From Actinomycetes bacterium (lineage in GTDB: Bacteria > Auribacterota > JAJCYG01), in NCBI GenBank assembly GCA_029263055.1, contig JAJCYG010000058.1, forward strand, positions 3,587 to 67,586: a stretch of DNA of 64,000 nucleotides. The letters run 5' to 3'. The notes under the pieces are model-generated. The model worked only from the letters and a program-made list of their open reading frames with translations, had not been told where the DNA came from and searched no databases. The translations under genes were made by a program, and so were the position numbers. This document shows, one piece after another, positions 1-64,000 of the stretch (its first letter is position 1; each line of letters begins with the position of its first letter).

Positions 1-3000
1 TAAAAGTAAAGGGGCTCACAACAAAACTCATAATTACATAGAGGTAGAACATTGAAGACAAAACAACTCCTCCACCCGTATTAAAGAACATCAAACTCAA
101 CACCGTTGGAACAGCCCATATCAGCACAGCTATAACTTCAAAAGGAACTTTCCTTCCGGTAACGTGCCAGAGAAATACTGACAAAAGCACAAGAGCTGGA
201 GCAATTAACAAATAAGGTGACAGTGGGGCAAGAGGAAGCAAGGCAAATAACGGCAGAGAAACAAGTAGCCCTAAACCAAAAATCCCTGTTAATGTCTCCC
301 ACGTATAAGACTCTGTTCCTTGATCTTTAGCGGCTGTAACCCAAGCACCAGCCTCTTTTAATCCTTTTCTTAATCCTTCAGATTGATTCGCAATTAGAGT
401 GGTCCAATAAAAGAAGCCCCCTTCTAAGAAAAGAAACTTTAACCATTTTAAGGTTCCATCAAAATAACCATTCCTCTCCCAAAATTGAGCCAGTGAGAAG
501 ATACCAATCGCTTGAGACATACCCCAACCCGCAATAATCATATAAGAAGGAAGCACAGTAAAAGGGTTGGCTCCAATAACCAAAGCACCAACAATAAACG
601 TTATAATGGCAGGAATACTAAAGTAATGAACAATCCCATAAAAAGCTAAGTTAAAGAGAAGGTCAAACTTATAGGCAAATGAGACATGAGGACTCGCCAT
701 TAAGAGTTCAAAAGCACGACTCGCTTGAAGTTCTCCACGAGCAGCTCCTTGTGCCCATTTTGCAGGTGGCGTTGCATACATTGAGAGTAAGGTCTCTTCC
801 CCTTCTCCAAATTGAAGGCGATCTTCATAGCCTCCATGGCCCCCATTAGCAATAATAGTGGCATAGCCTAATAAGTCTTCTGAAATATGAGAAGGTTGAA
901 TTCCATCATAATCCATCAAAAGTTTAGTGCGGAAAATTCCGTTATGCCCATAAAAACCAACCGCACCTACTTTACTTTTTAAGCGAAGCAAACCACCCCA
1001 AAAACTATTAACCGCTTCAGTCGCCACACGAGTTTGACGGTTATATGGTTCATTAAAAATATACTGACGAAATTGCAACACACCCAATTTAGGATCTTTA
1101 TTAAAACGATCTAAAACTTGAAGCAGCTTACGGCCATCTTCTAAACGAATCTCAGTATCTCCATCAAAGAACATCACCGTGTCCCCACGCACATATGGCA
1201 TGGCAACAGCTAAAGCCTTTGCTTTAACACTTCCTCCACGCTTACCAGCTCCTTCACCTAAGTCCATACTTCCATAAACCCAAGCAAAGTTAATATCATG
1301 AACCAGAACATGGCCTAATTGAGCACGAGTTATATGCTGTTCAAATCTATTTAAAGCTTCCTCATCTATTTGTTTCTCAAGTTTTTTAATAAGAGAATCC
1401 CAAACATCACGCAAACGGATTTCAATTGCTTCGGCTTGAATTTCTTTGTTAAAAGCAGAGCCAGCAAAACCATCCTCTGTAAGAATGCCATTTTCAACCC
1501 ACTGCTGCTTCACTTCATCAATCAGTTCTGACTTGCCAATCAAATTTAGCGCCTCTTGCATATTTGTCCAAAGATCTGCGGCGAAATCCCATTGCCTCCC
1601 TCCATGTGGATTTGGCAGATTCGGATCTTGATCCAAAGGTTTTTTAAAGAAGGAGTTTAAACTGGCCCCACCCACAGACCATAAGATTTGAAATTTTTCT
1701 TTAGCTTTTGCTTCGACCATCTTTTTCTGTTCTCGAGTCAACTGATCTAAAGAAGTTTCTCCCGGTAAAAAATCAAACATAGCTGCTTCCATATACGCTT
1801 GTTTCACGCGTAAGAAACCAGTATAGGTTGTCTCTAACATTTGCAAACGATCGTTAGCCCAATCTTCAATCTTTCGAGTTAGAATAAGAGCTTGCGCTTT
1901 TTCTTCTTCAGACTCTCCTTCAAACGGAGGCAAACTCACACCATAAGGTCGCTCCATATAACCGTTAAGAAGACTCATTTGAGCAGGTGTAGCCCAGCCA
2001 TTTTCTTCAGCCTGATCTAATAAGTTAGAAAACTCTCCCCGATACCCCCCTGTCACTAATTTAAAGAGGCGGCTCTCACCCGAAGAACCATCTATCATGT
2101 TTAAAGCCGTCCAACTATGGCGAAAATTATCAATACTTGGAATCAAAAGAGTTAGCGATGGAAGGTTTTCCCACTTGGGTCTATCAGGAAGTTTGTTTTT
2201 TCTTAAATGGGCATTGGCCCAGAATTTTATTCGATCACGGGCTTCTTTATTTACAATGTCAACCAAGGCTTGAGCTTTAATCGCATCATCTGAGTTCAGT
2301 AATTTATCTTTTTCCTCAGAGGTCAACTTATAAGAGGTATACATATCTTTAATTAAAGAGTTATATTCCCACTCAACACGTTTAAGCTTATCAGGGTCAT
2401 CACTAAACTCTTCTTTTAACATTGACCACATCTCGTTTAACGCACCTGCTTTGGTAAAACGATTTAGAGCAAACCCACCAAACAATATGGCTCCATAAGC
2501 ATATAACGTATATTGGCCATATTGCCAAACTAAGCCTAAAATTCCTGATGTTGTTAGACTTTGCGAAAGACCCCAAATAGTTGAAACATATGCCAATCCA
2601 ACGACAACTAAAGACAAAGCTAAAAATGTAACACCTATTTTTAAAATGGAAGGCCGCTCTGTTGTTTTTATTCGAGCTTGACGCTCTGAAAGATCCATAA
2701 TACCAAAGGCCGAAACCAAACCACCCAAAGTCCAAGTTGAAGCAAAATAACTTAAGATTAAAAAGAAATAAGCGAGTAAAGCAGAAACACCAAATAAAAT
2801 AGCACCAGAAATAACAGAAACCATACTGTCCTGATAGATTAATTCTAAATAAGGAACGACTCCAGCTAACCAAACCGGCATAGCCACTCCAAAGTTCCAA
2901 AGGACCCAAATAGCAATCGAGCTAATCCAGAAAAGAAGGCCGGCTGCAGAAGTCTCACCTTTAACTCGAGCGGAAAGAGCTAAACGAACCAGCAAATTCA

Positions 3001-6000
3001 AACCTAAACCAGCAACCATACCTAAAAGGAGGGAAGAAATAACAGGAAAAGCAAACACCCCAAGCGCAATAACGGCAGCAACACTTCCTAGAGCAACAAT
3101 GAAAAAGTTTCCTGTTTTTGAAAGAGGGAGAAGCGTTTTATTAAAATCAAGTAAAATGGTTCGAGTATAGACAATCCAATTAGCAAGAGGAACTCGTTCA
3201 CCAATAAACTTAAGCCCTTTGATCAACTGAGGGAAGCGAGCACTTGCTTTGACTGTTCTTGGTTTTAAATTAGGATTAAAGGCAACGTCTGCTTTACCTA
3301 AAGCGGCTTGAATAGAGTGAACCAGTTCATTTACTATCGCATAACGAGGAAGTTTACTTCCTTTTGCAATTGCTCCTTCAATCTCTTTTTGAATTCCTTT
3401 TACGGCATCCTCGTTCATATCAGGATTAAGACTTTTAATTTCTCCGATCATTTTTTTAATCCTTTTAGAATCAAGATTAGGACGACGGATTTCAAAGATT
3501 AATTCAACAATTCCCCTCACATCAGGATGAGCAATTTGTATCGGTTCAATAAGAACAGCTATTTCTTCAGCAAGGTTCCTATCTAATCTAAGGGAATATT
3601 GCTCAATACTGTTTGGATCAAGATTGAGGTCCTTTGGATCAATGCCAATATCTGAAACTAACTCTTTAATTTTATCTGGATCTAGTCCTTGTTCTTCTAA
3701 CTCAAGTTGTTTTTTATTTCTATCTCGAAAATACCGAAAAAGAATAGAGACATCTTCAGGCATGAACACATTTCTACGAAGCAAAGAAGCGGCTTTATCG
3801 CCTGCCATGACCTTTGGAATAATTGATTGAGTCTGCATCATCATATAAAAAACATTACGGTAAGCTAAAAGTTTTTTGGCAAAGACAGCACTCTTATCTG
3901 CAAAAGCCAGTATTTCTTCATTGGTTAAGGCAGCGCGCTCACCTAAAAGAACCCGCTTTTCTTCATCAATGGCTGCAGTAAAAAGCATAGCTTCATCAGT
4001 TAAGTATTCAGCCATTTGAGTTGATCCAAAATGGCCTAAGAAACGCATAATGGCAAAACGCACTACATAACGCTGTAAGAGAACAGGTTTTTGCCCTCCT
4101 AAGATATCAATTAAAACTTTTTTCTCTCCATTTTCTTCATATCCATTCCGATTCCAACGGACCCAGGCATCATTTTTAAAGAAGAGGGTCATACCTTCTA
4201 CTTCATTATCTCCTAAACCAATTTCGCGAACCCACCGTTCCATTTCAGGTATCAAGGTTGCTTTAGTTACATCCTCCGGACGAATTCTCTCATCAGGAAT
4301 GACACGTTGTGCTGGCTCTTCTTTTGGCTTGGATGTTTTTGCGAGCAAGCTAAATAAAGCTCCAAGCGCAGCAATCACACCCGCAATCAAATAACCGATC
4401 CAATCTAAAATAGAGGTTTCCTGTTTTGGTGAAATTGATTGGTCCCAAGGACGGTCGTATTTTTCCCAATTGTCGGCTAATTCATCGAGATCATTTTGAA
4501 CTGAAGCTTGATACTCATCCCAAGGAATAGGTAAAGGATAACTGTCTAAACTATATTCACTTGAAGTTCCATCCGCATTAAAACGAAACACTCGCTCTGT
4601 TCCATCTTCCATATCTTTTTCCCAAAGAATCAACCCCCCATCTTCTTGGCGAACCCCTTGATACAAACGGCGCACTTGACCGCCTTTATGACCCAATTCA
4701 GGATTGTCATTTTCATAAACTAAAAAGCGCGGAATATTTAATGAATTAAAATAGGTCCGTCCTTTCCAAGTTGTTTGAAATTTATCTGAAGAGACGTCGG
4801 CAAAAACATAAACACGGTAACGTTGTCCATCAGATCTAATCGCTTCATCATAGTTAATATGTTCTCCACCTTGAAAGCGCCACACTCTAAAATGCTTGGT
4901 TCCATAGGCATCTTCAAATAAAAAGTCAGTTGTTCCAACAATGGCACCACGAGAATCTTTTAAATAACTAAAACGCCCTTCACGGCCTGCTACTTCAGGC
5001 GGCAACGTCTCTTCAGTAAAAAAGTTACCCACCTCATATCCATCCGTTAAATGAGATTGAACTAATTCATAGTCACCCGCTCCACTAAACTCTCCACTAA
5101 TTGCGATCACAGGAAGGCTTGATGTCGCACCTTGCAACATCACGTTTGAAAAACGGACTTCGTCTCCTGTCGCATTCCCAACGCCATTACCATATCGAAT
5201 TCCTATTTGAATCAAATGAGAGGTATCAACATTGTGGTTGGCAGCAAGATCTGATAAGGAGACTGTTACTCGGTGCCAAGCACGTCCTTCGCTATCGCGA
5301 CCTGCTTCTGGAAGCTCTGAAATAGTATACGGATCTGTAATGTGGGTGGCTCGATTAACATGACCACTTTTATCTGTAAAGGTAATAGCAAAGCGTTCAT
5401 TTCCAGTATTGCCACGAACAAAGAAAGACAATGTTTCATAACCTGAGACATCATAGTGGGTGATATCTTGAGCTGGTTTCAAAGGACGTACATAAGAATA
5501 AGTTTGACCCAAGTTCATTCTAAACCAAGCATAGTCGTCTGAAAGCTCTAAACTTCTGACCATAGGTTGTAATAATTTAGTTGCTGGGCGCCCTCCAACA
5601 AACTGATAGACACCCTGATTCCTTAAACGAAAGACTCGGTCTCCAAGCTCATTATGGACCGTCGATCCATTTTGCATTTCTAAAACAGGTGAATCAAAAT
5701 TTTGTTGCAAATCATAAAATAAAACGCGACGCGTGTTACTCTGCGCATCAGTCACTTCTTGGCGTACTTGTGTCGTTGACTCTGTCTGACCTGCTGTTGT
5801 AACGGCCGTTGAAATAATCCCATCAGGATGAGCTTTCAAATAAGCTGGATCGTCTGTTGTTGTGACTGCATTTGTTATTTGAAAAGGGTTCTCAGTATTT
5901 CCATATTGGTTCACTGTGGTTCTAGTTTCAATTAAAGTGTATTGATTCTGTTGATTAGGCAAAGAAGAATAGGTCTTTGACTGCACTTGAATCAAACGAC

Positions 6001-9000
6001 CATAAGCATCATACACTGAAATTTTCAGTGGCAATCCGCGCAAATCCCTGCTTTGCACTTCAGACTGAATCACTTGAATACGCCCATTAGGTAAGTAGCT
6101 CTGCGCAAAAACTGAAACCACATTATTAACGGTTGTGGCACCCGATGTATTACCTTGGTATTGAATTTGACCTTGAGCATTGACTCGAATACGAGTTCCA
6201 TCCATTTGCATAGGGAAAAGACGGTTTAAACCATTTTGCTGAGTGAGTAAAATAGAATGGCCTTGGGCACCTGTCTCGTAAAGAGGACGTTCTGCAGGAG
6301 AACCATCATAATGTACCACCACTTCATTTCGATAAACACGTTGGAGCAACATCCCTCGAGTACGCACTTCAATTTTTGTTGCCCTACCTACCGTAGAACG
6401 TTCTGTAATTTCAATACTTCCATCAGACAAAACGCGATGACTGTATGTGGCGATCACATTATCAACACCATTAACTCTTGTTCCACGCGCTCTTAATCGA
6501 TCTTGTTTATAAACTGGAAGGGAAATACCTAATTGAGAATTATATTCATAAACTAAAGTTGTATAAGTATCGCTTTCTTCTATTAAACGGCCTAAAGAGT
6601 TTAGTTTTCGGGTTGATTGTTTTTGAGTTAATACATTTCTAATCTGAAGAACCATCTCTCCGTTTGGAAGAAAGGTTGCTGTACTGGTTTCAAAACGGAT
6701 ACCCCCTGATGCATTCGCAGGATCAACATCAATAAAAGTGGTTCGGCCTGTCTCCCGACCTTGTGTATTATAAGTAACCGCTGTACGGGATTGATAACGA
6801 ATCACATCTGAAGCGTTAATACTACCTGTATTAACCTCAACTACGCGGTCTAATCGGGTGTCACGAATGTCAGTTTTAGCGGTACGATTCAATTCATTTA
6901 TTTCTGTAACAGAAAGGCGATGATTGGCTGCATCATAATTAAAACGGTAAGTACTCACCACTCTATTCAATTGAGCACTACGTGTCTCTTCAGGAATCTC
7001 AAATCCATTTCGAATCACATATGTTGTGGTAAGATCACCCACTTGACGGCTTTTTAAATAGCCTAAGCTATTACGTACTTCAACAACCGTTAAACCGGCA
7101 TTATCTAAACCTGTAGAAGTAATGTTCCCATTTGTGGCAACAGTTGTTCCACTGTAAACGATTAAAACATGATCATGACCATTTCGTGTGGTGCCTCTTC
7201 TTCCTGTTCGGTCAATGACTATTGTTGGACGACTCAATTGTAACGCTGAATCATAAACATAAATTGTTTCTGTTTCTCTAGAGTATTCACGCACCACATG
7301 CCCTAATGCATCTAAAAGCTGCAAGCTTTTAGCTCCTGTAATGCTCGTTACTTCAATAGCGCTCCAACCTTGTCGGCTATTCAAATCCCAAGTGTTCATA
7401 TCAACACCCCAACGAAAAAGCTGATCGCGGTCTGTCACAACTTCTGTGCGCATTTTAACCTGAGAGGTTGCTGTGCGAGCACCGGTAGTTGAATCAACAT
7501 TGATATAAACAACACCTCCTGTTGACACTCTTACAGTACGACTATTAAGTGTTAGATCGATATATTGCAATTCTTCGCGTTCTTGAATCTCAACTTGTAA
7601 TGCTGTTTGAACAGCAGCTTGGGAGTAATCAAAATTTTGAGTCGTATCAAAACCAGAACGGTTAAATGTTCCTGTTAGTCGAACTAAAACATCTCCCTCT
7701 GCGTTCAATGTCTCTTGAGTCACACGACCTGTCATCCAATCAAAGGTCCATTTTGTGTTGCCATTGTTAGTGACATAAAATGTTTGAGTCACATTATCAA
7801 CTGAGGAATAAACAAGTGCTCCGTTACGATCAACACCCGTTGGAACAATCAATGTGCGGCCTTGAGGAGTTGCTGTATCGTTTGAGCGCACATATAAAGG
7901 ATGGGTCAAGCCATGTGAAGGGTGATAATAAATATCGATTTTCTTATTTGTGTCAACTTGACGAACCACGCGATTATCGCGAAGGTATTCTTGAGTGACT
8001 AAGGTTGGATTAAAAATATTAGCTTTATTAACAATCACATCGCCTGTAGCGGCATCCCGTCGATTTGCTGGATTAGCGTCCAACCAATAACGGTTCATTC
8101 TTTCTGAATGCCAGTAAGGAGGACCTCTTCTTAAGTTAGCTTCCACAAATTCTAAGTCACGGTTAAATTGATTGAGCTCTTCTAAACGTTGTTCAAGACG
8201 CGTTCTATATTGCTGAGCCATTCCATCACCAAAAACTAAGGTGACATAAACAGTGGTTCCATTCGACTGAACATATTCAATGTTGGCATATTGATTGCGA
8301 ATCGCTTCTGCCATCTTTAAAGGATCGGTGCGCAACCAATTCATCACTTCAGTCACTTTCATTTCTCCCAAATTAAGACCAAAGAGCTCTCCGACAACTA
8401 ATCCATTTGGAACCAACTTTCCATTTTGATCTGTCATAATCACCCCTGAAAGGTGATGCATTTGCTGAAGTCTTAGAATATTAGATAAAGTTCCTGCATC
8501 AGCTCTTTCTAACGCTACCTGCTCTAACGCTCCACTCAAACCATGCTCAATAATGATGCGTGTTCTCACATTATGAACCGTTCCATCTTGTTGGACAAAC
8601 GGAACGTCTGTTTCAAACCAACCACGCGCTAAAATACGATGCTGCTCATGCGCACTAAAGACAGGGTTCCCATTTGCATCGACTCGTTCAAACTGAGCCA
8701 CTAAAAAGTCGAGCATGGCATTGGCGCCACTCATATCAGGAATTTTAGTTCCAGGGTTTGCAGGATCATCTATTAAAGGACGCCCTAAAATCACATGCTG
8801 CATTGATGTACTCGTTGAATTAAGAGCATTTCCTCGTATGTCTAAAGGTTGACCCGTAGAGCTCACAAATCGAATCGCCCCTCGCTCAGCCACTTGTGCT
8901 TCCACAGCAGCACGCTGACCTTGCAAACGATAACTCGCAACACTTTGATCAATTTCGTCATAACTTGAAATCAAGGTCCACGTGTAAACTTGTCCACCCT

Positions 9001-12000
9001 GCTCATATGAAAAAGCATTAATTCGTTGGTCATAGAATAAAAATGTTTTGCCTTGAGCCAACGCAACCTCAGCGGTTGTAGGACGCAAGTGTTGATTTTG
9101 TGGAAGAGCTTGTTGAGCTGGCGTCATTCCATTCCAACCTGTTACTCTAGTTAACGCGGTTAAAATCGCTTGCACATCTTCGCTTGGACGATCACTTGTT
9201 TCATTAACAAAGATTTTGCCTTTACCCATTTCCACTTCAACAGCTGCTCTAGAACCAAGAGAAACTTGATTGGTTTGGGACCAAGACGGAACTTCTCGCA
9301 CAGCTGCTGGATAACCATTATAAAGAGTAGAAGGATTCCCACTTGTAAGACGTGAGGTATACCAAAACTGGCCATCAATTTGATAAGGATTATAATGACG
9401 TTGAGCCATTCCAAACATCGCAGTTGATGCCACTGAAGCAGGCGCATCTAAAACTCGTTTGTCTGAAAAAGAGTAATACCGAATACCGGTTGTTGTCGCA
9501 ATTGGCATCGCCATTCCACCACTTGAAGAGCGAACCGCTAAACGCTGTATCGATGCTTCTAAAGTATCTGCACTCCTTCTCCAAGAAGAAGACCAAGAGT
9601 CCCTTGCTGCTGCACGATCAGAAGCACTAAGCCGAGTGTCATTAGCCACGACATTCATCAAATAACCTTCATAAGCACGCATCGCTAATAAAACATAAGA
9701 AGAAGATTCCACAAAAACCGCCCGTGTCCGTTCCGTGCCATTACCAATCGCCACACGCCCTTCTCGATTTGTTGAATCAAAACCGGTCACAGATTGTCCA
9801 TTATGAAGAACTGAAACAAAAGCGCCGGTGGCAGGATCCATTAAACGTCTTAATATCTTCGCTCCAAGATAAGGGCCACCACCAAAAAAGAGCTTATTCT
9901 CATTTTTTGAATCTCTCATATGTTCTAAAATTTCAGGGCCAATCGCAGTTAGAGCAATGGCTTGAACATCTGTGGCATAACCCTCGTTGGCAACAATAAT
10001 TCCATTTCTCTTATTTGTACCTGCATAAAAATAATGTTCATCCGCATCCCACATTTTATTTGATAAAAAACGTAATACTGAAAGAGCCGCATCACGATAC
10101 TTACTCTCTTCAGTGACTGTATGCATATTTGAAAAGAGGCGAAAAGCTCCCATCATCTCTTCTGTGGAACTGACTCCATTTGCTTTATCTTGCCAAATCA
10201 CCCCTTGCCAATTTTCATCCTCTGTTTCCATACGTTGAATCAAGCCATCAGCAATATTGCGCATTTCACTTAATGCATGCGCAGCATTTGTATTTGTCAT
10301 TAAATCATCTAAATTTCCATTTTCAGCATCCCATAAAAGACGGTTTCGCTCATCCCTAACATCTTCTAAATCATTAATCCAGTCAGGGCCTAATTGATCC
10401 ATATAATCGTCAATATCGCCGCTATAAATATTACTTCGGAGATTTGCTAGATTATCACCACTCTGATAGTTTTCTTGATAAGAACGCAATATATTAGGAT
10501 GGCGCTGAAACATTGATTGCATATAAGCTAATCCAATAAACGCATTCGGCCCCACATGAAATTGTCTCTCTGCAATATCATTGGTTCCTACGTTGATCGC
10601 ATTTGCATATAAAGGATTACTTGTTTCATCTGTAGAGACTTCATTTCGTTTGAGTCCACCTCTCAACCGATAGATTGACTCCATCACACGATTCCCCATA
10701 TGCCCATCATTTAAAGATTGAAAAAACATAGAACGAATCGCTTGGTCATACGTTGAACCCCATGCTTGCCAATTAGCGGTTTGAGGTCCAGCTTGATTCG
10801 GAGCAAACATAAAACTAGGAACCAAGTCATTCGCCCCATTGCGTGTTGCCCGCAAAAAAGTTCCCATTTGAAGCGGATTGACTCCGACGCCATTTGTTGG
10901 ATCAAAGCGATAATAGCGACCTGGAGTGACTTGTAAAATAGCTCCTCCGTTACGCCCCATTAAACGGTGATAAGCATCATAGTTATCAATCTTTTCTTGA
11001 ATGTCGTGCAGGTTTTCTTGTAATGCTTTAAGCCCTGGCACCCAAATAAATTCAATGCCATTGTCCCCCATAATTCCATATACAGGAACCATGGAATGAC
11101 TTTCTGTTTGTTGACGTGCATCACGGTCTGATTCTGGAATCGGAATGTGCGCATACCCTAAAAGAACTTTTTGTCGATCTAAAACATTTGCCTGTTGTTT
11201 TGTTCTAATAGAGACAACATTGCCTCCGACAAAAGTACGGCCCAATTGCTCAAACAAACCTTGACTACTGTCAGTGCGAGCCAACACACCATAGTTTCGT
11301 AACCCCTCGACATAAGTTGTGTTGTCTCGAATCGATCCAAAAATTTGTAATGGAAAACCAAACAAGTTAACAACCCAAGCTCCAGCTTGCCAAACATCTG
11401 GGGCTTCACGGTAAACAGGGCGATCTAAGCCTGGCACCAATCGACTTGCTGATTTAATGATCGAAGCCAAACTAGGACCAATTCCAATAGGTAAAGGCAT
11501 ACTTTCAAAAACACCTTTTGTGGTACTCACTTCACGAAAGACCCGGGCAAAACTTGTTAAATAAAGAAATCCGGCTGTGGTAGGTGTTGGCATCACAGAA
11601 TCCCCACCAATATCTCCCACAAAAAACTTTGAAATTAAATCTGAAAAAGAAGAAGTATCTCTCGCAAATTCTCCAGCTTGGCCGCCACTTCCATCTGGTC
11701 GCAAACGAGCTAATTTAAAGTTAGAGTCATTACTTGTATTTGAAAGAAGAACTAAGTTCACCATTAAAGAAGAGAAAAAATCAATACGTGCTGTCACTTC
11801 ACGGTGACGGTGCCAATCAGTATGAAACAAGGTCACAACAACTTGATCTAATTCATCTTGAGTCACGGTTGTTCTTGGATTGTTATTACTGTCATAACCT
11901 GTAAATTCTTTTTCATAGACCGCAGCAGCCATGGCATAAATAAACTGATGAATCTCTTGAGCATCGGTTGGTGTCATACTTAAATTAATTGTAGAAAGAA

Positions 12001-15000
12001 CTCTATCTGGGATTCCTGAAATACCGGTTGCTCCACGTGTTTCATTAATTTTATCTAAAAGCGTTCTAGCTTCAGTTCGAACACGCGTTTCAGCTTCTTC
12101 CATGGTTTCATCATCTTGTTTGTTCACATTAATGACAGGCAATGGGGTTGGTAAATTCTGACTTTGAACAAAAATTTGATAGGCTGCTCGAATTCCTGTT
12201 GGAATGGCACGGTTGATATACAAACCACTTCCAGTTGGATCAACAAAAAGAGTCACATTAAAAACAGTTGAAATAGTAGAGACCACTAATTCGCCATAAA
12301 GGTTTTCTAAATTCTTTTCAGCATCCATGAGTTCAACTAAAGTGCGAAAAGCTCCTACTCGGTTTTCAACCAATTCTCGGCGCAAAATATTACGACCAAA
12401 AATAATTTGATTACCAAGCTCAGCTTCAGTAAAAAGCCCACGATCCCCACTATAACTAGCATCACTCACTTTAGAGTTAGCGGTCGCAACCGTTGTATTA
12501 ATAATACGCATCACTCGTTGAGGATTGGAATTGACTTCATTTGATTTTAAACGGCGCCAACTGCTCCCTTCTCGTACAAAAAAACCAACCAATTGTTTTT
12601 CAGGAACTTCAACGGTATCTCCATTTTCATTCACTTGGCTCAACATATTGAGCTGACCACTTGAATTACGCACATTCATATAAATTTCAGGATAACCATA
12701 TTGGTCCACAACCGGTTCATACATAGGATCACGATCTGAAGCATCACGCATTGAATTTGGTAACCATGACTCAGGGTCGGGTTGAATCTGACGGGTCTCT
12801 GTTCGAAGATCACGCTCTTCATGCACATTGGCCAAGCCACTCATCCGGCCATTTGTCATGGTCACTTCAGCAAAGGCATAGTAATTATGATTTTTTTGAA
12901 AATTAGGAACCAGTGTGGCCATATCCCCTGTTCGAACTCGTTCTTGAAGTTGAGACAAGGACATGCTGCGGGGAATTCCACGGCTAAGGACTTCACGAAT
13001 ATTAAACTCTGACATCCGCTCGGCTCTGTATGCTTGAGCATTACGCAGATTAGCTTGAATCGCATAATCGCCTGACATCACAAGAATTTCTTCATTTAAA
13101 ACAGGATCGTTATACCAGACTTGAAAAGGAATATTGTTTTGACTCATATGCCTCAACTCAGCTGGGTTTGTGATCTGCTCTCCTGCTGCTTCTCGATTAG
13201 GCCGCTCCACCTCAGGATAACGACGATAAACAAATCGGTTTTGAGGAATGCTTGCCATTAAATCAGAGGTTTCTTGAAAACTGTTTGTAATTTGGCGACC
13301 ACCCGGAAGGTTGATGTGGGTCACAGGCTCATAGCGATGTCCCTCTCCCATGCGAACAAGTCGATGAGCCACACGTGATAAATCAGTACGCAATGTTTGA
13401 CGGCGTAACGCCACTTGATAATCTTCTACAGCCAAACGCGCACGATCTTGACGGGCCTTCACACCAAATTCAAAAATAAGACTTTGGTCACTTCCTCTCC
13501 AATCTGTTCTTGCAAAGAAAGCAGGACGGGCTTGTTCTCCCATCACAAAGGTTAATTTTTCTCCTGAGGCAGCTCGGTTTATGGCACCACCAAAACCAAG
13601 TAAATCAAAAATAACATTCCCCTCATTATCATAAACATTTACCTGGCCAGGATTCGTTTGATACCAATTTTGAAAGTCTTGAGGCGAGCTAAAAACCAAC
13701 GTCTCAAATTTATTTGTGACAGTATTAAAACGATAAACCGTACTTTGATACGTTTGCGGAAGAACAGCTGTGGTGATTGGTTGACCATTACGAATATGCG
13801 TCGCAATTTCAGCACGATTGGTAATCACATTACCACGCGCATCTCGAACTTCTAAAATTTCAGCATGATCAAAAAGCCAATCTTCTAGATTGGCCAACGT
13901 GGCAAAAGCCATTGTTTCATATGTGTTGGTTGAAGGATTATAAAAGGTAACCGCGTCTCCATGGGTCCGAGTAGGAACAACCACTGTTTCAGCACCAGCC
14001 ATCACACTTGATTGAGAACGATCCATTAACACACCAAAGTAAGTTGTATTAAGTTGATTAAAGGTCGCACGCATTCGCGTCGAAGCATCCATGGATTGGC
14101 CTAAAAGATCGATTTTTAAACGCTCGGCTGCTTGTAAATCTCCAAGTCCTTCCCGCGTTTCTGTAATCTGCCGAAGCTGATCTCTAACAATGTTATCAAT
14201 ATCAGCTTGAACCGTTGCCGCAATAGGAGGAGCCGTTGTTGGACCCACTTGAGGTTGAACCGGTTGCTGTGGTTGAGCAGGCTGTTGCCCTGGTGGAGTC
14301 TGCTTTGGTCCCACTTCAGGTTTGTCACCAGGTTTATCATCAGGCGCATCTTGCCCCATAGCCATTGGCGCAAAAATACCAACTAAAGCCAAACCTAATA
14401 AGGCTGTACTTAAAACACGAGAGTGAACACTAAAGTAACGAAACATGCCAAAAACGCCACCACTCACACGCCCTTTAGCCATTCCAAAAAAGAATTCTTT
14501 AATACTTCCTAAGAAACCCCACTGCCTCTTTTGAACTTCATGAGAAATTAATGATTTTAAATGACCGTCAAAAAGAGGGTTCTCTTCAACCAGCTTGTTT
14601 AATCGAACCTTTAAGATTTGTTGTTTCGCAGATAACCCGCGAGCAATCGCTCGATCATATTCTTTAAAAATAGTGATGACTTCAGCTTCTAACTTATTAG
14701 CACGCGCTTGTTTTTCTTTTAAATACTCTCCCGCCAAACGAATTACTTTTTCATTCAACGTTTCAAGATCAAAGTTTTCTGCTCGAATAAAAAGAGTTCC
14801 GCCCCATTCGCCCACTCCATTCTCACCAAAACTTAACGTTTCTGCACGTGGGTCTGAGCTTGAAATAATTTGTAATTTGAGCTCTGGATCTTCTGGCAGA
14901 TAAGGCGATTCCATTGCCCAAAAAGGATAGGTTGTCACCATGTCTTGAAGAGATTGCTCACGTACTTCTTTGGCTCGTCTATTAATCTTACGTGTTGCTT

Positions 15001-18000
15001 TTCTCACACGACTTGAAAAACCAGTCACACCTTCTAAGATCGCCATCGGAAACAACACTTGATCTGCAGGTAAAATCGTCTTTTCATCAATTTCAATCGA
15101 CTGCATCAAGTAAGCAAATAACGTTCTTTGTATTTCAACTTCTGAAGCATTTTTTCGAACCAAATCTCTAAGCAGATCCACAAACTCCAAACGCAATGTT
15201 TGAAAATGTTTTTCAATTTTAGCCGCATTAGAATTTTCGGGCGAAACCACAGGGCGCATATAAGCACGCCAAAACTTTTCAATCCCTTCAAAATCACCCA
15301 CACCCTGAGAGAGTTGAATAACCATAATCGCTTCAACACGTTTGTCGGTAAGCTCTTTTCCGGCAATATTATTCTTAATGCGAATTTGATTTAATTGATA
15401 GACAGCCACAACGCGTTGTAAAAAGAGCTTTGCTTCTTGGGCATTTTCTTGATCTGTTTCGTATTGTAGATTGCGCACATAATAGTCGAGAAGGTCTGAA
15501 GCATTTTCTTCACCAAATGGGAGCGTCACATCAAACCAAGGATAAGCTGTTTGCACTTCTTCTACTAAACCTGGATCAACTAAAGAAAGAAGTGTTCGAA
15601 TCGTATCTAAATCATCCAGCTTCTCTGATTCAACAGCTTCATTGTATGTCTTTAAAAAATTGTCTGATTCAAAGATCTCAATATTTTTTCTGGCCTCTTG
15701 GAACATTCCATAAAGAACACCCGCAATATATTGAGCCCGGCTCACAGCTTTACCACGATCACTCTGTGACAAGGTCAAAGCACGCTCTTGGCGCCAACGA
15801 ATAAAACGAATAAATAATCCTGAAAGTCCTACAGCTAAAAGAGCTGAATAATAGATCAAACCAAAATCAGGGGTACCGGTAGCACCCAATGTAAAAGGGA
15901 GCAGGACAAACGCTAATAACGTAGAGGCAAGCTGAACCACAGCAGGCGTCTTCAACGGAGGAAGCTTAGGCAAAGAAGTGCTTCTTGCTCGGCGCAAATC
16001 ACGTTGCGTTTCTGCCACTTCAGTCACTAAGCGCTGAAAAGTGTCATCCCCCTCTTCTCTACCCGACTGAGAAAGACTAATCACATCCCAGTCAATACCA
16101 CGTAAAAAATCGTGAGCAGGCTCTAAATCATTCAGTCCAAATCCATTGACAGAAGCATTCCTTGCTTTTGGCAAATCTGTTTCAATTTTTGATAATGCAT
16201 TATTCCAATCAACCTCTTCTATTGGAGTTAATTTGGGTGCTTCAGGTTGTTTAAATACTTTGGCTATTTTAGCCTGCTTTGCATCTTCTATTCTTTTAAC
16301 AAAGTCAGCTTGATCTGCCAGACGTTGCTCTTCGCGTTCTTTAGCCTGTTCAGCTCGAACATCTTCAGCAATGGCTTCTTTCTTTGCCGTTAATGCTGCA
16401 GCATTTTCTCGACGGGTACGTGCCAATCGGGCCCGGTTTTTTGCTTCCCACTTTAGCTGAGCTAAATTACGCGCCACACTTGCTTCTTCTTTAAGGTCAC
16501 GCTCATTACCGTAAACAAATTGCAAGCCATCAATGGAACGGCTGGCAACCGCACTCTTAAAGGCTTGTTTTCCTTTTGCCACTAAAAGAGCCACTCGTTT
16601 CTCATCTGCAGTTGTAGATTTTGAATGTAGTAGAAAGCCTGCAGGATAGTGAGTGGCTGAGATTTTTCTAAAATAAGCGTCCCAATAACGACGCACTTTG
16701 TAAGGAAGGTTCACACCGGCCTCGTTAATGACGGCGTCTATTTCTAATTGAAGAGCCAGTTCAATGGCTGAAGCATCTTTGCCTTTTTCTTGAAGCAAAT
16801 AAGCTTGATAACCTAAATATTCTAAGATCAATCGCACGGTGTCTGCTTCACGTATCTGTGCACGCACTTCAGGGTTATTTCCTAAGATCACATCTGAAAA
16901 AAGATATGAAGGGGTGGCTAAACGGTTTCCGGTTCCAACTAAGTAGCGTTCTAAAGGAGATAAGCTTGGGGTCATTAACGAAGCATACAAATCTTCGTCC
17001 ATGGCTTCGGTTAAGCGAGGGGCAATCACAAGGTGTGAGGTTTCAATTGCTTCAAGTTGTTGTCTTAAACCATCAGTATGAAAACCACCTGTAATTAAAA
17101 CCGCAATTTTTTTGTTCTGATCTTTTAAAGCTTGTAAGGTATTTTCAATTAAAGCCACATCTCGTTTTTGAGCCACTTCATAAAACCGGTTAGCAGCCTT
17201 AAGAGAACGTGCAATTGATTTATCTTTAATAAACTTGAGAATAGCTGTTTTTTGCTGATTAAACTCTTCGAGTTGGGAGCGGGTCACTTCTAATTGGCTC
17301 ATGGCGTGAACCAGTGCCAACCATTCTGACTCTTGTTGTACTTGCTTTTGCTCATCGGTTATTAAAGTAGCGGCCTTTACTTCTTCAGATAAGGCTTTTA
17401 ATTCAATCATGGCCACTTCAGTACGCAGTTCTTTTTGTAATTCTAAAAATTGAACTAATGTTTCAAGGTGCTGAAAACGGCCATTGATTTTATAAAGATG
17501 AGAGAGACTTAAAAGACGTGAATGATATTCTAATGATTCAATCTTACCCAAACGAAACTCTAACGACATTTTAATAAGCTGCCCAAGGTCTTCTTTAACC
17601 AAACGTTTCTGTAGCTTTTCTAATAAAACATCTCGTTCTCGGGCCACTCCTTTAGGACTAATGGTTTTTTGCATTTCTAAGGCTCTGGCTAAAACATTCA
17701 GTTCAGGATACGCTTGCGCATCTAAAGAGACTTCTAACTCAAGCCACTCTAAGTATTGAACCAAGGAAAGCTCTTGCTCGTAAAGGCGATGTGTTTGGCG
17801 ATCAAAAGCTAAAAACGCTTCAGGCAGCACCATCTCTTTAAGCATTTTATTATCTGCAATCTTTTTGTCTAATACAGGAGCGGACCGTTTACGGGCTTGA
17901 GCCATTTTAAGATGAGCTTGAATATTTTGGTTATACAGGCCCGCTGTTTCCACACCATAAAGCACAGTTGCAGTTGTTCGGTTCATGGCAAAAAACTCAG

Positions 18001-18481
18001 CGGCGTTTACTTTCCCCTCTTTTAAATAAGATAGGGAGACTACTTCTTTAGCTTTCGCATCTGAAAATTGACGAAAGTAACTTGGGTCAACCTTGCCTTG
18101 TGCCCCTTCTAAACAAAGCAACACATCATTGGCATGACCATTAAAGCCCATATCAAAAAGACGATTTAAAATTTTATCAATGTTTTGTTGTGCCGCAAAG
18201 TTGGCATGGGAATCTTGGATATGAATGACATAAGGTTTTGATTGATTTTGATCAGTGCTCGTCGATAAATAAGCTTGCTTGAGTTGACCTAGTTCAGGTG
18301 GAAGGTCAAATCCTTTGAGAGGTTCAAAAAGAGAAATTTCGTTTGTTATAGGGGTTTTGATTGAAGGGCTGAATTGAGTGATTCCTTGTGCTTGGACTGC
18401 TTCTGCATAAAGAAAAGAGAGAGAAATAGCAACGGCTACAACTCGCACCCCAAACCTTTGTCTTCGAACTTCATGAAACAT
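1..18481 (-). CDS. Giant multidomain membrane protein, >6160 aa, 3' end outside window: signal peptide, ChaN/TIKI-like module, (alpha/alpha)6 glycosidase-like domain, YD-like repeats, CBM-like domain, FKS/GT48-like glucan synthase
   Basis: ATG at 18481 with GGAGG RBS, reading MFHEVRRQRFGVRVVAVAISLSFLYAEAVQAQ. The same frame was open in every segment I translated down to position 2 (..LSSMFYLYVIMSFVVSPFTF). It is absent from the ORF track, consistent with no in-frame stop in the window. Motifs: IQDSHANFAAQ (~18210), ITGGFHTDG (~17085), STYDQA (~10750), DVSGYETLSFFVRG (~5430), IEDWANDRLQML (~1850), FFDGD (~1165), FYGHNG (~945), ISEDL (~880). Confidence 0.92.
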   Translation of the reverse strand, partial: MFHEVRRQRFGVRVVAVAISLSFLYAEAVQAQGITQFSPSIKTPITNEISLFEPLKGFDLPPELGQLKQAYLSTSTDQNQSKPYVIHIQDSHANFAAQQNIDKILNRLFDMGFNGHANDVLLCLEGAQGKVDPSYFRQFSDAKAKEVVSLSYLKEGKVNAAEFFAMNRTTATVLYGVETAGLYNQNIQAHLKMAQARKRSAPVLDKKIADNKMLKEMVLPEAFLAFDRQTHRLYEQELSLVQYLEWLELEVSLDAQAYPELNVLARALEMQKTISPKGVARERDVLLEKLQKRLVKEDLGQLIKMSLEFRLGKIESLEYHSRLLSLSHLYKINGRFQHLETLVQFLELQKELRTEVAMIELKALSEEVKAATLITDEQKQVQQESEWLALVHAMSQLEVTRSQLEEFNQQKTAILKFIKDKSIARSLKAANRFYEVAQKRDVALIENTLQALKDQNKKIAVLITGGFHTDGLRQQLEAIETSHLVIAPRLTEAMDEDLYASLMTPSLSPLERYLVGTGNRLATPSYLFSDVILGNNPEVRAQIREADTVRLILEYLGYQAYLLQEKGKDASAIELALQLEIDAVINEAGVNLPYKVRRYWDAYFRKISATHYPAGFLLHSKSTTADEKRVALLVAKGKQAFKSAVASRSIDGLQFVYGNERDLKEEASVARNLAQLKWEAKNRARLARTRRENAAALTAKKEAIAEDVRAEQAKEREEQRLADQADFVKRIEDAKQAKIAKVFKQPEAPKLTPIEEVDWNNALSKIETDLPKARNASVNGFGLNDLEPAHDFLRGIDWDVISLSQSGREEGDDTFQRLVTEVAETQRDLRRARSTSLPKLPPLKTPAVVQLASTLLAFVLLPFTLGATGTPDFGLIYYSALLAVGLSGLFIRFIRWRQERALTLSQSDRGKAVSRAQYIAGVLYGMFQEARKNIEIFESDNFLKTYNEAVESEKLDDLDTIRTLLSLVDPGLVEEVQTAYPWFDVTLPFGEENASDLLDYYVRNLQYETDQENAQEAKLFLQRVVAVYQLNQIRIKNNIAGKELTDKRVEAIMVIQLSQGVGDFEGIEKFWRAYMRPVVSPENSNAAKIEKHFQTLRLEFVDLLRDLVRKNASEVEIQRTLFAYLMQSIEIDEKTILPADQVLFPMAILEGVTGFSSRVRKATRKINRRAKEVREQSLQDMVTTYPFWAMESPYLPEDPELKLQIISSSDPRAETLSFGENGVGEWGGTLFIRAENFDLETLNEKVIRLAGEYLKEKQARANKLEAEVITIFKEYDRAIARGLSAKQQILKVRLNKLVEENPLFDGHLKSLISHEVQKRQWGFLGSIKEFFFGMAKGRVSGGVFGMFRYFSVHSRVLSTALLGLALVGIFAPMAMGQDAPDDKPGDKPEVGPKQTPPGQQPAQPQQPVQPQVGPTTAPPIAATVQADIDNIVRDQLRQITETREGLGDLQAAERLKIDLLGQSMDASTRMRATFNQLNTTYFGVLMDRSQSSVMAGAETVVVPTRTHGDAVTFYNPSTNTYETMAFATLANLEDWLFDHAEILEVRDARGNVITNRAEIATHIRNGQPITTAVLPQTYQSTVYRFNTVTNKFETLVFSSPQDFQNWYQTNPGQVNVYDNEGNVIFDLLGFGGAINRAASGEKLTFVMGEQARPAFFARTDWRGSDQSLIFEFGVKARQDRARLAVEDYQVALRRQTLRTDLSRVAHRLVRMGEGHRYEPVTHINLPGGRQITNSFQETSDLMASIPQNRFVYRRYPEVERPNREAAGEQITNPAELRHMSQNNIPFQVWYNDPVLNEEILVMSGDYAIQANLRNAQAYRAERMSEFNIREVLSRGIPRSMSLSQLQERVRTGDMATLVPNFQKNHNYYAFAEVTMTNGRMSGLANVHEERDLRTETRQIQPDPESWLPNSMRDASDRDPMYEPVVDQYGYPEIYMNVRNSSGQLNMLSQVNENGDTVEVPEKQLVGFFVREGSSWRRLKSNEVNSNPQRVMRIINTTVATANSKVSDASYSGDRGLFTEAELGNQIIFGRNILRRELVENRVGAFRTLVELMDAEKNLENLYGELVVSTISTVFNVTLFVDPTGSGLYINRAIPTGIRAAYQIFVQSQNLPTPLPVINVNKQDDETMEEAETRVRTEARTLLDKINETRGATGISGIPDRVLSTINLSMTPTDAQEIHQFIYAMAAAVYEKEFTGYDSNNNPRTTVTQDELDQVVVTLFHTDWHRHREVTARIDFFSSLMVNLVLLSNTSNDSNFKLARLRPDGSGGQAGEFARDTSSFSDLISKFFVGDIGGDSVMPTPTTAGFLYLTSFARVFREVSTTKGVFESMPLPIGIGPSLASIIKSASRLVPGLDRPVYREAPDVWQAGAWVVNLFGFPLQIFGSIRDNTTYVEGLRNYGVLARTDSSQGLFEQLGRTFVGGNVVSIRTKQQANVLDRQKVLLGYAHIPIPESDRDARQQTESHSMVPVYGIMGDNGIEFIWVPGLKALQENLHDIQEKIDNYDAYHRLMGRNGGAILQVTPGRYYRFDPTNGVGVNPLQMGTFLRATRNGANDLVPSFMFAPNQAGPQTANWQAWGSTYDQAIRSMFFQSLNDGHMGNRVMESIYRLRGGLKRNEVSTDETSNPLYANAINVGTNDIAERQFHVGPNAFIGLAYMQSMFQRHPNILRSYQENYQSGDNLANLRSNIYSGDIDDYMDQLGPDWINDLEDVRDERNRLLWDAENGNLDDLMTNTNAAHALSEMRNIADGLIQRMETEDENWQGVIWQDKANGVSSTEEMMGAFRLFSNMHTVTEESKYRDAALSVLRFLSNKMWDADEHYFYAGTNKRNGIIVANEGYATDVQAIALTAIGPEILEHMRDSKNENKLFFGGGPYLGAKILRRLMDPATGAFVSVLHNGQSVTGFDSTNREGRVAIGNGTERTRAVFVESSSYVLLAMRAYEGYLMNVVANDTRLSASDRAAARDSWSSSWRRSADTLEASIQRLAVRSSSGGMAMPIATTTGIRYYSFSDKRVLDAPASVASTAMFGMAQRHYNPYQIDGQFWYTSRLTSGNPSTLYNGYPAAVREVPSWSQTNQVSLGSRAAVEVEMGKGKIFVNETSDRPSEDVQAILTALTRVTGWNGMTPAQQALPQNQHLRPTTAEVALAQGKTFLFYDQRINAFSYEQGGQVYTWTLISSYDEIDQSVASYRLQGQRAAVEAQVAERGAIRFVSSTGQPLDIRGNALNSTSTSMQHVILGRPLIDDPANPGTKIPDMSGANAMLDFLVAQFERVDANGNPVFSAHEQHRILARGWFETDVPFVQQDGTVHNVRTRIIIEHGLSGALEQVALERADAGTLSNILRLQQMHHLSGVIMTDQNGKLVPNGLVVGELFGLNLGEMKVTEVMNWLRTDPLKMAEAIRNQYANIEYVQSNGTTVYVTLVFGDGMAQQYRTRLEQRLEELNQFNRDLEFVEANLRRGPPYWHSERMNRYWLDANPANRRDAATGDVIVNKANIFNPTLVTQEYLRDNRVVRQVDTNKKIDIYYHPSHGLTHPLYVRSNDTATPQGRTLIVPTGVDRNGALVYSSVDNVTQTFYVTNNGNTKWTFDWMTGRVTQETLNAEGDVLVRLTGTFNRSGFDTTQNFDYSQAAVQTALQVEIQEREELQYIDLTLNSRTVRVSTGGVVYINVDSTTGARTATSQVKMRTEVVTDRDQLFRWGVDMNTWDLNSRQGWSAIEVTSITGAKSLQLLDALGHVVREYSRETETIYVYDSALQLSRPTIVIDRTGRRGTTRNGHDHVLIVYSGTTVATNGNITSTGLDNAGLTVVEVRNSLGYLKSRQVGDLTTTYVIRNGFEIPEETRSAQLNRVVSTYRFNYDAANHRLSVTEINELNRTAKTDIRDTRLDRVVEVNTGSINASDVIRYQSRTAVTYNTQGRETGRTTFIDVDPANASGGIRFETSTATFLPNGEMVLQIRNVLTQKQSTRKLNSLGRLIEESDTYTTLVYEYNSQLGISLPVYKQDRLRARGTRVNGVDNVIATYSHRVLSDGSIEITERSTVGRATKIEVRTRGMLLQRVYRNEVVVHYDGSPAERPLYETGAQGHSILLTQQNGLNRLFPMQMDGTRIRVNAQGQIQYQGNTSGATTVNNVVSVFAQSYLPNGRIQVIQSEVQSRDLRGLPLKISVYDAYGRLIQVQSKTYSSLPNQQNQYTLIETRTTVNQYGNTENPFQITNAVTTTDDPAYLKAHPDGIISTAVTTAGQTESTTQVRQEVTDAQSNTRRVLFYDLQQNFDSPVLEMQNGSTVHNELGDRVFRLRNQGVYQFVGGRPATKLLQPMVRSLELSDDYAWFRMNLGQTYSYVRPLKPAQDITHYDVSGYETLSFFVRGNTGNERFAITFTDKSGHVNRATHITDPYTISELPEAGRDSEGRAWHRVTVSLSDLAANHNVDTSHLIQIGIRYGNGVGNATGDEVRFSNVMLQGATSSLPVIAISGEFSGAGDYELVQSHLTDGYEVGNFFTEETLPPEVAGREGRFSYLKDSRGAIVGTTDFLFEDAYGTKHFRVWRFQGGEHINYDEAIRSDGQRYRVYVFADVSSDKFQTTWKGRTYFNSLNIPRFLVYENDNPELGHKGGQVRRLYQGVRQEDGGLILWEKDMEDGTERVFRFNADGTSSEYSLDSYPLPIPWDEYQASVQNDLDELADNWEKYDRPWDQSISPKQETSILDWIGYLIAGVIAALGALFSLLAKTSKPKEEPAQRVIPDERIRPEDVTKATLIPEMERWVREIGLGDNEVEGMTLFFKNDAWVRWNRNGYEENGEKKVLIDILGGQKPVLLQRYVVRFAIMRFLGHFGSTQMAEYLTDEAMLFTAAIDEEKRVLLGERAALTNEEILAFADKSAVFAKKLLAYRNVFYMMMQTQSIIPKVMAGDKAASLLRRNVFMPEDVSILFRYFRDRNKKQLELEEQGLDPDKIKELVSDIGIDPKDLNLDPNSIEQYSLRLDRNLAEEIAVLIEPIQIAHPDVRGIVELIFEIRRPNLDSKRIKKMIGEIKSLNPDMNEDAVKGIQKEIEGAIAKGSKLPRYAIVNELVHSIQAALGKADVAFNPNLKPRTVKASARFPQLIKGLKFIGERVPLANWIVYTRTILLDFNKTLLPLSKTGNFFIVALGSVAAVIALGVFAFPVISSLLLGMVAGLGLNLLVRLALSARVKGETSAAGLLFWISSIAIWVLWNFGVAMPVWLAGVVPYLELIYQDSMVSVISGAILFGVSALLAYFFLILSYFASTWTLGGLVSAFGIMDLSERQARIKTTERPSILKIGVTFLALSLVVVGLAYVSTIWGLSQSLTTSGILGLVWQYGQYTLYAYGAILFGGFALNRFTKAGALNEMWSMLKEEFSDDPDKLKRVEWEYNSLIKDMYTSYKLTSEEKDKLLNSDDAIKAQALVDIVNKEARDRIKFWANAHLRKNKLPDRPKWENLPSLTLLIPSIDNFRHSWTALNMIDGSSGESRLFKLVTGGYRGEFSNLLDQAEENGWATPAQMSLLNGYMERPYGVSLPPFEGESEEEKAQALILTRKIEDWANDRLQMLETTYTGFLRVKQAYMEAAMFDFLPGETSLDQLTREQKKMVEAKAKEKFQILWSVGGASLNSFFKKPLDQDPNLPNPHGGRQWDFAADLWTNMQEALNLIGKSELIDEVKQQWVENGILTEDGFAGSAFNKEIQAEAIEIRLRDVWDSLIKKLEKQIDEEALNRFEQHITRAQLGHVLVHDINFAWVYGSMDLGEGAGKRGGSVKAKALAVAMPYVRGDTVMFFDGDTEIRLEDGRKLLQVLDRFNKDPKLGVLQFRQYIFNEPYNRQTRVATEAVNSFWGGLLRLKSKVGAVGFYGHNGIFRTKLLMDYDGIQPSHISEDLLGYATIIANGGHGGYEDRLQFGEGEETLLSMYATPPAKWAQGAARGELQASRAFELLMASPHVSFAYKFDLLFNLAFYGIVHYFSIPAIITFIVGALVIGANPFTVLPSYMIIAGWGMSQAIGIFSLAQFWERNGYFDGTLKWLKFLFLEGGFFYWTTLIANQSEGLRKGLKEAGAWVTAAKDQGTESYTWETLTGIFGLGLLVSLPLFALLPLAPLSPYLLIAPALVLLSVFLWHVTGRKVPFEVIAVLIWAVPTVLSLMFFNTGGGVVLSSMFYLYVIMSFVVSPFTF

Positions 18482-18533
18482 CTGTACACCCTCCAAAGTC
18501 TCTCGGATTTCTCAAGTTGCACCTGCTCTGATG

Positions 18534-18562
18534 AAAAAACCGAACTGCTGTAGGCAGCTCGG
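18534..18562 (-). terminator. Intrinsic terminator (riboswitch expression platform)
   Basis: Minus strand CCGAGCUGC-CUACA-GCAGUUCGG-UUUUUU. The 5' arm is the 3' strand of the aptamer. Confidence 0.85.
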
Positions 18563-18636
18563 CTATCCTAAAAACCTTAACAAGGATCCGTTGCTTTGCG
18601 TCCCAGAGTTACCTCTGGTTTGCCACTTTCTACTTA
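18549..18636 (-). ncRNA. c-di-GMP-I (GEMM-I) riboswitch aptamer
   Basis: GUAG..GGCAAACCAGAG-GUAA-CUCUGGGACGCAAAGCAACGGAUCCU..AGGAUAGCCGAGCUGCCUAC matches the GEMM consensus (GGCAAA, GNRA loop, GGGACGCAAAGC, GCCGRGYUGCC). It lies in the 5' leader of the 18481 ORF. Confidence 0.93.
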
Positions 18637-18643
18637 CACTATT

Positions 18644-18672
18644 ATGATAACAGGAAAAGCTGGCTTTGTCAA
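18644..18672 (-). promoter_or_regulatory. sigma70-type promoter
   Basis: TTGACA-17 bp-TATCAT with TG extended -10, immediately upstream of the riboswitch. Confidence 0.75.
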
Positions 18673-18782
18673 GGTGAGCAGGGCATTTTAGTGCTTAAAA
18701 AGAGTCGGTTTGCTCTTTCTAACTCATTCAAAATGCTGAGGTTAGATGGATATACCTATATTTAGGAACGGTCTTATTCTAA

Positions 18783-21700
18783 CTATATAGCGGTGTCAAA
18801 GGCTCTATCTGATTGAACCTGAGTGAGTTGTGAGAAGCCTTCTTCTTCTACTAGAGTGGCAAAACGATCTCTCATGGAAGAAATTTGACCTTGAGTCACA
18901 GAGCTAAGAATCAACATAGGCAAAACAAAGTCATTCTTAGGTTTAATCTCATCTGGAAGTTTGATTGCAGCCACACCCGCACCGACATCACTTAATTCAG
19001 ACCGGTAAAGCACATGAATCAAGTGGTGGTAAAGAGCAGGATCTTGACGGGAAAGCTGTTTTAATAGTGTTTCAGCCCGAGGCATGGTATCAAGCAACTC
19101 TTGATAACCCCGCACAAAGCGTTCAAATAGAGGCTGATAACGGGTAAATTGAAGCAGTTCTCGATATTGCTGACGTAATTTTTTCAACTCTTCTCTTTTA
19201 AATTCATCTGACAAAATCTCAACAACTCTAGAAGCCCCTTTTGAATAAGAAATGTCATCTTTGCCAATGCCAAAATCTGAATAAGCATGATGAATCACAA
19301 TTTCTTCTCCCTTTTTAGGAATACGCGCCCCTAATTCACGGTCTAAATAAATACCGGTTAAATTATAAATTTTCTCAACTAATCGAAGGCGCTCAGTTTC
19401 AAGTTTGGTGTAGATTTTAGCAGGATCAAAAATTTCACGCGAAGAAACCTCTTCTAAGAATGCAGCCACACCACCAAGAGAGCCTTCTTCTTTACCTGCC
19501 ATCAGAGCTCGTAGCACTTTTGCTGCTTCTTTCATACTACTTGAGTCTGTTTTAAAGCCTAACTTGTCATCAATCTCTTTCTTCACACCTAAATCATGAG
19601 CCACACGGTTAAAACGTTCTAATTCACTTTCTCGTTCCAACATCGAAGTTAAAACATAAAAGAGTTCGTTATAATTTAAGCGTCCTGTCTCTTTATATAA
19701 TTTAAGCTCTCGCTTCCATTTCTCTGCTTTCTCTAACAAATCTCTACGAGAAATTTCAAGTTCTGAGTTAACCGCTAATTCAACTTGAATGGTTTCTGAC
19801 TTGGCCTCAATATTTCCGTTATAGACTAAAAAGAAATCGCCACCTGACATAAACTTATCATCGCCAAGTGATTTAAAATCAACGTCACTAAAGCTTGGAT
19901 CAATTTCCGTTAACTGGCCTTGAAACTCTGAAACCAACTGTTTTCGAATTCTAGCCAATGTTTCCGGACGTGTGTTTTTAGCCGCGCCCCCTTTTTTGCG
20001 CCAAACATGATCGAGTTTATCTGCATTTTGTTTGATCACACTCTCCATTAACACGCGGTAGGCGCGCTCCATGTTTTCGAAAAGCTTTCCTGCCTTGCGC
20101 TCATCTCCACGTGGGATCATTTTTCTTTGATCTGAATCTTTAACAGATAAAACCGAAGTTAAAAAATTTAGTTTGATTCGTGGGTCAAGTTGACCACGTA
20201 TAGGCTCTTCATTAGCCCCTTTTTCTCGCACGTCTGTAGAACGAAACACTTTACCTCTCACGTTAGCAAGGATAGAGCGAACCGCTCCTTTTAACACCTT
20301 AATCTCTTCAGACTCATTTAAACCATTCCCTGTTTCTACAGGCATCCAAAGATAAATAGAATCTGGGGGCCCTCTAAAAGTAAAAATCGGGGCGTTCCAA
20401 CCATGAAAAAATTCGTCTCCTCTTTGACGTTCGGCTAATTCTCTGTTTAATTTTTCAACTTGCTCCCACACATAAGTTAAAATCGCAGAAATCACATCAT
20501 CGGTTCCGCCATGAGTTAAAACTTCATTAAGAAACTTTGTGTTCACTCCCATCAATTGTGGACTAATCACACGAAACTTCTTAAACATCTCTTCTCGTAC
20601 TTTTTGACGAATAAAAGTCGCATCTTCTTCATCTTCTTCATCTAAGTCATAATTGTCTTTAAGAATTTGCCCACGCATTTCTTCTTCGTATTTAAGAACT
20701 TCAGCTTTAATCGTATCACTTATATAGCCAATATCAATTTGAACCAAATAACCTGAAGTTCTTACATTGGTAATCGTATTCTGAATCGCCGACTTTTTAT
20801 TGGGCATACGAAAAAAACGACCATCTTGCTGACCAAAAACAAGGCTAGAGCCTCTTGTTTGTGCTTGGGCCAGTATATAGTCTTCGTTATTTAAGACTTC
20901 TAACTTTTCGTCATTACGATGTCTGTTTTGATTTAAGGGATCGGCATCTGGATGAAGTAAGGCCACAGCATCTTTACCACTTTCAGATAAAGTTTGCGAA
21001 GCAATTTCATTACGCAAGACCCACTGCTCTAAAATATTTGGCGCGGTTCGTTTTACACTCCCATTCATATCTCTTAAGGTTTCTTTAAAAGAAGAGGCCA
21101 CACCAGTCAATGTTGAAGAATCTAAAACACCGGCATAATAAGCATGAGGTTTAAAGTCAACAAAGTGTTCTGGATATTCTTGCTGTACCTCAAAAAAAGT
21201 TTGATCTAAGTCATCTTCATTTTCATAAACCAAGAAATATTGCTCTGAGTGTTGAACCACGTTCACTCCTTTTTCTCGAAGCAACCGTAATATTCCGGGG
21301 TTATTATTTTGAACTTCTTCTTCATAATACTCTCCTTCAAAAAGGAGACGGCGCACTTCATCATCTTTAGGGTTTTCTTTACCCATTGTTTTAATACGAG
21401 AATCCCCATCTAACTGCAAAACACCTAATTGATATTTTCCTTTGATTAGACGGCGCAGATAAGTTTGAATTTGAAACATGACTTGTTCAACCACTTCAGG
21501 ATCAGATGTGGGTAAAACAACAACTCTCTCATCGCCACCATTCACATAACTAAATCCGCTATAAGCTTTATTTCCTATTTGGCGAACCACATTATTTAAA
21601 ATACGTTGCATGGCATTGTCAAAATCAGCTAAAAAAACATCCATAATTTCATTGGTATAAATCCAATTACGAAGTTTTAAATTGTTCACATCAATAAAGA

Positions 21701-22040
21701 TCAAATAAAAATCATCTAATTCGCCAGAAGGATCCATTCCAAGACGAATCAACTCACGCGCTTTTTCTTCTCCTGTCGTAATATCATATGCTGTTCGAAC
21801 CGATTTTCCTTTTAAGAGATCATCGTAAAAACTGTCAGGAACAGATAATTGATCGGCAAGCGAAGGAAGAAACATATCTTGTAAAGATTCTTGTTGGGCA
21901 ACAGCAGGCAAATCAGAAAAGGGCGCAAGAAAGCTGTTTTGCTTAATAGAACTTGCTGGCAAGCTCCAAGAAAGTAAAACAGCTAAACATAGGCTAAAAA
22001 GCCTATATAAAGAGATGTGTTTTGTTGAGTCCCGTTTCAT
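18783..22040 (-). CDS. Signal-peptide-bearing protein with two GGDEF-like domains (putative diguanylate cyclase-like), 1085 aa
   Basis: N-terminal hydrophobic stretch LFSLCLAVLLSWSLPA. Domain 1: FYLIFIDVNNLKLRN..MDVFL..NGGDERVVVLP. Degenerate domain 2: LVQIDIG..TKFLNEVLTHGGTDDVI..FRGPPDSIYLWMP. GAGG RBS upstream. Confidence 0.8.
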   Translation of the reverse strand: MKRDSTKHISLYRLFSLCLAVLLSWSLPASSIKQNSFLAPFSDLPAVAQQESLQDMFLPSLADQLSVPDSFYDDLLKGKSVRTAYDITTGEEKARELIRLGMDPSGELDDFYLIFIDVNNLKLRNWIYTNEIMDVFLADFDNAMQRILNNVVRQIGNKAYSGFSYVNGGDERVVVLPTSDPEVVEQVMFQIQTYLRRLIKGKYQLGVLQLDGDSRIKTMGKENPKDDEVRRLLFEGEYYEEEVQNNNPGILRLLREKGVNVVQHSEQYFLVYENEDDLDQTFFEVQQEYPEHFVDFKPHAYYAGVLDSSTLTGVASSFKETLRDMNGSVKRTAPNILEQWVLRNEIASQTLSESGKDAVALLHPDADPLNQNRHRNDEKLEVLNNEDYILAQAQTRGSSLVFGQQDGRFFRMPNKKSAIQNTITNVRTSGYLVQIDIGYISDTIKAEVLKYEEEMRGQILKDNYDLDEEDEEDATFIRQKVREEMFKKFRVISPQLMGVNTKFLNEVLTHGGTDDVISAILTYVWEQVEKLNRELAERQRGDEFFHGWNAPIFTFRGPPDSIYLWMPVETGNGLNESEEIKVLKGAVRSILANVRGKVFRSTDVREKGANEEPIRGQLDPRIKLNFLTSVLSVKDSDQRKMIPRGDERKAGKLFENMERAYRVLMESVIKQNADKLDHVWRKKGGAAKNTRPETLARIRKQLVSEFQGQLTEIDPSFSDVDFKSLGDDKFMSGGDFFLVYNGNIEAKSETIQVELAVNSELEISRRDLLEKAEKWKRELKLYKETGRLNYNELFYVLTSMLERESELERFNRVAHDLGVKKEIDDKLGFKTDSSSMKEAAKVLRALMAGKEEGSLGGVAAFLEEVSSREIFDPAKIYTKLETERLRLVEKIYNLTGIYLDRELGARIPKKGEEIVIHHAYSDFGIGKDDISYSKGASRVVEILSDEFKREELKKLRQQYRELLQFTRYQPLFERFVRGYQELLDTMPRAETLLKQLSRQDPALYHHLIHVLYRSELSDVGAGVAAIKLPDEIKPKNDFVLPMLILSSVTQGQISSMRDRFATLVEEEGFSQLTQVQSDRAFDTAI

Positions 22041-22076
22041 TAAAACCTCTAAATCCCGTCATAAAAATTAAATACA

Positions 22077-22104
22077 AATATACATGATTTTCAGGATTTG
22101 TCAA
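22077..22104 (-). promoter_or_regulatory. Possible sigma70-type promoter of the GGDEF-like gene
   Basis: CCTTGACAAA as in the other two promoters, then 16 bp and TATATT. Confidence 0.5.
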
Positions 22105-22126
22105 GGGACACTATATCTTGTATGTC

Positions 22127-25100
22127 CTAAATAGCGTGGTCAAAAGGGTCTACAAGAGGAATTAAAGGTAGATTAGTTTCAGCGTCGGGGCTATTTTTAT
22201 CGACGATAAAAAGAACTTTTGGGGCGATTGAAAAGACCTGTAATTGGCGCACTGCAGGATGTTCCCAGTTTCTATCCAAATATTGCCTTAGTCGAAGGGG
22301 TGAAACAGAATCAGCCACAACCACGTAATTGGCCAAATCTTTTTGATAAGCTGAAAGCTGGGCCCACTTTGAAAGAGGAATCCAAATCAGAGACGCCTCT
22401 TCTTTTTCAGACAACAAGCGGGCAAAATCTGTTGTCACATCTGCGATTTGAGCACTTCCATCAAAAGCGTCTCTCAATATCTCTTCAAGATCGGAATCAA
22501 AAATCACGTTCCATTCAGGTGAAGGAACAAGAGACTGGTAATTACGCTGAGTTTGACGCATTTCAAGTTCTAACTCAATAGCGTACGGAATGAGTGCCAC
22601 TCTTGCTTGATATTCTTTCCAGTCAATATTCAGTAAATAGTTCATGCCATGTTCAGGATCAGAATCCCATACAACCATAAACTGTCCCCATTTCTCTCTT
22701 ATTCTTCCCCATTGCGTGGCCTCTTCTGAAACAAAAAAGTCGAGTGATGAACCTAAGATGGAAGTAACTTGATTCACTTGATCTGGATCTTGAACTAATT
22801 GATCAAGCTGCTCCACCACTTCTTTTAAAAATTCAGAAAAACGTTCTTGAGGCACCCAATCTTTCCAATCTTGAGGAGGAACAATCGATTTTTTAACTTG
22901 ATTGAGTCTAGACTCAAAGCGGAACATTTCTTTTAAATACTCATTAGTCCCGGTTTGGCGGTATTGCTCCCAGGCCTCGTCATCTTTGCGCGAAAGTGCG
23001 GACTTCAATTGTTGGAGCGCGACTTTCATGGCAGTTAAAACCATATCTCGGTCATTCCTTGAATCATTCAAAAGTTTTTCTACTGAATCAACGTAAGGAA
23101 AGCGAGTGTCTGGAAAATAACGTGTGATCAAAAATTGAATTTTGCTCCATTCTAAATGGAGAAGAAAGTGGTCAAGAAAATCAGCATCTTGGTAAAGAAA
23201 CTGATACTGAATACGGAAAAGAACTTCTTGGGCTTGCACCCAATCCTTATCTTGTAGTTGAAAACTCTGGCGCAAACCATTTTTAGCAGACACAGCTTCT
23301 AGGTCGAGAGAATCGTCTAGATCAGATTGAGCCAAAACCGAAGTCCACTGTAACAATTCTATTTGGTCTAATTGAGTGGGAACCCACAAAACATCCATAT
23401 TCAAATCAAGAGTGGGTTCGGGCAAAGAGACCACACCCAAACTTAAGGAACCATCATCAGGGGCTGCTTGGGTTAGCAACCTCTCTTGCTCACTTAACTG
23501 CCCAAACAGCGGGGAATCTATATCAACAGGTGATCGAATACCATCGCGATTATTAGCTTGAATAACCCAACTGACAAGGGTTTTAGCGCGGCTCACATCC
23601 GCTGCTTCAAAAAGAGACCCTTCAATCGTTTGATGCTCTTGAAAATAAAGCAACAACTCATGTGCTTTTTTCAAGGCTAAGAACTCGGTATAATGCGTGC
23701 TAATTTGTTTCATTATACCCATAGTCGAACTATCTAGGTGACGCTTACGAACCAGCTTTGGAACCACACTCGTCAAAAACTCATAAATAGAAGCAATGCT
23801 TTGTCCATCTTCTTGGAGCAAGTTAATACCACTACGAAAAAGTTCTAACTGATTAAGGAAAAGCCCTTTTTGGCCCAACTCATTAGCCAGTTGCCCTGAA
23901 AATTCATCAAACGCATTACGGATGGTAAAAAAATCTAACGGAACAAGTAGCTCCCTCTGATCCAGTTTCTTTTGAAGGGCTCGAATGCGACGAACCTCCC
24001 CTGTTATTTCCATGCGACGCTCATATCTTGCTTCATAAGTATAGACCAAATAGTTTAAGAGATTTTTTTGTTCGACAATTAAGCCCTCTCTTTCAGTCAT
24101 CTCTCCTCTAGAGTTATCTTGAACATAACTCTCAACAGCAGCAACCAAGGGAACACTTATTTGAGTTTGAATGCCTTCTCTTAATTTTAATTCTCTCTTA
24201 ACAATCATCATTTCAGAAAGAATCGCAATTTGTTCACCAAGAACAGTCTCACTTATAGGCTCAAACTCGAGCAAGATCAACTTTAGTTCTAATAAAACCT
24301 CTCTTGAAACATCTTCTGTTAAACTCTGGTTTAACACATCCTTAAAAAGAGTCTCTTCATCCCAATCCCAATTAGGTTCAAAAGGGTCTTCGGCTAAATC
24401 AATATAAGGCAGAGAAAAATCATCAAGAAGAGTGGGTGAGTTTGGATCGCCATTTAATCGACTCTGGACCAAAGATAACAGTTGGCCCACTAAAGGCTCT
24501 ATCTTTCTTTTTTGAGTCCGCTCTTTATGCTTTGCACTGATTCTTTGCTCAAATTCAAGAAAATAAGCTTCCATTTCAGGCACATCTAAAAAGCCAAGTT
24601 CTCGCACAGCTTTAGCTGCTATCTGGGCCTCTGTCGCATCATCAGCAAGCTCTTTACGCCCTTTTTCTCTCTCTTTTTTAATTAAGGCATCTACCTCTGC
24701 CCGTTTATCGATAAAAGTTACCTCAGAAGCATTAACGTCCCACTCGTCCATTATAGCGGCAAACTTGGCTTCAAACTTTTTAGACGGATAAGAATTAAGC
24801 ACTTCTTTTTCATAAAGCGACTCAGCTAACTGGGCCCGATCATAAAGCTCAATAAATTCACGTCTTAACTCAACAAAACGCTCTGCTCGCTTCGAATAGT
24901 CCTGAATTTCATCCAGTTTTGATAACTGCTGCAGTAAAAGAAGTATCTTCCAATCAAAGAGAGAAACTTTTTCTTCTAAATCTTGTTCTTGATTCATTGT
25001 TAAACTATCAAACGCATCATCAAATGAGGCATCAGAATCACTACTTAATGTTGTCACCTCTAGTTTAAGACGACTGAGTCGACCCGTATCTTGGTGCATT

Positions 25101-28100
25101 TTTCCCTTACCCGAAAGACCCCTTAAAATAAGTCGCGCTTTTTCTTCAACCGTTTCAGCCGTTGCTTCTTGATCAAAAAGACTATTTAGTTCATCACTAT
25201 ACTGCGACCAATTTCCTTGAGTCTGTTGCGACAAAACCAAATCAAAGTAATCTAGTCGAGCTTGAGGAAACTGTTTTCGTTTTCCTTTTGATTGAATATT
25301 GGCTAATCGAGCTTGAATAAAATCTTCGCTAATCGCCTTTTTATCTTCATATTGCGCTTCTAACCAAACTCTTTTTTGTTCTAATTCTTCTTGGGTTAAA
25401 GAAACCGTAACCCCATAAGTCTCTGCAGCTTCTCTATACTCTCTTTTTAAGGCGGCTACTTTTTCTCGAAGGACTTTGACCTGATCAGGCTCAATTGCTG
25501 GAGTCAATTCATCAACAATATGCTGAAACCGAGTGGCTGTCAGAACGGGTTCCCACACAAAATCAAAAAAGCTCGTTGTTGCAAGTGTCTTTTGGTGAAA
25601 AGCAACATCGCCTGTTTCCTCTAGATAAGCTTCTTGTACTTCTTCCATTTGCTTAATAATTTGTTGAATACGCGCTTCTTTTGAAGGGCGACCTAATCGA
25701 ACCCGCAAAACACCTAAGCTGGTCACTTCTGTTTCGTAGTCGAGAAGAGAGCGGTAATATTTATAACCTTCTGGTATTTGACTTAAAATATGGGGGATAC
25801 TAAATGCGGTAAAATTTAATTCTGGATCACGGATATTTTCTGTTGAAGGCTTGGAACTTTTAAGTAACGCATAATAAAGATAACCGGTAATCACTCGAGA
25901 AAAACCAAATTCTTTTCTTCTCACACCGGCCATTCCATTCTGAATACCAAATCGACCAAACTCCCGATCAATCATAAATGGAACAATATTAAAAAGAGCT
26001 TTCATTAGTTTTTCTAAAACATCTTGCTCTTGTTCAGCATCTAACTCATCTAAAGTGAGTCCTGAAAAAGCAACACTGTTGTCATGAATAATGGCTGCTA
26101 AATCAATTAGTTTTTCTCCTCGAGCCAAACCATCTTCATGTGTTTGGGTCCATTCATCATAAATTTTGTTCCAAATTAAACTCACATGATGTTCCCATTT
26201 GGCATATGAAATGCGATCTGCTTCTGGAACATTTTCATCAAAGAAAAGTCTGTCCATTTCTGCCACTTCATTGATTAATTCTTTTAAGTTTTTTTCTGTA
26301 GAATCGCCTTCCTGAGAAGAAAAAGTGAGTGTTTGTTCTTTTAAGACATCTTGTAAGGCAGATTCAAAACGGCCTAGAAGCGCTGTTAACAAAAGAGGAT
26401 CTATCTCATGGGCCAAAGAGACCAATCTTTTTTCTGTTTCAGCATCAAACTTATCTTCTGGTTTCACTTTTGGATGAGACTGATTCCCTAACACCTGAGA
26501 AAGAGCACTCATTAGAGACCCATATTCATCAAGTAGACCCTCTTCTTCTAACCACATTAAAAGAGGCGCACCAGAGGCTTCTGCAATCTTCTCAGATAAA
26601 CGCTTTTTTAAAAATGTAAGATCAGACTCTAAATCAGAAGATTGTTTGACCACATTTTCAAAAAGGCCTGACCACACTCCAGAAAGCTCTTGTTCTTCTT
26701 GCTCGATCCACGGATACGCACGACTCCTTAATTCATAAAAAGAATTTCGAACGAGAATCGCTTCGCTATATTTAATACCAGAAACCAATGTTGCTTTTTT
26801 CTTTTGCCATTGAAACCAAGCTTTTCGCTCATCAATTTTGATCTTAAGTTTATTTAAGAACGAAAGGTAATTGGCTTGAAGGGTTAATTCATTTGACTCC
26901 CCTTTTGTTAGTCGAGCATGTTTTTCAATCCAAGCCGTAAGACCCTTTACCCTCTTTTCAACTTCATGAAGTTCTGTTTCAACTTCAATCTTTTCAATGC
27001 CTTTACCTAATCGGTCAATTTGAGGAACTGTTTTTGGCAAATAATGACGTAAGGCTAAATATAAAGTACTACGTAACATGATATAAAAGTCTTTGTACGG
27101 AGCCTTCTTTTTTTCAGTTAAGTTTGACAATAATTCAACAAATTCACCTAATTCTTGAACCTCTTGTCGAGAAACTCTCCCTTTTTCCTTATCATCAAGA
27201 AACTTTTTCTGAAGAGCTTCTAAATCAAACGTTCCAGCAAACGCTTCCCACTTCACTAAAATAGTAGAGGCTGAAGTTACGTCATCATTTAGAAAATCTT
27301 CTAAATCACGAATTAAAAGACCCAGTCCTTCGTACTCGGGATTTTGTTCTGAGAGGGTTGAATAAATTTTTTGAGCAAGAGTAAGAGCCTCTTGATATTC
27401 GAGCAATATTATTTTGTGTGTGACCACACTCAATGAAGAGGTAAGGTCAAGAACGTCTTCAGGTTCAAACTGATCTTGCAACCGAACCGCATCTTCTTCT
27501 GCAGCACGAAAACGCTTAGCAAAGTCTCGCTCTAAAGTACGAGTACGCCCATGATCAGGCGCTGTTTCATTTTTTCTTTGACGGCGAGCGATAATTTCTT
27601 GAAGGTCTGTATTTGAATCACTAGTACTGGCTGATACTGTTGGAGGTGGATCAGCAATAGCCTCTAAGAGCGGCGCCTGATCAACAGGCTTATCAGCCAC
27701 AGCATCAGGAAGTGGAGAGGCTTCAGCAGGAGCAATCGTTTCAGCGATAACAGGCTCAACAAAAGCCTCTGACTCAGCGCTAACGGGTTCAGAAAGTACA
27801 GGCTCTTCTGTTGGGAGTAATAAAAAGGGTTGAGAGGTTGCAGGCTCAGCCGTTGGAGTAGAACCAAAATAAGGGACCCAGCTTGGCACCCAGCTCCGAT
27901 CAGAAACCACTAAATGGGGTGCGACTTTAAATGAGACGCCCGTTTTATCATCATCAGGAAGCTTTCGTCGAACGTGATCCGCATCTTGTTGGCGGGCTTG
28001 GGCTTGTTGTAAAACAAATTCTAAAGAACCGGTTGCAATTCCCGCTTCAATTTCAGCGTGAGTTAAGGGATCATGAATTCCATCACTCGAAAGAAAAAGA

Positions 28101-31100
28101 GTCGATCCAGCAGGAGCACTAGTCACGGTAAAAATAGGTTTTGAACGATGGTAAGGCTCTTTAGGATTAAACACAGTCATCGCATTGTTGACGGTATTTC
28201 GAAATTTAAATAGCCAGCCCACTCCAGCTTCTTCAATGACCTCAGCCGTGTCTACTTCTGAGAGAATTTTTTGACTATTATTACCATCCCCTTTTAAAGA
28301 AGCTTTAACTTCCTTTAAAGTAAAAACCTTTTCGGTTTCCTCTTTTTTAGGCAAAAGATTATCAAGTGTTAAAAACTGTAATTGGTTTTTTCTAGATTTT
28401 GGGTTGTAAAGATAAGCACGGCTATCAGCAATACTGAGCACAAAAACACGCGCTTCTCGTTTTTTAGGATCAGGAATGGAAACAGCGACAGTTAATGTTG
28501 TGCCTCCCGCACTCAGCTCTTCATCTATTTGTTTTTGAGCCGCATAAAATGCTTCTCTCAGCAGAGCTAACACTTGGCCATCTATCATCTCTAAACTAAA
28601 GAAAGGAGCCACAGCCTGAAATTGATCGCGTGCTATTTTAGACGCAGCAGCCCCATTGGCAACGCCCCCCATTCCATCAAAGAGACCGGTGTATTGAATT
28701 CCGTCAGAAAGTTCTTCAACAAAAACAGTATCCTCATTCACGCCACCTTGGTCACGGTGATAATCGCCTATTACAGTAAAAGCTGAAATCGTTTGAGGTG
28801 TTGAAGCAGGCTCGAGTACTGCAGGTGGAACAAATTCTAGCTGAGCAACAGCAACAGGTTCTTGTTGTACAGGTGCAGCTGCAGGTTCAAGTGATGGAGC
28901 AGGTATTGGCTCTGGTTTTGGGAGCTCAACAGCAGGAGCAACTATTTCAACATGATAAACAATACCACCCTTTGCCTTATGTTCTGGAGTAATCGTCACT
29001 CCATTTTCGGTAAGAGGCTCATCCCTGTCTGGCAACAAGAGAGTCTGTTCTGACCATTGGGTGTCTCTTCGATCAGAACGGATCCTCTTAAGCAGCCCCT
29101 CTTGATCTGGTTTTAAATCTGTAAGAGCAACTAAACGTTGTTCTTTTAAGCGTTCTGTTATATCCGTTAATGAAGCACCTAATCCAGAAGGAGAAAAAAC
29201 AAAACGAGCTTTATCTGGCCCGATCCTTGGAGCAGCCACAACACCTCGCTCTGAAGAAGCAGCTGAAATCAACCTGACAGCAAAAGGAAGCCTGGAAAAG
29301 AACCTGGCTAAAAGCTTAGATTTTTGATCTCGAGGAACACCTTTTTTAGCCATTTCTATAAACTCAGGCAGCGCCGCAGAAGATAGATTTTTATGTTTTG
29401 AATCCATGAACCCTGCCATTTCTTTGTTGCCTCGAAGCACAAAGACCTGGCTAGGGAAAAGTAGCTGTAATTTCAAAATTTGGTAAAGAAGTCTTTGATC
29501 TAAATAAACCGTTTTTGTGGTCTTATCCTCTCGGTCGACCAAGTCTAGTCCTAAATACGTTTCAACACCCTCAGGAAGATCGCTTCCCTCTTTATAAGCG
29601 GCTCCTGTTGACTTTTTCTTAATAACAGAGCCATTCATTGAATCGCCTAAAAAGACAAGCCGCACCGTTCTATCTTTAAGTCGTTGAATCAGTTCATCGG
29701 TAATAAAAGAATTCATAAAATCAGAGCTCGATTCAGAAACAAAAAGAGTCTCAACATCATCTTTAAATTCAAGATACTTTGGTTTCACCTTATTACTGAT
29801 CTTAAATTCTTTAGAAAAAGGAGATTCTTTAAGCAGAGATAACGTTGCTTCTAAAGAAAGAGGTTCATCTCTTTTATAAAGGATATAAGCTCGAAGTGAA
29901 CCCACCTTATCTTTACCGGTACGTGCTTTTATAATAGTAGGAATAAAACGTTTGAGTTCTTTATCTGAAATTTTTTCTAATGTCTCTTCAGGAAAAACAG
30001 ACAGCATTTCCAGCTGCTCATATAAAGAGAGACCTTGAAGCCATAAGGCCACATCCCCAGGTTGCGAAGTAGGGTTCACTCGAGATTCTAATCTCCAAAA
30101 AACTTGTTTTCTTTCTTCGACGGGGAGTAAATCTAAGTAACTCTGTTTAAATGAAAAGTTCTTTTCAGCAAATAAGTCAACCAATTCATCTAACTCAAAC
30201 AAAGCTTCTTCTTCAAAATGATACAGTAGTAAAGCCCTTAATATTTTTCTTGAATAAGCCGCTTCAGAAAGAATGGTTGTTCCACTTGTTTTAAGATTAT
30301 CATGTCCATTTACACGCACCAAATAACGGTGATGCCAGAAAAAGAGATAACGCAAAAACCCAGTGGTTCCCTCTTTTTGTAAAACCGATCGCTGCCTTCC
30401 CGTGTAAGAAGTGGGTGCTTCATTCTCAGACTCTTTACCTGCATAAGCCAATAACTTATCCACAAATTTTTTCAGTTTTTTAGGATCCACTGGTTTGTCA
30501 GAACCTATTTTGCTCCAAAAGGGGATTGAATTAATCAAAAGTTTTCTAAAGTCGTAAAGATCGACGCCCTCTTTTTCTAAAGTCTTAAAAAGATCTTCTC
30601 GATCATCACCCAAAAGGGCTTTATGATAAAAACGTATTTTTTCAAAATCAGTCAACACCTCTTCAAAGGCAAGGTCCTCATCTGGACTAGAAAACCAAGA
30701 CTGGTCGTTATTGTCGCGATCCCACTCCATCATAAAGTGAAAAAGTTCTTCAAATAATTCTATTTGGGCTAATCCCGTGCTCTCTAAAAGGGATGTGTCA
30801 AAAACAATCTCTAAAGTATCCCTATTGATATAGGCAAAACGACTCTCTCCATCTGTTTCAATAAAACGAAGTGGAGCAGGGTCCCCTTCACCCAATTCAA
30901 TATCAGCAAACCACGGAAAACGTTCTTTTAAACGCTTTTCAGCTCCAACATATGCCCCTTCAAATCGATCGGCAATGTCAGGATCCCGCGTCTTTAAAAA
31001 TTCCAGCATTTCAGAAAAAGATCGTGCAACCCCATCAGGTCTATTCGAATATTTTTTAAGTCTTGAGAAAAAGCCCTTCTTTTGTTCGGGAAGGGTAACC

Positions 31101-33004
31101 GGTGTTTTAACAATCCCACTTCCTAATGCCGGAGCAATTGAAACATTTAGACCCGCAAAAGTAGTGGTTCCCTCTGTATACGGAACACTCTCTTTACCAA
31201 TAGAGATCACATACTGATCTTGACCCAGGTGAAGAATAAAATTGTATCGGTTGTTTTTTAAGTGAGTCACCACTTCAGCACGTACAGGAGCAAAAACATC
31301 TTCAAAGCGAGCCGCACCCACCTGAGGGACTTCGCTTTGCCAACGCAAAACCAAAGTAGCAAATTCTGTTTTTGCTTTGCCGGCCATCTCCCCAAAATAA
31401 TCCTCAATCGTTGCCATTAACTCGTCAACCTCATTAGGAAACACGGTACTTTGAGCTAAAGGTTGAGCGTTTTTTTGAATCCAGCTAGCAACAATAGAAA
31501 CAAACGTGAGTGAATAAATCTCAGCTGAGAACTGTTGGTTTATTGGCAGGCTATTATTTAATTCAAATAGAGTCGCAATAGCCAATCGATTGCCTTGACT
31601 CTCATTTAATCGTTTTAAATAAAGCGCCTGATCAGGAGCCATATTAAATTGAGGTGTGAGCAATAAATGCGATTGCTTTTGTTTCTTTAAATTTTGAATC
31701 AAGCCTTCTGCATGAAAACCACCCGAAATCAACACCACTTGGTAGTTTGGCTTATCTTTCATTAAAGAAAGCGTGTTCTTTAATAACTCTTTGTCCCGTT
31801 TCAGAGCCAATCCATAAAACTGTTTTGCCCAATCAAGACGCTCTTTAGAAAAAGAAGCTTGATGCTCCCAATAAAAACGGAGCTCTTTTCGGCTACATTC
31901 TAGTTGAACCATTTTTTGAGTGATTTGAGACACTTTGGTTTCAAACAATAAGGCGCGAACAGCTTCAGAAGAAGAAAAACGTTGCTCAATTGTCTCTTCC
32001 ATTTGGTTCAACACTTTATCTAACTCTAAAGGAGAGACCTGTTCATGGTCTTTAAGCAACGCAATATACTGCTTTAAATGAGGAAACTTATTCAGGTCAG
32101 AAACCGATTCAGACAATGAGAGATAATACTCTAGCGGAGTTGTAAGACCCTTTTGAAAAGCAATCTGAGAACGCAACAATTTAGAAAAAAGCTCAACATC
32201 TTTTTGAGCACTCTTTAGTAAAGAAGAAACCTCTTTTTTAAGGGATGTGGCATGCACTTGAGCAGCGAGTTGTTCCACACGCCATGCTTGTTCAAACAAA
32301 GAAGGCAAGCTCTGCTTTAAATCATGACGAAACGTGTCAGAAAGAAACGGCGCATAAGAAATAAATGAAAGCGTTCCTTTGTGAAATGCTTCTTTCTTTA
32401 AAACAAACTGATAGTGGTTTTTTGAAAAAAGTTTGGCCCGTTTTTGATCAAGCCTCTTCCACTCTTTGTCTAACTGAGGAAGCAGAACTTTAGCTTTTTC
32501 TTTAGCTTGCAGATAAGCTTCTCTATTTTTTTCATAAAGTTTTTTTGATTCCACTCCATAAAGCAACGTCTTATTTTCAGAAAAAAGAGAAAAATATTCT
32601 CCGGCACTGAGACGGGCTTCTTTTAAATAATGGTCTGCCACTTGTTGTTTGTCTTGCTCATTTGGGATGGCATTGATCAGCACAGGAGAAACCGGGCCTT
32701 GAGCCCCTTCAAGAGCAATTAAAAGCGGTTTGTTAGATTGACGCTCCACTTCATTTAAAATAGAGACTATTTTCTGTTGAGCAGCAATATTGGCATGAGA
32801 GTCAGAAATCAACACAAGAGAGGGGTTACCATACTGATGGGCGGTTTGTACCAGTCCCATCTGAGAAGAAAGGTCAAATTGCTCCACCCAGTTTTCAGAT
32901 AAAACTCCGGCTCGAGGCAATAAAATCTGAGCCGAAACAGCATCTGTCCAAACAAAGACAGAAAGCATGATCAAAGCAATTATTTTTTTAAATCGTTTAT
33001 TCAT
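22127..33004 (-). CDS. Giant protein, ~3625 aa: signal peptide, ChaN/TIKI-like module, degenerate PPP-like metallophosphoesterase, PP2C phosphatase, long helical region
   Basis: ORF track gives 22127..33046; start moved to ATG 33004 (MNKRFKKIIALIMLSVFVWTDAVSAQ), which gives a clean signal peptide. Motifs: ISDSHAN, LEGAQG, SGGFH, LVFLGDS..VLRGNKE, NEDT..LFDGMGG..GGTT..ADSRAY..SSDGIHD..DDKT. Confidence 0.92.
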   Translation of the reverse strand: MNKRFKKIIALIMLSVFVWTDAVSAQILLPRAGVLSENWVEQFDLSSQMGLVQTAHQYGNPSLVLISDSHANIAAQQKIVSILNEVERQSNKPLLIALEGAQGPVSPVLINAIPNEQDKQQVADHYLKEARLSAGEYFSLFSENKTLLYGVESKKLYEKNREAYLQAKEKAKVLLPQLDKEWKRLDQKRAKLFSKNHYQFVLKKEAFHKGTLSFISYAPFLSDTFRHDLKQSLPSLFEQAWRVEQLAAQVHATSLKKEVSSLLKSAQKDVELFSKLLRSQIAFQKGLTTPLEYYLSLSESVSDLNKFPHLKQYIALLKDHEQVSPLELDKVLNQMEETIEQRFSSSEAVRALLFETKVSQITQKMVQLECSRKELRFYWEHQASFSKERLDWAKQFYGLALKRDKELLKNTLSLMKDKPNYQVVLISGGFHAEGLIQNLKKQKQSHLLLTPQFNMAPDQALYLKRLNESQGNRLAIATLFELNNSLPINQQFSAEIYSLTFVSIVASWIQKNAQPLAQSTVFPNEVDELMATIEDYFGEMAGKAKTEFATLVLRWQSEVPQVGAARFEDVFAPVRAEVVTHLKNNRYNFILHLGQDQYVISIGKESVPYTEGTTTFAGLNVSIAPALGSGIVKTPVTLPEQKKGFFSRLKKYSNRPDGVARSFSEMLEFLKTRDPDIADRFEGAYVGAEKRLKERFPWFADIELGEGDPAPLRFIETDGESRFAYINRDTLEIVFDTSLLESTGLAQIELFEELFHFMMEWDRDNNDQSWFSSPDEDLAFEEVLTDFEKIRFYHKALLGDDREDLFKTLEKEGVDLYDFRKLLINSIPFWSKIGSDKPVDPKKLKKFVDKLLAYAGKESENEAPTSYTGRQRSVLQKEGTTGFLRYLFFWHHRYLVRVNGHDNLKTSGTTILSEAAYSRKILRALLLYHFEEEALFELDELVDLFAEKNFSFKQSYLDLLPVEERKQVFWRLESRVNPTSQPGDVALWLQGLSLYEQLEMLSVFPEETLEKISDKELKRFIPTIIKARTGKDKVGSLRAYILYKRDEPLSLEATLSLLKESPFSKEFKISNKVKPKYLEFKDDVETLFVSESSSDFMNSFITDELIQRLKDRTVRLVFLGDSMNGSVIKKKSTGAAYKEGSDLPEGVETYLGLDLVDREDKTTKTVYLDQRLLYQILKLQLLFPSQVFVLRGNKEMAGFMDSKHKNLSSAALPEFIEMAKKGVPRDQKSKLLARFFSRLPFAVRLISAASSERGVVAAPRIGPDKARFVFSPSGLGASLTDITERLKEQRLVALTDLKPDQEGLLKRIRSDRRDTQWSEQTLLLPDRDEPLTENGVTITPEHKAKGGIVYHVEIVAPAVELPKPEPIPAPSLEPAAAPVQQEPVAVAQLEFVPPAVLEPASTPQTISAFTVIGDYHRDQGGVNEDTVFVEELSDGIQYTGLFDGMGGVANGAAASKIARDQFQAVAPFFSLEMIDGQVLALLREAFYAAQKQIDEELSAGGTTLTVAVSIPDPKKREARVFVLSIADSRAYLYNPKSRKNQLQFLTLDNLLPKKEETEKVFTLKEVKASLKGDGNNSQKILSEVDTAEVIEEAGVGWLFKFRNTVNNAMTVFNPKEPYHRSKPIFTVTSAPAGSTLFLSSDGIHDPLTHAEIEAGIATGSLEFVLQQAQARQQDADHVRRKLPDDDKTGVSFKVAPHLVVSDRSWVPSWVPYFGSTPTAEPATSQPFLLLPTEEPVLSEPVSAESEAFVEPVIAETIAPAEASPLPDAVADKPVDQAPLLEAIADPPPTVSASTSDSNTDLQEIIARRQRKNETAPDHGRTRTLERDFAKRFRAAEEDAVRLQDQFEPEDVLDLTSSLSVVTHKIILLEYQEALTLAQKIYSTLSEQNPEYEGLGLLIRDLEDFLNDDVTSASTILVKWEAFAGTFDLEALQKKFLDDKEKGRVSRQEVQELGEFVELLSNLTEKKKAPYKDFYIMLRSTLYLALRHYLPKTVPQIDRLGKGIEKIEVETELHEVEKRVKGLTAWIEKHARLTKGESNELTLQANYLSFLNKLKIKIDERKAWFQWQKKKATLVSGIKYSEAILVRNSFYELRSRAYPWIEQEEQELSGVWSGLFENVVKQSSDLESDLTFLKKRLSEKIAEASGAPLLMWLEEEGLLDEYGSLMSALSQVLGNQSHPKVKPEDKFDAETEKRLVSLAHEIDPLLLTALLGRFESALQDVLKEQTLTFSSQEGDSTEKNLKELINEVAEMDRLFFDENVPEADRISYAKWEHHVSLIWNKIYDEWTQTHEDGLARGEKLIDLAAIIHDNSVAFSGLTLDELDAEQEQDVLEKLMKALFNIVPFMIDREFGRFGIQNGMAGVRRKEFGFSRVITGYLYYALLKSSKPSTENIRDPELNFTAFSIPHILSQIPEGYKYYRSLLDYETEVTSLGVLRVRLGRPSKEARIQQIIKQMEEVQEAYLEETGDVAFHQKTLATTSFFDFVWEPVLTATRFQHIVDELTPAIEPDQVKVLREKVAALKREYREAAETYGVTVSLTQEELEQKRVWLEAQYEDKKAISEDFIQARLANIQSKGKRKQFPQARLDYFDLVLSQQTQGNWSQYSDELNSLFDQEATAETVEEKARLILRGLSGKGKMHQDTGRLSRLKLEVTTLSSDSDASFDDAFDSLTMNQEQDLEEKVSLFDWKILLLLQQLSKLDEIQDYSKRAERFVELRREFIELYDRAQLAESLYEKEVLNSYPSKKFEAKFAAIMDEWDVNASEVTFIDKRAEVDALIKKEREKGRKELADDATEAQIAAKAVRELGFLDVPEMEAYFLEFEQRISAKHKERTQKRKIEPLVGQLLSLVQSRLNGDPNSPTLLDDFSLPYIDLAEDPFEPNWDWDEETLFKDVLNQSLTEDVSREVLLELKLILLEFEPISETVLGEQIAILSEMMIVKRELKLREGIQTQISVPLVAAVESYVQDNSRGEMTEREGLIVEQKNLLNYLVYTYEARYERRMEITGEVRRIRALQKKLDQRELLVPLDFFTIRNAFDEFSGQLANELGQKGLFLNQLELFRSGINLLQEDGQSIASIYEFLTSVVPKLVRKRHLDSSTMGIMKQISTHYTEFLALKKAHELLLYFQEHQTIEGSLFEAADVSRAKTLVSWVIQANNRDGIRSPVDIDSPLFGQLSEQERLLTQAAPDDGSLSLGVVSLPEPTLDLNMDVLWVPTQLDQIELLQWTSVLAQSDLDDSLDLEAVSAKNGLRQSFQLQDKDWVQAQEVLFRIQYQFLYQDADFLDHFLLHLEWSKIQFLITRYFPDTRFPYVDSVEKLLNDSRNDRDMVLTAMKVALQQLKSALSRKDDEAWEQYRQTGTNEYLKEMFRFESRLNQVKKSIVPPQDWKDWVPQERFSEFLKEVVEQLDQLVQDPDQVNQVTSILGSSLDFFVSEEATQWGRIREKWGQFMVVWDSDPEHGMNYLLNIDWKEYQARVALIPYAIELELEMRQTQRNYQSLVPSPEWNVIFDSDLEEILRDAFDGSAQIADVTTDFARLLSEKEEASLIWIPLSKWAQLSAYQKDLANYVVVADSVSPLRLRQYLDRNWEHPAVRQLQVFSIAPKVLFIVDKNSPDAETNLPLIPLVDPFDHAI

Positions 33005-33031
33005 ATTCACGTCCACATCACACAAAAAAGT

Positions 33032-33116
33032 AAAAAAGGGGGCCACGGCACACTTGGCGGGACCGGGACTCTAATTGCTCCACAACCAAAGTGAAAGCCA
33101 ATGACCCTCTTTTTTT
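33032..33116. other. Long imperfect hairpin flanked by A/T tracts (bidirectional terminator/attenuator or small structured RNA)
   Basis: Minus strand AAAAAAAGAGGGUCAU..GUGGCCCCCUUUUUU outer stem, inner GGC/GCC and CACUUUGG/CCAAGUG stems. It fills the GC-rich gap between two giant genes. Confidence 0.55.
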
Positions 33117-33127
33117 AAAGAGTACTA

Positions 33128-36100
33128 CTAAGCTGCTACCCCAAAGTTTTGTTCAGATTGTTGTTCTTGCTGCGCACCTTCTAACATTTCTTCCAACTCA
33201 GAAGGAGCTTGTTCAGGAACCAAGTGTCGAAGCACTTCTTCAATCACCATTTGGTTCATCAACTGATCACCAAAATCACTGTTTGAATATTGCGTCACTT
33301 CAAAAACCATCCAAGCACTTTCTCTAAGAGCTGTTAAGGTTCTTGTTGTTCCTGCATAGATGTTTTCTGTATCTTCTAACTGAGCACTTAAACGATCTGC
33401 ATCATTTTCTGAGCCCACAATAATCGCAACCAATAAGTTTGGCACATCAGCCAATTGATTTTGAATTTGTTCAATCTGCGAAGATTCAAGACCTTCAAGA
33501 TTTAACACCAATAAAGCCTTAGAATTTTTCATTGTCTCTTTAACTAATTCTAATTCTCTATCCAAACGTTGTTCTGTCTTTGCTTTTTCTTCTAAGAAAG
33601 AGCGGACTAAAGCATGCTCACGCTCATCAAGCGACAGCTCCGCTGAAAGAGTCTTAGAATAAGTTTGGTACATTTCATAAAAGCGTTCAAGCTCAGACTG
33701 AGACAAGGTGGTTAAGGTTAATTCGGTATACTCCCCACCCATCAACTTATTAAGGTGACTCAACTTCCATATAAAATTTTTCACTTCAGCTTCTGCAGGC
33801 ATTCTTTCATACGCTGGAGTGAGCTGTTGAACTAAGCGAGGATTTTTTCCCTCTTTTTGAGAACCGACTAAAACACCCTGCAACATTTTCTTAAGTGCTG
33901 CCTTTGGATCGCCTGATTCATAAGCCAACATCGCTTTTAAGTCTAGACCTAAACCTGACTTCATACTGCGTTGGCCTGATTTTTCCGCTTTTTCAGTTTC
34001 TGATTTTTTAATTATTGCTTGCGCACGTTTTAATTGTTTTTGAAGCTCATCATTTTTCTTTTGGTGCAGCTCTTTACTAAATGTGTTGAGCAAAAACTTA
34101 ATGGTTGATACGACTGCTCGAGCCGCATTTACTTGAGCTTCTCCAGTGGTCTTATCCATAGCCTGTAACTGTCTCACTCGTTTGACAGAAGCTAAGGCAA
34201 AAATTTCAATTCGCATGTCTGGATTTTCTTGGACCAATGTTTTCAAACCTTCTGAGCTTTCACTGTTCATGGCTTCGCCAAACTGATTTTGGAAAATTCT
34301 TGCTGCTTCTTTAGAATCTGTTGCCACTTTTGAAAAACCATCTTTCAAAGCAGTCCGCTCTTGACCCCGTTTGTTGGGCTGAGGTTTTGCTGCTGGTTTA
34401 GTTGTTGGAGGTTCAACTCGATCCACCTTTGCAGGAACATCTTTTTTCGGTTTACCCACTGGTTTAGTTGTTGGTTTTGTGCCTGGTTTTGGATCTGCTG
34501 CAGATTTTTTCTCAGCCTGAGCTGGTTTACCTGCCCCTTTATTTCCTGAAGGCGGATCTGCTTGCTTATCTAAAGCAGCTAATTCAGCTTCAACTTGAGC
34601 AGGTGTCAACACAATGGTCACCCGACGCAAGTCAGAAAGATTATCCACAACCACATCTCTTGAATGAGTCGATGAGACAATCAAAACAATTCGATTTCTT
34701 CCACTTCTATTAACGGTATCAGCTAATGCACGAAAGCGTGGAACCAAACGCTCGATTTTTGCCATTAAACCAGCAGCTTGTAAACGTTGAAGCTCTGCCT
34801 CAGGCACATTCGTACGAAGCTCAATTCCACGTGGCGCTGTGGCTGAACCTGCACCCCGTTGATGTTGGTAACGTTCATTAAAGGCTTCAACAGAATTAAC
34901 TGATTGAACAGCTGGTAATGCAGCCACTTGTTCTTGAACCCAACCATCTGTCACATCAATATAAGTACGAACTATATCTGCGACCGCACGCACATTTGGA
35001 GTCACTGTCGCGTCCCCTTTGATCACACGAACAATAACCACACTATTTGGATGCAGTGAATTTTGAGCAGCCAATTCTCGTAAACGAGGAACCAAACGCT
35101 GAAGGCCATCGACAAAATTATTTGGTCCAACCATTTGATGGGCCACAGCCACATCTCGATCAACCCGTAAGTTAATGCCCCGTTCTCCAACAACTTGTCT
35201 TGAAGCATCTCGTTGATGACGGTTACGCTGATTAAAGGCTGCGATCGTATCTCGACCGAGTTGAATTCGGCTTAATGACATCAAATGATCCACAGGTAAA
35301 ACCATTTCAATACGGCCACTTGGAGCCACACGAAACTCAACAGGATCATCTGCATTGCCTGGGACAATGCGAATTTGGATTGGATTATTTTCATCGATTT
35401 GTTGTAATCGGAACCACTCTCTTGTTTCTTCTAATAGCCGTTCTTTTGTGATTTCTATTTGATTGACAACACCTGAATCACTTGAAATGTCATATTGATC
35501 CACCACATCTGGCTCAACTAAAAGAGTAAAATTAGGATCTATTTGATTAAACAGTTGAACAGCCATTAAATCACTCACTAGGCTTTGAGCATCTTCGACA
35601 AAACGGGTCACGCTTTGTTGAAAAGCAAGGTGAGTCACTTGAGCCATTAATATTTCACGGCCATTTTGTTCTAAACGTGGCAGCAACTGCTCTTCTCCTC
35701 GAGGAACCACTAAGCCTGTTACATTGCGAGCCTCGAAATCTTCGATCAATCGAATCAAGCCAGCTAAAACAGAGTGCTCTCTTTTTTGATCGAGCGAATC
35801 TAATTCAATCAACCGCTCAACTAGTTCAGAGTCATCTAAATGAAGCGTTCCTGTAAGCTCTCCAGGATAACGGCTTGAAATTTCTTGAGCCACTTCTAAT
35901 AAAATAGTGTGGTTCATAAATTCTCTTAAAGAAAGTTTTGGATATCCCACCACAAAACTTGCTTCTTGAAAAAGGCGCATGGCTTCAGCAAACTGTTGGT
36001 CAAAAGTAGCAGCTGGATTCGCTGTTGACCATTCTCGGTAAAGAGGCGCAATCATGCTTTCCAAGCTAGGTGAAGCTTGGCCATCAACCCGTTCTGTTTT

Positions 36101-39100
36101 CAATTCTTGCAACTGAGGCACCAAGCCCATTCGCAATATTTCAGTATAGCGAGTGGCAAACTGTTGTGCGGCTTCCGGAGTGGTACCACGGCCGTGCAAA
36201 CGACGTGCAGAATCAAGCTGCGTGGTTCCAATCAAATCATTGAGTAAAACCACTTTTGGAAAAGCAGTTGGATGGGTTCTCATTAATTGAGCCATCTGAC
36301 TTGCATCTGTTAAGACAATCAAGTGTGCGTTTTCAATTGAGGCACTGGAAACAGCAATACCTGCTGGATTTTGCGCTGCCACACCAAGTCGGCCCATCAA
36401 AGCCGTTTCATCTGCACTATGACTTAAGCTACGACCCGTAAGTGTTATTCCATTTACAGTCACCCAATCATTCAAATGACTGCGCGTTAATTCCTGTTCT
36501 AATAACCCTTCAGTAAGCGTTCCTGTAATCGACTTGTCGCCGTAAACAACGACAACATTGACCCCGTTTTGGATATCTGTTGGAACCAAACTCCATAATT
36601 TTTGAAGAGGTAAAGCACGCAAATGTTCTTGAGTGAGATCAAGTTGTAATCGAATTAAAGCATCTTCTGCTTCAACCATATTTTGCATTACATGAGGAGC
36701 TAATGTTTCATTGCTTTGACGATAACGGCTATAAGCATCGACTAATTCAGCCAACGAGGTATTGCTTGTGGTAAAACCAAGTCGTTGTAATAAGTTGCGC
36801 AAAGTAGTCAAACTACCCAAACGACGTTGGCGATAAGACTCCATGTCACGCACCAATCTCAAGTTTAGAGTAAGTGGATCGCGTGTGGTGACACCTGCAC
36901 TCAAAAAGACTTTAACTCGGTTTAAGGCATGTTCCACATCACGGTTTTGACTGCTTGGATTTTGTCTGACAGCCTCAATATAAGCTGTGGTGGCACGAAT
37001 CAAAGCCTCATCTAAAGGATAGTCTACCGGCGTGGCATCTGCAGCCAAATTCCCATTAGCAATTAAAGCTGTTCTTAAATGTTGAAAGCGTGTTTGCATT
37101 AAACCGGTTCTTAAAATACGCAACACATTGGCTGAACGAGCCATTCTATTGGCTTCTGAATCAACGTTAGCCAAGACAGCCCATCTTGCCAAGCTTAACC
37201 CTTGGATCTGAACACCATTTAAACGAGTTTGCAAAGAACTCAATGCTGGCTCAAGCTCTGCGCGAATAGCTGCATCAATATTTGCAGGTAAATTCACTTC
37301 CACACCTGTTACTGCGTGAGTCACAGGATCAACAGTCAAACGAAGACTCAACTGAATTTGGACTAAGCCATCAGAAAGAGACATCCAATTAGGGATGTTT
37401 CCTGTTTGATCACGCAAGTCACGCGCATATTGAAAAATATTTTCTTGAAATTGTGAGCTTGCAAATTGATCGATACTTGGTGCTTTAGTTAGATTCAGCA
37501 CTAATTCAACCTGAGTTACCTCACCTGCAGTATTAGCAGTCATTGGTTTCAATTCTAATTGAGTGTTGGCTGTACTAAAAGAAGTGTTGGCAAAAACATG
37601 GTTCACATTTTCTCGAACCACTTGAGTCACCTCTGCACGACCCCGGTTTGTTTGAACCGAAGGCAATGGAGCGGTTGCTGAAGTAGCAAGGTTAACTCCA
37701 TTTAAAAATAAAGAAGCTAATGCCGAAGAACCAATGTGCAAACGACGCGCGCTACGGTGTGTTAATGGGTCTTCAGCCAACACTTCAGGAATCCCTTGTC
37801 CACCCAAAGAAGCTTGTCGTGAAGCAGCGGTTAAAAACTCTTGAGCTTCTGCTGCTTTTTCAGGAGTCAACAATTGATAAGCACGTAAGAAAAAGTAATA
37901 ATTCAAAGTGTCTTGAGTTGAAACCACACGCGTTCCATACCCAGCCACATTCCAATGAATCAACCCAGCTTCATCAAGCCTTTCTAAATAAGCTGTTTTA
38001 TCCCCTTGAACATCAGCCAACAATCGGGTCACCACTTCTCGGTCACCTGCATAAGAACCAAGGCTACGTAAGCGCCCTTCTTCTAAAGACAACCCTTCAA
38101 AACGAGCATCATATTGAGAAACCAAACGACGTGTTTCAATAATACGACGCGCTTGTTGCACCATTCGAGTTAAATCAGCTTCTGTTAAACTAGATCCCCA
38201 AGCCGCGTTCACTTGTCTTAATCCAAGCGTACGAATCAACATAAAGGTATGGGTAATGGTTTCAATAGAAGCAGTGCTTTTGATTTGAAAATTATTTTCA
38301 AAAACAGCATTCTTTAAATTAACTAAGGCAATATTTGAAGCAGGTAATGCTTGAGCTCCCACAGTTCCTGGAGCCCCTCTAAACCAAGTCATCATTTCAA
38401 CCAATTTAGTCCGCACAGCAGGATTGGTTGAAACCGCTTCAGTCACCATGAGTCGTTCTAAAGAAGCCATAAAATCAGTCATTGGCAATCTTTGAATACG
38501 AGGCTGTCCTAACAATTGATGTGCAGATCTTAATGCTTGAATACGAGCCGCCTCTGAAGCAGCGTCTACAGTCGCTCCAGAAGTGACTTGGCTCAATTGA
38601 TGCGTTAAATAATAAATATAAGGAAGGGAACGTGTATCTCCTATTTGGCTCACCATAAAGACAAGAGCTTCCAATAACTCACTGTTTGATTTTACACTTT
38701 GAACATATTGGCCATTCAAACGAATCGCATCTGTACTTTGCAAATCATACACAGAGTTAAAGAGATTAAACTCACCTGTCTCTTTGACATCCATTAAAAA
38801 GCGATAGGCTAAAAAGTTTGAATAAGAACGAGCATGTTCAAATTGACCTTCACGCACTTTCCACTGAATCATTTGAGCCACATCAGATAAGTAAACATAT
38901 GGATCACCCTCAAAAGAACGTGGCAAGGCAATTTGTTGTCCATTAAATTCCCGACGAATATAAGGGTCATTTAAAACAACATAGTTTAAAGGAACATGTT
39001 TATTGTTTAAAAAACGATCATAATCAGCTTCAACAACTGGACGATTCGGTTGATCCAACCGTTCATTAACCTGATTCATTTTTCCTAATAAGTTTCGATA

Positions 39101-42100
39101 ATTTCGAATAGCTCGATAAGCAGGATTTCCTGGCAATGTTTCTTTGCCTCCTTGTGTGGAACCTGTTAAAGCAAAGAAGAAAGCCTCTTCATGGCCATAA
39201 GAAAGTGTTTCTGTGATCTTTAAACGATCAATATAAGATTGCCATTGCGCCCGTGCTTGAAGATTAGCCCCTTCTGAATCTAGATGGAGCATGTAACGAC
39301 GGCCCATGTCTCGCTCAATAATAAGACTGTTTCGAACCCCTTCAGCTCGCTCAACAAAACCCCATAATTGCAAGCCTGCGTGATCGCGTAAGCCTTGCAT
39401 GATCTGCGCAAAGTTCTCAACCACACCGAGTCTTTCAACACGTTGTTCCATCTCTTGAATCAATGTATTTAAAAATGGAGTCTTACGCATTTTTTCAGCT
39501 AAGATCGCAAAACGGGCTTCAAATTCTCCAATTAAGGTTGCGGCGCGGCTTTCATATTGTTGTTGCTGACGACGGACAGCAGGATCATTTGCATCCAACT
39601 CACCTCGACGTAATTGCTCACGAAATTCATCAAATTGTACCTGAGTAATGGTCCAGTCACGAAAGACACGCATGATTCCATGCTCCCCTTGCATTAATGC
39701 AAGTGCTTCGGTAGCTTGTTTACGCGCCACACCATCTAAAGAAGTGTCATTTTGTTTTTCACGCAATAATTCTTGTAAAATCCACAGGATAGAAGTTTGG
39801 CTATCTGCTTGAGGCACCAGACCTTGAACAAATCCTGGCATTAAGTTTCTAAAAGCACTTGATGGATTTAAAACCAAGGCGGTTTTTTGTTCTTCAATGG
39901 CAGCAATACGAGTGTCATAACTCAGATACTTTGTATAAACTTGTCTTAGAACTTGCATGGCTTGAAAAGATTGCACAGGGATGAAACCATTTCCACCTAA
40001 TGCATCGACAATCGTTGCTTGACGCAAACGAGTCAATAATTGATAACGGTTACGTCTTTCTTCATCGCCCACATAACCCCCATTACGATCTCCCTCAGCA
40101 ATAAAATCACGGTTCTGAGTAAAGATTTGCTGTAAATCTTGTCTAAAGAAGACTAAGGCTTGACCAATCAATCGTTGAGCCCCAACAGGATGTTGTTGCA
40201 ACCTAGTTCGAGCAGCTGCATCAGCTGGAAAAATCAAGCGTAATGCTTGATCATAAATCCGTGCGTGACGTGCCATTGGAATTGCATTTACAAAGCGAGC
40301 CTTCTCTTGTGTTAAATCACGAATCTGCTGATCTAAAAACTCAAAAGTGACTAATATGTCCGGGCGGTTAGGTTCTGCATTACGCTGAGTACGAAAACGC
40401 TGTGATAAAATTAAAGCCCGGTCGCGAGCCACGTTCATATAAAAAGGTGCCAAGACTTGTTCAAAAAAGTAATCGTCATGGATCGATTGGATTTCTGCTT
40501 GGGCTTGAGTGCCACTGTGGGTCCGAGCCAAAATCTCGGTCACATCAATTCCAGCTCCAGAGCTTGGGTTCTTCACATCCTCGTGTGTCACTAAACTAAT
40601 AATTTCAGCCCCTTTAGCATTTAAAGTCGCGCGAATCGATTGAATTTCTCGGGATGTGGCTAAGGCTTGAGCCATACTACGGTGAAGCTTCATTGCGTCT
40701 GTGTATGAAAGAACCCGACTTTGAGCTCGGCGCGAAATATTAAACTGTAAGTTCACATAGTATTGAACCAAAAGCTCTTTGTAAGTCGCAACAGATGCTG
40801 TGTATTCTCGAAGGCGTTCGCGCGCCTGATTCAGTAATTCAATTTGTCTGGAACGAGTCGCTAAAGAAGTAGGATCTTGCTCCGCGTTCAAGCGTGCAAT
40901 TTCAGTTGTGATCACCGTATTTAAACTTGCCATGATCTGTTCTTGTGGAAACGATAATGTGGCTGCAAATGCCGAGACATCTTCAACTCCATTAGCTCGG
41001 AAAAAAGCTTGAGCTTCACGTTGGAATTGATTTGGATCCACACCTGAAGTTCTAAAAAGTTGTTGTTCTAATTCAGACAAACGAAGCAAAGAACGATTAA
41101 ACATTTCATTTGAAGTGACTTGAGCATCTGGCGAAGCATTGTTTAATCGGTTTGATGCAGCCGCCACTTCACGACGAGCTAAATCAACTGAAGAAGCCAA
41201 TGAGTTGGGTTCGACTGAAGAAAAATCTCCTTCTAAAGCCCGTTCTAATTGAAGATCAACTAGCTGACGTTGCAAATCACCACGGATAGCCGTCAAACCA
41301 CGATACGTTGTGGCTCCGTCTTGAAATCCTTGGTTTAAATCTTGTTGAAATTGTTGCACTAAAGGCCAAGTGTGATCATTATCGATTAATCGATTAAAAA
41401 GCTCAGCATATTGGCGTTGTAATGCAGCCATTTGAGCATTGATATCACTTTGAGACAAGGTGTTTGCCACTTCACGTGAAGAACGGTTTTGAGTTTGATA
41501 AGCAAGTTGATATTTTAAACGAAGAATGGTTTGTCGTTGTTGATAAAAAGCAGCCAAATCATCACTTAGTTCAACCACTCTTGGTCGAGTCAAAGGAGCC
41601 AGAAAGCCACGTGTTAAACCATTCAAAGATTGAGACAAGCGTTGTAACGAAAGATCAAAAAGAGTCGCTTCTTCTTTAGGTTGATCAAGACGCAAGAGCT
41701 GACTTTGCCCTTGTTGCGCTTGAATTCGAGCAATATTACGTTGAATGCGTGTTATTTCATTTCGTTGGCGCGTAATATAGGCCCCTTCTTCAGAAGGATT
41801 GTCTTCATTGGCTTCAATCACAGCAGCCATTTCATCATGTGTGGCTAAATGGATAAAAGAACCCATGGCTCGATGCATTATTGCTTGAATACGCTCCATT
41901 CGCTGAACGGTTCTAAAATAGTGAACCACTCGGTCTTCATTCATACGACGGATTAAGTCAGTATAAGTTGATTGTTGTGCTAAACGCGTTGCGTTTTCCT
42001 GACTCAAATCAAAGAGGTTGGTTAAAAAAGCACGACGACCCCCAACAGTATTCATATTCATTGGCGATGTTTTGGCATAACGCTCGTAACGCAAAATAAA

Positions 42101-45100
42101 AGCACGTGCATTTTCAGTTGTGAAGCCATATGTGTTTATTAATTCATTCCAAATAGGGCTTTGGGTCAACTCTGTAGGCGCTTGTTGAAACTGATTACGG
42201 ACCGCTGCAGCTTGATGGTAGGCATCAATAAACCGAACCAATCGTGTTAAAGCTGTACGAGGCGCATTTCCTTTTCCTCCACGTGTGCCATATGTAGAAT
42301 CAGCTAATAAAGATTCCACTAAACTTTTATCAGAAAGAATCGAAATAAAACGATCACGTAGTGCATCTGTCCAGATCAAATCCATTTGAGTAAATCGAGG
42401 ACGAAAACTATTCCATTGTTGCACACGAAATCGACCTTGAACCACTTGGTCAGCTTGTTCAATTTCAGGTGTGGAGCCTGGCAACAGAGAATCTTCATTT
42501 AATGTACGCAAGCTTCGAACATTTCTCATTTCGCCAGCCACCGCAAGAGCACGTTGAGATTCAGAAGGGTTGTCATCAGAATGTCTGTCAATAAATTGAT
42601 AAAAACGATTGTACAATGCTGCGGCTTCAGTATTAATCACTCCTTGGATTCGCTCTCTTAGTTCTTCATCTGCATCAGACTCATTTTCCGGTGCTTCTGT
42701 TGCGGCTAAACGAGCTTCATCTAAACGTAAAGCACGGTTGTAGTCTCTAAACTCTCTATCTAATGTTCTATTATTGTTAAAAGAGGTTCTTCGAGCACGT
42801 AACAATGTTTCAAACTCGGTTATTTTTTCATTCACCAATTCTTGTAAAATATTTGCCTGCAAAGGATCGCGTTGACGTAAAGCATCAATGGCAGGTTGAA
42901 CAGATGTGCGCAATCGTCTGGACCAACCTTCGCCTGTTCGAGGATGTCTAAATAAATTATTGAATGCAGTATCTGTAATTTCAAAAGAACCACTTCTACT
43001 TCCGGTTAAACGATAAAGTTCTTCTTGACTCCTTGTGTCTTGAGCATCATAAAGAGCCACTAATTCGTGAGCCATGTTATGAGAGCGAGTGTTGATGCTG
43101 CTCATAATCCCATCATGCCAATCTTCAACAGCAGGAGTTGTTGCCACTAAAGCAACGCGACGGGCTAATTTGTTCCAATGAAGCTGACGATGCAGCGCTA
43201 TCGGACGACGCATTAAGATTCTCATTTCTCCTTCTATGTGGCCCATGGTGCGACGTAAATCGCGAATCGTTAGGTTGAATTGATTACGAATTTCAACCGA
43301 TGGACGCGCTGTAAAATAAGCCATCAACTGTTGAGCAGAAGCGATGTTAGCTTCATACCCTTCAATTTCACGACGGCCTAACTCAATTTGATAAGTGGCT
43401 GTTTGGGTTCCTGAAATATCAAAGTAACCTGAACGCATTCCAAGCTCAAATAAAGAACTTCCCATTGGAGAGGCTTGCAACCGCTCACTCAAACTTTCTG
43501 AACCCGGTTCAGCGCTTCTTCTTGAACTGCGCTGTAAAAAATCAGCAATATTCACACCATAGTTTTCCAACACACCGGCTGCAACTGTAAAGCGCATAAA
43601 CGCATTAATTTGAGCACGACGAGCATTGGCTAACGCTTGAACAGCCCGTTGACGATCTTGAAGTGAGCCAATCCCATTTCGGTGTTCAGCATTTAAAGCG
43701 TTAAGCAATGCTTGGTTGGTTGTGATTAAGTTTTTGTTTGCATGAAATTCCATATTCGCACGAACTAAATCACGAAAGACTTGTTGTAAGTGAGCGCGAA
43801 TATCGTTCATGGATGTTCCAATTCGCGTCGCCTCTTGAGCTAAATAAGTTCGCTCAATCGCATCATCAATTTCAGAAATAAAGAGGTAGTCAAGCCCAAT
43901 TTCTAAGAACGCTTGTAATGTAGGATTACCATCAGAATTAGAAAAGTTAAAATTGTTCACACCCGCACCGCCACCTAAGCGCATGTTGCGTAAAAAGATA
44001 TATTCAAACGTATTATTACCCCATGGCTGAAGATTCAAACGCTCTATTTCTTGACGTGCGGCATCTGTGGTTGGGTCTTGCCCCGTTAAAACAAACTGCA
44101 TCACTTCAGAATGAGTTCCCAATGTGGTTAAAAGGTCACTGGTACGCAACAAATTGGCTTCGGCTTCATTTAAAGCCTCTATATCTAAATTAGATGAGCT
44201 CAACAAAGCTTGAAACTCAGTGGGTAACACGCGACGACCATTGTAACGATGTAATCCCAAACGCTCGATGCCTGTCACAGTTAAAGTGTCTTGACTATTA
44301 AGACCCACATTTAATTTTAAAAGATTGAGTCCATCTTGATTGCGTTGACGCAACTGATTAAGTTGTTGTTCTTTAATACTAAAGATATTAAGACTTTCTT
44401 GAACTTCTGCATTCTCTTGCACAAAATTGTTTAAATTTTCAAGCAATGTTTGCGCTGCTACTCGACGAGCAGGTTCAGCAAACTCACCAAATCCACCTAA
44501 ATTAACCATTGAAGTAATATGAGCAGGATTGGTTGTGTTTAAAAACCTGTGAATTTGGAGACTACTTAACTTTGTTAAAGCTAAAGTCAAGTAAGGAGCC
44601 GGAGTTTGAGGCCCATTAAATGCAGTGGCAATCATATCCATAATACGACGTTTTTCATCGCGATTAAACTCTGGAGCAGCTTGCCCATGTACAAATTGAT
44701 TAACCTGATCAAGAATAGCTTGGTTGGTCGCATCTCCACCTGCAGAAAGACGACTAAAGTTACGCGCTGCAAGCATCAATTCTAATGTGCCATCATATTC
44801 AATCTCTAGAATATCTCTTAAAATGCTCAAGTCATCATCAGCTAAAATACGATTTCCTCGTCCTGCAAGACCAGCCCATGCAGAGACAATGCCTCGAGTG
44901 GAACCGACTCGAACAACCGTGTCAGTTAAAGAATTGTGATACCCTTTTAATGTTTCAGTTAAAACATAAAGTTGATCCCCACTCACTGCCACACCCATTA
45001 GATCTTGCATAATACGAAGCCGCTCTTGAGCTTCAGTGCGAGCCTTTAATTCTAACGCGCGAACATAATCCAAGTAAGCTTGCAACACAGTTGCGCGAAC

Positions 45101-48100
45101 CGAAGCAGAAGGATTAAGGTGAAAAAGAACACGCGCCATTCCTTCATGGGTAACAATGTTGCTGCCATTATTCGGACGATTTTCAAATTGACGACCCGTA
45201 TATTCTAATTGATATCCATCAAAACGAATTAAACGATTTAAAATACCAGCACTATCTAATGCTGTTTGCAAAGCAGTTTGCTTTTGTTGCAAATTACTTT
45301 GAGCTGATTGCATAATGCTCGAATGAGTCATGGCTGCTTCAAGATAAGTTTGATTTGACGAATAATTACGTACTTGAGCCGGTGTGGTTGAATGTGTTGC
45401 CGAAGTGACATTAGGCACCTCGTGATACAACGCTGTGATTTGAGCCAAGCCCAAATTCATTAAGGCTTCTCTGTCTGCGCTTACAGCTCTTAAATAACGA
45501 CGACGTGCGTCAAAAAACAAACGCTGGTTGGTCACACTTGTATCACCACGAACTCGAGTCCAAGCTTGTTCAGCTTGTAGTAATTCTTGACCCGTGGTTC
45601 GTTTACGCTCTGTAGCTCTTCGTAGTGCCGCAGCAGCTTCTGTACGACTACGAATAGCACGCGCGCTATCTTGACCCGGAGTCACACTTAAACGTGAACT
45701 TGAAGAATAAAAACGGTCTCTAGATCGACGGCGGCTTGATTCATCTCGGCTAAAAAGAGCAGCTAAATCAATTCCAGCAATAAGTTGATGCTCATCTCCA
45801 TTTCCATTAAAGGAGCGTGCGTAAGTGTATTCAGCAAAAAGAACACCATTGTTTAAAAAAGTCCCTGAAATAGAATTACGTTCTTCACGCAAACGACGTT
45901 CAGCCGCTATACGCGCTTCTTGAGCTCGACGCAACTCTGTTTGAGCACTTCTTCCAGCTCGAACCAAATCAGCAAACTGAGCCACCAATGTGTTCATGTT
46001 TGATTCATTAAGCGTCATATTAATATTTAATTGCAAAGCCCGAGGATTCATCCCAAGTTCAATCGCTAATTGGCGTGTGAGGCGTTCTAAAGTAAAAAGA
46101 GTTTCATTTCGGTTTTGAGTTGCAGCCAATAGGTCTGCTTGAATACGGGCTCTCATCCCTGGAAGGGACTGAAACTGATTTAACAGTTGAAGCAATTCAG
46201 TTGTTGCTTGAGTAGGATTGTCTTGATTCACACGAAATTGGCGATTTGTTCCACCAGTTGTTGGCACCACCAAGGCTTGGTTTAAAACAATAATGCGAAT
46301 CAAAGTCTCAATTCCACGCTTGCGAAGATTAAACTGAGCCACTGCTTTTTGAGCGGTATGCTCTCTGATTTCTGCAGTGTGAAGCGCTTGTTGCTCATCA
46401 ATTAAGGTGTTAATTCTCACTTCAGCACGAGCACCCACATACCACTGTCCATTGCTAAAACGACCTGGCACATTGTTAGAGTTGCCTGTAAAGTTTTGGT
46501 AACGCGCTCCAGCAAGACCTTGCAAACTAAAGCGATCAAAAACCCAAAGCCCCCCAGTTGTATCAAGCATGGTTTGGGCTAATTGTATTTCTGAGTCTCT
46601 AAATAAGATTTCAGGATGGTTTTGAATCATCCGGTTTGGTATATCTCGAAACACATCAGTTAAATTTTGAACCTGGCCATTCCATGTATCAGGAACTAAG
46701 TTTTGCCCTCTTTGAGCCCCTAATGTTTCTCGCATCCAACGTTGACGCACACTCGCAGAATCCATGGCATTAGCTTGCAATCTTAAAGCAGCCATTAACT
46801 CACGCAGGTTTTCTGTTGTTGGATGGTTTTGATAAGCACGGCGCAATGCAGGAATATCAACGGTTCGCATTCTACCTGCTGCATCACCTAAATGTTGCAA
46901 CAATGTGGCGAAACGTTGTTGGGTTTCAACTTGGGCACGATAAACTTGTTCGGTTCGCAATTTTTCATCATGTAAAATGCGAAGTTGTTCGCGCGAATTC
47001 AAGTCACTTAAGGCAACTTGACGGCGAATATTACGACCGGTTTGAGTGTCAAAAATAGTCCAAATCAAGCGGGCATCAGCAGTTAATGTGTTGGTTGAAT
47101 CAACAAAATCATGCGCATAAGAAAAATTAACCAACACGCGTGGAACCAATGACAATGCAGACCAATGCTCTCCCATTTCTGTATGAAAAATAGAAGTGGA
47201 AGCGGCTGAACGAAGTCCTGCTTGAATTTGTTCTCCGCGATTTTGAGCTCGAAGTAAGTCAAGGTTTTGTCCGCGGGAAGCAGTAAGAGTTTCGCGACTA
47301 ATACCGGCATGCTCCAACATTCTGGTTAACGCCCCATTTTGAAGTTGAGCCACAGTAGAACGGATTTGATCGATTTCAATTCCGAGATCATTAAATCTAA
47401 GAGATTGATTTGAAGGTATATTTAAAATACGCCGTAATGTTGCTTCTGCTTGAAACACTTCACTGCGAAAAACAATTAGATTTAATTCTTCTCGTGAAAT
47501 CTCTGTACGAACAAGTGCCACATCAGAAGCACTGGCTCGGCCTTCTCTATATTTAGTTTCTGTTTCACTCAACACCAAGCGAAGCCCTTCAATATGTGCT
47601 CGACCCAATTCTACCTTTTGACGAGAAAAAAGAACATCTGATGCCGCAATAAAACGTTCCATTAAAACTTGTTGAGCTGCTTGGTGAACAGCATGTTCTT
47701 GTTCTTGAACAGCACGGTTAACTTGAGAAGCTTCGATTAAATCTTGAACCGATAAACTTACCGAAGCACGTGCTCCAACCGTTAAATCTGTTTCGCGTGG
47801 GCTAGAGTCTGTTGCTGTCCCCTCTGTGGCAAAATCACTGGCACCTAAAACAGCAGCCACTCTTGGTGCAAATCGACGGTAACGACTTGTTCGTTGCAAA
47901 CGTGCCCGTTCCAAACCTGCTTGAGCTGCCACAACACGACTATCTTGCATCACCCCTGTAGCTAAATTATCTGTTGTCACTAAAAAGGATGTTCCTGAAA
48001 CAGCGGGCACCACACCCCCACTTGTTCGGCCTGAACCAGGAAGCGGAACCACACGTCGTGTGGAATGCGAATCCAATCCAGCTAACACAGCATCAATGGT

Positions 48101-51100
48101 GCCAATGCGGTCACGCAATCCAATCTCACGCACATCACGAAAATAAGAGGTTTGAGAAGCCGCTCGAACATTAAGAATGTCTGAAATCGCAACAGGCAAA
48201 CGGCGTAACAAACGATTGACTAAATAATCTTGAAAGTTAAAACTTGCTGCTCGAGTATCTCTCTCTGTTCGAATCCACTCAGCTAAAGTTGATTGGTCGA
48301 GACCAGCTAATGTTTGTAAATCTGTTCTAATCGTTTCTCCTAAAGTATTTAACGTGGTCTCTTTTTGCCTGTGAAGAGTACGGAGGTTTGCCAAACGACT
48401 TAATCCATCAGCCCGGCGTTCTGTTAAAGTAAAACGAATCAATTCAGAAACATAACGCTCTCGAGCCAAGTCAGCTTCTCCAACAACCTGTTCGTAACGT
48501 TCTAATTGCACTAACAAACGATCAACCACTACTCGGATCGGCGCGCCTGAAGCATGGCGGTGAGACAGGCGCTGCAAATATTCTCTTAAGCGACTTAATT
48601 GACGAAACCATGTTTGATCTGCTTGAATCGCCCGTTGGGTCAAACGATGGACTAATTGACGTTGTTGCAAACGGCGACCCTGTAACATACTGATTTCTTC
48701 ATCATACTTATCACCTGCGCTCAAACGTAATCGAGCTAAAATTTGTGGCTGAGTAGCACGCACTTTTTCTTGCGCACGGGCCACACCCTCTTCAGCCAAA
48801 CGAAGTTCATCAAGTTCATCTAACGTTGCTCGTAAATAAGCTAAATAGTTTTGCGCTCTGGCTAAACGAGTTGATCCTTGTACAAAAGCAGGGATCACAA
48901 GTTCTGATAAAGGAATCCGTAAAATGTCTTCTGAACCTCCGCTTGACAAATCTGCAATCAATTGTGCGATCCCTCGAATGCGAATTTCAATATCATCCTC
49001 TTCACGCTGGCGAATAATACGAGCAAACCCTGAAACGCCATCATAGCCATGAATGTTTCCTAAACGAACTGAAAGACGCAATTGAACTTGAGTCCTCTCA
49101 TTAAGAGCAGCTGGTAATTCACTTCGAATTTGTGTAGATAGAGCTTGATATCCTTGTCGAGCCAACACTCCCTCAGCCAACACTTCATCAAGCATGCGTT
49201 GATTTAAAACAGATTCTTGTAAAAAGTTAGCAGGAAGCTTAATGGTTTGCCCTTCACCATTTACAACCCCAGTATCTTTAAGCTGCTGCAAAAGTGCTAA
49301 AGCTCGTGTACGAGAAAGTACAGGGCGACGGCTAATTTCAGAAACCAAATCAGCATTACTTACTTCACCTCGAATGTTTAAAACAGCAAGCACTCGATTA
49401 ACAGTGGCTTGATCACGGTTAAGGTATTGAATTTCATTTCTAAAGAGTCGATACACTTGGCTACGAATACCAGCAAATTCTACTGCGCGGTGATTGCCAA
49501 ATTCTCGGCGTAGCACTTGTTCAAAAAGAGACCAATCAATTCGGTCTTGGCTCAAATCAGAGATAACTTCAGCGCGACGATTGGTTTGAAATTGAGCACG
49601 TGGTGCTTGACGATTTGGTGCATAAATTAAAGAGTGAGCATAAGACAAATCAAGATCATGAGTCATTTCAGTATAATAACGGGCCGTGTAATCTGTTGAA
49701 AGAGTGCCTGCTTGAAGTTGACGAATAAAAGGAAGTCCTTGAACTAAATGACGTTTAACCTCAGCCCATGAAAGGGAGGATCCAGCTTCGAGGCGTTCCA
49801 CAACCGCTTTTAAATTGTCTAAAGAGGCGGTTCCATTTCCTGTCCATATTGTTCTCCCAAGAGGATTGTTGCGAGCTGATTGAATCGCTGTGAGCAAACG
49901 CTCTTTATTGGCATCGGCATCAACTTGGCTTCCTGAAACAGAGGTATACTGAGTTAAGATTTGCGTGTAAAGATCTTCTGCTTCCATTATCTGTTCAATC
50001 CAAATTGGATTGTATGAGAATGAATAAGCTAAACCAGAGACATCTCCCAAACCAGCAAGAAGCTCGCTTGCGTTATACTGACGCGCCCGTTCACTTGCTG
50101 CGTTCATACGAATATGAAGCAAGTTATAGTGCTGAGCTAATTCACGAATTTGAAGTTCATTTGAATCTTTGACTTGAGTCAAGTGGGCTAACCAACGTTG
50201 TGCTTCTGTTAGTAAACGTTGCTCACGTCTTAATGCTGTATCAGCACGGGCAATTTCTCGATCAACTTGTTGAGTAAAGAGATCAGCATCATCAGAAGCA
50301 AGGCGTTCAATTTGGGCTAATTGCAAACCTCCTTGAATGGCACCAATCACAGGTTTATCTTGCACGCCCTGAGAGACTAATTCTCCTTGACTAGCCAAAT
50401 ATGATTCGAGTTGAACCCAACTGCCACGATTTTGAACAGCTAAATCTCTTAATCGATTAACCAAACGAGTAACCGCCTCTAAAGAAGGATCATTTAAACT
50501 TAACCCTTGATTGCGAAGTTGTGTTTCAAACAAACCAATCACATTGCTCACTTCATCGTAATCAACTTTTAACTGACCAATTTGTTGAATAAAGGCTTGA
50601 AAAGAACGGGCATTAAATGAGGTGCTGCTATTCACATTTGTGGCCAGTTGCTCATAAGCCAGAATCGCTTGAATCTCTTTTTGACGGAGCTGATTTAAAT
50701 GATTGATCAAACGAGTCACATCCACATTACGTGTACTAGCAAACTGCATGGCTGTTAAGGCCTCAACTTTGCTTAGTTGCAAAGTACGTCTTCGAGCTTC
50801 AATAATGCTCGTACGCCCTTGTCGGTCTTGCACCATTAAACCTGCTTCATGAATAGCTTGATTCAAACGGGCTGTAGACCCTCTCAATCCAATCAAGCGA
50901 ATACTGGTTTGTTGTAAATCATTAAGAGACTGATTGGCAAGTTGAAGTTCTAATTGGCGTAGATCAGCATCTTCATCTGATTTTCGAATCGGGTTCACAC
51001 GGTTCAGCTGAGCCACTAAAGCACGCAAGCGTTGTGGCAACCAACTAGGTCCTTGATTGCTTAAAAGACCTGACCAAAATAAGGATGATGACAAAAATAA

Positions 51101-54100
51101 AAATGCCGAAAACACCAATCGACGTAGCCAAGGCTGAATATGTTTTTCTTCAAAACGCTTGAATCGTTCTCCTGCTGTTCTAAAAGCAGGGGTTTTAACC
51201 GATGAATCAAAAAAGAAAATGCTGATTCCCAAAAGAACCGCTCCTGCACCTAAAGCAATCAAGCCTGGCAAACCAATTTGCGGAATAAAAGGCCCTACCG
51301 CTCCAATCAAAAGTAAAAGGACAGGAACCACAGGGTTTAAAAAGACCCTTTTAACCGCGTTATATATCAAGAGCTTGAAACTTCCCACCATTGAAGAGGT
51401 CTTTGCCACAATTTCACGGGAGAAAATAATCGGCGAAACAATCATCCCTAAACCAATAAAAAGGTTCATTCCCAAAACAGCCCATAACACTAAATTGTTC
51501 ATTGGAATGGTTCCAATCAAAACCCCATAGCCAATCGAACCAATCAGCCCTAATCCCATAAGCTGTGTGTAAATAATGCTTTTGGAGTAGATTGAAACAA
51601 GAATCTCTCTAAAGGTTTTACTCTCAACATTGACATTTGCTTTCACTCCAGTATGACTAGCTCGCTTAACCGAACCAAACATTTGTCCTGTAGCCCCAAA
51701 CATTTGCGAAGGCATTTGAGCTGTGTAATACCAAGTTAAAAAGAGATAGGCCAAAGGCATTAAAATAGGTGCGAGCAAAATAACGCCTAAAATAACCACA
51801 TAACGAAGCTGCTTATGAGCCAAATATTTTTTCAAAAATTTAGCCGGCGCATATTCGCCACGCTTGTCATCTGGACTGATTCTAAAAAAAGATGTCATGC
51901 GACTCACTTTTTCATTAGCAAATGATTCTAAGTTAATTGCATTTGGCGCTAATGAAGCAATGATTCCAAACGGAAGCAACATAAGCGGCATGGCTGTGTA
52001 AACATTAGAAATACCTAAATTCCAAATCCAAATATTGGCAAATGTTAAAATCATTAAAGGAAGCAAAATCACAAAACCAAATAAATTTGAGGCAAATTGA
52101 ACTTTAGCTGTCCAAGGAACCCGTGGGTTTTTAAAGAAAGAAAGCATGTCTTCAGTAAAAAGACCGCGTGCTTTAGACGCCCCAACTAAAACTCGGTGAA
52201 ATGTTCTTATACCAGGCCATGTTTTAACAGCATTTTTAACTTTTTGCGGGATCACCCCACCTAATGAAAAATAAACAATGCCACCGATCACAAAAGTAAA
52301 ACCAAAGAAAAGAGCAAGCTCTACAGGAAAAGCCCCTAACCCGGCTAAAAAACCATTCCAAAAAGGTTCAAATAAAGTGACACCGGCAATTTTAGGACTC
52401 CAACCTGTTGCGGCAATTGTAATAGCAGTGAGAGGCAACAAGTAGCGAACTTTAAAAACACCCAGCAAACGAGATGGATTTTTCAAGGTTTCAATGGTTT
52501 GAGAAAAACCAACATAAAAAATAATGTAAATAGGAACAGCAACCACTAAGGCCAACAAGAGTAACTGCACAACTTCCAAACCAAAGACTGAAGTCAAAGC
52601 AGGGTTGCTAATAATCTCCCATGAAGGGAGCCAATCTAAAGCATTGGTGATCACAGCACCCATATTTGTCAGGACTTGTTCCATTCCTGGAAAGGGACCA
52701 AATAAATCCACTACCACTGAACGAAACCCAGAGATCACATTTTCTGAGATCAACGAAGAATAATTATTAGAAACAAGAATTAAAGCTGCAGAAGCTGTTA
52801 AAAAGAATCCATTCCAAAAACGTCCACCCCATGTTTTAAACCCTTGATAAGAACTTGCTCGCACAGCTTCTAAGGCTTCAATCAAAACCTGCCAGCGGAC
52901 AACCTTTGCCCCAGCACTCACTAAGTTTGTAAATGTTCCTTGAGTTCCAACAGCTGCTTTAAGTACTTTTTTCGAAGGATCAATCTTATCTTCTAATGTA
53001 TAACTATTAAAGAGAGCGGCAATCACAACTAATGGAACAGCCGATCCCAGAGCAACAGCTGGTCCCACAGCACCTAAGTATTGAGCCACCAGTAGAGACA
53101 CAATGCCTGCTTTAGCCAAACTCGCAAAAAAGTTTCCTTCAGCCACTTCACGTGTTGAGTAATAACGAATCCATTCCCCAACAAAAGGAAGCTTAGATAA
53201 AACTTCGCTTACTTCACCACGCAACATCACAAAACGAACTGTTTTTAAACCCGCATAAACAACCAGAGCAAACTTAACTAATCCGTAAAGAGTCGGACCT
53301 AATAACTCGCGGACCAGACCAACAAACTCAAGATTAAAAAGAGCTTGGCCTAAGGATAAGGCAACTTGGTGCAGACCTAAGTTATAAAACAGCAATCCAA
53401 AACCAACAGCAATCCCAGTCAACAGCACAGAAGCAACAACCATTTGAAAAGCTTTCCACTTGCTTCCAGTATGACGTTTTTCCCAAATTTGTTTGGCTGT
53501 TTGCCACAACAGATTCATCACTAAAAGAGAGCCGACAAAAAGAAGCAAACCAAAAGGGCTGATTCCAAATTGTTGAAAATAGATTGAGATGGTACTGATT
53601 CCATAAGAAAGATCAGGAAAAGGAAAAGGCAATCCAAAGACAGTCCAGCCACGAATACCTGCTTGCATTAATAAAAAAGCAACCGTTCCAAAGACAGGCC
53701 ACGAATAAAGACGAGGCGCATTTTTAAATACTTCTGTTACTGTGTTTCCTAAAAGCTCCCAAGCCCCTTTAGCAAACTTCCATGTTCGAACAGAAGAGGT
53801 CACGTTAAAGTCAGGCACCACTCCTTCACTTGTTCCTTCATAACCAGTGGTGACAGTAATTGAATCAAACTTATGCCCGGTTACAGGATTAATCAACTCA
53901 GTTGACATCATTTGTTGCTGAGCATCTTCAGCAATAAAGGTACGACCTGAACGAGAATGCATCACATTGGTTAATGGACGCACTCCAAAACCTTGAGACC
54001 AAATTTTTTCTGAACCTGGAGAACCAATTCTCTTCTTCACATTACGGCGGTAATCCTTACCCCGTATGTGTGGATCAAAAGCTAAAGAAGCACGCAATGA

Positions 54101-57100
54101 AACACGGCTCACTAACTGGTTATGCCCATAAGCAAACGTCATGTCATTGGTTGGAACAATCTCTTTAGAAAAGATGCCGACTAAAGGCCCCACATTTCGA
54201 GTAACCATGTTCTCATCGCTGTTATTTGCTTCAGTGGTACTTTGAACAATGGCTAAGTTTGGATTTTCAAACATAAACTTAGCCATTTCCCAGGTCCCTT
54301 GTGTAGCAGCCCATGAAGATTTGTCATCAAACTGAAGGATTTTATTTAAACCCATATAATGCTCAGCAGGTTCGCCATTGACTTTGTTTGAAATCAAATC
54401 ACCCCAGCCCAACTCTTCATGCATAGTGTCATGAACTTGATCCCCTAAAAATCCGCGAATCCCTTGAGCATATAAAACTTCTCTAAAACGAGCGGTTACT
54501 TCTGACTCGGTTGGAGCACGGCGGAGAAAACTTGCATCGGTCCACACGTCATAATAAAGCTCCCATTCACGCACAGAAACGTTACTAGGAAACTGAGCTT
54601 TAAGAGGATCTGATTCAGCTAAATGTTGAGTTATAATCCGAATCAATTCTTTATGACGCGGACTTAAAGGAATCACAGAAAGATTTCCATCTGCTTGAGC
54701 CACTTCATTAACACGTTTGTTCAAGACATCTTCTTGATAGCGCAACACTGAAGCCATCTTTATTTCATTTAAGGATTGTTTATACTCTAAAACCAATTCA
54801 AGAATCTCTATTCCATCAGTCAGCTCTTCTTCACCAAGGAGTTGCACCTCAACTTCCCAGTCAGGATTAACAGATGGATCTGAGTCAATACCATTACTCT
54901 CTGCCACTAAAAGATTAAGCGCAAATTTTCTTGCCTCTTCCTTTTCATTCTCTGTTAGCTTATTTTCTATTTCAAAAATCTTTTCAACAGTGCTATAAGA
55001 AATAGAAAGGGCGCTCGCGATCGTTTTCATTATTTCTTCAGATCGAGTTAATGCCCGACCTTCTTCATCACGAATTTCTTCAGCAAACTCTTTTAAATTG
55101 TTTTCAACTCTATCAGTCATTTGAACAGATAAACCTAAGACCTCAGCTGCTGACATAAACGCCCATTTTTGTAGAGCTTGGCTACGTCCTAAAGCAAGGT
55201 CAATCAGGTCGTCTGCTTTTGCTTTAATCGCTTTAGAAAGATTTTCAACCTGCTCTTCCCAAACAGGGTGATCTGGAGCAAGAGGATCTATTGGCACCAA
55301 AGAACCAACAAAAGGAACAGAAGGAACACCACGGATCTCTGCTAATAAAGTCTCATTATCAGCATCATTACTAATCCCATTGATCTCTGCTAACAAATAA
55401 AACAATGCTTTTTTACGTGCTTTTTTATTTTCATTAGCACTAGAAGAGTCTTCACTTTGAACGATTAATCTAGCGGTTCTATAACTAACAGAAAGAGAGG
55501 TTGCAACAGTTTGAATAACCTTCTCTTCTTTTGTTAAACTTCGAGCATGGTGATGTTGAACCACTTTTTCTTGTAAAGCCAAGTCTTCTTCAATTTTTTG
55601 GCTCGCTTCAACAGACGTATTTAAAATTTCAGCCATGAAACGATGGCCTGCTTTTTGCTCCATCCAAGCAAAGACTATAGGGTGTATTTGGTTTTGATCT
55701 AAAAGCTCTTTCTTTACTTCACGGTAGGCATCGGTATAAGAGAGCCCCCCGTTTTTAGGGTCTATCTTCTTTAATATTTTTGTTTGGATTGTCCACACAG
55801 GTTCTGTTTTTAAGATCATCCACGCTTTATGACGATTTAAAACAGGGGCAAACGTATCGCCGAGCCTTTTAGAAAGCTTAACAACTTCTTCAAGCGCAAA
55901 ATCAATTTGAAATGGGACTGATTGGTTACTCGCTTTAGGAAACAAACCATGACGGCGATAAACCTTACCTTTATCTAAAACTTCACCATGCTTAGGACGA
56001 GACGTGTATTGAATTTTTTGTGTTTCATAAAAAGCAGTTCGCACATAAAGTTGTTGTAGATTTTCAAAATTCTCTTCAGTCACGCCTAATCGATACAGCG
56101 CTTCTCCAAAAAAATTATCATTAGTATTATCTTCATTATCCTTAGACATAAACTGAGTCACCCATTTGAATGAATTAAGAACAAGGGCGCTGTCAGCCAT
56201 CTCTAAGTTCATCCTACTAAGCTCACTCACCGCATCCGCATCAGCAACAGGCTCTAAATTTGATTCAATTTTGTTTCGATACGCTTTTACCAAAATAAGG
56301 TCCAGAACTTTATCTGTTAAGTCTCCTGTCCCTCTAAGACGATCTGTTTGCACCACATGCAAACGCTTTAAGGCTTCATCCATCACTTCATGGCGTGTCC
56401 ATGCCTTATTATGGCTTTGGTCTGCTTTCCATTTTTTTTCAGCATCAGCCACATCAAAAACTTTATTCACTTCAATCACTTCTTTTAAACTACGCAGACG
56501 ATCGCGGTATGGATTAAGGTCATCTAGTAAACCTTCCACCATTTCTAAAGCAGCTTCATAAGCAGATTGAAAACTCATTTTTGGATCTTTATATCTTAAT
56601 TCTTGAATCACAAAAGTAATAACATCTTGATAATCTAAAAGATCTTCCATAGGGCGAGGATCTGATAAAGGATTCACAGCATTGTGTCTAAGCACATCTT
56701 CTCTTAGTTCATTAAAGTAAGCTCCTGTCTTTTCTGCTTTAGGCTTTACTTTATCAGCCAACAAATACAAGTAGTCATCAGCACGCGCGATATTCACTCG
56801 ATGATCTAAACCACGGGTTGCCAGTTGTTCTTTATAATACCCAGCAGAACGTTGGTGCATTCGCAATCCCTTAATAATAATATGAATATCTTCATTATGG
56901 ACTGGGGTGAAAAGAGTCATGCCTTCAACCGTGGCATTATCAACTTTATTTTCTTCAACGCGGGTCACTTTTTGATTACGGCGATCAGAAGAGGTTCCAC
57001 GTGTTCTAGGACGAAACGTCCAAACAGAATGAATCCCTTTAGCAATGGCAAAGAAAGCTCCTACCACAACAGCCTGAGTTAAAGCAGTAGGCTCGGCAGC

Positions 57101-60100
57101 AAAGAAGCTGGCCCAATAAGAAATAAAATGGGTTCCATTAGCTAAAGTACTTAAAATTCCGAAAGAATCTGCGCCAAAACCATTAATCAACAACTGAGCG
57201 ATTTGAGGATAAAACCAGAACAGAGCAAGAGCAACAACCACAAAAGCTCCCCCTACATAAGCATTTCCCCAACGTTGTGCTTTTTCATCATTTCCACGAG
57301 TCGCCCAAACAGCTCGAATAAAAGGAAAAGCGATTATAAAAGATCCAATGATAAAGAGAAAATTTTGAGAGGCCAATGCCTGAGCAAGTGAAGCTAAAGC
57401 ATCTACGTGAGCATAAAAAGCGGTTCCAACGCCCCCTTGAACTAAAGGCTGAGCCACAACTCGAATCAAATCAGGCAATAATAAAAGGGCTGTTGAAAAC
57501 CCAATCAACTTAGCCCAAAATTCACCTTTGTTACGGCTTGGCATTTTATTAAAGACACGAATCACTCCACCCACCACAACAGCCAAAGTCAAACCTAATA
57601 ACATATAAAGGAAAGAACCAGGAAAAACAGTGGCTAAGACCACTCCAACAGCAAATGCTTCTGCTGTTAAATAAATGGAGGTTAAATTTGAACGAAGAAT
57701 ATTATTTTTAATCAAACGAGTTTCTGAAAAAAGTGGGAGCACAAAAATGAGTAGTGCGAAAAAAACCACAGGAAAAAAGAATGGCGAAGCAGCAACAGCA
57801 ATGCCTCCCATTAGCGCTAATTGATTAATAGTATAAGCTGAAACACCTACTCCGATTAGCGGAGAAAAAGCATCAATTATTTTTCGAACAACCTGTCTAA
57901 ATCGTGAGGCATCCCCCTCAGCTTCTCTTTTTAAACGTTGGCGTTCGGTTTCTAATTTACGGCCATCATTGATCACAATGGCTGTCACAATCCACATTGC
58001 AGCAAAGAAGAAAAGTGCTGAAGAAAGGTAAAACGACACACCATTAAAACTAGCTGTGACCATGGCTCCACTTTCAAAAAAACCTTCAACTAAGGGTGAA
58101 CCAATGGCGATGAGTCCAGCAATCACACGCCACAACAAACGAAGTGTATTTGGAATCACACCTGAATATTCTTCCTCGTCATCTTTATCTTTACCTGCTT
58201 GGTTTGCCGCTAATTGACGATCAGGTGTTTGCGGCCCAACTGGAGCAGCGGGTTGTGTCACTGCAGGAAGAGGTGTTGCTGGAGTCACTGCTTCCGCTGT
58301 AACAGTAGGTTCTTCAGGGCGTTGCCGCACTCTCTGAACAGGCTGAACACGAGCAGCAACAGGAGCACCACCCAAACCTTGCACAGCATCTAAATCAATA
58401 TCTGTAGGATCTGCTGATGGAACCGTTGAACCCTCTGGTGGAGCCTCAGCAATACCCATCTCTAAATCCCCATATTGAACAGCAGGAACTTGAGGCTTTT
58501 TAGTCAACAAATAAGGAGCTAAAAAAGCTGTTACAGGGTAAAGAGCGATTGTCTTTGAAATGGGGTTAGCAAAAAAGATCTCATAAAGTTCTAGTTGTGA
58601 ATATGAACTATCTTCACCATTGATTTGGTTTAAATAATGCATCAAACTTTCTGCTAAAGGAAATTCTTGAAGAAAAGAGTCTGAAGAAAAAGTAAAATTT
58701 TCTTCAATGAGACTAAATTGATTCTCATTTGAAATACGCCACTGCTCGTTTATGTCTTTGATGTGTCTTAAAACAGTATGAATCTCAATAATGGAAGGTC
58801 TGTTCTCTCCTGTTAATTGAGCCAATAAAAGGTCAACCTGTTTGACAAAAGCATCTGCTTGTATTTGGCGCAACTGCTCTTGATTAAATCTTAAACTAGG
58901 ATCTGTAATATCACCCGACTCCACTCGAGCCGCATAATCTCTGTCAACAAATTGAGTTTTAGTTAGAGAGAGTTTCATCCGTTCTAAAAGAGGGCGTAAC
59001 ATTTCAACAGCAACAGGCTTCACTTGAGGCAACGTTTGAATCGATTCCTTTGCCTGGCCATTAACCCAATCAGAAACATTATATTCTTCGCTTAAAGCTT
59101 CAGCCAATCGATCGGTTTGACGTGAAATAAAAACGTCATAGCCATATTGAGCACCGTAATGAGAAAACACAAGACTAAAAACTCGGTCAAGCCCTTCACG
59201 CACTTTAGCTTGTTCTTCAGTTTCTAGATCACTGATTTTAGATTCCAGTGTTTCAAAATAAAGAACGGTTTGTTCAGTATTAAAGGATTGCAGAAAAGAA
59301 GATAAGTTTTTTATTTTAGTTCTCAATCCAGAAACATCTTCTAAATTATTTCGAGCCAAAACCAAGCTACTTTGTACTAATTGGTTTTCTATGACTTGAT
59401 CCGCTGCTTCAGACCAACGCTGTAAACGAAATTGAAGCGTTGCTTGAATCAAAAGATCCACTCGATCAGCGGTTGAATCAACTAAAGCTAAGGCAGCTTC
59501 TTGAACTGGTTTAGGTGCTTGGCTAATAAGGGCTAATGCTTTTCTTAAATCTTTTTTATAAAGAATAGGGTTGGGTGCTGAAGCAAGCGAAATAAAATAA
59601 GACCGCAACTCAGAGAGCAATACTTCTTCCTCAGAAGGAGCTGTAGGAGCCACATCTCCTCCAAGCATTCCAACCACTTCAGCATCTTCTACTTTTTCAA
59701 CTTCAGCAGCTTGAGTTTCATCTTCTTCATATTCATCTTCTTGAGTCAGACCAAGAGCTAGCGGGTAAAAACCTAAAACAAGGTTGGCGCGCTGAACAAA
59801 TGTCTCTAGGGTATCTTCTCTTTCAATAAGATCAAAAATCCCAACTTGCTCTTGAGATTGAAACTTATCTTTAAAACGCTGAATCATCCCAAAATATTCT
59901 TCAGTTGATTTATCTGCGGCGACTTCATCCTTTATACGAGCTGCAATCGTAAGAGGCCCTCCTTTTCCATCCCCTGGATCTGTTTCTCCAGCAAAGTCTG
60001 TTTCAAGACGATGCGCAAAAGCATCTAATAGGGCAATAACCACACCTTTAATAATTTTATCGTCAGAAAGCACCTTCTTTGAATCAGCAACTACCAACTC

Positions 60101-62941
60101 ATTCAAAGAGAGGGATTCGGTTGCTCCTGACACTGTCACAGGAAGAATCCAAGATTGTTGCTCAACAGTAAGTGAAGAGTTTTGGTCAGTAATAATTTGA
60201 ATAAAACGATCGGTTTGCAAATCTAAAAATTGATCTAGATCGCTCTTGTTTAAAAGTGCTCCAAGTAAAAAGTCAATCTGGCCAAAAAAGGTGGGAGCAT
60301 CCTCTTCACTCAACCTGTATAAATTTTTATCGACAAAATGCTTTGCTTCACTCGTAGGATAAAACCTTAATTTAAGTAACGCCAGCTTAACCGCAGATAT
60401 TTGTCCCGCATCAAAATGAGGAGTCAAACTATCAAAAAGAGGTTCAGGATCATCAGCATTCCATAAGTCGCTATTCTCATCGGACAAGACAGCAACCATC
60501 AGACGTTTGACAATATTCAAATTAGAGTAGACACCTGATCCAGAATACTTTTCATTGATAGAATTTTTTAACTCTGAATCTAAAAGAAAAGAATAAGCTA
60601 ATGCTTTCTTTAAAACAGCGCGTTCAACTCTAGATGTTGGCTCATTTTCTTCAACACCTGGATTTAAAATTTTCTCGAGATCTCGGATAACCTTACTTTC
60701 TTCTGCTGTCAACAGGATTGCAACATGCGGTGGCTCAGAAGGTTCAACCTCTACAGCTGGTTGTTTACCCCGTTGGCTGTGAAGACTACGCTCTCTAAAA
60801 AGTTCTAGCGTTGTTTGAGGAACCTCATTTAAGCTCACTCCTTGTTGAAAAACCAATGTTTTGCCTAAAGCATCAAGCTCATACCGTTCTTCTCTATCCC
60901 CTAAAAGCATTGCATGATCTTTTGCCTTTTCAGCATCCACCACAAGCACTAAAAACGGAGTTCCATTTATATCTAAAACCGCACGAAAGCTTTCAGAACC
61001 CATATCTGAAAAAGCTTGAGCTTTAACAATTCCTACAGGCCCTTTCATTTGAATTGAACCAGAATCAAGAGCTTGATTTAATTCGTTTAAGTCTGAAAGA
61101 GTCACTCCGGTTAAAGCAGCCTTAACAATCGGTCCTAAAAAAGTAAGCTGCGTTCTAACCAAAGCAGCACTTAACATTGTTTGTTGTTGCATTGGGTTTG
61201 CTGCACTGGCTAATTCAATTCCCAAACGGTTCCCAGAACGAAGCAAATCACGCTCAAATGGAGTGCGTACATTAAGCATGCGCTTTAAATAAGAAGATTC
61301 ATCATAATGAACCATACGCGGGGCCACCACAGCATACGACAAATCTTTACCCGCAAAAATTTCCTTAACCCCATCCGTGTGAAAACCACCTGCGATCATC
61401 ACCACTAAAGCAGCATTTTCTTCATCCATTTTAGCCAACAAATTTTCAGCCATGGCTTGATCACGTTTAATCGCAATCTCATAAAAAGACTCTAATAAAG
61501 GCGTCTGCTCAAAAAGCAGATCTAACTTCATTAATGCTTCTTTTAAAGCTTCTACTTCAGCGGCCACATTGGGGCGTTCCCAAATAATGAGATTCAAGCT
61601 TTGAAGCAGGCTATTTAAACTAAGTTCTTCTTTTTGCGTTGCCCAAACAGCTAAATTTTCGCGGCTCATTTCAAGTTGAACTAATTTTTCAAGCAAGCTT
61701 AATTGCGACTCCAAACGATCGAGTTCTACTTGTGCCATATCTTGCAACCAAAGCTCTTGAATGTCGCGAGTCGCTTTTTCAATCTCAACATAAAGAACCG
61801 GGCCATCCATGTTGGCATGCATTTTAATGGAATCAACATAAAGAAAAAGATTAGGATAACGCTCACGTACAGCTTCTGGCGCCATGTAATTTTCTTCAAC
61901 AAACTGTTCAAGCAGTGTGTAAAAACTTAAAGCCGACACATGGTTTAATTGAAACTTCAAACTCTCTTGAACAAAAATAGCCAACTCTTCTTGAGTTAAC
62001 TTTGCTTGAAGTTCCTTCATTAAATAACGACGTTCTTTTTCAATCCGTTTGAAATCAATCTTATCTTCAAGGTGGAGCACAGCTAAAGCAGCTTCAATCA
62101 TAGGAAAATTAGTGTTTAGAGTGGCGCTCACTCCAGAAGCAATAGCAGCTTCTTCTAATTGAAAAAGGTATTTTTTAAATGTAAGGGTTCCGTCTTCATA
62201 CTGACGGTAACTATGAGTTAGATCTAAAAGCTCTTGTGGATAGACTTTCTTTTGAATGGAATAAAGTGACTCTTTAACACTCTTTAACGTGATTAAATTT
62301 TCAGTTTTAATGAATTGAACTTTTTTGAAAATATCTAAATTTTTAAGATAAAGCTCTGGGGTTTCAATTCCGTAAATCTCAAACGGTTGTTCAGACTCTA
62401 AAGCAAAAGCTTCTGCACCAGAAAGATAAGACTTACGCATAAAAAGATCTGAAACAATTTTTTGAACTTGAGGATCAGCATAACCAAACACAGATTGTGG
62501 ATTAACCTCTCCATGAGCCGCTTCAACTGCGATCAGAACTTTTCCAGGTAAGTTCTCTTTATCAGACAAGACTTGTTCTAGAATTTTAGCAATGTGGGAT
62601 TGAGCTTCAAAATTAGCATGCGAATCTTGAATTTGAATAATGGCTGGATTGGCTACTTTCCCTTTTTTGAGGTTAGCCACCACATCAACATCTTCATTAG
62701 AAAGATAAACCTCTTTTAACGAACCAAACTGCTCTGGAATACGAAGTGATTCAAGAAACTCATTGGCACTTGAAGAAATGGTTTTGACAGATTGATTCAG
62801 AGAGATGTTAGGTGCTGTTACAGGAACAGACCCAATCCCTTGAGCGCGGCCTGTGTCATTGCAAATAAACGTGAACGCAATCACGCTAGCAATCGACCGA
62901 ACCACATTCTTATATTTTTTGTTTCGAGTTAGTTTTAACAT
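33128..62941 (-). CDS. Giant multidomain membrane protein, ~9937 aa: signal peptide, ChaN/TIKI-like module, TM blocks, split GT2-like synthase, TolC/OEP-like repeats, degenerate (alpha/alpha)6 domain
   Basis: ORF track gives 33128..62998; start moved to ATG 62941 (MLKLTRNKKYKNVVRSIASVIAFTFICNDTGRAQ) because the upstream in-frame part overlaps the riboswitch terminator. Motifs: IQDSHANFEAQ, AGGFHTDG, FTPVHNED, FPKASN, QFDDKS, AIVQS, AYGHN, IAEDA, RTWKFAKG; KYREGRASASDVALVR..AEATLRRILNI. Confidence 0.93.
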   Translation of the reverse strand: MLKLTRNKKYKNVVRSIASVIAFTFICNDTGRAQGIGSVPVTAPNISLNQSVKTISSSANEFLESLRIPEQFGSLKEVYLSNEDVDVVANLKKGKVANPAIIQIQDSHANFEAQSHIAKILEQVLSDKENLPGKVLIAVEAAHGEVNPQSVFGYADPQVQKIVSDLFMRKSYLSGAEAFALESEQPFEIYGIETPELYLKNLDIFKKVQFIKTENLITLKSVKESLYSIQKKVYPQELLDLTHSYRQYEDGTLTFKKYLFQLEEAAIASGVSATLNTNFPMIEAALAVLHLEDKIDFKRIEKERRYLMKELQAKLTQEELAIFVQESLKFQLNHVSALSFYTLLEQFVEENYMAPEAVRERYPNLFLYVDSIKMHANMDGPVLYVEIEKATRDIQELWLQDMAQVELDRLESQLSLLEKLVQLEMSRENLAVWATQKEELSLNSLLQSLNLIIWERPNVAAEVEALKEALMKLDLLFEQTPLLESFYEIAIKRDQAMAENLLAKMDEENAALVVMIAGGFHTDGVKEIFAGKDLSYAVVAPRMVHYDESSYLKRMLNVRTPFERDLLRSGNRLGIELASAANPMQQQTMLSAALVRTQLTFLGPIVKAALTGVTLSDLNELNQALDSGSIQMKGPVGIVKAQAFSDMGSESFRAVLDINGTPFLVLVVDAEKAKDHAMLLGDREERYELDALGKTLVFQQGVSLNEVPQTTLELFRERSLHSQRGKQPAVEVEPSEPPHVAILLTAEESKVIRDLEKILNPGVEENEPTSRVERAVLKKALAYSFLLDSELKNSINEKYSGSGVYSNLNIVKRLMVAVLSDENSDLWNADDPEPLFDSLTPHFDAGQISAVKLALLKLRFYPTSEAKHFVDKNLYRLSEEDAPTFFGQIDFLLGALLNKSDLDQFLDLQTDRFIQIITDQNSSLTVEQQSWILPVTVSGATESLSLNELVVADSKKVLSDDKIIKGVVIALLDAFAHRLETDFAGETDPGDGKGGPLTIAARIKDEVAADKSTEEYFGMIQRFKDKFQSQEQVGIFDLIEREDTLETFVQRANLVLGFYPLALGLTQEDEYEEDETQAAEVEKVEDAEVVGMLGGDVAPTAPSEEEVLLSELRSYFISLASAPNPILYKKDLRKALALISQAPKPVQEAALALVDSTADRVDLLIQATLQFRLQRWSEAADQVIENQLVQSSLVLARNNLEDVSGLRTKIKNLSSFLQSFNTEQTVLYFETLESKISDLETEEQAKVREGLDRVFSLVFSHYGAQYGYDVFISRQTDRLAEALSEEYNVSDWVNGQAKESIQTLPQVKPVAVEMLRPLLERMKLSLTKTQFVDRDYAARVESGDITDPSLRFNQEQLRQIQADAFVKQVDLLLAQLTGENRPSIIEIHTVLRHIKDINEQWRISNENQFSLIEENFTFSSDSFLQEFPLAESLMHYLNQINGEDSSYSQLELYEIFFANPISKTIALYPVTAFLAPYLLTKKPQVPAVQYGDLEMGIAEAPPEGSTVPSADPTDIDLDAVQGLGGAPVAARVQPVQRVRQRPEEPTVTAEAVTPATPLPAVTQPAAPVGPQTPDRQLAANQAGKDKDDEEEYSGVIPNTLRLLWRVIAGLIAIGSPLVEGFFESGAMVTASFNGVSFYLSSALFFFAAMWIVTAIVINDGRKLETERQRLKREAEGDASRFRQVVRKIIDAFSPLIGVGVSAYTINQLALMGGIAVAASPFFFPVVFFALLIFVLPLFSETRLIKNNILRSNLTSIYLTAEAFAVGVVLATVFPGSFLYMLLGLTLAVVVGGVIRVFNKMPSRNKGEFWAKLIGFSTALLLLPDLIRVVAQPLVQGGVGTAFYAHVDALASLAQALASQNFLFIIGSFIIAFPFIRAVWATRGNDEKAQRWGNAYVGGAFVVVALALFWFYPQIAQLLINGFGADSFGILSTLANGTHFISYWASFFAAEPTALTQAVVVGAFFAIAKGIHSVWTFRPRTRGTSSDRRNQKVTRVEENKVDNATVEGMTLFTPVHNEDIHIIIKGLRMHQRSAGYYKEQLATRGLDHRVNIARADDYLYLLADKVKPKAEKTGAYFNELREDVLRHNAVNPLSDPRPMEDLLDYQDVITFVIQELRYKDPKMSFQSAYEAALEMVEGLLDDLNPYRDRLRSLKEVIEVNKVFDVADAEKKWKADQSHNKAWTRHEVMDEALKRLHVVQTDRLRGTGDLTDKVLDLILVKAYRNKIESNLEPVADADAVSELSRMNLEMADSALVLNSFKWVTQFMSKDNEDNTNDNFFGEALYRLGVTEENFENLQQLYVRTAFYETQKIQYTSRPKHGEVLDKGKVYRRHGLFPKASNQSVPFQIDFALEEVVKLSKRLGDTFAPVLNRHKAWMILKTEPVWTIQTKILKKIDPKNGGLSYTDAYREVKKELLDQNQIHPIVFAWMEQKAGHRFMAEILNTSVEASQKIEEDLALQEKVVQHHHARSLTKEEKVIQTVATSLSVSYRTARLIVQSEDSSSANENKKARKKALFYLLAEINGISNDADNETLLAEIRGVPSVPFVGSLVPIDPLAPDHPVWEEQVENLSKAIKAKADDLIDLALGRSQALQKWAFMSAAEVLGLSVQMTDRVENNLKEFAEEIRDEEGRALTRSEEIMKTIASALSISYSTVEKIFEIENKLTENEKEEARKFALNLLVAESNGIDSDPSVNPDWEVEVQLLGEEELTDGIEILELVLEYKQSLNEIKMASVLRYQEDVLNKRVNEVAQADGNLSVIPLSPRHKELIRIITQHLAESDPLKAQFPSNVSVREWELYYDVWTDASFLRRAPTESEVTARFREVLYAQGIRGFLGDQVHDTMHEELGWGDLISNKVNGEPAEHYMGLNKILQFDDKSSWAATQGTWEMAKFMFENPNLAIVQSTTEANNSDENMVTRNVGPLVGIFSKEIVPTNDMTFAYGHNQLVSRVSLRASLAFDPHIRGKDYRRNVKKRIGSPGSEKIWSQGFGVRPLTNVMHSRSGRTFIAEDAQQQMMSTELINPVTGHKFDSITVTTGYEGTSEGVVPDFNVTSSVRTWKFAKGAWELLGNTVTEVFKNAPRLYSWPVFGTVAFLLMQAGIRGWTVFGLPFPFPDLSYGISTISIYFQQFGISPFGLLLFVGSLLVMNLLWQTAKQIWEKRHTGSKWKAFQMVVASVLLTGIAVGFGLLFYNLGLHQVALSLGQALFNLEFVGLVRELLGPTLYGLVKFALVVYAGLKTVRFVMLRGEVSEVLSKLPFVGEWIRYYSTREVAEGNFFASLAKAGIVSLLVAQYLGAVGPAVALGSAVPLVVIAALFNSYTLEDKIDPSKKVLKAAVGTQGTFTNLVSAGAKVVRWQVLIEALEAVRASSYQGFKTWGGRFWNGFFLTASAALILVSNNYSSLISENVISGFRSVVVDLFGPFPGMEQVLTNMGAVITNALDWLPSWEIISNPALTSVFGLEVVQLLLLALVVAVPIYIIFYVGFSQTIETLKNPSRLLGVFKVRYLLPLTAITIAATGWSPKIAGVTLFEPFWNGFLAGLGAFPVELALFFGFTFVIGGIVYFSLGGVIPQKVKNAVKTWPGIRTFHRVLVGASKARGLFTEDMLSFFKNPRVPWTAKVQFASNLFGFVILLPLMILTFANIWIWNLGISNVYTAMPLMLLPFGIIASLAPNAINLESFANEKVSRMTSFFRISPDDKRGEYAPAKFLKKYLAHKQLRYVVILGVILLAPILMPLAYLFLTWYYTAQMPSQMFGATGQMFGSVKRASHTGVKANVNVESKTFREILVSIYSKSIIYTQLMGLGLIGSIGYGVLIGTIPMNNLVLWAVLGMNLFIGLGMIVSPIIFSREIVAKTSSMVGSFKLLIYNAVKRVFLNPVVPVLLLLIGAVGPFIPQIGLPGLIALGAGAVLLGISIFFFDSSVKTPAFRTAGERFKRFEEKHIQPWLRRLVFSAFLFLSSSLFWSGLLSNQGPSWLPQRLRALVAQLNRVNPIRKSDEDADLRQLELQLANQSLNDLQQTSIRLIGLRGSTARLNQAIHEAGLMVQDRQGRTSIIEARRRTLQLSKVEALTAMQFASTRNVDVTRLINHLNQLRQKEIQAILAYEQLATNVNSSTSFNARSFQAFIQQIGQLKVDYDEVSNVIGLFETQLRNQGLSLNDPSLEAVTRLVNRLRDLAVQNRGSWVQLESYLASQGELVSQGVQDKPVIGAIQGGLQLAQIERLASDDADLFTQQVDREIARADTALRREQRLLTEAQRWLAHLTQVKDSNELQIRELAQHYNLLHIRMNAASERARQYNASELLAGLGDVSGLAYSFSYNPIWIEQIMEAEDLYTQILTQYTSVSGSQVDADANKERLLTAIQSARNNPLGRTIWTGNGTASLDNLKAVVERLEAGSSLSWAEVKRHLVQGLPFIRQLQAGTLSTDYTARYYTEMTHDLDLSYAHSLIYAPNRQAPRAQFQTNRRAEVISDLSQDRIDWSLFEQVLRREFGNHRAVEFAGIRSQVYRLFRNEIQYLNRDQATVNRVLAVLNIRGEVSNADLVSEISRRPVLSRTRALALLQQLKDTGVVNGEGQTIKLPANFLQESVLNQRMLDEVLAEGVLARQGYQALSTQIRSELPAALNERTQVQLRLSVRLGNIHGYDGVSGFARIIRQREEDDIEIRIRGIAQLIADLSSGGSEDILRIPLSELVIPAFVQGSTRLARAQNYLAYLRATLDELDELRLAEEGVARAQEKVRATQPQILARLRLSAGDKYDEEISMLQGRRLQQRQLVHRLTQRAIQADQTWFRQLSRLREYLQRLSHRHASGAPIRVVVDRLLVQLERYEQVVGEADLARERYVSELIRFTLTERRADGLSRLANLRTLHRQKETTLNTLGETIRTDLQTLAGLDQSTLAEWIRTERDTRAASFNFQDYLVNRLLRRLPVAISDILNVRAASQTSYFRDVREIGLRDRIGTIDAVLAGLDSHSTRRVVPLPGSGRTSGGVVPAVSGTSFLVTTDNLATGVMQDSRVVAAQAGLERARLQRTSRYRRFAPRVAAVLGASDFATEGTATDSSPRETDLTVGARASVSLSVQDLIEASQVNRAVQEQEHAVHQAAQQVLMERFIAASDVLFSRQKVELGRAHIEGLRLVLSETETKYREGRASASDVALVRTEISREELNLIVFRSEVFQAEATLRRILNIPSNQSLRFNDLGIEIDQIRSTVAQLQNGALTRMLEHAGISRETLTASRGQNLDLLRAQNRGEQIQAGLRSAASTSIFHTEMGEHWSALSLVPRVLVNFSYAHDFVDSTNTLTADARLIWTIFDTQTGRNIRRQVALSDLNSREQLRILHDEKLRTEQVYRAQVETQQRFATLLQHLGDAAGRMRTVDIPALRRAYQNHPTTENLRELMAALRLQANAMDSASVRQRWMRETLGAQRGQNLVPDTWNGQVQNLTDVFRDIPNRMIQNHPEILFRDSEIQLAQTMLDTTGGLWVFDRFSLQGLAGARYQNFTGNSNNVPGRFSNGQWYVGARAEVRINTLIDEQQALHTAEIREHTAQKAVAQFNLRKRGIETLIRIIVLNQALVVPTTGGTNRQFRVNQDNPTQATTELLQLLNQFQSLPGMRARIQADLLAATQNRNETLFTLERLTRQLAIELGMNPRALQLNINMTLNESNMNTLVAQFADLVRAGRSAQTELRRAQEARIAAERRLREERNSISGTFLNNGVLFAEYTYARSFNGNGDEHQLIAGIDLAALFSRDESSRRRSRDRFYSSSSRLSVTPGQDSARAIRSRTEAAAALRRATERKRTTGQELLQAEQAWTRVRGDTSVTNQRLFFDARRRYLRAVSADREALMNLGLAQITALYHEVPNVTSATHSTTPAQVRNYSSNQTYLEAAMTHSSIMQSAQSNLQQKQTALQTALDSAGILNRLIRFDGYQLEYTGRQFENRPNNGSNIVTHEGMARVLFHLNPSASVRATVLQAYLDYVRALELKARTEAQERLRIMQDLMGVAVSGDQLYVLTETLKGYHNSLTDTVVRVGSTRGIVSAWAGLAGRGNRILADDDLSILRDILEIEYDGTLELMLAARNFSRLSAGGDATNQAILDQVNQFVHGQAAPEFNRDEKRRIMDMIATAFNGPQTPAPYLTLALTKLSSLQIHRFLNTTNPAHITSMVNLGGFGEFAEPARRVAAQTLLENLNNFVQENAEVQESLNIFSIKEQQLNQLRQRNQDGLNLLKLNVGLNSQDTLTVTGIERLGLHRYNGRRVLPTEFQALLSSSNLDIEALNEAEANLLRTSDLLTTLGTHSEVMQFVLTGQDPTTDAARQEIERLNLQPWGNNTFEYIFLRNMRLGGGAGVNNFNFSNSDGNPTLQAFLEIGLDYLFISEIDDAIERTYLAQEATRIGTSMNDIRAHLQQVFRDLVRANMEFHANKNLITTNQALLNALNAEHRNGIGSLQDRQRAVQALANARRAQINAFMRFTVAAGVLENYGVNIADFLQRSSRRSAEPGSESLSERLQASPMGSSLFELGMRSGYFDISGTQTATYQIELGRREIEGYEANIASAQQLMAYFTARPSVEIRNQFNLTIRDLRRTMGHIEGEMRILMRRPIALHRQLHWNKLARRVALVATTPAVEDWHDGIMSSINTRSHNMAHELVALYDAQDTRSQEELYRLTGSRSGSFEITDTAFNNLFRHPRTGEGWSRRLRTSVQPAIDALRQRDPLQANILQELVNEKITEFETLLRARRTSFNNNRTLDREFRDYNRALRLDEARLAATEAPENESDADEELRERIQGVINTEAAALYNRFYQFIDRHSDDNPSESQRALAVAGEMRNVRSLRTLNEDSLLPGSTPEIEQADQVVQGRFRVQQWNSFRPRFTQMDLIWTDALRDRFISILSDKSLVESLLADSTYGTRGGKGNAPRTALTRLVRFIDAYHQAAAVRNQFQQAPTELTQSPIWNELINTYGFTTENARAFILRYERYAKTSPMNMNTVGGRRAFLTNLFDLSQENATRLAQQSTYTDLIRRMNEDRVVHYFRTVQRMERIQAIMHRAMGSFIHLATHDEMAAVIEANEDNPSEEGAYITRQRNEITRIQRNIARIQAQQGQSQLLRLDQPKEEATLFDLSLQRLSQSLNGLTRGFLAPLTRPRVVELSDDLAAFYQQRQTILRLKYQLAYQTQNRSSREVANTLSQSDINAQMAALQRQYAELFNRLIDNDHTWPLVQQFQQDLNQGFQDGATTYRGLTAIRGDLQRQLVDLQLERALEGDFSSVEPNSLASSVDLARREVAAASNRLNNASPDAQVTSNEMFNRSLLRLSELEQQLFRTSGVDPNQFQREAQAFFRANGVEDVSAFAATLSFPQEQIMASLNTVITTEIARLNAEQDPTSLATRSRQIELLNQARERLREYTASVATYKELLVQYYVNLQFNISRRAQSRVLSYTDAMKLHRSMAQALATSREIQSIRATLNAKGAEIISLVTHEDVKNPSSGAGIDVTEILARTHSGTQAQAEIQSIHDDYFFEQVLAPFYMNVARDRALILSQRFRTQRNAEPNRPDILVTFEFLDQQIRDLTQEKARFVNAIPMARHARIYDQALRLIFPADAAARTRLQQHPVGAQRLIGQALVFFRQDLQQIFTQNRDFIAEGDRNGGYVGDEERRNRYQLLTRLRQATIVDALGGNGFIPVQSFQAMQVLRQVYTKYLSYDTRIAAIEEQKTALVLNPSSAFRNLMPGFVQGLVPQADSQTSILWILQELLREKQNDTSLDGVARKQATEALALMQGEHGIMRVFRDWTITQVQFDEFREQLRRGELDANDPAVRRQQQQYESRAATLIGEFEARFAILAEKMRKTPFLNTLIQEMEQRVERLGVVENFAQIMQGLRDHAGLQLWGFVERAEGVRNSLIIERDMGRRYMLHLDSEGANLQARAQWQSYIDRLKITETLSYGHEEAFFFALTGSTQGGKETLPGNPAYRAIRNYRNLLGKMNQVNERLDQPNRPVVEADYDRFLNNKHVPLNYVVLNDPYIRREFNGQQIALPRSFEGDPYVYLSDVAQMIQWKVREGQFEHARSYSNFLAYRFLMDVKETGEFNLFNSVYDLQSTDAIRLNGQYVQSVKSNSELLEALVFMVSQIGDTRSLPYIYYLTHQLSQVTSGATVDAASEAARIQALRSAHQLLGQPRIQRLPMTDFMASLERLMVTEAVSTNPAVRTKLVEMMTWFRGAPGTVGAQALPASNIALVNLKNAVFENNFQIKSTASIETITHTFMLIRTLGLRQVNAAWGSSLTEADLTRMVQQARRIIETRRLVSQYDARFEGLSLEEGRLRSLGSYAGDREVVTRLLADVQGDKTAYLERLDEAGLIHWNVAGYGTRVVSTQDTLNYYFFLRAYQLLTPEKAAEAQEFLTAASRQASLGGQGIPEVLAEDPLTHRSARRLHIGSSALASLFLNGVNLATSATAPLPSVQTNRGRAEVTQVVRENVNHVFANTSFSTANTQLELKPMTANTAGEVTQVELVLNLTKAPSIDQFASSQFQENIFQYARDLRDQTGNIPNWMSLSDGLVQIQLSLRLTVDPVTHAVTGVEVNLPANIDAAIRAELEPALSSLQTRLNGVQIQGLSLARWAVLANVDSEANRMARSANVLRILRTGLMQTRFQHLRTALIANGNLAADATPVDYPLDEALIRATTAYIEAVRQNPSSQNRDVEHALNRVKVFLSAGVTTRDPLTLNLRLVRDMESYRQRRLGSLTTLRNLLQRLGFTTSNTSLAELVDAYSRYRQSNETLAPHVMQNMVEAEDALIRLQLDLTQEHLRALPLQKLWSLVPTDIQNGVNVVVVYGDKSITGTLTEGLLEQELTRSHLNDWVTVNGITLTGRSLSHSADETALMGRLGVAAQNPAGIAVSSASIENAHLIVLTDASQMAQLMRTHPTAFPKVVLLNDLIGTTQLDSARRLHGRGTTPEAAQQFATRYTEILRMGLVPQLQELKTERVDGQASPSLESMIAPLYREWSTANPAATFDQQFAEAMRLFQEASFVVGYPKLSLREFMNHTILLEVAQEISSRYPGELTGTLHLDDSELVERLIELDSLDQKREHSVLAGLIRLIEDFEARNVTGLVVPRGEEQLLPRLEQNGREILMAQVTHLAFQQSVTRFVEDAQSLVSDLMAVQLFNQIDPNFTLLVEPDVVDQYDISSDSGVVNQIEITKERLLEETREWFRLQQIDENNPIQIRIVPGNADDPVEFRVAPSGRIEMVLPVDHLMSLSRIQLGRDTIAAFNQRNRHQRDASRQVVGERGINLRVDRDVAVAHQMVGPNNFVDGLQRLVPRLRELAAQNSLHPNSVVIVRVIKGDATVTPNVRAVADIVRTYIDVTDGWVQEQVAALPAVQSVNSVEAFNERYQHQRGAGSATAPRGIELRTNVPEAELQRLQAAGLMAKIERLVPRFRALADTVNRSGRNRIVLIVSSTHSRDVVVDNLSDLRRVTIVLTPAQVEAELAALDKQADPPSGNKGAGKPAQAEKKSAADPKPGTKPTTKPVGKPKKDVPAKVDRVEPPTTKPAAKPQPNKRGQERTALKDGFSKVATDSKEAARIFQNQFGEAMNSESSEGLKTLVQENPDMRIEIFALASVKRVRQLQAMDKTTGEAQVNAARAVVSTIKFLLNTFSKELHQKKNDELQKQLKRAQAIIKKSETEKAEKSGQRSMKSGLGLDLKAMLAYESGDPKAALKKMLQGVLVGSQKEGKNPRLVQQLTPAYERMPAEAEVKNFIWKLSHLNKLMGGEYTELTLTTLSQSELERFYEMYQTYSKTLSAELSLDEREHALVRSFLEEKAKTEQRLDRELELVKETMKNSKALLVLNLEGLESSQIEQIQNQLADVPNLLVAIIVGSENDADRLSAQLEDTENIYAGTTRTLTALRESAWMVFEVTQYSNSDFGDQLMNQMVIEEVLRHLVPEQAPSELEEMLEGAQQEQQSEQNFGVAA

Positions 62942-62977
62942 TTTTTTATCAACCTTACCCCTTAATCGAATTTGAAC

Positions 62978-63022
62978 AAAAAAATAGCCAAGTTGCATGC
63001 TTGATTAAAACTGCAACTCGGC
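62978..63022 (-). terminator. Intrinsic terminator (riboswitch expression platform)
   Basis: Minus strand GCCGAGUUGCA-loop-UGCAACUUGGC-UAUUUUUUU, overlapping the aptamer 3' strand. Confidence 0.8.
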
Positions 63023-63180
63023 CAACTCTCACAAAAACAATTTCAGTCATACTCACATCACAACTAGTGGGAGTTCTCCCACTACAACAATATAAGTACA
63101 ACTGGTGACACCGAAGTGTCGATTTTAAGAGTCCCGTAGCTTTGCGCCCCACAATTGCTTGAGGTTTGCCCTGTCTTAAA
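63005..63180 (-). ncRNA. c-di-GMP-I (GEMM-I) riboswitch with ~95-nt insertion in the second stem
   Basis: P1 UUAAGAC/GUUUUAA; AGGGCAAACCUCAA-GCAA-UUGUGGGGCGCAAAGCUACGGGACUCU..[insert]..AGAGUUGGCCGAGUUGC. It lies in the 5' leader of the 9.9-kaa ORF. Confidence 0.85.
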
Positions 63181-63239
63181 GCTAGCTGTCACTGATAGAG
63201 GAAATCCTGTGGATATACCTATATACAAGTGACGGGGTA

Positions 63240-63268
63240 AGAGTAGCAGTTTTCAATGGTTTTGTCAA
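63240..63268 (-). promoter_or_regulatory. sigma70-type promoter
   Basis: TTGACA-17 bp-TACTCT with TG extended -10, about 60 nt upstream of the riboswitch. Confidence 0.7.
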
Positions 63269-63412
63269 GGCCCAAGCCAATTAAATAAACTTAAATACGT
63301 AAGCCATTCAAAATAAAAGCTTTAAGAATGAAGAAAGTTCAACTTCTCCTCTCCTCAACCCTTCTCCCAAAACCCAAATCGTGCCAATTCTTATGAAATA
63401 ACCCACCCAAAC

Positions 63413-63459
63413 AAAGTTATCCACAACCCGGGGTCAGGTACCAGCCTGTGGATAACTTT
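63413..63459. repeat. 13-bp inverted repeat containing two perfect DnaA boxes
   Basis: AAAGTTATCCACA (TTATCCACA at 63417-63425) and TGTGGATAACTTT (TGTGGATAA at 63447-63455), 21 bp apart. Confidence 0.65.
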
Positions 63460-63465
63460 TGGCAC

Positions 63466-63509
63466 AAAAAAACCGCTGACCATGGATTAGACTCCATAGT
63501 CAGCGGTTT
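63466..63509 (-). terminator. Intrinsic terminator downstream of the GT4 gene
   Basis: Minus strand AAACCGCUGACUAUGGA-GUCUAA-UCCAUGGUCAGCGGUUUUUUU, about 35 nt after the stop codon. Confidence 0.88.
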
Positions 63510-63544
63510 GAATAAACTCCGATATAGGTATCGGTGGTTACTTT

Positions 63545-64000
63545 TTATTGGTCATATGCGTGATAAGGGCACTTAAAATCGTGGAATAAATCTAAGTACT
63601 CTTCTAAGAGACGAGTTTGCAAAAAGCGTTGGCGAACCGACTCTTGAGCCAGTTTTCCCATTTTTCGGCGTAATTTCTCATCTTTAACTAAGGTGACAAT
63701 GCACTCTGCGGTTTCTTGAATGGTTGAAACCAAAAAGCCATTGACCCGATCGTCAATTTGATAAGGGATCCCACCGGTACGGCCCCCAATCACAGGGGTT
63801 CCCTTCCACATGGCCTCAGTCACAGTAAGACCAAAACCTTCTTTAAGGGACTTTTGCAGCACCACATCAGCCTTATGTTGCAACGCATTGACAAGCTCAG
63901 TGTCTTCCACCGACATGATCATGATTTCATCATTCTGCTCATGCAAAATAGATTCAAAGACTTCCATCCCTTCAGGATCATCTGTGGCCACATTCCCTAA
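63545..64000 (-). CDS. treT: GT4 glycosyltransferase, trehalose synthase TreT-like, C-terminal part (5' end outside window)
   Basis: Frame open to the window edge (LGNVATDDPEG..). VNALQ..ADVVLQKSLKEGFGLTVTEAMWKGTPVIGG..GGIPYQI..GFLV is the TreT-like GT4 signature. Confidence 0.8.
   Translation of the reverse strand, partial: LGNVATDDPEGMEVFESILHEQNDEIMIMSVEDTELVNALQHKADVVLQKSLKEGFGLTVTEAMWKGTPVIGGRTGGIPYQIDDRVNGFLVSTIQETAECIVTLVKDEKLRRKMGKLAQESVRQRFLQTRLLEEYLDLFHDFKCPYHAYDQ

Follow-up and report, generated by a model that had tools for sequence, protein, structure and literature searches.

Giant proteins with a shared TIKI/ChaN-type head and candidate c-di-GMP riboswitches at a locus of a probable Auribacterota bacterium

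The locus and its reading frames

The window analysed here, a stretch of 64,000 nucleotides, is spanned from position 2 to 62998 by four long open reading frames on the minus strand: giant A, giant B, gene G and giant C (Table 1). This agrees with a previous sequence-only reading, in which three giants and one further gene filled about 62 kb. Giant C leaves the window and runs for another 3.6 kb to the contig end, beyond which about 22 residues appear to be missing, to judge from a collinear homologue of 7,809 aa with 31–52% identity along its length. Upstream lie treT, a peroxiredoxin and similar genes. The treT gene (full-length in L123, where TreT_GT1 scores 185 bits) is a housekeeping gene outside the giant system, and the strong predicted terminator that follows it would end the treT unit and insulate the giant locus.

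The genome, a MAG assembled from short reads into 124 contigs (2.95 Mb, 96.8% complete), has low depth (6–8x and 2–4x). Logan contigs from two runs of one study cover positions 14001–34000 of the window with 0 differences, 0 indels and no joint, so that a second sample speaks against misassembly. Both runs that contain DNA of the locus are labelled biofilm metagenome, the sole hint of habitat. Frames of 30, 22 and 11 kb that stay open in DNA of 40% GC are no product of chance. Cysteine is nearly absent from the giants, with one residue in the 9,937 of A and one in the 7,355 of C as against 0.93% in reading frames of 200–1,500 aa, and this avoidance is frame-specific.

Table 1. Coordinates and supporting details of features in the window
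Feature	Position	Strand	Details
Giant C	2..18481	-	6,160 aa inside window, 7,355 aa up to contig end (at least 7,355 aa in all); start ATG 18481
Predicted polysaccharide-synthase module of C, in-window part (residues 5640-6160)	2..1564	-	DGD and SED motifs
CBM30-like stretch in C, weak (about residues 4337-4427)	5201..5473	-	PF21582 25.2 bits, cut-off 27; lead only
Head of C (residues 1-600)	16682..18481	-	alignment; sequence used for AlphaFold2
Terminator hairpin + U6, C leader	18538..18564	-	11-pair stem; dG -18.5 kcal/mol, z -5.2
c-di-GMP-I aptamer, canonical, before C	18549-18633	-	RF03167 65.5 bits (gathering 59); RF01051 64.8 (gathering 35)
Sigma-70-like promoter, C leader	18644..18672	-	TTGACA-17-TATCAT, TG extension; 11/12 matches
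Gene G, 1,085 aa	18783..22040	-	signal-peptide-like N-terminus, GGDEF-like palm domain, C-terminal part of ~850 aa without assigned family
Palm domain of G, GGDEF-like (about residues 106-193)	21462-21725	-	invariant GGDE[R/K/N] motif
Sigma-70-like promoter before G	22077..22104	-	TTGACA-16-TATATT; 11/12 matches, consensus match only
Giant B, ~3,625 aa	22127..33004	-	ORF; signal peptide, head, cargo of ~3,000 aa
Giant A, 9,937 aa	33128..62941	-	ORF; start picked from sequence
TolC-type OEP repeat in A (about residues 4998-5174)	47420..47950	-	PF02321 37.7 and 41.7 bits, cut-off 22
Head of A (about residues 1-600)	61142..62941	-	alignment; Pfam Cofac_haem_bdg 20.7 bits, E 4.7e-4
Terminator hairpin + U7, A leader	62979..63030	-	dG -24.6 kcal/mol, z -5.6
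c-di-GMP-I-type aptamer, variant, before A	63008-63179	-	RF03167 39 bits (gathering 59); RF01051 34.6 (gathering 35)
Intrinsic terminator after treT	63470..63509	-	17-pair stem, then T-run
treT 3' end (TreT-type trehalose synthase, GT4)	63545..64000	-	Pfam Glycos_transf_1 67 bits

The shared head and the cargos

The three giants have in common an N-terminal head of ~560 aa alone, at 25–29% identity (BLASTP: A–C 25.6% over 617 aa, A–B 24.8% over 580 aa, B–C 28.7% over 565 aa); BLASTP at E ≤ 1e-5 gave no other HSPs among A, B and C, and there are no internal repeats. An alignment of 10 paralogous heads, 22–27% identical to the reference, holds 21 invariant positions, among them D95-x-H97, E130, R445-D446 and GGFH473. 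The spacing of these residues matches that of the E-x-H / E / R / H set of TIKI enzymes (PMC6254334). The AlphaFold2 model of the head (pLDDT 73.6), when compared by VIA-align, has ChaN as its first match (Z 9.4), followed by HopBA1 (rank 2, 8.1), EreC (rank 3, 7.4), BcR136 (rank 6, 7.2) and BcR135 (rank 9, 6.9). Foldseek alone gave E ≥ 0.04 with this model and a profile search of PDB sequences no match; PF04187 is matched by five of the 10 heads (best E 4e-5), none of the heads reaching the Pfam cut-off. We conclude that the head is a predicted domain of the TIKI/ChaN/erythromycin-esterase superfamily with the full catalytic set. It carries a helical insert of ~250 aa, which is missing from a 266-aa paralogue on contig C83.

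The head follows directly behind the signal peptide and is N-terminal everywhere examined (9/9 in this genome, 4/4 foreign loci, 3/3 head-bearing database giants). It occurs in at least 566 loci, mainly of Omnitrophota, Elusimicrobiota and Auribacterota, and 35 of the best 80 foreign loci carry an Omnitrophota name. The cargos behind it share almost nothing, and the proposal of a common head with exchangeable cargo thus stands.

Giant A most likely starts, judging from its sequence, at ATG 62941, which is preceded by a Shine-Dalgarno-like AAGGGG/TAAGG; the alternative ATG 62998 lies inside the terminator hairpin and was rejected. Behind the head come two groups of hydrophobic helices, about 7 in one and about 13 in the other, and a single OEP repeat, compared with two in the ordinary OEP genes of the genome. 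This confirms the OEP call made previously; Pfam, NCBIfam and PDB searches recognise no other family in A, and its cargo has no homologues in its own length range. The cargo of B has neither a family match nor a further hydrophobic segment, and among proteins of 1,994–6,346 aa its only homologue is itself.

The synthase module of C extends as a whole over residues ~5640–6380 and is membrane-embedded. Its AlphaFold2 model (pLDDT 73.4) has BcsA as best Foldseek match (E 8.4e-9), and the matches listed through rank 50 are all membrane-integrated processive synthases, with one title, that of 4p00, naming c-di-GMP. A search of 1.84 billion representatives gives 117 homologues at E ≤ 1e-3; close ones reach up to 108 bits with Pfam Glucan_synthase, and all ten short homologues sampled match Glucan_synthase or GT2 families (E < 1e-3), seven of them above cut-off. 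The DxD and ED motifs vary hardly at all, and KWAQG replaces QxxRW. On fold and homology, C is predicted to hold a BcsA/Fks-like processive polysaccharide synthase. A crude hydrophobicity count places its GT domain in the periplasm, the wrong side for a sugar-nucleotide-dependent enzyme.

A glycan-synthase-like domain had been read into both riboswitched giants. It was recovered in C, but Pfam, NCBIfam, phmmer against the PDB and our own GT profile find no glycan synthase or glycosyltransferase in A. The glycoside or periplasmic hydrolase proposed for the giants is not supported, as Pfam finds no glycoside hydrolase in A, B or C. The single-chain EPS machine was likewise conjectural: of the three functions assigned to one polypeptide, the predicted synthase is in C and the OEP repeat in A, and a hydrolase was found in none of the giants.

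Gene G, previously called GGDEF-like, has no significant Pfam match of its own (GGDEF_2 12 bits, E 0.24), but a homologue 51% identical to it scores 27.8 bits (cut-off 23.8) and hhalign supports the call at 84% probability. On these grounds G is apparently a remote GGDEF-like protein that is exported, and its signal-peptide-like N-terminus speaks against a normal cytoplasmic cyclase. The genome's six canonical GGDEF genes score 146–170 bits.

Leaders and candidate riboswitches

Both leaders that had been assigned c-di-GMP-I riboswitches contain aptamers of this type, with that of C above the Rfam gathering scores and that of A, a weaker match, below both. The A aptamer scores E 1.6e-7 with RF03167 in a search of 801 nt, and 32.7 bits with our own model, R1. 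It differs by a structured insertion of ~90 nt within the second hairpin (P1b); in the minimum-free-energy fold the P1b stem persists and encloses two inserted hairpins (z -3.6), and the outer stem P1 is poorly paired. Aptamers with long inserts (126–184 nt) recur within the phylum. In both leaders a G is the last junction nucleotide ahead of P1a; in this class G at position 20 marks specificity for c-di-GMP, and A for cGAMP.

In each leader the terminator hairpin overlaps the 3' strand of the aptamer. The 5' arm of the A terminator, which none of 200 shuffled sequences equals in stability, is formed by this strand (overlap about 63008–63024), and the C terminator takes up 16 nt of it. The same overlap is seen before a paralogue on contig C32 (dG -19.8 kcal/mol, z -3.9), and it measures 16–17 nt in the three leaders. 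This arrangement implies ON switches, and both leaders would be expected to bind c-di-GMP and to permit transcription in its presence. Control of A and C by c-di-GMP is thus favoured by aptamers on ON-type terminator platforms, with the reservation that the A aptamer falls below gathering.

The gap of ~120 nt between A and B holds no promoter-like site, which makes it probable that B is co-transcribed with A. G lies behind its own promoter-like site, and its dependence on c-di-GMP is therefore possible but not assured.

Pairing of head and riboswitch does recur, as was predicted, yet as an exception. Of the four aptamers in this genome, three lie ahead of head genes, compared with 3 of 72 aptamer loci of the phylum, and only 4 of 80 foreign head loci have a riboswitch; the majority of head genes lack one, and the majority of the phylum's aptamers precede other exported proteins.

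Interpretation and relation to known systems

The reading that we prefer, at a probability of roughly 0.6, is that c-di-GMP induces a group of giant envelope proteins, Sec-exported and almost free of cysteine, in a bacterium that lives in biofilms and probably belongs to the Auribacterota. High c-di-GMP would bind the aptamers in the A and C leaders, and each bound aptamer would retain the 3' strand that otherwise becomes the 5' arm of the intrinsic terminator. Transcription would then read through into the 30-kb A, probably with B and possibly with G, and into the 22-kb C. Each giant would comprise a signal peptide, the TIKI/ChaN head with its His/acid/Arg catalytic set, and a lineage-specific cargo; signal-peptide-like N-termini and the near-absence of cysteine are consistent with export. 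With a BcsA/Fks-like, membrane-embedded processive glycosyltransferase in its cargo, C would most likely make a polysaccharide and extrude it. The cargo of A would add some 20 membrane helices together with a single TolC-like repeat, B would be a soluble exported protein, and the head may act in the periplasm as a hydrolase by which the giant chains are matured or cleaved.

One alternative concerns the head itself. A non-catalytic module for export, anchoring or ligand binding, acting as a ChaN-like binding domain or retention plug, would leave the giants as passive matrix or adhesin scaffolds with the C synthase as the sole enzyme. Its constant place behind the signal peptide would fit such a part, and its top structural match, ChaN, is a haem-binding lipoprotein and no enzyme; some TIKI-fold proteins, such as PMT, are moreover inactive (PMC6254334). 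PMT and its like, however, lack the motif (PMC6254334), whereas catalytic-type residues are invariant in 10 heads as divergent as those described above, and we consider this reading possible but unlikely. Somewhat less likely is the suggestion that a cell dependent on hosts or prey uses the giants for attack or attachment and induces them by c-di-GMP at contact, their synthase and channel-like parts serving cell–cell attachment or feeding and not a biofilm matrix. Pfam finds no dockerin, lytic, peptidoglycan-hydrolase or adhesin repeat domains in A, B or C, the genome has the size and completeness given above, Auribacterota MAGs have been inferred to be free fermenters (PMC9324843) and the type II/IV secretion cluster of the Omnitrophota giants is not seen upstream. 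The suggestion draws on the prevalence of the head in Omnitrophota, where, in the available text of West-Roberts et al., giants are linked to prey cell-wall binding, one giant protein is up 3-fold on prey attachment (citing Seymour et al.), and PilZ genes lie downstream of giants and GGDEF domains inside them.

That the giant frames are misassemblies, pseudogenes or non-coding frames, and the riboswitches those of something else, is hardly credible. Such an origin could be argued from the short-read assembly and its low depth, the truncation of C and of two other giants visibly split across contigs, and the lack of homologues for the A and B cargos in their own length ranges. It is opposed by open frames that could not arise by chance, the collinear homologue of C, recognisable folds in the heads, synthase and OEP repeat, the identical contigs from a second sample and the frame-specific avoidance of cysteine.

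The nearest known relatives in kind are the giant genes of Omnitrophota (West-Roberts et al. 2023, bioRxiv 10.1101/2023.11.21.568195; Nielsen & Lui 2026, bioRxiv 10.64898/2026.06.07.730766). As far as the available texts go, these share the huge frames, signal peptides and TM helices, mostly dark sequence and unique cargos, protease-like domains close to the N-terminus (there C39 or S8, proposed chain cutters) and a link to c-di-GMP. Here, in contrast, the head is of TIKI/ChaN type, the link is a riboswitch, the host is probably of the Auribacterota, and there is no dockerin or tandem-repeat architecture. The available texts have no relevant mention of TraB, Tiki or ChaN, which the supplements and the 916-protein catalogue might list, nor of 'riboswitch', nor of 'c-di-GMP' beyond the PilZ passage; a literature search joining 'c-di-GMP', 'riboswitch' and 'giant protein' found a single paper, on an unrelated matter.

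Riboswitches of the c-di-GMP-I (GEMM-I) class control envelope and biofilm genes (PMC7266159). The present leaders share with these regulons the aptamer family, the junction G before P1a and a terminator-based platform, but the controlled genes are 22–30 kb long and one aptamer has a branched insertion of ~90 nt. In Clostridioides difficile, c-di-GMP riboswitches control adhesins and the associated protease, and in Vibrio cholerae a chitin-binding protein.

With the TIKI superfamily (Tiki, TraB/PrgY/GumN, ChaN, erythromycin esterases, MARTX RRSP, HopBA1) the head has in common the alpha/beta fold and, at matching spacing, the set of acid-x-His, Glu, Arg and His. It differs in the helical insertion that splits it, in having Asp and not Glu as first acid, and in its fusion ahead of cargos that reach 24,620 aa. 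Like BcsA and fungal Fks1, C combines a GT-A domain with a TM bundle behind it and carries DxD and (S/T)ED motifs; unlike them, its module is embedded in a chain of at least 7,355 aa and QxxRW is changed to AKW. In BcsA c-di-GMP acts through a PilZ domain. Pfam finds none behind the C synthase, so that here c-di-GMP would work at the level of the mRNA and not of the enzyme.

In the LapA/LapG/LapD system of Pseudomonas fluorescens the fate of a giant surface protein depends on c-di-GMP, acting by way of a receptor protein, and on a distinct cysteine protease that works in the periplasm at an N-terminal module. The likeness is one of analogy only, with no sequence relation expected; in place of these components the present locus would use a riboswitch and a built-in TIKI-type head. 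Giant genes and c-di-GMP riboswitch regulons are both known kinds, and the locus is a variant of both.

The locus and its assembly

The window (G000:C58:3587-67586) belongs to a genome of 2.95 Mb in 124 contigs that is 96.8% complete, and its GC content is about 40% all along, without a compositional break. The relevant genes all lie on the minus strand, in the order treT 3' end, terminator, A, B, G and C, where A, B and C are the giants with a common N-terminal head and G is the GGDEF-like gene. C is collinear with a 7,809-aa database homologue, at 31-52% identity in six blocks, and is probably nearly complete, because the homologue ends 22 residues past the point at which C stops at the contig end. 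No promoter-like site was found between A and B, where there is only a weak hairpin. G is preceded by its own promoter-like site (11 of 12 sigma-70-type matches) with no terminator ahead of it, and between G and the leader of C there is no terminator besides that of the riboswitch.

Features of the locus, and aptamers found upstream of heads in other genomes (gathering scores in brackets)
Feature	Position	Strand	Length or score
TreT-type trehalose synthase (treT), 3' end	first in gene order	minus	
Strong terminator after treT	63509-63470	minus	
c-di-GMP-I-type variant aptamer before A	63008-63179	minus	RF03167 39 bits (59); RF01051 34.6 bits (35)
Giant A	ORF from 62998, start placed at ATG 62941	minus	9,937 aa
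Giant B	start probably ATG 33004	minus	about 3,625 aa
Gene G	22040-18783	minus	1,085 aa
Canonical c-di-GMP-I aptamer before C	18549-18633	minus	RF03167 65.5 bits (59); RF01051 64.8 bits (35)
Giant C	start ATG 18481, runs out of window	minus	7,355 aa at contig end
Aptamer at foreign locus L021			66.6 bits
Aptamers at foreign locus L030	matches at 1577-1706 and 2563-2652		50.8 bits, and a weaker second aptamer 1 kb upstream
Aptamer at foreign locus L072			41.3 bits
Aptamer at foreign locus L039			43.8 bits, below cut-off

We take the locus as real, since open frames of 30, 22 and 11 kb are not kept by chance. Stop-to-stop frames of at least 1,500 aa number 32 in this genome and together occupy 11.9% of its bases, one of them reaching 19,512 aa. 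For positions 14001-34000 the assembly also stood up to a check for misassembly: Logan contigs from two runs of one study, both labelled biofilm metagenome, tile this part with no differences, indels or joints, at low depths of 6-8x and 2-4x. Run X1 is possibly the sample from which the genome came. Run X2 contains 0.73 of the sampled words and covers the stretch incompletely (1 of 30 bins is empty), and run X3 has next to none of its words. None of the listed runs that contain the stretch is an RNA run.

Two giants of the genome are split by contig breaks. One is divided between C45:3-386 and the end of C82 (C82:17687), which bear identical head sequence, and the other between the end of C2 and that of C115 (C115:27355), where an identical 46-aa overlap implies a protein of at least 7,000 aa.

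The shared head

A BLASTP comparison of A, B, G and C finds similarity confined to the first 560-620 residues of the three giants (25-29% identity), and no internal repeats in any of the four. The genome holds nine such heads, together with one minimal version of 266 aa that lacks the central insert. Six of the nine are on proteins of 3,171-9,937 aa and one on a protein of 1,238 aa; of the remainder, one is on a gene split over two contig ends and one is a stand-alone 570-aa protein (L008, C42:78295-80007), encoded directly downstream of the 19,512-aa ORF. That ORF (G000:C42:18538-77073, plus strand) itself has no head.

The sequence-only reading had described one head joined to exchangeable cargo, and this description is supported. 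Beyond residue 640 the head-bearing giants of the genome share just two short local matches, of 221 aa (39%) and 186 aa (30%). The 3,610-aa paralogue on contig C32 (L005) carries RamC_N (67 bits, residues ~1324-1481) and FHA (31.7 bits, residues 2134-2189) and the paralogue on C50 has no Pfam match, which again points to one head with exchangeable cargo. RamC_N and FHA domains are usually cytoplasmic signalling parts. The C32 protein is also the riboswitch-controlled paralogue nearest to A, with a head identity of 41%.

Several lines of evidence suggest that the head belongs to the TIKI superfamily. Alignment of the ten paralogues (A1) gives 21 invariant positions, including D95-x-H97, E130, R445-D446 and G470-G-F-H473, and the catalytic-type residues D95-x-H97, E130, R445 and H473 are kept in all ten. 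Active TIKI enzymes are defined in the RRSP structure paper by an E-x-H, E and H set with a nearby Arg, that is, two His and two Glu plus a basic residue (PMC6254334). The head reproduces this catalytic set and its spacing, the intervals of 33 and 28 residues resembling those of E3900-x-H3902 / E3930 and R4001 / H4030 in the same paper (PMC6254334), but its first acid is Asp rather than Glu. PF04187 (ChaN, Tiki superfamily) matches 5 of the 10 heads, with a best E of 4e-5 and all under cut-off; the head of A scores 20.7 bits against a cut-off of 27.7.

An AlphaFold2 model of the C head (mean pLDDT 73.6, pTM 0.57, from 10 input sequences) shows a beta-alpha core with a parallel beta-sheet, interrupted by an all-helical insertion of about 250 residues. 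When the model was compared with 48,161 chains by VIA-align, ChaN ranked first (Z 9.4, 188 residues aligned, rmsd 5.8), with HopBA1 second (Z 8.1), EreC third (7.4), BcR136 sixth (7.2) and BcR135 ninth (6.9). All five are named as TIKI-superfamily members in the RRSP paper (PMC6254334). Foldseek alone returned nothing at E<=1e-3 for the model, its best E being at least 0.04 and its erythromycin-esterase-type entries appearing only at E 0.2-0.5, and the head profile had no match among PDB sequences at E<=1. On this combination of sequence and model the head looks like a new, divergent and catalytically competent family of the TIKI superfamily; we file it as such, and not as ChaN, because no Pfam clan model scores above cut-off.

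Before every complete head there is a basic and then a hydrophobic stretch with an A-x-A-like end, which we read as a probable signal peptide. At the other end, 30-40 residues past the last strand of the head and near the end of the stand-alone 570-aa protein, a G-N-R-[LI] stretch is present in 5 of the 10 paralogues (A1 columns ~631-636; C residues ~520-525); it is possibly a linker or a cleavage motif.

The head is widespread. When one genome per species was scanned for the head pattern, at least 594 candidate stretches were obtained, of which at least 566 were confirmed by tblastn. Going by record title, the 80 best foreign loci comprise 35 from Omnitrophota/Omnitrophica, 15 from third-party 'Planctomycetia/Planctomycetales' MAGs, 10 from Elusimicrobia/ota, 7 from Auribacterota (3 of them Theseobacter exili), one each from Ratteibacteria, Actinomycetota and Clostridia, and 10 from other bacteria. 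Within the phylum of the window heads occur in 20 of 79 genomes, with up to 48 first-look candidates in a single genome, and 31 of the 150 matches listed lie in open frames of at least 5,000 aa, the longest being 24,620 aa.

Cargo of the giants and the GGDEF-like gene

The clearest cargo is that of C. Direct Pfam matches are below cut-off, both for Glycos_transf_2 (21.5 bits, cut-off 23.3) and for Glucan_synthase (20.8 bits, cut-off 37.2), and a phmmer search of PDB finds BcsA at E 0.007. Homology can, however, be followed transitively. A phmmer search with C residues 5200-6380 against 1.84 billion representatives gave 117 proteins at E<=1e-3, centred on a core at ~5750-6110, and each of ten sampled short homologues scores at E<1e-3 with Glucan_synthase or a GT2 family, seven of them above cut-off. 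At least 2,000 aa are reached by 26 of the 117, and 3 of these 26 have the head.

The AlphaFold2 model of this module, built from 75 sequences, has a pLDDT of 73.4, with values above 85 in the GT core. Foldseek gave 57 matches for it at E<=1e-3, the best being BcsA (4p00_A, E 8.4e-9), and the entries to rank 50 are all membrane-integrated processive synthases (BcsA, CesA, hyaluronan, chitin and Fks). Hydrophobic helices flank the GT domain. DGD and SED are present, with their D and ED nearly invariant in the 75 sequences, and the QxxRW position reads PAKWAQG, with K in place of R and Q absent. Downstream of the synthase no PilZ domain is found by Pfam. Because of the fold and the transitive homology, we file the module as a putative divergent member of the processive membrane GT2/GT48 synthases (GT-A plus TM bundle).

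The glycan-synthase call made for A did not survive, as a profile built from the C homologues detects a GT in neither A nor B. The glycoside hydrolase call found no support: Pfam sequence profiles match no such family at E<=0.01 across A, B, C and G, nor at E<=1 in selected parts. The outer-membrane channel call fared better in A, with an OEP repeat well above cut-off (PF02321, 37.7 and 41.7 bits, cut-off 22), but the tandem pair is not found; the genome scan gives one repeat in A and two in each of the genome's ordinary OEP genes, while a separate Pfam search of A counted 2 OEP stretches, with one listed. A further feature of A is its 20 strongly hydrophobic segments, which cluster at residues 1634-1910 and at 3127-3960.

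Beyond these features the searches recognised nothing in A, and in the cargo of B they recognised nothing whatever. NCBIfam gave 0 families for A, hence no glycoside hydrolase; PDB phmmer with both halves of A gave 0 matches at E<=0.1; and the ESM Atlas gave no usable match for A residues 3050-4050. Among proteins of 5,465-17,390 aa no homologue of the cargo of A (residues 620-5600) turned up, and among those of 1,994-6,346 aa the cargo of B finds only itself. Pfam at E<=0.01 gave 0 families for B and for G. A dockerin-type giant of the 'Archaeovorin' kind was considered and rejected, since Pfam and an internal repeat search find no dockerin, TSP3 or discoidin repeats in A, B, C or G.

Cysteine is almost absent from the long frames of the genome: in 16 of 16 stop-to-stop frames of at least 2,500 aa it makes up 0.01-0.13% of residues, compared with 0.93% in frames of 200-1,500 aa. 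The single Cys among the 9,937 residues of A is in its signal peptide. The word cysteine occurs 0 times in the text of West-Roberts et al.

Identification of G as GGDEF-like draws its support from relatives rather than from its own score. The protein itself reaches 12 bits with GGDEF_2 (E 0.24), and a scan of the genome with PF00990 (E<=1e-3) does not pick it up, so that G has no PF00990 match above cut-off. Its homologue P0002 (51% identical), however, scores 27.8 bits for GGDEF (cut-off 23.8), and hhalign of the four-member G family against the six GGDEF domains of the genome gives 84% probability (E 7.6e-6, 78 columns). GGDE is invariant in the family, and the next residue is R, K or N. Conserved GGDEF positions, which may include the residues that contact metal and guanine, align with D117, K122, N125 and D134 of G. 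The family is rare, with three homologues of G among 5.8 billion clusters and, at E<=1e-5, no match in any of the phylum's 78 other genomes. All four members begin with a basic N-terminus and then a hydrophobic stretch, which is signal-peptide-like and suggests that G may be exported. We do not assume that G makes c-di-GMP, because an extra-cytoplasmic cyclase would have no GTP. The cell can make c-di-GMP, since six canonical GGDEF genes are present in the genome.

Predicted riboswitch control and relation to published giants

The genome has four aptamer matches, three of which precede head genes. The architecture is that of two hairpins (P1a and P1b) closed by P1; its conserved GGCAAACC...GGGxCGCAAAGC core is invariant in all four, and in a comparison of three of the copies compensatory changes occur at 7 of 24 pairs. 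The c-di-GMP-I riboswitch reported before C is borne out by scores above gathering; the aptamer is full-length, with a sigma-70-like promoter (11 of 12 matches) upstream. By score, core and expression platform the leader of C is classed as a c-di-GMP-I riboswitch with a predicted selectivity for c-di-GMP, rare relatives of this class being sensors of c-AMP-GMP (PMC7266159).

The counterpart before A is a variant. It falls below the gathering scores, although with E values of 1.6e-7 (RF03167) and 5.5e-5 (RF01051), and it keeps the first hairpin and the CGCAAAGC core unbroken. The second hairpin has its 3' half about 90 nt further on, a gap that Infernal bridges; P1 has non-standard pairs, and an insertion interrupts P1b. 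In the MFE fold (z -3.6) the split stem is retained and encloses two inserted hairpins, of which one has a UUCG loop. Long forms, at 126-184 nt compared with the usual ~85 nt, are frequent among the aptamer matches of the phylum (for example G002:C1:44507-44652 and G037:C178:2472-2655), and structured insertions like that before A seem to be common there. A promoter scan of the minus strand ahead of this aptamer gave no site; TTGACA-N17-TACTCT can be picked out by eye, but fails the scan rule.

The strand GCCGAG(C/U)UGC, which closes the aptamer in A, C and the C32 paralogue, doubles in each as the 5' arm of a hairpin with 5-7 U behind it. These terminator hairpins overlap the 3' strand of the aptamer by 16-17 nt and have dG values of -24.6 (A), -18.5 (C) and -19.8 kcal/mol (C32), an equal stability being reached in 0 of 200 shuffles for each. 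Because aptamer and terminator are mutually exclusive, the ligand-bound aptamer should permit read-through, and we infer that the leaders would be ON switches. The fourth aptamer locus (L012:797-6346, minus strand; G000:C45) leads into a 1,850-aa protein without head or Pfam match, whose start is signal-peptide-like. No terminator is evident after this aptamer, so that control there may be translational.

Recurrence of the pairing in related genomes, which the sequence-only reading had proposed as a check, is found, but in few lineages. In 4 of 80 foreign head loci (L021, L030, L072 and L039) the head is immediately preceded by an aptamer on its own strand, two of these heads being stand-alone proteins of ~570 aa and two being on ORFs of 1,949 and 3,242 aa. 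Across the phylum RF01051 matches 41 of 79 genomes (109 matches, 105 outside G000). Among the 72 phylum aptamer loci tested, made up of the 29 best and 43 further ones in head-bearing genomes (the rest of the aptamers lie in genomes without head matches), three have a head: 0 of the 29 (positive controls included) and 3 of the 43, all in G012, where 6 of the 43 loci are shorter than 800 nt and too short to judge. We conclude that the pairing is real and confined to a few lineages.

Three observations accompany these loci. At L030, from a foreign MAG, the two aptamer matches stand in tandem upstream of the head-bearing 3,242-aa ORF. At L039 a partial tmRNA match (positions 530-605; 42.2 bits, gathering 47) lies 2 kb upstream of the riboswitch-plus-head gene. 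In L132-L174, from head-bearing genomes of the phylum, the longest ORF beside the aptamer, on whichever strand, mostly begins like a signal peptide when read by eye.

Taken together, these results confirm part of what the sequence-only reading had observed and support part of its interpretation. In the best reading, to which we give a probability of about 60%, exported giant envelope proteins that share a TIKI-type head form a regulon turned ON by c-di-GMP, and one of them would be a polysaccharide synthase. A bolder proposal, which we consider improbable, makes the TIKI-headed giants self-processing 'operons in one polypeptide' that form a single-chain secretion machine. The c-di-GMP riboswitch would let a 20-30-kb message through, the exported N-terminal TIKI hydrolase would cut its own chain or those of its paralogues, and the pieces would be assigned to inner membrane, periplasm and outer membrane as parts of an envelope machine that secretes polysaccharide. 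If this were true, hundreds of unrelated giant cargos in Omnitrophota, Auribacterota and Elusimicrobiota would be matured by the head as a portable module.

The locus offers three handles: a small-molecule switch, c-di-GMP, on two giant messages; a conserved, enzyme-like head in at least 566 loci, which could be the element that has long been sought for the processing or maturation of giants; and, in C, a BcsA/Fks-like cargo whose activity is predictable. With it, c-di-GMP riboswitch biology reaches a candidate phylum, in which the adjoining genes looked at mostly begin like those of exported proteins.

Giant genes of Omnitrophota and their neighbours are a recognised puzzle as to their regulation, export and processing. 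In Omnitrophota giants West-Roberts et al. report C39 or S8 peptidase domains at the N-terminus, close to signal peptides, and propose autoproteolysis; PilZ genes downstream of giants and GGDEF domains inside them are reported as well. Nielsen & Lui catalogued 916 long proteins, 94% of them with TM helices or a signal peptide and mostly unique in sequence. The terms 'riboswitch', TraB and Tiki do not occur in the main texts of these two papers. To a known phenomenon the locus thus contributes a third type of hydrolase-like head at the N-terminus and a c-di-GMP switch at the RNA level, and it extends the giant-gene phenomenon to another phylum.

Follow-up and report, generated by a model that had tools for sequence, protein, structure and literature searches.

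The 18.5-kb stop-free stretch that opens the window (the whole 64,000-nt stretch of DNA analysed here) is most of one real, intact bacterial gene of 22 kb. The gene is preceded by an RNA element that covariance models identify as a c-di-GMP class I (c-di-GMP-I) riboswitch aptamer, of the canonical type in our reading, with c-di-GMP as the predicted ligand. Its product is a giant protein of 7,377 residues, in which the sole identifiable enzyme appears, by homology, to be a processive glycan synthase that is closer to FKS1 of fungi (family GT48) than to cellulose synthase. We lean, by a little, towards reading the whole as a riboswitch-gated giant membrane protein that makes and exports a beta-glucan-type surface polymer in response to c-di-GMP.

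An earlier note on this DNA had described a single minus-strand frame, open over 6160 codons or more and equipped with a ribosome-binding site and a signal peptide. This description holds. An ORF listing with open ends allowed returns a single minus-strand frame at 2..18496 (6165 codons, counted from a TTG), and translation from the ATG at 18481 stays free of stops for 6160 codons, down to base 2 of the window. The in-frame stop or frameshift that would have spoken against the gene does not occur inside 2..18481, and the longest other ORF inside 1..18481 has at most 168 aa. At 41% G+C, stops make up some 6% of random codons (our arithmetic), and an open run of 6160 codons therefore cannot be due to chance. 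The gene had also been called invisible in the ORF track. It is indeed missing from the default list, because that list drops frames running off the source; its absence is an artefact of the listing and not a property of the DNA. Extension past the window, as had been suggested, leads through 3586 more bases to the end of the contig (C58), giving 7355 codons without a stop. Two further contigs, each with a 141-base overlap to C58, supply identical last 22 codons and a stop, which brings the total to 7,377 codons; codons 1–6160 lie inside the window and the remainder outside. The start of the gene is marked by the following features:

1..18481 (minus strand; frame 2..18481): codons 1–6160 of the 7,377-codon gene (translation, contig extension, collinearity with the protein P0002)
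18489..18494 (minus strand): ribosome-binding site GGAGGG, 7 nt before the ATG at 18481–18479 (read from the sequence)
18383..18481 (minus strand): signal-peptide-like N-terminus, residues 1–33, with a basic stretch, a hydrophobic segment at residues 11–29 and a VQA-QG motif (hydropathy scan)

Such a long frame might be suspected of being an assembly artefact or a decaying pseudogene, since the genome is assembled in 124 contigs, C58 stops at a graph fork within the last 22 codons of the gene, and one run contig contains an odd joint from 7679 to 11629 (a 3949-base skip). However, the shorter side of this joint has just 21 letters, and other contigs cover the skipped part. Contigs of two DNA runs, both belonging to one study (source label: biofilm metagenome), tile window positions 1–18700, with zero substitution or indel rows in the comparison. 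Furthermore, 7,377 codons would not stay open in a chimera or pseudogene, nor would either match P0002, a protein of 7809 aa from another assembly, end to end and in order at 31–51% identity. P0002 is collinear with the giant gene over its full length (51% identity in the N-terminal head, 31–37% in the middle, 48% in the glycosyltransferase (GT) region and 45% in the tail) and has the same C-terminal ending, '...LLISA'. We thus regard an artefact or pseudogene as extremely improbable.

Upstream of the gene lies a compact leader:

18644..18672 (minus strand): sigma-70-like promoter candidate (TTGACA, 17 nt, TATCAT, with a TG before the -10 hexamer; 11 of 12 consensus matches)
18549..18633 (minus strand): c-di-GMP class I riboswitch aptamer, 85 nt (Rfam covariance models)
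18531..18564 (minus strand): intrinsic-terminator-like hairpin (11 pairs, loop of 5) followed by a U run (terminator scan)

The promoter candidate, proposed from its consensus match alone, is located 11 nt upstream of the aptamer. The aptamer scores 65.5 bits against RF03167 (cut-off 59) and 64.8 bits against RF01051 (cut-off 35), the latter over the full length of the model (positions 1–87). Both conserved c-di-GMP-I segments, GGCAAACC and GACGCAAAGC, are present, and because GACGCAAAGC stands where the model of the GGC variant has GACGCGAAgC, we read the element as a member of the canonical class. The last 16 nt of the aptamer form the 5′ arm of the terminator. In the minimum-energy fold of the whole leader, the terminator hairpin forms and the second helix of the aptamer does not. 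Since the 3′ strand of the aptamer doubles as the terminator 5′ arm, ligand binding should suppress termination; this folding logic alone predicts an ON switch. An OFF switch, or a sensor of another cyclic dinucleotide, would instead have the gene expressed at low c-di-GMP. In its favor, the GGC-variant model comes first in the Rfam clan competition, by 0.7 bits. Nevertheless, a GGC variant with another ligand was rejected, as the position that tells the two apart holds the canonical A in the aptamer and G in the GGC model (under the nucleotide numbering assumed here). The leader, in which the terminator arm is the aptamer 3′ strand and a separate anti-terminator is lacking, has the layout of an ON switch, and by eye the leaders of two other giant genes of the genome are laid out in the same way. 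Overall, the OFF or other-ligand alternative seems rather unlikely to us, though it deserves to be kept in mind, and we continue with the c-di-GMP ON switch.

Behind the signal peptide, the protein begins with a domain that we refer to as the head:

16802..18379 (minus strand): head, residues ~35–560, with a predicted alpha/beta core of the Tiki/ChaN/erythromycin-esterase type and a helical insertion of ~275 residues

The head model is a confident prediction, from which the domain probably folds like ChaN and the erythromycin esterases (Tiki superfamily), with conserved His, Glu, Arg and His residues. Sequence comparison gives little: the head has no match in Pfam, a neighbor's head reaches 20.8 bits against PF04187 (cut-off 27.7), and a PDB sequence search returned nothing significant. 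A Foldseek search of the PDB gave no match at E ≤1e-3 for either of two models. The head of the giant gene found no relative in a search of the genome contigs, and the first 568 residues of P0002 retrieved nothing but one unrelated weak match. The earlier note had assigned the same head to the neighboring genes. This is correct for the 3639-aa and 9956-aa neighbors, which have the ~560-residue head in common with the giant gene (25–29% identity, E 1e-44 to 1e-49), and wrong for the 1085-aa gene between them. The 1085-aa protein contains a GGDEF-like 'GGDER' stretch, seen by eye and without tool support; a PDB sequence search with it gave nothing significant. More widely, the head marks a large paralogous family: it recurs on hundreds of long proteins, always at the N-terminus of long exported proteins, and is also found nearly alone in proteins of 500–975 aa. 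The other Pfam domains of head-bearing proteins include phosphoglucomutase, PEP-utilising, kinase and AAA domains, among others.

This genome has four c-di-GMP-I-type matches (one of them below the cut-off), all directly upstream of long ORFs with signal peptides, and three of these four ORFs carry the head. The element of the 9956-aa neighbor is also within the window:

63008..63179 (minus strand): sub-threshold c-di-GMP-I-like element with a ~90-nt insertion, just upstream of the 9956-aa head-bearing neighbor (39 bits, E 9.8e-8, cut-off 59; 34.6 bits against RF01051, cut-off 35)

In related genomes, only 3 of the 64 stretches downstream of c-di-GMP-I matches contain the head, all three in one genome and one of them behind a match below the cut-off. 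The link between riboswitch and head is therefore local and not a family property, and the idea that c-di-GMP riboswitches generally precede head genes across the phylum was dropped.

Downstream of the head, a hydropathy scan combined with charge bias judged by eye predicts a protein threaded through the membrane, with the N-terminal segment followed by ~15 further hydrophobic segments. The first of these enclose a long outer arm:

15809..15955 (minus strand): hydrophobic pair, residues 843–891, one or two spans (Kyte-Doolittle scan)
14354..14428 (minus strand): membrane span, residues 1352–1376, preceded by basic residues and followed by an acidic Pro/Gln-rich linker (hydropathy)
4400..14353 (minus strand): non-repetitive region of ~3,300 residues (1377–4694), predicted to lie outside the cytoplasm, almost blank in Pfam
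9347..10177 (minus strand): segment, residues ~2769–3045, with relatives in four genomes of the phylum (31–33% identity, E 1e-10 to 1e-11)
5204..5473 (minus strand): CBM30-like beta-sandwich candidate, residues 4337–4426 (PF21582, E 2.3e-5, 24.8 bits, under the cut-off of 27)
4343..4399 (minus strand): membrane span, residues 4695–4713 (hydropathy)

The orientation of span 1352–1376 follows from the positive-inside rule and would place the arm on the outside. The arm (residues 1377–4694) has no internal repeat at E <1e-5 and is 31–37% identical to P0002. Scanned part by part against Pfam and NCBIfam, the chain gave hardly any matches, and ~85% of the protein is without an assigned fold. Residues 1377–3400 gave weak leads only in a protein atlas (0.76–0.86, with recognition under the benchmark), and residues 2700–3400 gave nothing significant in a PDB sequence search. 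The leads for the segment at residues ~2769–3045 point weakly to (alpha/alpha)6 glycosidase-like folds (atlas 0.76–0.80; cellobiose 2-epimerase at a non-significant E of ~1). Four small ORFs of the genome also contain the CBM30-like module.

The putative catalytic part of the protein is found towards the C-terminus, between two membrane bundles:

2591..3103 (minus strand): first membrane bundle, residues 5127–5297 (hydropathy)
647..2284 (minus strand): FKS1-like (GT48-related) processive glycosyltransferase, residues ~5400–5945, with K5755, D5773-G-D5775, E5868-D5869 and K5908-W5909
17..646 (minus strand): second membrane bundle, residues 5946–6155 (hydropathy), part of which aligns with FKS1 1372–1498, the membrane region after the GT domain

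On its own sequence, the giant protein reaches no Pfam cut-off anywhere: Glucan_synthase (PF02364) scores 17.3 bits (cut-off 37.2) and Glycos_transf_2 scores 20.3 bits (cut-off 23.3), and the GT48 assignment therefore rests on transitive homology. PF02364 is passed by 5 of the 16 scanned relatives (44.8–108.3 bits), and phmmer connects the giant protein directly to proteins that pass this cut-off (E 1e-15 to 1e-28). A profile of 13 clade sequences, which takes in members that are themselves FKS-like, matches FKS1 at E 3.8e-29 and the bacterial synthase BcsA at E 4.4e-15. The FKS1 match covers residues 870–1276 and 1372–1498, spanning the W-A-x-x-R-x-Q motif region, the ED pair and the K-x-G/A-x-G segment. 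All motif columns (K, DxD, ED and K-W) are occupied in the giant protein, with DGD and ED present and P-A-K-W as the last motif instead of Q/R-x-x-R-W. DGD takes the position of DAN in FKS1, a motif that an excerpt of PMC12715860 describes as metal-independent; the clade members P0137 and P0148 have DAN. The clade as a whole has 116 matches among 1.84 billion representative proteins and includes DAN-motif members in a MAG (metagenome-assembled genome) labelled as an Asgard archaeon. Beyond the contig fork at the 3′ end of the giant gene, one of the candidate downstream neighbors codes for a UDP-glucose pyrophosphorylase-like domain, as would suit a synthase that consumes UDP-glucose.

An arm with a putative carbohydrate-binding module could also be imagined as a weapon: in line with what has been proposed in print for giant proteins of Omnitrophota, the protein would then attack prey or a host, binding and digesting the wall of a partner cell, with the glycosyltransferase in a secondary role. 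The CBM30-like module and the weak leads to glycosidase-like folds are compatible with this, as are excerpts from West-Roberts et al. (10.1101/2023.11.21.568195) that link giant proteins to adhesion and carbohydrate degradation. However, Pfam and NCBIfam scans of the chain found no glycoside hydrolase or peptidoglycan hydrolase family at any useful threshold, the one enzyme that can be assigned with any solidity is a biosynthetic one, and the DNA comes from runs that carry the label biofilm metagenome. We consider an attack protein improbable.

The tail of the protein contains a zincin-like HExxH module, predicted from a model, which recurs in other giant ORFs. This module, together with the head, suggests another possibility, namely a polyprotein or carrier whose chain is cut by its own Tiki-like head, the zincin module or other proteases, the synthase being one cargo among several and not the organizing function. 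Cleavage by N-terminal peptidase domains is proposed in excerpts from West-Roberts et al. (10.1101/2023.11.21.568195), and a carrier would suit a head that is found on proteins with very different enzyme cargo, or nearly alone, as well as an HExxH module spread over other giant ORFs. Still, the protease roles of both modules are putative, and P0002 has the domains in the same order from end to end, an arrangement that suits one working unit just as well. We give this possibility roughly one chance in four, and retain the single polymer-making protein as the preferred reading. Cysteine content adds to the picture of an exported chain. The giant protein has 1 Cys in 7355 residues, and Cys makes up 0.10% of residues in the genome's ORFs of ≥1500 aa (n=32) versus 0.86% in ORFs of 300–999 aa (n=1097). 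Such scarcity of Cys in all giant ORFs of the genome is a simple marker that favors an exported location of their products.

In the preferred reading, the 7,377-codon gene would be transcribed from its own promoter, and binding of c-di-GMP to the leader would suppress termination and turn the gene on. The product, a giant protein with hardly any Cys, would reside in the cytoplasmic membrane, its Sec-type signal peptide leading into an exported head. Behind the head, membrane spans would lead into the non-repetitive arm of ~3,300 residues outside the cytoplasm, with its carbohydrate-binding-like module, while the C-terminal end would form a cytoplasmic tail with the zincin-like HExxH module. 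When c-di-GMP is present, the protein would synthesize and export a beta-glucan-type surface polymer, which the outer arm may bind, trim or anchor for adhesion or biofilm life.

More speculatively, this single polypeptide might form a self-contained exopolysaccharide machine under the control of an RNA switch, with a synthase from a rare prokaryotic clade that bridges the GT2 cellulose-synthase-like enzymes and the eukaryotic GT48 beta-1,3-glucan synthases; we would put this well below even. If true, the glucan synthases of fungi and plants could be traced back to prokaryotes, and the Tiki-fold head would be a common export or processing handle for an entire class of giant proteins. The clade of the synthase may bear on the origin of eukaryotic beta-1,3-glucan synthases. 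Giant genes of the Omnitrophota type are already in the literature, with next to nothing established about what they do or how they are controlled. The gene described here is small enough for study, complete, non-repetitive and conserved, and offers testable handles: an 85-nt aptamer with a simple terminator platform, a single recognizable FKS1-like synthase, and a head with a confident model and a small, defined set of conserved residues.

A class of giant membrane proteins has been published for Omnitrophota-type bacteria (West-Roberts et al. 2023, bioRxiv 10.1101/2023.11.21.568195; Nielsen and Lui 2026, bioRxiv 10.64898/2026.06.07.730766), and the gene belongs to it. It resembles the published members in its very long single ORF, N-terminal signal peptide, many spans, mostly unannotated sequence with scattered enzyme domains (including glycosyltransferases) and clustering (four such genes in the 64-kb window). 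Relatives of the giant protein are labelled Omnitrophota; the phylum to which this genome belongs counts only 79 species genomes and therefore may not be Omnitrophota in the GTDB sense. The giant proteins studied had >30,000 aa and ≥10,000 aa, and the protein described here is far smaller at 7,377 aa. SecA-DEAD, C39, S8 or dockerin domains are reported for most or many of them, whereas Pfam scans of the whole chain (E up to 0.01–1) found none here. A promoter-like site and riboswitch of its own, the Tiki-type head, and the HExxH tail and Cys poverty are absent from both texts, in which word searches found no mention of riboswitch, c-di-GMP, Tiki, ChaN or cysteine; the FKS1-like synthase is absent from that of West-Roberts et al. 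(10.1101/2023.11.21.568195), where 'glucan synthase' is unmentioned. Compared with ChaN, the erythromycin esterases and Tiki/TraB/PrgY (PF04187, PF05139), the head differs in the helical insertion that splits its core, in lacking a Pfam match and in its N-terminal place on long exported proteins.

With FKS1, the giant protein shares the profile match and a GT domain between membrane bundles. It differs in having DGD for DAN, in the lack of a Pfam-level match of its own sequence, and in embedding the domain in a chain four times longer; Rho1-type regulation is not expected, as control would be exerted by the RNA switch. BcsA (GT2; PDB 4hg6, 4p00) is likewise a processive bacterial membrane glycan synthase with DxD and ED motifs, but its match is the weaker one (4.4e-15 vs 3.8e-29), and K-W replaces QxxRW here. 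A response to c-di-GMP would be common to both in a broad sense. A Pfam scan of the giant chain found no PilZ domain, and c-di-GMP would therefore act on the mRNA, not on the enzyme. The cyclic beta-1,2-glucan synthase Cgs/NdvB is also a very large bacterial membrane protein that combines a glucan synthase with glucan-modifying domains on one chain. At ~2,800 residues, it uses a different glycosyltransferase family and is not known to have a head, riboswitch or 3,300-residue outer arm.

Excerpts of PMC7266159 link the c-di-GMP-I class to membrane, motility and biofilm genes, and our literature search found no published c-di-GMP riboswitch ahead of a giant gene in this bacterial group. The aptamer is alike to c-di-GMP-I (GEMM-I) riboswitches such as Vc2 of Vibrio cholerae in its full-length match to RF01051 (64.8 bits), and differs from them in controlling a single 22-kb gene for a giant protein.

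Four open reading frames (ORFs) of at least 200 aa are found in the window when open-ended frames are allowed, all of them on the minus strand:

2..18496, minus strand: frame of the giant gene, open at its 3′ end
18783..22040, minus strand: 1085-aa gene
22127..33046, minus strand: 3639-aa gene
33128..62998, minus strand: 9956-aa gene

The earlier note had described the first of these as an open frame of at least 6160 codons with a ribosome-binding site (RBS) and a signal peptide. Translation of 2..18496 bears this out: there is no stop, 6,160 codons lie within the window counting from the ATG at 18481, a GGAGGG is followed after 7 nt by this ATG, and a hydropathy scan detects an N-terminal hydrophobic segment. 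The earliest possible start is a TTG; we place the start at ATG 18481, because GGAGGG sits 7 nt before it, whereas the TTG overlaps GGAGGG. The gene had looked invisible, as was also claimed, because the default ORF list drops frames that run off the source; all other ORFs within 1..18481 are at most 168 aa long.

The stop codon, which was to be sought beyond the window, lies on other contigs of the source assembly (2.95 Mb, 124 contigs, completeness 96.8%, contamination 1.9%). On its own contig, C58, of which the window spans bases 3587-67586, the frame meets no stop up to base 1 (7,355 codons). The first 141 bases of C58 recur unchanged at the ends of the short contigs C86 and C104, forming an assembly-graph fork. 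Each of these adds 22 codons in frame and then a stop, in versions that differ at 2 residues, and beyond the end of the gene the two continuations diverge completely. The giant gene therefore comprises 7,377 codons. Its best database relative, P0002 (7,809 aa), ends in the same residues and aligns in order along the whole giant gene product:

Identity of P0002 to the giant gene product (protein alignment)
Residues 6-828: 51%
Residues 1154-3641: 37%
Residues 3650-4953: 31%
Residues 5086-6254: 48%
Residues 6793-7355: 45%

A frame of this size might also arise from an assembly artefact or a pseudogene. In run X1, one contig jumps directly from 7679 to 11629, with 4 letters added and 3,949 bases left out; on its shorter side this joint has just 21 letters and the skipped part is covered by other contigs, and we treat the skip as spurious. 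Contigs of two DNA runs, both from one study, labelled biofilm metagenome, and one of them probably the source of the assembly, tile window positions 1-18700 with zero substitutions or indels. The 22-codon ending on both contigs, the collinear P0002 and the clean run contigs thus make an artefact or pseudogene very unlikely.

An IspG gene of the same organism lies 10 kb from the giant-gene cluster and has relatives at 68-73% identity; nine IspG relatives are labelled, six as Candidatus Omnitrophota or Omnitrophica, two as Chlamydiae and one as Eisenbacteria. The closest IspG relative, P0240, has 85% identity, and P0240 and P0002 may be encoded on the same contig, which is the arrangement of IspG and the giant cluster here. 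The phylum is represented by only 79 species genomes. The source genome encodes 32 ORFs of at least 1,500 aa, the largest of 19,496 aa, and cysteine makes up 0.10% of their residues, compared with 0.86% in ORFs of 300-999 aa (n=1,097, crude six-frame ORFs). The giant gene product has a single cysteine in 7,355 residues, and the 19,496-aa ORF, on contig C42, has none. The exceptions are two long ORFs on C20 and C115, with 1.1-2.0% cysteine. Bacteria that lack disulfide-forming machinery avoid cysteine in their exported proteins, and its scarcity would fit an exported, surface-exposed life of the giant chains.

The gap separating the giant gene from the 1085-aa gene contains, in this order, a promoter-like site, a predicted c-di-GMP aptamer, a terminator-like hairpin and the RBS:

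18672-18644, minus strand: promoter-like site, TTGACA-17-TATCAT (consensus match)
18633-18549, minus strand: full-length c-di-GMP-I aptamer (RF01051, 64.8 bits; RF03167, 65.5 bits)
18564-18531, minus strand: terminator-like hairpin with U run (terminator scan)

Rfam ranks the GGC-variant model first; we rejected this identity, as the canonical A is present where the GGC model has G. Ligand binding is predicted to prevent termination, because the 3′ strand of the aptamer doubles as the 5′ arm of the terminator, and the terminator forms when the free leader is folded to minimum energy.

The source genome has four c-di-GMP-I elements, one of them below cut-off, and each immediately precedes a long ORF that begins with a signal-peptide-like stretch (7,377, 9,956, 3,612 and 1,836 aa); three of these ORFs carry the head, an N-terminal region of ~560 residues. 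The element before the headless 1836-aa ORF (C45:101302-101388, minus strand, 52.5 bits) lies ~20 nt upstream of it; no terminator is visible there, so control may act on translation. The sub-threshold element, before the 9956-aa gene (63008-63179, minus strand), has a ~90-nt insertion in its second helix and is followed by a hairpin plus U run that was not flagged by a simple terminator scan. Since the listed ATG (62998) falls inside this hairpin plus U run, the true start may be an ATG 19 codons downstream, which opens a better signal peptide. Among genomes of relatives, RF01051 is found in 28 of 41. We inspected 64 downstream stretches, covering 66 matches above cut-off and one sub-threshold match: the head is encoded in only three, all in one genome and one of them behind the sub-threshold match, whereas an ORF is still open after at least 740 aa in 17. 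The link between riboswitch and long gene is therefore common, and that between riboswitch and head local.

That the neighbours share this head is true of the 3639-aa and 9956-aa proteins, whose N-termini match residues ~1-560 at 25-29% identity, and not of the 1085-aa protein, which gave no head match. The 1085-aa gene also had no match in Pfam, NCBIfam or PDB; a GGDEF-like 'GGDER' stretch ~160 residues in was noted by eye, without support from any tool. With a custom profile, the head is found on 10 ORFs of the source genome, in each case at the N-terminus and preceded by a signal-peptide-like segment; one of these ORFs has only 559 aa. Within the phylum, 16 of 41 genomes encode the head, the richest of them with 38 matches. 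When only proteins of 3,390-10,789 aa were searched, 123 with the head emerged, and their Pfam content downstream of it varies widely; among 120 listed, 21 are labelled (16 Omnitrophota or Omnitrophica, 3 Elusimicrobia, 1 Verrucomicrobiae and 1 Endomicrobium). Elsewhere, 32 short head proteins (334-975 aa) were found, none of which has a name or a Pfam domain.

Across 23 aligned heads, GGFH and single D, H, Q, E, Y, N and R residues do not vary. The AlphaFold model of the head (pLDDT 83.3, pTM 0.75) is a small α/β core into which a helical stretch of ~275 residues is inserted, and Foldseek found no significant match to it in the PDB. The head of the 9956-aa neighbour weakly matches PF04187 (ChaN, Tiki superfamily). 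We conclude that the modelled head probably adopts the Tiki-superfamily fold, and its conserved His, Glu, Arg and His may be the catalytic or ligand residues of that superfamily.

The hydropathy scan divides the giant gene product as follows:

Residues 11-29: N-terminal hydrophobic segment
Residues 843-891: hydrophobic pair
Residues 1352-1376: single span
Residues 4695-4713: single span
Residues 5127-5297: membrane bundle
Residues 5946-6155: membrane bundle
Residues 6333-6381: hydrophobic pair

Charge bias, judged by eye, predicts an extracytoplasmic position for residues 1377-4694 and a cytoplasmic one for what follows 4713 and 6381. The extracytoplasmic arm shows no repeats and is nearly blank in family libraries. 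It contains a CBM30-like stretch (24.8 bits, below the cut-off of 27), also seen in four small ORFs elsewhere in the genome, and a segment (residues 2769-3045) for which four genomes encode relatives and which gave weak, non-significant leads to (α/α)6 glycosidase-like folds. The tail module is zincin-like. The 9956-aa neighbour carries, mid-chain, an outer-membrane efflux protein domain (TolC-like, PF02321; 47420-47950, minus strand; 36.4 bits, cut-off 22).

Taken alone, residues 5200-6400 give a weak match to cellulose synthase BcsA (E 3e-3) in which the D-x-D, E-D and R/K-W positions line up, and the Pfam matches of this region to Glycos_transf_2 and Glucan_synthase are both sub-threshold. 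Only 116 proteins were recovered at E ≤1e-3 (48 at ≤1e-10 and 11 at ≤1e-30) when 1.84 billion representatives were searched exhaustively with phmmer. Among 16 scanned relatives, Glucan_synthase (PF02364, FKS/callose synthase family) is found in eight, five of them above the curated cut-off, Glyco_trans_2_3 in ten, HEAT repeats only in one and no family in two. A profile built from the giant gene's core and 12 phmmer relatives matches yeast FKS1 (3.8e-29) and GSC2 (1.3e-28), and BcsA only at 4.4e-15; the motif positions of the giant gene product are K5755, D5773-G-D5775, E5868-D5869 and K5908-W5909. Some clade members, among them P0137 (labelled Njordarchaeales archaeon), have an FKS-type DAN in place of DxD; PMC12715860 describes a DAN motif and metal independence as hallmarks of FKS1. 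Three prokaryotic relatives of 500-960 aa, P0137, P0148 and P0156, exceed the Pfam FKS/callose-synthase cut-off and carry a DAN or DxN motif of FKS type; the Njordarchaeales are an Asgard group. The profile matches and motif columns thus point to a putative processive glycan synthase from a rare clade of prokaryotic proteins that is related to, rather than an established part of, GT48. On one candidate downstream contig of the fork, a UDP-glucose pyrophosphorylase domain (PF01704, E 7e-8) occurs in an ORF of at least 1134 aa; this would fit a UDP-glucose substrate, the contig being one of two options; the ORF on the other (at least 896 aa) has no Pfam match.

The giant gene, whose product's mechanism and role we infer, is real, complete, conserved and of a published kind: giant genes of such bacteria are already described by West-Roberts et al. 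2023 and Nielsen and Lui 2026, and the former report that N-terminal regions of giant proteins are generally without identifiable domains. Word searches of these two preprints found no mention of riboswitch, c-di-GMP, Tiki, ChaN or cysteine in either work, nor of 'glucan synthase' in the West-Roberts et al. 2023 preprint, the only one searched for it. Compared with these accounts, the predicted RNA switch, the probable fold of the family-defining head, the FKS1-like synthase as core enzyme and the zincin-like tail module are new.

Follow-up and report, generated by a model that had tools for sequence, protein, structure and literature searches.

A leader-bearing protein with two GGDEF-fold domains, encoded among giant genes and c-di-GMP-I riboswitches in a member of the Auribacterota

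The window analyzed here, a stretch of 64,000 nucleotides from contig JAJCYG010000058.1 (assembly GCA_029263055.1), harbors on its minus strand the gene for P0001 (18783..22040), a protein of 1085 amino acids which lies in a row of genes headed by one whose product spans 9956 amino acids. The region from 20300 to 22040, to which a preliminary description of this DNA had drawn attention, corresponds to residues 1 to 580 of this single open reading frame (ORF). A ribosome-binding site, AGAGG, is located 8 nt 5′ of the ATG, and the 86-nt gap before the gene contains a promoter-like site, TTGACA-16-TATATT (22077..22104, minus strand), with 11 of 12 consensus matches. Seven such sites were present in the scanned region, which is not above the number found in shuffled sequences (mean, 8.7), and the site represents a consensus match only; its position nonetheless implies that co-transcription of P0001 with the riboswitch-controlled gene upstream is not obligatory.

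P0001 belongs to an orphan family of seven proteins. An exhaustive phmmer search of 1.84 billion representative proteins matched six relatives, one of which, P0002, shares 51% identity with P0001, and phmmer did not connect the family to any other proteins. Identity among the six aligned members ranges from 31 to 50%. No paralog was recovered from the same genome by profile search, and the family was encountered in none of 78 other genomes of the phylum, while a search of the relatives was likewise negative (0/40). Pattern matches to the loci of the relatives were confirmed in 0 of 124 cases among genome contigs and 0 of 433 among metagenome contigs. Sequence searches of the PDB with P0001 returned E values of 0.06 or higher at best, and NCBIfam and PADLOC yielded nothing meaningful for this protein. 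The sequencing runs containing DNA of the P0001 locus were DNA runs from biofilm metagenomes of one study; one of these may be the source, and no RNA run was among them.

The domain organization of P0001 was deduced largely from AlphaFold2 models built on alignments of six to seven sequences, the model of the whole protein having a mean pLDDT of 65.4. GGDEF-fold domain 1 (20940..21803, minus strand; residues ~80 to 367) is interrupted at ~211 to 330 by an alpha/beta subdomain of ~120 residues. In the model, this domain superimposes on solved GGDEF domains with Z scores of 16.9 to 14.7 and rmsd values of 2.2 to 4.2 Å over 149 to 167 aligned residues, the top alignment being that to 7a7e_A (Z 16.9, rmsd 3.1 Å, 167/172 residues), and coverage is nearly complete for 4urq_V (152/153 residues) and 4iob (159/161 residues). 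The best 50 structural matches are all GGDEF proteins, in a ranking obtained by re-aligning the top 1000 matches of Foldseek itself, for which the best Foldseek E value was only 2.5e-3. The fold is thus common to domain 1, over nearly its entire length, and to canonical cyclases such as PleD, WspR, YfiN/TpbB (7a7e/4iob), DosC (4zve), and that of Thermotoga maritima (4urq). The preliminary description had proposed, behind the leader, a GGDER domain retaining the DxN..K..N and GGDE residues, and had named the lack of a GGDEF fold among the results that would speak against it; the fold is complete, the motifs D117-V-N119..K122..N125..D134 and G168-G-D-E-R172 are in place, and the second domain, discussed below, matches GGDEF structures as well.

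According to a published account, residues D327, N335, and D344 of PleD are essential, while E370 binds metal (PMC7288161). When domain 1 was aligned to a profile of the six canonical GGDEF domains of the same genome, the equivalents of PleD D327, N335, D344, E370, and E371 were found to be D117, N125, D134, D170, and E171, such that metal, base, and catalytic residues are common to the two proteins. All five, together with K122, are invariant in the six aligned family members, as are the family-specific residues N120, R124, W126, and Y128 beside the active site, which canonical domains lack; the invariance of these neighbors argues for a site that is maintained in altered form rather than one in decay. 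In other respects, domain 1 departs from canonical GGDEF domains. The second Asp of the DxD motif is Asn, and the full GG[DE]EF signature with its Phe is absent, P0001 having GGDER and the family R, R, K, N, R, and R at the fifth position, with one member reading GADER. The Arg residue two positions before the GG is kept in only one of six members and, as with the replacement of the Phe residue, its loss means that activity may have been lost or changed. No RxxD I-site for c-di-GMP was apparent in the domain 1 alignment, nor does P0001 possess the sensor or dimerizing input domain of canonical cyclases. The Pfam scan proposed in the preliminary description gave a divided answer: P0001 itself was not called, with no PF00990 row at an E value of ≤10 and GGDEF_2 at an E value of 0.24 as the sole match, while its relative P0002 passes PF00990 (27.8 bits against a cutoff of 23.8), and four of the seven family members show a GGDEF match at an E value of ≤1. 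On the modeled fold and these alignments, domain 1 appears to keep a complete but remodeled guanine-nucleotide and metal site.

Domain 2 (20091..20828, minus strand; residues 405 to 650) is a degenerate GGDEF-fold domain whose first strand is followed by an inserted helical hairpin. Modeled alone, it reached a pLDDT of 76.2 and a pTM of 0.73, and when 48,161 chains were searched without bias, ranks 1 to 32 were all occupied by GGDEF entries (Z 10.4 to 8.5 over 118 to 132 residues), the first row thereafter having a Z score of 7.5. The best non-self match of the domain 2 profile in the genome was a canonical GGDEF protein (E = 0.0097). The degenerate second copy with a GPPDS motif that had been suspected from the sequence is therefore real, being of GGDEF fold with a Z score of ~10 and bearing N500-T-K502, N505, H510, D514, and R556-G-P-P-D560-S561. 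Residues N500, T501, K502, N505, H510, R556, P558, P559, D560, and S561 are invariant in six of six members; of the set of residues regarded as essential, only N505, D514 (in five of six members), and D560 are kept. Domain 2 retains base- and phosphate-binding residues, but both the Gly-Gly turn and the second of the two acidic residues are gone. An internal duplication visible in the sequence was considered and rejected, as comparison of the domain 1 and domain 2 profiles gave an hhalign probability of 0.65%. The remaining C-terminal region (18804..20090, minus strand; residues 651 to 1079) is mostly helical in the AlphaFold2 model and is without a known family: Pfam and NCBIfam searches of these residues returned no family at threshold, and a protein atlas contained no usable match.

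The GGDEF domains of LapD and FimX act as sensors or scaffolds, and those of LapD (3pjx/6pwj) and FimX (3hva) are among the structural matches retrieved here. It is accordingly possible, if somewhat doubtful, that both GGDEF folds of P0001 have a nucleotide-sensing or purely structural part in an assembly, at the surface or exported, formed with the giant neighbors and perform no synthesis. The GGDER motif in place of GGDEF, the missing Pfam call for P0001, and the PPDS of domain 2 are all consistent with such a role, and a supply of extracellular GTP is not expected. Some degenerate GGDEF domains are also known to serve as sensors, an example being that of Caulobacter crescentus PdeA (PMC7288161); domain 2 shares their noncanonical signature but, unlike them, is joined to an active-looking GGDEF domain rather than to an EAL domain and bears a hairpin after strand 1. 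The conservation of domain 1 argues in the opposite direction, as invariance of every residue reported as essential at 31 to 50% identity would be unusual for a dead site, and a domain without an RxxD I-site lacks that means of binding c-di-GMP.

The N terminus of P0001 is formed by an export-type leader (21948..22040, minus strand; residues 1 to 31), which, as read from the sequence, consists of a basic n-region (K2, R3, K7, and R13), an h-region of 14 residues, and the c-region PASS. In a Kyte-Doolittle analysis (19-residue window, threshold of ≥1.3), a single peak was detected, starting at residue 14, with none elsewhere, and a leader-type hydrophobic peak is present in all six family members having an intact N terminus. 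The earlier reading of an apparent export signal with no further transmembrane segment agrees with this single peak, and this leader, together with a score below the Pfam threshold, sets P0001 apart from the cytoplasmic canonical cyclases. The leader is followed by a short box, L38-A-P-F-S42 (21915..21929, minus strand; consensus L-[AS]-P-x-[ST]), and the very end of the protein carries a tail, R-A-F-D-T-A-I (18786..18803, minus strand; consensus hydrophobic-[ED]-x-[AS]-[IL]). The box is retained in six of six family members with an N terminus, and the tail is retained in five of five with an intact C terminus. Signal peptidase I could be blocked by the Pro conserved in the box, should the cleavage site lie immediately before this residue.

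Neither element is special to P0001. Among 1902 ORFs of at least 150 amino acids in the genome, a set obtained by a crude first-start-codon call, 80 carry both box and tail, 53 have just the box, 78 have just the tail, and the remaining 1691 lack both (odds ratio, 33; Fisher P = 2e-60), and 76 of the 80 doubly tagged ORFs possess a hydrophobic 12-mer 5′ of the box. The P0001 leader is half of a genome-wide two-part tag, composed of leader plus box at one end and tail at the other. Doubly tagged ORFs account for ~9% of the residues of the ORF set (75,228 of 842,203), and their payloads are unrelated to one another (mutase, acyl-CoA enzymes, kinase, helicase, PGM/PGI, HEAT), many being cytoplasm-type enzymes which require ATP, CoA, or NAD. 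A Tiki/TraB enzyme (PF01963) was not matched in the genome, and a ChaN/Tiki match in the 9956-amino-acid neighbor was of subthreshold quality only. With ~80 ORFs carrying the tag to which this leader belongs, the question of where P0001 resides belongs to the entire tagged class.

With basic residues before the h-region and a net acidic stretch after it, the bulk of P0001 is predicted to be translocated, and export fits the charge distribution and the length of the h-region better than a cytoplasmic orientation would. These features bear on the proposal, made in the preliminary description, of an N-anchored intramolecular pseudo-dimer cyclase feeding the adjacent riboswitches; here, an uncleaved leader would hold the pseudo-dimer in the cytoplasm, and its product would act in positive feedback. 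The intact catalytic residues, the position of the P0001 gene between two c-di-GMP-I riboswitches, and the abundance of cytoplasm-type enzymes among the tagged proteins, on account of which the tag might not mean export, are compatible with this arrangement. We nevertheless regard it as unlikely, given the charge distribution and an h-region of 14 residues, which is short for an anchor. Moreover, the genome encodes six canonical, membrane-anchored GGDEF proteins, which are already able to supply the ligand; their ORFs and that of one further weak match are all without box or tail, and each possesses at least one hydrophobic stretch, with the GGDEF domain near the C terminus in most. Judging by their sequences, these six proteins can provide the riboswitch ligand.

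The two neighboring riboswitches invoked in that proposal do exist. Aptamer 1 (18549..18633, minus strand; RF03167, 65.5 bits; RF01051, 64.8 bits against a cutoff of 35) precedes the next giant gene (2-18496), which encodes more than 7360 amino acids on the full contig, and is associated with an intrinsic terminator (18538..18564, minus strand) of 11 pairs followed by a T-run, in which the 3′ strand of the aptamer serves as the 5′ arm. This hairpin (-17.2 kcal/mol) is formed in the ligand-free minimum-energy fold. Aptamer 2 (63008..63179, minus strand), which contains an insert of ~90 nt in P2, precedes the 9956-amino-acid gene and scores 39 bits (E = 1.3e-5) and reaches neither of the two gathering scores (RF01051, 34.6 against 35); it displays a terminator-like hairpin and the canonical G/A/C nucleotides. 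All four aptamer copies of the genome have a G before the P1a “GC,” an “AA” after it, and a “GC” before the 3′ strand of P1, which we take to correspond to the ligand-contacting positions G20, A47, and C92 of the c-di-GMP-I aptamer.

The c-di-GMP-I-GGC variant (RF03167) is presumably defined by a G replacing the A at position 47, after P1a. Its cutoff of 59 was passed by one of the four copies, aptamer 1 (65.5 bits), and its consensus has a G at the diagnostic position, where all four genomic copies have an A. The idea that the riboswitches are this orphan variant, with the unusual cyclase making its unknown ligand, was thus rejected, the canonical score of aptamer 1 being equal to that for the variant. 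Despite the marginal RF03167 label, the neighboring riboswitches are, by these nucleotides, of the canonical c-di-GMP-I type. They resemble ON switches placed ahead of giant genes, for which ligand-dependent read-through is predicted. Located downstream of such a switch, P0001 looks like an output of the signal and not its source, and its position, the export-type leader, and the six other cyclases together weaken the proposal that P0001 feeds the riboswitches; it is probably not their feeder. A comparable layout exists in Bacillus thuringiensis, where the c-di-GMP-I riboswitch Bc2 lies upstream of a collagen adhesin gene and repression is reported for the parent strain (PMC4933901). Both cases place a canonical-type aptamer ahead of a very large leader-bearing gene, and they differ in that the design observed here points to read-through upon ligand binding.

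Giant proteins of the Omnitrophota offer a second comparison. According to a preprint, the “Archaeovorins” combine a signal peptide with internal GGDEF domains, pilZ genes downstream of the giant genes provide a link to c-di-GMP, and the loci are ascribed to predation (West-Roberts et al. 2023, bioRxiv 10.1101/2023.11.21.568195); the word “riboswitch” does not occur in its main text. At the P0001 locus, too, a domain of the diguanylate cyclase type is encoded within or next to giant genes whose products bear export-type leaders, while P0001, unlike the Archaeovorins so described, is a separate protein of 1085 amino acids with two GGDEF folds and a family of seven. The predation ascribed to these related loci lends some appeal to the exported effector of the preliminary description, which would be passed into another cell and there make c-di-GMP or a related nucleotide from the GTP of the recipient. 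The export-type leader and tags, an active-looking site without a sensor domain, and tagged partners (kinases, a helicase, and enzymes of metabolism) that depend on surroundings like those of the cytoplasm would all suit such a protein. The doubly tagged share of the ORF set is, however, large for a set of effectors, and delivery of this kind appears unlikely to us.

Mammalian adenylyl cyclase (C1/C2), Cas10, and archaeal GTP cyclohydrolase III are pseudo-heterodimeric enzymes built from two palm domains. P0001 resembles them in having two homologous palm-type domains per chain, only one of which bears the full catalytic signature, and structures of this class were retrieved as weak matches (1ab8, Z 6.5; 2qv6 and Cas10 complexes, Foldseek probability of 0.15 to 0.60); the order of the domains and the accessory domains are not the same, and any pairing in P0001 would be hypothetical. 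A search judged by titles and the beginnings of abstracts found no paper on an exported or tandem GGDEF-GGDEF protein.

The reading that we tentatively prefer is that P0001 is an exported, tagged cargo whose payload is an asymmetric GGDEF pair and whose gene is an output of c-di-GMP signaling. In this scheme, P0001 would leave the cytoplasm as cargo of the genome-wide two-part tagging system, a Sec-type leader plus box and a tail, and its payload would be the pair of GGDEF-fold domains followed by the helical region. The two domains may form an asymmetric pair in which domain 1 provides the catalytic half-site and domain 2 the nucleotide-holding partner, the pair binding GTP and probably making a guanine dinucleotide in the noncytoplasmic place where the other tagged proteins would work. 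The gene, placed among giant genes that follow ON-type c-di-GMP-I riboswitches, would respond to ligand made by the six ordinary cytoplasmic cyclases. The presence of GTP outside the cytoplasm is not expected and counts against this reading. On the available sequences, a c-di-GMP-induced exported cargo with a remodeled guanine-nucleotide site remains the most likely description of P0001. A more specific version, in which the tagged tandem is a synthase acting outside the cytoplasm of its producer and making a guanine dinucleotide other than those released by the usual symmetric cyclases, is improbable. Its place of action would be a recipient cell or a nucleotide-containing extracytoplasmic compartment shared with the tagged ATP-, CoA-, and NAD-dependent enzymes, and since only one half-site is complete, its product would differ from that of a symmetric cyclase; it could be linear pppGpG or, with domain 2 holding the acceptor, a mixed dinucleotide.

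To our knowledge, all characterized GGDEF cyclases are cytoplasmic and function as symmetric dimers; proteins of the P0001 family start with an export-type leader, have an active site that is altered yet conserved, and carry a degenerate partner domain in the same chain. The riboswitches beside it illustrate that the Rfam “GGC variant” label can fall on aptamers having canonical ligand-contact nucleotides. P0001 is one case of a wider puzzle, namely, the export-type tag on ~80 proteins of this genome, and, at 1085 amino acids compared to tens of thousands, it would provide a compact, expressible test case for two questions: in which place leader-tagged “cytoplasmic” enzymes of bacteria resembling the Omnitrophota actually work, and whether the nucleotide made by a one-sided GGDEF pair is a different one.

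The gene for P0001, a 1085-aa protein with two tandem GGDEF-like domains, occupies window positions 18783 to 22040 on the minus strand, the interval of the preliminary description (20300 to 22040) representing its first 580 codons. A ribosome-binding site (AGAGG) lies 8 nt 5′ of the ATG, and the 86-nt upstream gap contains a promoter-like TTGACA-16-TATATT, a type of site that is no commoner here than in shuffled sequence. Four genes stand in a row on the same strand, with this one in third place, preceded by giant genes specifying 9956 aa (33128 to 62998) and 3639 aa (22127 to 33046) and followed by a fourth (2 to 18496; >7360 aa on the full contig). The window lies on contig C58 of genome G000 (2.95 Mb, 124 contigs, 96.8% complete), and its DNA occurs in biofilm-metagenome runs, all from one study. 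The Pfam content of the three giant genes is nearly nil: the 9956-aa protein has a TolC-like OEP match (E, 1.2e-8) some 5000 residues from its start, sub-threshold matches of the three products point to ChaN/Tiki, CBM30, GT2, and glucan synthase, and the 3639-aa protein, for which Pfam returned no family at E <= 0.01, displays by eye two stretches, DGMGG and GD...GNKE, that are PP2C-like and metallophosphatase-like, respectively.

A 19-residue hydrophobicity scan of the whole of P0001 detected one hydrophobic peak, at residue 14, and the N-terminus, comprising a basic n-region, a 14-residue h-region, and PASS, reads as a putative export signal. The arrangement suspected initially, a GGDEF-like domain behind an apparent export signal with no further transmembrane segment, is upheld by this single peak and by the predicted fold. 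In the Pfam GGDEF scan that had been suggested, P0001 itself received no GGDEF call, its sole match being to GGDEF_2 (E, 0.24); its 51%-identical relative P0002 passes PF00990 (27.8 bits against a cut-off of 23.8; profile positions 14 to 108 of 161), and matches at E <= 1 were present in four of the seven family members. The AlphaFold2 model of P0001 (7-row alignment; mean pLDDT, 65.4; pTM, 0.53) retrieved mostly GGDEF structures among the listed Foldseek rows (best E, 2.5e-3). Upon re-alignment of the top 1000 Foldseek entries, domain 1 (residues ~80 to 367) matched solved domains nearly whole, with Z-scores of 16.9 to 14.7 over 149 to 167 residues, all 50 entries listed being GGDEF proteins; in the model, an alpha/beta subdomain of ~120 residues interrupts it at about 211 to 330. 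The degenerate second copy proposed from the sequence was likewise recovered. Domain 2 (residues 405 to 650), modelled alone (6-row alignment; pLDDT, 76.2; pTM, 0.73) and displaying a helical hairpin inserted after the first strand, retrieved GGDEF entries at ranks 1 to 32 (Z, 10.4 to 8.5) in an unbiased structure search of 48,161 chains, the next row being a viral polymerase (Z, 7.5). Foldseek agreement for this domain was weak (best E, 8.3e-3). Domain 2 also receives support at the level of sequence, the best non-self match of its profile against 2033 genome ORFs being one of the seven GGDEF-bearing ORFs (E, 0.0097).

A review (PMC7288161) describes PleD D327, N335, and D344 as essential, two Mg ions as held by E370, D327, and the I328 main chain, and K442 and R446 as phosphate binding. 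When the family was aligned with a profile built from the six canonical GGDEF domains of G000 itself, PleD D327, K332, N335, D344, E370, and E371 fell at D117, K122, N125, D134, D170, and E171 of domain 1, all six being invariant in six of six members sharing 31 to 50% identity. The claim that this domain retains DxN..K..N and GGDE residues stands (D117, N119, K122, N125, D170, and E171), Asn119 replacing the second Asp of DxD. Across the family, R, K, or N takes the place of the GGDEF Phe, one of six members keeps the Arg two residues ahead of GG, and, in the same alignment, the RxxD I-site is absent. N120, R124, W126, and Y128 are family-specific invariants within the motif, and a conserved G355-K-D may, judging from motif spacing, stand in for the GRN phosphate-binding turn. 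In domain 2, the counterparts of K332, N335, and E370 are K502, N505, and D560 (all invariant), that of D344 is D514 (5/6), and that of E371 is an invariant S561, by which the acidic residue is lost; the D327 equivalent is D436 (Asn in one of six) if the modelled first strand is correct and a hydrophobic residue by sequence alignment. H510 and R556 are likewise invariant, and Pro-Pro replaces the two glycines. P0001 is read as possessing a site that is complete but remodelled in domain 1 and a partial one in domain 2, and the two folds would pair asymmetrically and bind nucleotide, domain 1 probably representing the catalytic half. A pseudoenzyme or scaffold, to be weighed against the invariant residues of domain 1 and alongside the substitutions in both domains, is a possible though doubtful alternative.

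An exhaustive phmmer search of 1.84 billion representatives yielded six relatives of P0001 (all E < 1e-30), each a singleton cluster without a name. None was found among 40 relatives of genome G000, among 78 other genomes of the phylum, or in scans of two collections (genome contigs and metagenome contigs), and no paralogue was found in G000 itself. Precedents are known or noted for the GGDEF fold, for degenerate GGDEF domains, for leader-tagged enzymes of giant-gene loci, and for giant genes under riboswitch control. Among the papers listed by literature searches, no title or abstract start described a stand-alone tandem GGDEF-GGDEF protein, the conserved altered site D-x-N-N-x-K-L-R-N-W plus GGDE[RKN], a PPDS partner domain, or end tags on a tandem GGDEF protein.

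Two minus-strand c-di-GMP-I riboswitches are present in the window. Aptamer 1 (18549 to 18633) matches Rfam c-di-GMP-I-GGC at 65.5 bits (cut-off, 59) and the canonical model at 64.8, and aptamer 2 (63008 to 63179) does so more weakly, at 39 and 34.6 bits (canonical cut-off, 35). Further copies lie at C45:101302-101389 and C32:26870-26951 on other contigs. Rfam clan competition labels all four c-di-GMP-I-GGC; a single copy clears the threshold of that family, and the scores of the canonical and variant models lie within 1 to 5 bits of each other. Directly after helix P1a, at the base that defines the variant, all four have A where the GGC model has G. Two further positions are canonical in all four, namely a G ahead of P1a and a C ahead of the P1 3′ strand (G20, A47, and C92 being the ligand-contact nucleotides). 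Aptamer 1 possesses its own promoter-like site (18672 to 18644) and a terminator (18564 to 18538). Because the aptamer's 3′ strand doubles as the terminator's 5′ arm and the terminator forms in the ligand-free minimum-energy fold, a design shared by aptamer 2, both are inferred to be ON switches. The listed ATG of the 9956-aa ORF falls within the terminator hairpin and U-run of aptamer 2 (62941 to 62998); translation more likely starts at a Met 19 codons downstream, which AAGGGG precedes and a leader-like segment follows. Of the 14-mer TATAGGTATATCCA, the 2.95-Mb genome contains exactly two copies, both on the minus strand upstream of the two riboswitch leaders (18745 to 18758 and 63208 to 63221); the 14-mer may represent a shared regulator site.

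Besides its six canonical GGDEF domains, the genome has four matches to PilZ; no EAL match was found in it, and c-di-GMP breakdown presumably proceeds via another family. The suggestion that P0001 feeds the neighbouring riboswitches is not favored, since its predicted topology places it outside the cytoplasm and six ordinary GGDEF proteins are available; an anchored cytoplasmic feedback cyclase, which the intact domain 1 site would permit, is accordingly unlikely.

An L-[AS]-P-x-[ST] box follows shortly past the hydrophobic segment in six of six family members having an N-terminus, and an [FVA]-[DE]-x-A-[IL] ending is present in five of five having a C-terminus. In a crude genome ORF set (each ORF called from its first start codon; >=150 aa; overlap-filtered; n = 1902), 80 ORFs had box and tail, 53 the box only, 78 the tail only, and 1691 neither (odds ratio, 33; p, 2e-60); in 76 of the 80, a hydrophobic 12-mer precedes the box. 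The tag of these ~80 ORFs comprises a leader, the box, which resembles a lipobox minus Cys and whose invariant Pro presumably occupies a position that signal peptidase I would leave uncut, and an [AS]-[ILV] tail. The 3639-aa protein ends in a tag tail, FDHAI, and the last residues of the 9956-aa protein are Ala-Ala. The 80 proteins with box and tail account for 75,228 of 842,203 residues (median length, 716 aa versus 338 aa for all ORFs). A Pfam scan of the 20 largest of these, chosen after setting aside one 7493-aa protein and P0001, returned no family for seven of the 20 and otherwise included methylmalonyl-CoA mutase with B12 and carboxyltransferase domains; acyl-CoA synthetase with acyl-CoA dehydrogenase and MaoC; two PPDK ATP-binding domains; ABC1 kinase; a superfamily-1 helicase; GAPDH, Zn-ADH, and PGM plus PGI domains; and WD40 and HEAT arrays. 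All six canonical GGDEF ORFs and one weak-match ORF have hydrophobic stretches and lack the tags.

We tentatively propose that P0001 is an exported cargo of the tag system, that c-di-GMP would induce its gene, and that it would act as the asymmetric nucleotide-binding pair; delivery into another cell, a special case of such export, is improbable. The third riboswitch copy is located immediately ahead of a tagged 1836-aa protein (C45:95793-101303) to which Pfam assigned no family, a position that further ties the tagged class to c-di-GMP control. Two preprints describe leader-bearing enzyme giants in Omnitrophota: one mentions giant proteins containing GGDEF domains, with adjoining pilZ genes (10.1101/2023.11.21.568195), and the other reports a signal peptide or transmembrane helices in 94% of long proteins (10.64898/2026.06.07.730766). 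Since the tag is common to ~80 ORFs and leader-bearing enzyme giants also feature in these preprints, the puzzle posed by a domain of cytoplasmic type that follows an export signal is real and is a property of the tagged class, rather than peculiar to the P0001 gene.

Follow-up and report, generated by a model that had tools for sequence, protein, structure and literature searches.

Organization of the giant open reading frame

The window analyzed here, a 64,000-nucleotide stretch of an Actinomycetes bacterium assembly (GCA_029263055.1 JAJCYG010000058.1:3587-67586), raises the question of whether one gene could encode both an inner-membrane synthesis machinery and a TolC-type duct that is normally assembled from separate chains. 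All of the parts considered lie within a single open reading frame (ORF) on the minus strand (Table 1), and window positions 42500-49000 were matched without indels by contigs from two public runs. The region of OEP-like repeats, referred to below as the OEP block, occupies window positions 43541-47974 on the minus strand and corresponds to residues 5009-6486 (1,478 aa) of the 9,956-aa product. The nine peptide strings quoted in the original prediction were all located in this minus-strand frame, as had been described, at residues 5019, 5045, 5074, 5149, 5286, 5306, 5460, 5892 and 6438.

Table 1. Parts of the giant ORF, with window coordinates and residue numbers of the encoded protein.
Feature	Window position	Strand	Residues and remarks
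Single ORF	33128..62998	-	9,956 codons plus stop; holds every part below
Hydrophobic signal- or anchor-like stretch		-	N-terminal to residues 30-625
N-terminal family domain	61124..62911	-	30-625; ChaN/erythromycin-esterase/Tiki-like fold with a helical insert of ~300 aa
Hydrophobic-helix cluster 1	57185..58144	-	1619-1938; ~8 peaks
Soluble domain separating the two clusters	53564..57184	-	1939-3145; ~1,200 aa
Degenerate GT2-like motifs	53744-54343	-	final ~200 residues of the soluble domain; GHN, AED, K-F-x-x-G then ELL
Hydrophobic-helix cluster 2	51062..53563	-	3146-3979; ~14 or more peaks
Linker from last hydrophobic helix to OEP block	47975..51061	-	3980-5008; ~1,030 aa
OEP unit 1	47387..47974	-	5009-5204; strand pair 5045-5084; hhalign E 2.8e-10
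OEP unit 2	46664..47353	-	5216-5445; strand pair 5286-5317; hhalign E 3.6e-5
OEP unit 3	45959..46663	-	5446-5680; strand pair 5484-5530; hhalign E 9e-4
OEP unit 4 (weakest)	45329..45958	-	5681-5890; strand pair 5718-5749; hhalign E 0.054
OEP unit 5	44699..45328	-	5891-6100; strand pair 5926-5962; hhalign E 0.017 (marginal)
Insertion within module 3	44009..44698	-	6101-6330; ~230 aa; hhalign at background
OEP unit 6	43541..44008	-	6331-6486; strand pair 6344-6373; hhalign E 0.0034
C-terminal part	33131..43540	-	6487-9956; 3,470 aa

Six OEP repeats in tandem

A repeat HMM was built from 66 OEP repeats of 33 TolC homologues of the same phylum and, when run over all 9,956 residues, reported six domains, every one of which fell within residues 5004-6479. 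Scanning of 244 sliding 200-aa windows against the OEP-repeat profile by hhalign resolved six units, five of which (1, 2, 3, 5 and 6) outscored all non-overlapping background windows, the best window clear of the block scoring 16.1 (E ~0.05), while unit 4 tied with background. With respect to family models, Pfam PF02321 matched unit 1 (residues 5017-5193, E 2.7e-10) at 40.8 bits, the cut-off being 22, and reached slightly below the same cut-off in unit 6 (residues 6391-6466, E 2e-4 to 6e-4, 20.1-21.7 bits), and no OEP was detected by Pfam in units 2-5. The original prediction of several TolC/OEP-like units in helix, strand-pair, helix order over ~1,470 aa is thus borne out; the Pfam scan and repeat count which it proposed found the OEP similarity to be real and gave a count of six, the number which a 12-strand TolC-type barrel needs.

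Taken in pairs, the units form three TolC-like modules with protomer-equivalent lengths of 437, 445 and 596 aa, connected by linkers of ~15-30 residues. Module 1 (units 1 and 2) aligned with columns 46-342 of the 446 in a full-length TolC profile (probability 96%, E 6e-9) and was matched by the NCBIfam TolC model (E 9.6e-6), which gave no TolC match in modules 2 and 3. Using ESM features, all 30 of the nearest clusters to residues 5440-5890 (module 2, units 3 and 4) were TolC-like or OEP-like with scores of 0.96-0.97, and residues 5880-6490 (module 3, units 5 and 6) were placed with TolC-like clusters at 0.97, with a recognition value of 2148 that is below the guide value of 2300. The look-alikes of both modules were families of TolC proteins 332-502 aa long. 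When the 2,023 ORFs of the giant's own genome, which include nine TolC homologues, were searched with phmmer, the best TolC ranked 3, 4 and 1 for modules 1, 2 and 3, respectively, compared with 29-98 for six control pieces of the giant protein.

Twelve candidate amphipathic strands were identified by alternating hydrophobicity, arranged in six pairs with one pair in each unit. The pairs start 198-241 residues apart, with the single exception of a spacing of 418 ahead of the last pair, which points to the insertion of ~230 aa in module 3; this insertion was helical by DSSP in a low-confidence model. The long helices of TolC are 67 residues in length. Single-sequence AlphaFold2 modeling of residues 5005-6204 of the 1,478-aa block gave a poor model (mean pLDDT 36) in which no strands were predicted and even the Pfam-positive unit 1 was left unfolded, and in which helices of 67, 38-73, 41 and 83 residues follow the strand pairs, the 67-residue helix following pair 1.

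BLAST comparison of the units with each other returned no self-hits at E<=10; the units have diverged too far for BLAST to recognise them as mutual repeats. Another reading would have units 1, 2 and 6 alone as OEP-like, the ~900 aa between them as an unrelated coiled coil, and the whole as one protomer with a huge insertion that still trimerizes. Such a reading would suit the Pfam matches, which are to units 1 and 6 only, as well as the background-level score of unit 4 and the marginal one of unit 5. We nevertheless regard it as very improbable, given the hhalign significance of units 2 and 3 (Table 1), the exclusively TolC-type ESM look-alikes (30/30) of residues 5440-5890 taken alone, the strand pairs present in units 3-5, and the six strong units of clearer relatives, one of which has four at E<1e-6. 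Unit 4 itself gave two weak HMM domains (5666-5711, iE 0.26; 5801-5844, iE 0.4) and is otherwise backed by ESM, by its strand pattern and by the in-register alignment described below.

The six-repeat block in other giant proteins

Searches for relatives of the block found none among 1.84 billion representatives or 5.8 billion proteins, and in the genomes of 40 relatives only ordinary TolC proteins, and no other relative of the block, were matched at E<=1e-3. Scanning by hhalign revealed six units in a row, no more and no fewer, between stretches that score as background, in the giant proteins of three genomes, G009 (9,425 aa), G005 (9,528 aa) and G027 (9,031 aa), so that six repeats are present in all four well-resolved giants, this ORF included. 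In the G009 giant, four of the six units reached E<1e-6, and the best alignment of its block with the present one runs end to end and in register (E 0.005), scoring better than alignments shifted by a whole module. A further giant ORF, in G018, contained three partial units only, and G006 and G007 gave weak matches only. Two units each were seen in ordinary OEP proteins of related genomes (802, 1,059 and 1,582 aa), and among the strongest matches listed for 61 genomes of the phylum, the OEP-bearing frames were of 347-1,110 aa.

The six-unit layout is common to giants that have no other detectable similarity within the block, an indication that selection has acted on the structure as assembled. 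That a six-repeat block recurs in three other giants, while ordinary homologues have two repeats, supports a single-chain, pseudo-trimeric duct. We give roughly even odds to the proposal that residues 5009-6486, whose six OEP repeats amount to three TolC-type protomer equivalents arranged head to tail, fold as a single-chain duct, with a polysaccharide as the most likely cargo.

Alternatively, each module could trimerize with its counterparts in two further copies of the protein, three chains then producing three separate ducts. Each module is indeed a full two-repeat protomer equivalent (437-600 aa), and every characterised OMF is a homo-oligomer in the accounts given in PMC8277102 and PMC4827864. 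Such a trimer of giants appears unlikely to us, since it offers no reason for three modules per chain, yet six repeats were found in 4/4 well-resolved giants; the short linkers would also force the three ducts to lie side by side, and the modules are mutually beyond BLAST detection, which would follow if every module were packed against different neighbours.

Inner-membrane part and the glycosyltransferase question

The original prediction held that the repeats are fused to an inner-membrane glycosyltransferase. The inner-membrane portion of this claim is supported, in that two hydrophobic-helix clusters and the ~1,030-aa linker precede the block; support for the glycosyltransferase is weak, as the ORF has no GT family match and only degenerate GT2-like motifs. 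The clusters were called by a Kyte-Doolittle scan (19 residues, threshold 1.6), and the topology is that predicted from this hydropathy scan. Linker residues 3980-5008, for which the Pfam and NCBIfam scans returned no family match, are probably periplasmic.

No glycosyltransferase match in the giant ORF was obtained in Pfam, NCBIfam or PDB-sequence searches (GT2 families considered: PF13632, PF00535 and PF13641), with no GT family appearing at E<=1. When the genome was searched with PF13632 at the looser limit of E<=10, the neighbouring giant ORF was matched and the OEP-bearing one was not. A GT2 profile placed residues 2904-2976 first of 195 windows, with an E no better than 0.03. Canonical GT2 motifs are DxD, (T/A)ED and a QxxRW-type motif, in that order. 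In the soluble domain, AED is found at residues 3023-3025 and K-F-x-x-G at ~3068-3076, collinear with the GT2 domains of the G005 giant and of the neighbour although the alignments are weak, while the DxD is indistinct and looks degenerate. By BLASTP the region shared 42% identity with the GT2 domain of the G005 giant across 26 aa (E 0.13) and 29% with that of the neighbouring ORF across 42 aa (E 0.36), neither of which is significant. As in GT2 processive glycosyltransferases, the soluble domain is flanked by hydropathy clusters (residues 1619-1938 and 3146-3979), and the G005 relative has a Pfam-significant GT2 domain (PF13632, E 4e-9) at the equivalent place. The neighbouring giant ORF, which is also in the window and is encoded three genes downstream, carries GT2 at E 9.9e-8 together with weak Glucan_synthase and CBM30 matches.

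The C-terminal part and the order of parts

In the G005 giant the parts follow the same order as here, with helix clusters containing the GT2 domain, a linker of ~950 aa and then the six OEP units, while the G009 giant has the same parts in a different order, its six-unit block preceding ~6,500 aa which include two membrane-helix clusters. In the present protein, C-terminal residues 6487-9956 gave no family match in the family scans and no membrane helices in the hydropathy scan, and residues 9691-9776 are similar to the C-terminal portion of a 3,610-aa paralogue (E 1.5e-5). A closed single-chain duct with periplasmic ends would not by itself account for where this 3,470-aa part lies or what it does.

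A long C-terminal part of this kind could be a passenger, the duct mainly passing its own polypeptide to the surface in autotransporter-like fashion, rather than a polysaccharide. TolC ducts carry unfolded proteins in type I secretion (PMC8277102), and giant proteins of related phyla have been interpreted as surface structures in 10.1101/2023.11.21.568195 and PMC12057145. We attach a low probability to self-export, because the G009 arrangement indicates that an order of module then passenger is not general, a chain joined at the periplasmic end to the duct that it forms would need hairpin threading, and the C-terminal part shows no evidence of surface domains.

The N-terminal family domain

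The first ~600 residues place the giant protein, by significant similarity, in a lineage-specific family of ChaN/EreA/Tiki-like N-terminal domains. Eight paralogues of this domain were found in its own genome (phmmer E 1e-21 to 1e-141), and it was present in 20 of 79 genomes of the phylum, with many copies per genome and E values down to 4e-76 in the 19 other genomes; it also occurs in records titled Omnitrophota, Auribacterota, FCPU426, Firestonebacteria, Goldiibacteriota and Elusimicrobia. AlphaFold2 modeling of the domain with 41 sequences gave a pLDDT of 83, and the VIA-align matches of this model were ChaN (Z 8.7) and EreC, 2qgm and HopBA1 (Z 7.8), with Pfam Cofac_haem_bdg at E 3.4e-5, under the family cut-off. 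Within the family H, Q and E residues are invariant and GGFH motifs near-invariant.

Many paralogous giants have this domain in common and combine it with quite different bodies, which would suit an envelope brace without transport, in which a degenerate TolC relic pins the giant in the outer membrane and so fixes how far apart the two membranes lie. The strong divergence of units 2-5, invisible to Pfam, and the degenerate look of the GT-like domain would fit as well. A brace in place of a duct seems to us quite improbable, as all six units retain an amphipathic strand pair and their spacing, and the six-unit layout has been kept across otherwise dissimilar blocks, as selection on an assembled structure would do. 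Brace and duct are compatible functions and do not exclude one another.

Proposed single-chain duct

In the preferred reading, that of a single-chain duct, one chain would form the structure usually made by a homotrimer, a 12-stranded outer-membrane barrel atop a long tunnel of alpha-helices in the periplasm. The block would begin and end on the periplasmic side, so that any position within a long periplasmic stretch would suit it. Upstream there would be a polytopic inner-membrane part, formed by the two helix clusters and the ~1,200-aa soluble domain, followed by the linker. With an inner-membrane part and an outer-membrane block in one chain, the polypeptide would be anchored in both membranes and possess its own exit duct. 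OMFs export complex carbohydrates among other cargo, as noted in PMC4827864, and in our view the likeliest cargo would be a polysaccharide from a GT2-type synthase. This synthase may be the protein's own degenerate GT2-like domain or, more probably, the intact GT2 of the downstream giant.

Comparison with known systems

The block is built from the OEP repeat of OMFs (TolC, OprM, CusC; PF02321; TCDB 1.B.17), in which a helix and an amphipathic strand pair are followed by a long descending helix and another that returns; a protomer equivalent takes two such repeats and has four strands, and the barrel needs 12. Known OMFs consist of individual chains, 472 +/- 30 aa in length, which are oligomeric (PMC4827864, PMC8277102), whereas here three diverged protomer equivalents are fused in a 9,956-aa chain that also has inner-membrane helix clusters. 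A non-exhaustive word search of the open-access literature found no published single-chain OMF. If the single-chain reading is true, one polypeptide builds a whole TolC-type duct while anchored in the inner membrane, when normally three subunits are needed for the duct alone.

Tripartite efflux pumps and type I secretion systems (AcrAB-TolC, HlyBD-TolC) likewise span the envelope, with a TolC-type duct linked through a periplasmic connector to a component in the inner membrane. These are non-covalent three-protein assemblies with an energised ABC, RND or MFS transporter and a membrane-fusion adaptor, whereas here the parts are covalent, and no ABC, RND, MFS transporter or membrane-fusion adaptor family was found in family scans of the giant ORF. 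Cellulose (BcsA/B/C), PNAG (PgaCD/PgaA) and alginate (Alg8/44/AlgK/AlgE) systems have a GT2 between transmembrane clusters, a periplasmic scaffold and an outer-membrane exit, the exit being a single-chain porin of 16-18 strands, with TPR repeats, on a separate protein and not of TolC type. This synthase-dependent layout is plain in the G005 relative and merely hinted at in the present ORF, where GT2 went undetected by family models.

In its size, many transmembrane helices, highly diverged domains and origin in uncultured bacteria, the protein resembles the Omnitrophota-type giants of ~10,000 aa or more, for which West-Roberts et al. 2023 (10.1101/2023.11.21.568195) report domains of SecA-DEAD, peptidase, dockerin and carbohydrate-active types; TolC, efflux and glycosyltransferase are not mentioned in the main text of their preprint. 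The amplification of an oligomer-forming unit into a single chain has a parallel in OMPLA (Solan et al. 2021, PMC8346858), and TolC is not mentioned in that study. Unlike the cases described there, in which one chain contains several separate barrels, the present block would close a single barrel from three segments of four strands each.

Sequence context of the OEP region

The region 43540-47960 lies entirely within a single minus-strand ORF (33128..62998, 9,956 codons), in which residue r begins at window position 62998-3(r-1); the region corresponds to residues ~5013-6486. All nine peptide strings listed in the original prediction were found at their claimed places in the minus-strand translation. 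Window positions 42500-49000 were also covered by contigs of two public runs from one study, labelled as a biofilm metagenome. The first run, possibly of the source sample, had 0 differences across this interval, and the second, of a second sample, covered 27 of 30 bins with one A>G difference and no indels. Because two public runs reproduce the interval, the sequence here does not stem from an assembly error. No RNA run was present among the public runs listed as carrying sequence.

The genome (GCA_029263055.1; 2.95 Mb, 124 contigs, 96.8% complete) is the only representative of its family, and its phylum has 79 represented species. Its giant ORFs include frames of 19,496, 9,956, 7,493, 7,355, 6,028 and 3,916 aa (contigs C42, C69, C54 and others), and its ORFs longer than 2,500 aa sum to ~87,000 codons. 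On the minus strand between positions 2 and 62998, four large genes are arranged head to tail with gaps of 81, 86 and 286 nt. Their products of 9,956 aa, 3,639 aa (a member of the N-terminal domain family described below), 1,085 aa (no family) and 7,355 aa look like those of one operon of giant genes.

Identity and number of the OEP repeats

The similarity to outer membrane efflux proteins that had been predicted for this region was borne out by Pfam OEP (PF02321), which matched unit 1 at residues 5017-5193 (E 2.7e-10, 40.8 bits, curated cut-off 22). In a unit-by-unit scan the same family matched residues 6391-6466 in unit 6 (E 2e-4 to 6e-4, 20.1-21.7 bits) and gave no match in the four units between. 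The NCBIfam TolC model matched module 1 alone (E 9.6e-6), modules 1, 2 and 3 being units 1+2, 3+4 and 5+6, and self-BLAST of residues 4950-6550 did not detect the units as mutual repeats at E<=10. Annotation can readily overlook modules of this kind, because standard family scans pick up just one or two of the six repeats.

A repeat profile was assembled from 33 ordinary TolC homologues of same-phylum genomes, split into 66 repeats. When HMMER was run with this profile over the whole 9,956 aa with all filters off, all six reported domains fell within residues 5004-6479. The ORF was also compared with the OEP repeat profile by hhalign, using 244 sliding 200-aa windows, and the resulting units are presented in the Table. 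The best module-free window scored 16.1 (background mean 12.6, sd 2.2), which leaves five units above background, with unit 4 not exceeding it. Of the windows lying at least partly outside 4950-6550, the four with the highest scores overlap the module edges, where they align to unit 1 or unit 6. Windows of module 1 matched a full-length two-repeat TolC profile with a probability of 96% (E 6e-9, columns 46-342 of 446).

Table. Coordinates of the OEP units, their strand pairs and other features of the 9,956-aa ORF
Feature	Residues	Window positions (strand)	hhalign E	Strand pair, alternating-hydrophobic pattern (residues)
N-terminal domain, as modelled	30-625	61124-62911 (-)		
Membrane-helix-like cluster, first	1619-1938			
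Internal duplication	~2485-2725	54824-55546 (-)		
Membrane-helix-like cluster, second	3146-3979			
OEP unit 1	5009-5195		2.8e-10	5045-5084
OEP unit 2	5244-5380		3.6e-5	5286-5317
OEP unit 3	5434-5560		9e-4	5484-5530
OEP unit 4	5802-5844		0.054	5718-5749
OEP unit 5	5966-6000		0.017	5926-5962
OEP unit 6	6398-6479		0.0034	6344-6373
C-terminal stretch resembling a paralogue	9691-9776	33671-33928 (-)		

Two independent lines agreed with the predicted repeat identity. In a protein-language-model atlas, all 30 matches to residues 5440-5890 were TolC/OEP families (413-497 aa, scores 0.96-0.97), and residues 5880-6490 gave TolC-like families (0.97) with a recognition value of 2148, below the guide value of 2300. 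When the 2,023 ORFs of the genome, nine of them TolC homologues, were searched by phmmer, the best TolC homologue ranked 3, 4 and 1 for modules 1-3, compared with 29, 65, 65, 98, 93 and 32 for six other pieces of the protein used as controls. OEP-like units are confirmed in region 43540-47960, and six of them, unit 4 being at background in the profile scan, are very probably present as three TolC-like modules.

Each unit contains one pair of alternating-hydrophobic segments, giving 12 candidate strands. Successive pairs are spaced by 241, 198, 234, 208 and 418 residues, the last of these including a ~230-aa insertion. Consecutive modules adjoin, with ~15-30 residues between the end-of-helix "LG" motif and the next N-terminal helix (beginning near residues 5446 and 5884 for modules 2 and 3), and thus form three tandem TolC-protomer equivalents of 437, 445 and 596 aa. 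An AlphaFold2 single-sequence model of residues 5005-6204 had a mean pLDDT of 36 and a pTM of 0.25. As the model failed even on the Pfam-positive unit, it is uninformative either way; its one suggestive feature was a 67-residue helix directly after strand pair 1.

No relatives of the OEP module close enough to align were found in the collections searched (1.84 billion protein representatives; 5.8 billion proteins). Residues 5334-6533 gave 0 matches among the representatives, residues 5000-6500 had no homologues among proteins of near length, residues 1960-3980 had none among shorter proteins, and the three-module alignment used as query found no match among longer proteins (span covered 2,602-5,000 aa). 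Searches by phmmer of PDB sequences returned nothing relevant for the OEP module, and nothing relevant, glycosyltransferases included, for residues 1950-4050. Genome searches used three queries: the module (41 genomes), residues 2900-4000 (79 genomes) and the module of another phylum genome, G009 (79 genomes, E<=1e-6). All of their matches were to the query itself or to ordinary TolC proteins.

Six-unit blocks in other giant proteins

Weak OEP matches were sought in 19 of the 20 phylum genomes having the N-terminal domain, and several fell in giant frames. By hhalign, exactly six consecutive units with flanks at background were present in giant ORFs of three of these genomes, namely G005 (9,528 aa, E 1.5e-8 to 0.003), G009 (9,425 aa, E 3e-9 to 0.007) and G027 (9,031 aa, E 2.9e-8 to 0.016). 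The modules of these three ORFs span about 1,286 aa (G005), 1,312 aa (G009) and 1,500 aa (G027), compared with 1,478 aa for the module studied here. Three partial OEP units were seen by hhalign in an 11,357-aa giant ORF of G018, and the OEP matches in giant ORFs of G006 and G007 were weak. OEP proteins of 802, 1,059 and 1,582 aa contained two units each, and the best 150 OEP matches in 61 phylum genomes lay in frames of 347-1,110 aa. When the module studied here was aligned with that of G009, the best alignment was end to end and in register (15-1491 vs 41-1329, E 0.005), and alignments shifted by a whole module scored below it. Mainly because the count of six is conserved and is the number that one barrel needs, we lean towards one chain forming one duct.

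Outside the phylum, a 16,618-aa frame (G081:C25:64000-80000; a related record is titled Omnitrophota) contained at least five consecutive OEP-like units at fragment aa ~1900-3290 (E 5.6e-5 to 0.0017), and the multi-OEP module may therefore extend beyond one phylum. Two strong OEP repeats were also noted in a 3,200-aa frame (G023:C98), and two OEP repeats in a 1,522-aa frame bounded by its contig (G024:C335). These two frames may be intermediate architectures that join a TolC protomer to further large domains.

Predicted inner-membrane part and glycosyltransferase domains

The hydropathy scan revealed two membrane-helix-like clusters flanking a ~1,200-aa soluble domain; the second is followed by a ~1,030-aa linker, the OEP module and then 3,470 residues. 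Within the soluble domain a ~75-aa internal duplication was spotted by eye in the translation, with copies starting near 2494 and 2655. The original prediction had the repeats fused to an inner-membrane glycosyltransferase. The parts of the G005 protein follow the same order, and between its helix clusters lies a soluble domain that is a genuine GT2 (PF13632, E 4e-9, 37 bits, cut-off 27). The G009 protein has the same kinds of parts, its OEP module preceding the helix clusters. A genuine GT2 was also found in the giant ORF three genes downstream of the ORF studied here (2..18496, minus strand; 7,355 aa in the full contig), which has an N-terminal domain of the same family. Its PF13632 match (E 9.9e-8, window 581-1177) lies between hydrophobic clusters, and it has weak matches to Glycos_transf_2 (1.2e-3), the N-part of Glucan_synthase (0.0089) and CBM30 (1e-4).

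For the 9,956-aa ORF itself, no glycosyltransferase family was detected by Pfam in eight pieces at E<=1 or by NCBIfam, and a PF13632 search of the genome at E<=10 did not match it. Immediately ahead of its second helix cluster, GHN, AED and K-F-x-x-G followed by ELL are collinear with GT2 domains. The alignments of these motifs to G005 (E 0.13) and to the 7,355-aa neighbour (E 0.36) were non-significant; the motif site ranked first of 195 windows in a GT2 profile scan, also non-significantly (E 0.03), and the DxD motif looks degenerate. The predicted fusion therefore holds for G005, a relative with matching layout, and is no more than hinted at in the 9,956-aa ORF. A possible GT48 resemblance of an F-T-P-x-x-N-E motif was also considered. 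Pfam Glucan_synthase hit the neighbour ORF alone in this genome, and weakly (E 0.27; 0.0089), and the resemblance is therefore unsupported for the 9,956-aa ORF.

The N-terminal domain family

The first ~600 residues of the 9,956-aa protein are a conserved domain with eight paralogues in the same genome. The domain was found in 20 of 79 phylum genomes, usually in at least 16 copies and in frames of 441-24,620 aa, and related loci are also present under the record titles Omnitrophota, Auribacterota, FCPU426, Firestonebacteria, Goldiibacteriota and Elusimicrobia/Endomicrobia. The large and giant proteins defined by this domain form a hugely expanded family. An AF2 model (pLDDT 83) has an alpha/beta core like that of ChaN/erythromycin esterase/HopBA1 (Z 7.8-8.7), split by a ~300-aa helical bundle, and a Foldseek search of the model against PDB gave nothing at E<=1e-3. 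Conserved residues including D-x-H, E and a GGFH motif suggest a metal-dependent hydrolase. At the other end of the protein, a short C-terminal stretch is similar to residues 3391-3475 of a paralogue of 3,610 aa encoded on a different contig (E 1.5e-5), a hint that the C-terminal ends of these proteins have a second element in common.

Proposed working and cargo

Beyond the six repeats, we infer every step of the mechanism proposed here. The six OEP units would fold as one pseudo-trimeric 12-strand barrel plus helical tunnel, and through this single-chain duct the giant protein would be held at the outer membrane and have an exit placed over its own inner-membrane part. A TolC-type module starts and finishes on the periplasmic side, as established for TolC, and this would allow its insertion at any periplasmic position along a long chain. 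Such insertion fits the differing position of the module in G009 versus G005 and the 9,956-aa ORF.

The favoured cargo would be polysaccharide from the GT2-type synthases of the same gene cluster, because PMC4827864 lists complex carbohydrates among the cargo exported by outer membrane factors (OMFs), and because the G005 protein links its module to a GT2. A serious alternative is that the duct exports part of the giant chain itself. With polysaccharide as cargo, the full envelope-spanning arrangement stands somewhere between doubtful and evenly balanced. A one-polypeptide synthesis-and-export machine, in which a GT2-type inner-membrane synthase, a ~1,000-residue periplasmic shaft and a single-chain 3 x 2 repeat TolC-type duct are combined and the six-repeat module is a conserved, movable block of Auribacterota-/Omnitrophota-like giants, is in our estimate possible but unlikely.

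Significance and comparison with known outer membrane factors

The TolC-type duct is a textbook obligate homotrimer, for which the module architecture described here is unexpected, and this architecture recurs in several giant proteins. If the proposed reading is true, barrel and tunnel could be built from three non-identical segments, which would offer an asymmetric scaffold for the study of gating and partner docking. It would also raise the question of how BAM inserts a barrel whose strand pairs are separated by 200-400 residues within a chain of 10,000. At least some giant proteins would then have anchors in both membranes and an exit duct of their own, one of them also carrying a genuine GT2 synthase, and a first functional handle would be gained on a large expanded giant-protein family of uncultured phyla.

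Word searches of an open-access library turned up no natural single-chain OMF, nor did term searches of the main texts of the giant-gene literature. The nearest printed idea, in PMC8346858, is that of oligomer-forming barrels amplified into multi-barrel chains. As described in PMC4827864 and PMC8277102, OMFs are oligomers of 472 +/- 30 aa chains with 12 strands in total, each protomer contributing four strands and having an internal duplication. Compared with this family, the 9,956-aa protein has the sequence features of an OMF/TolC protein but is not a separate trimer-forming chain.
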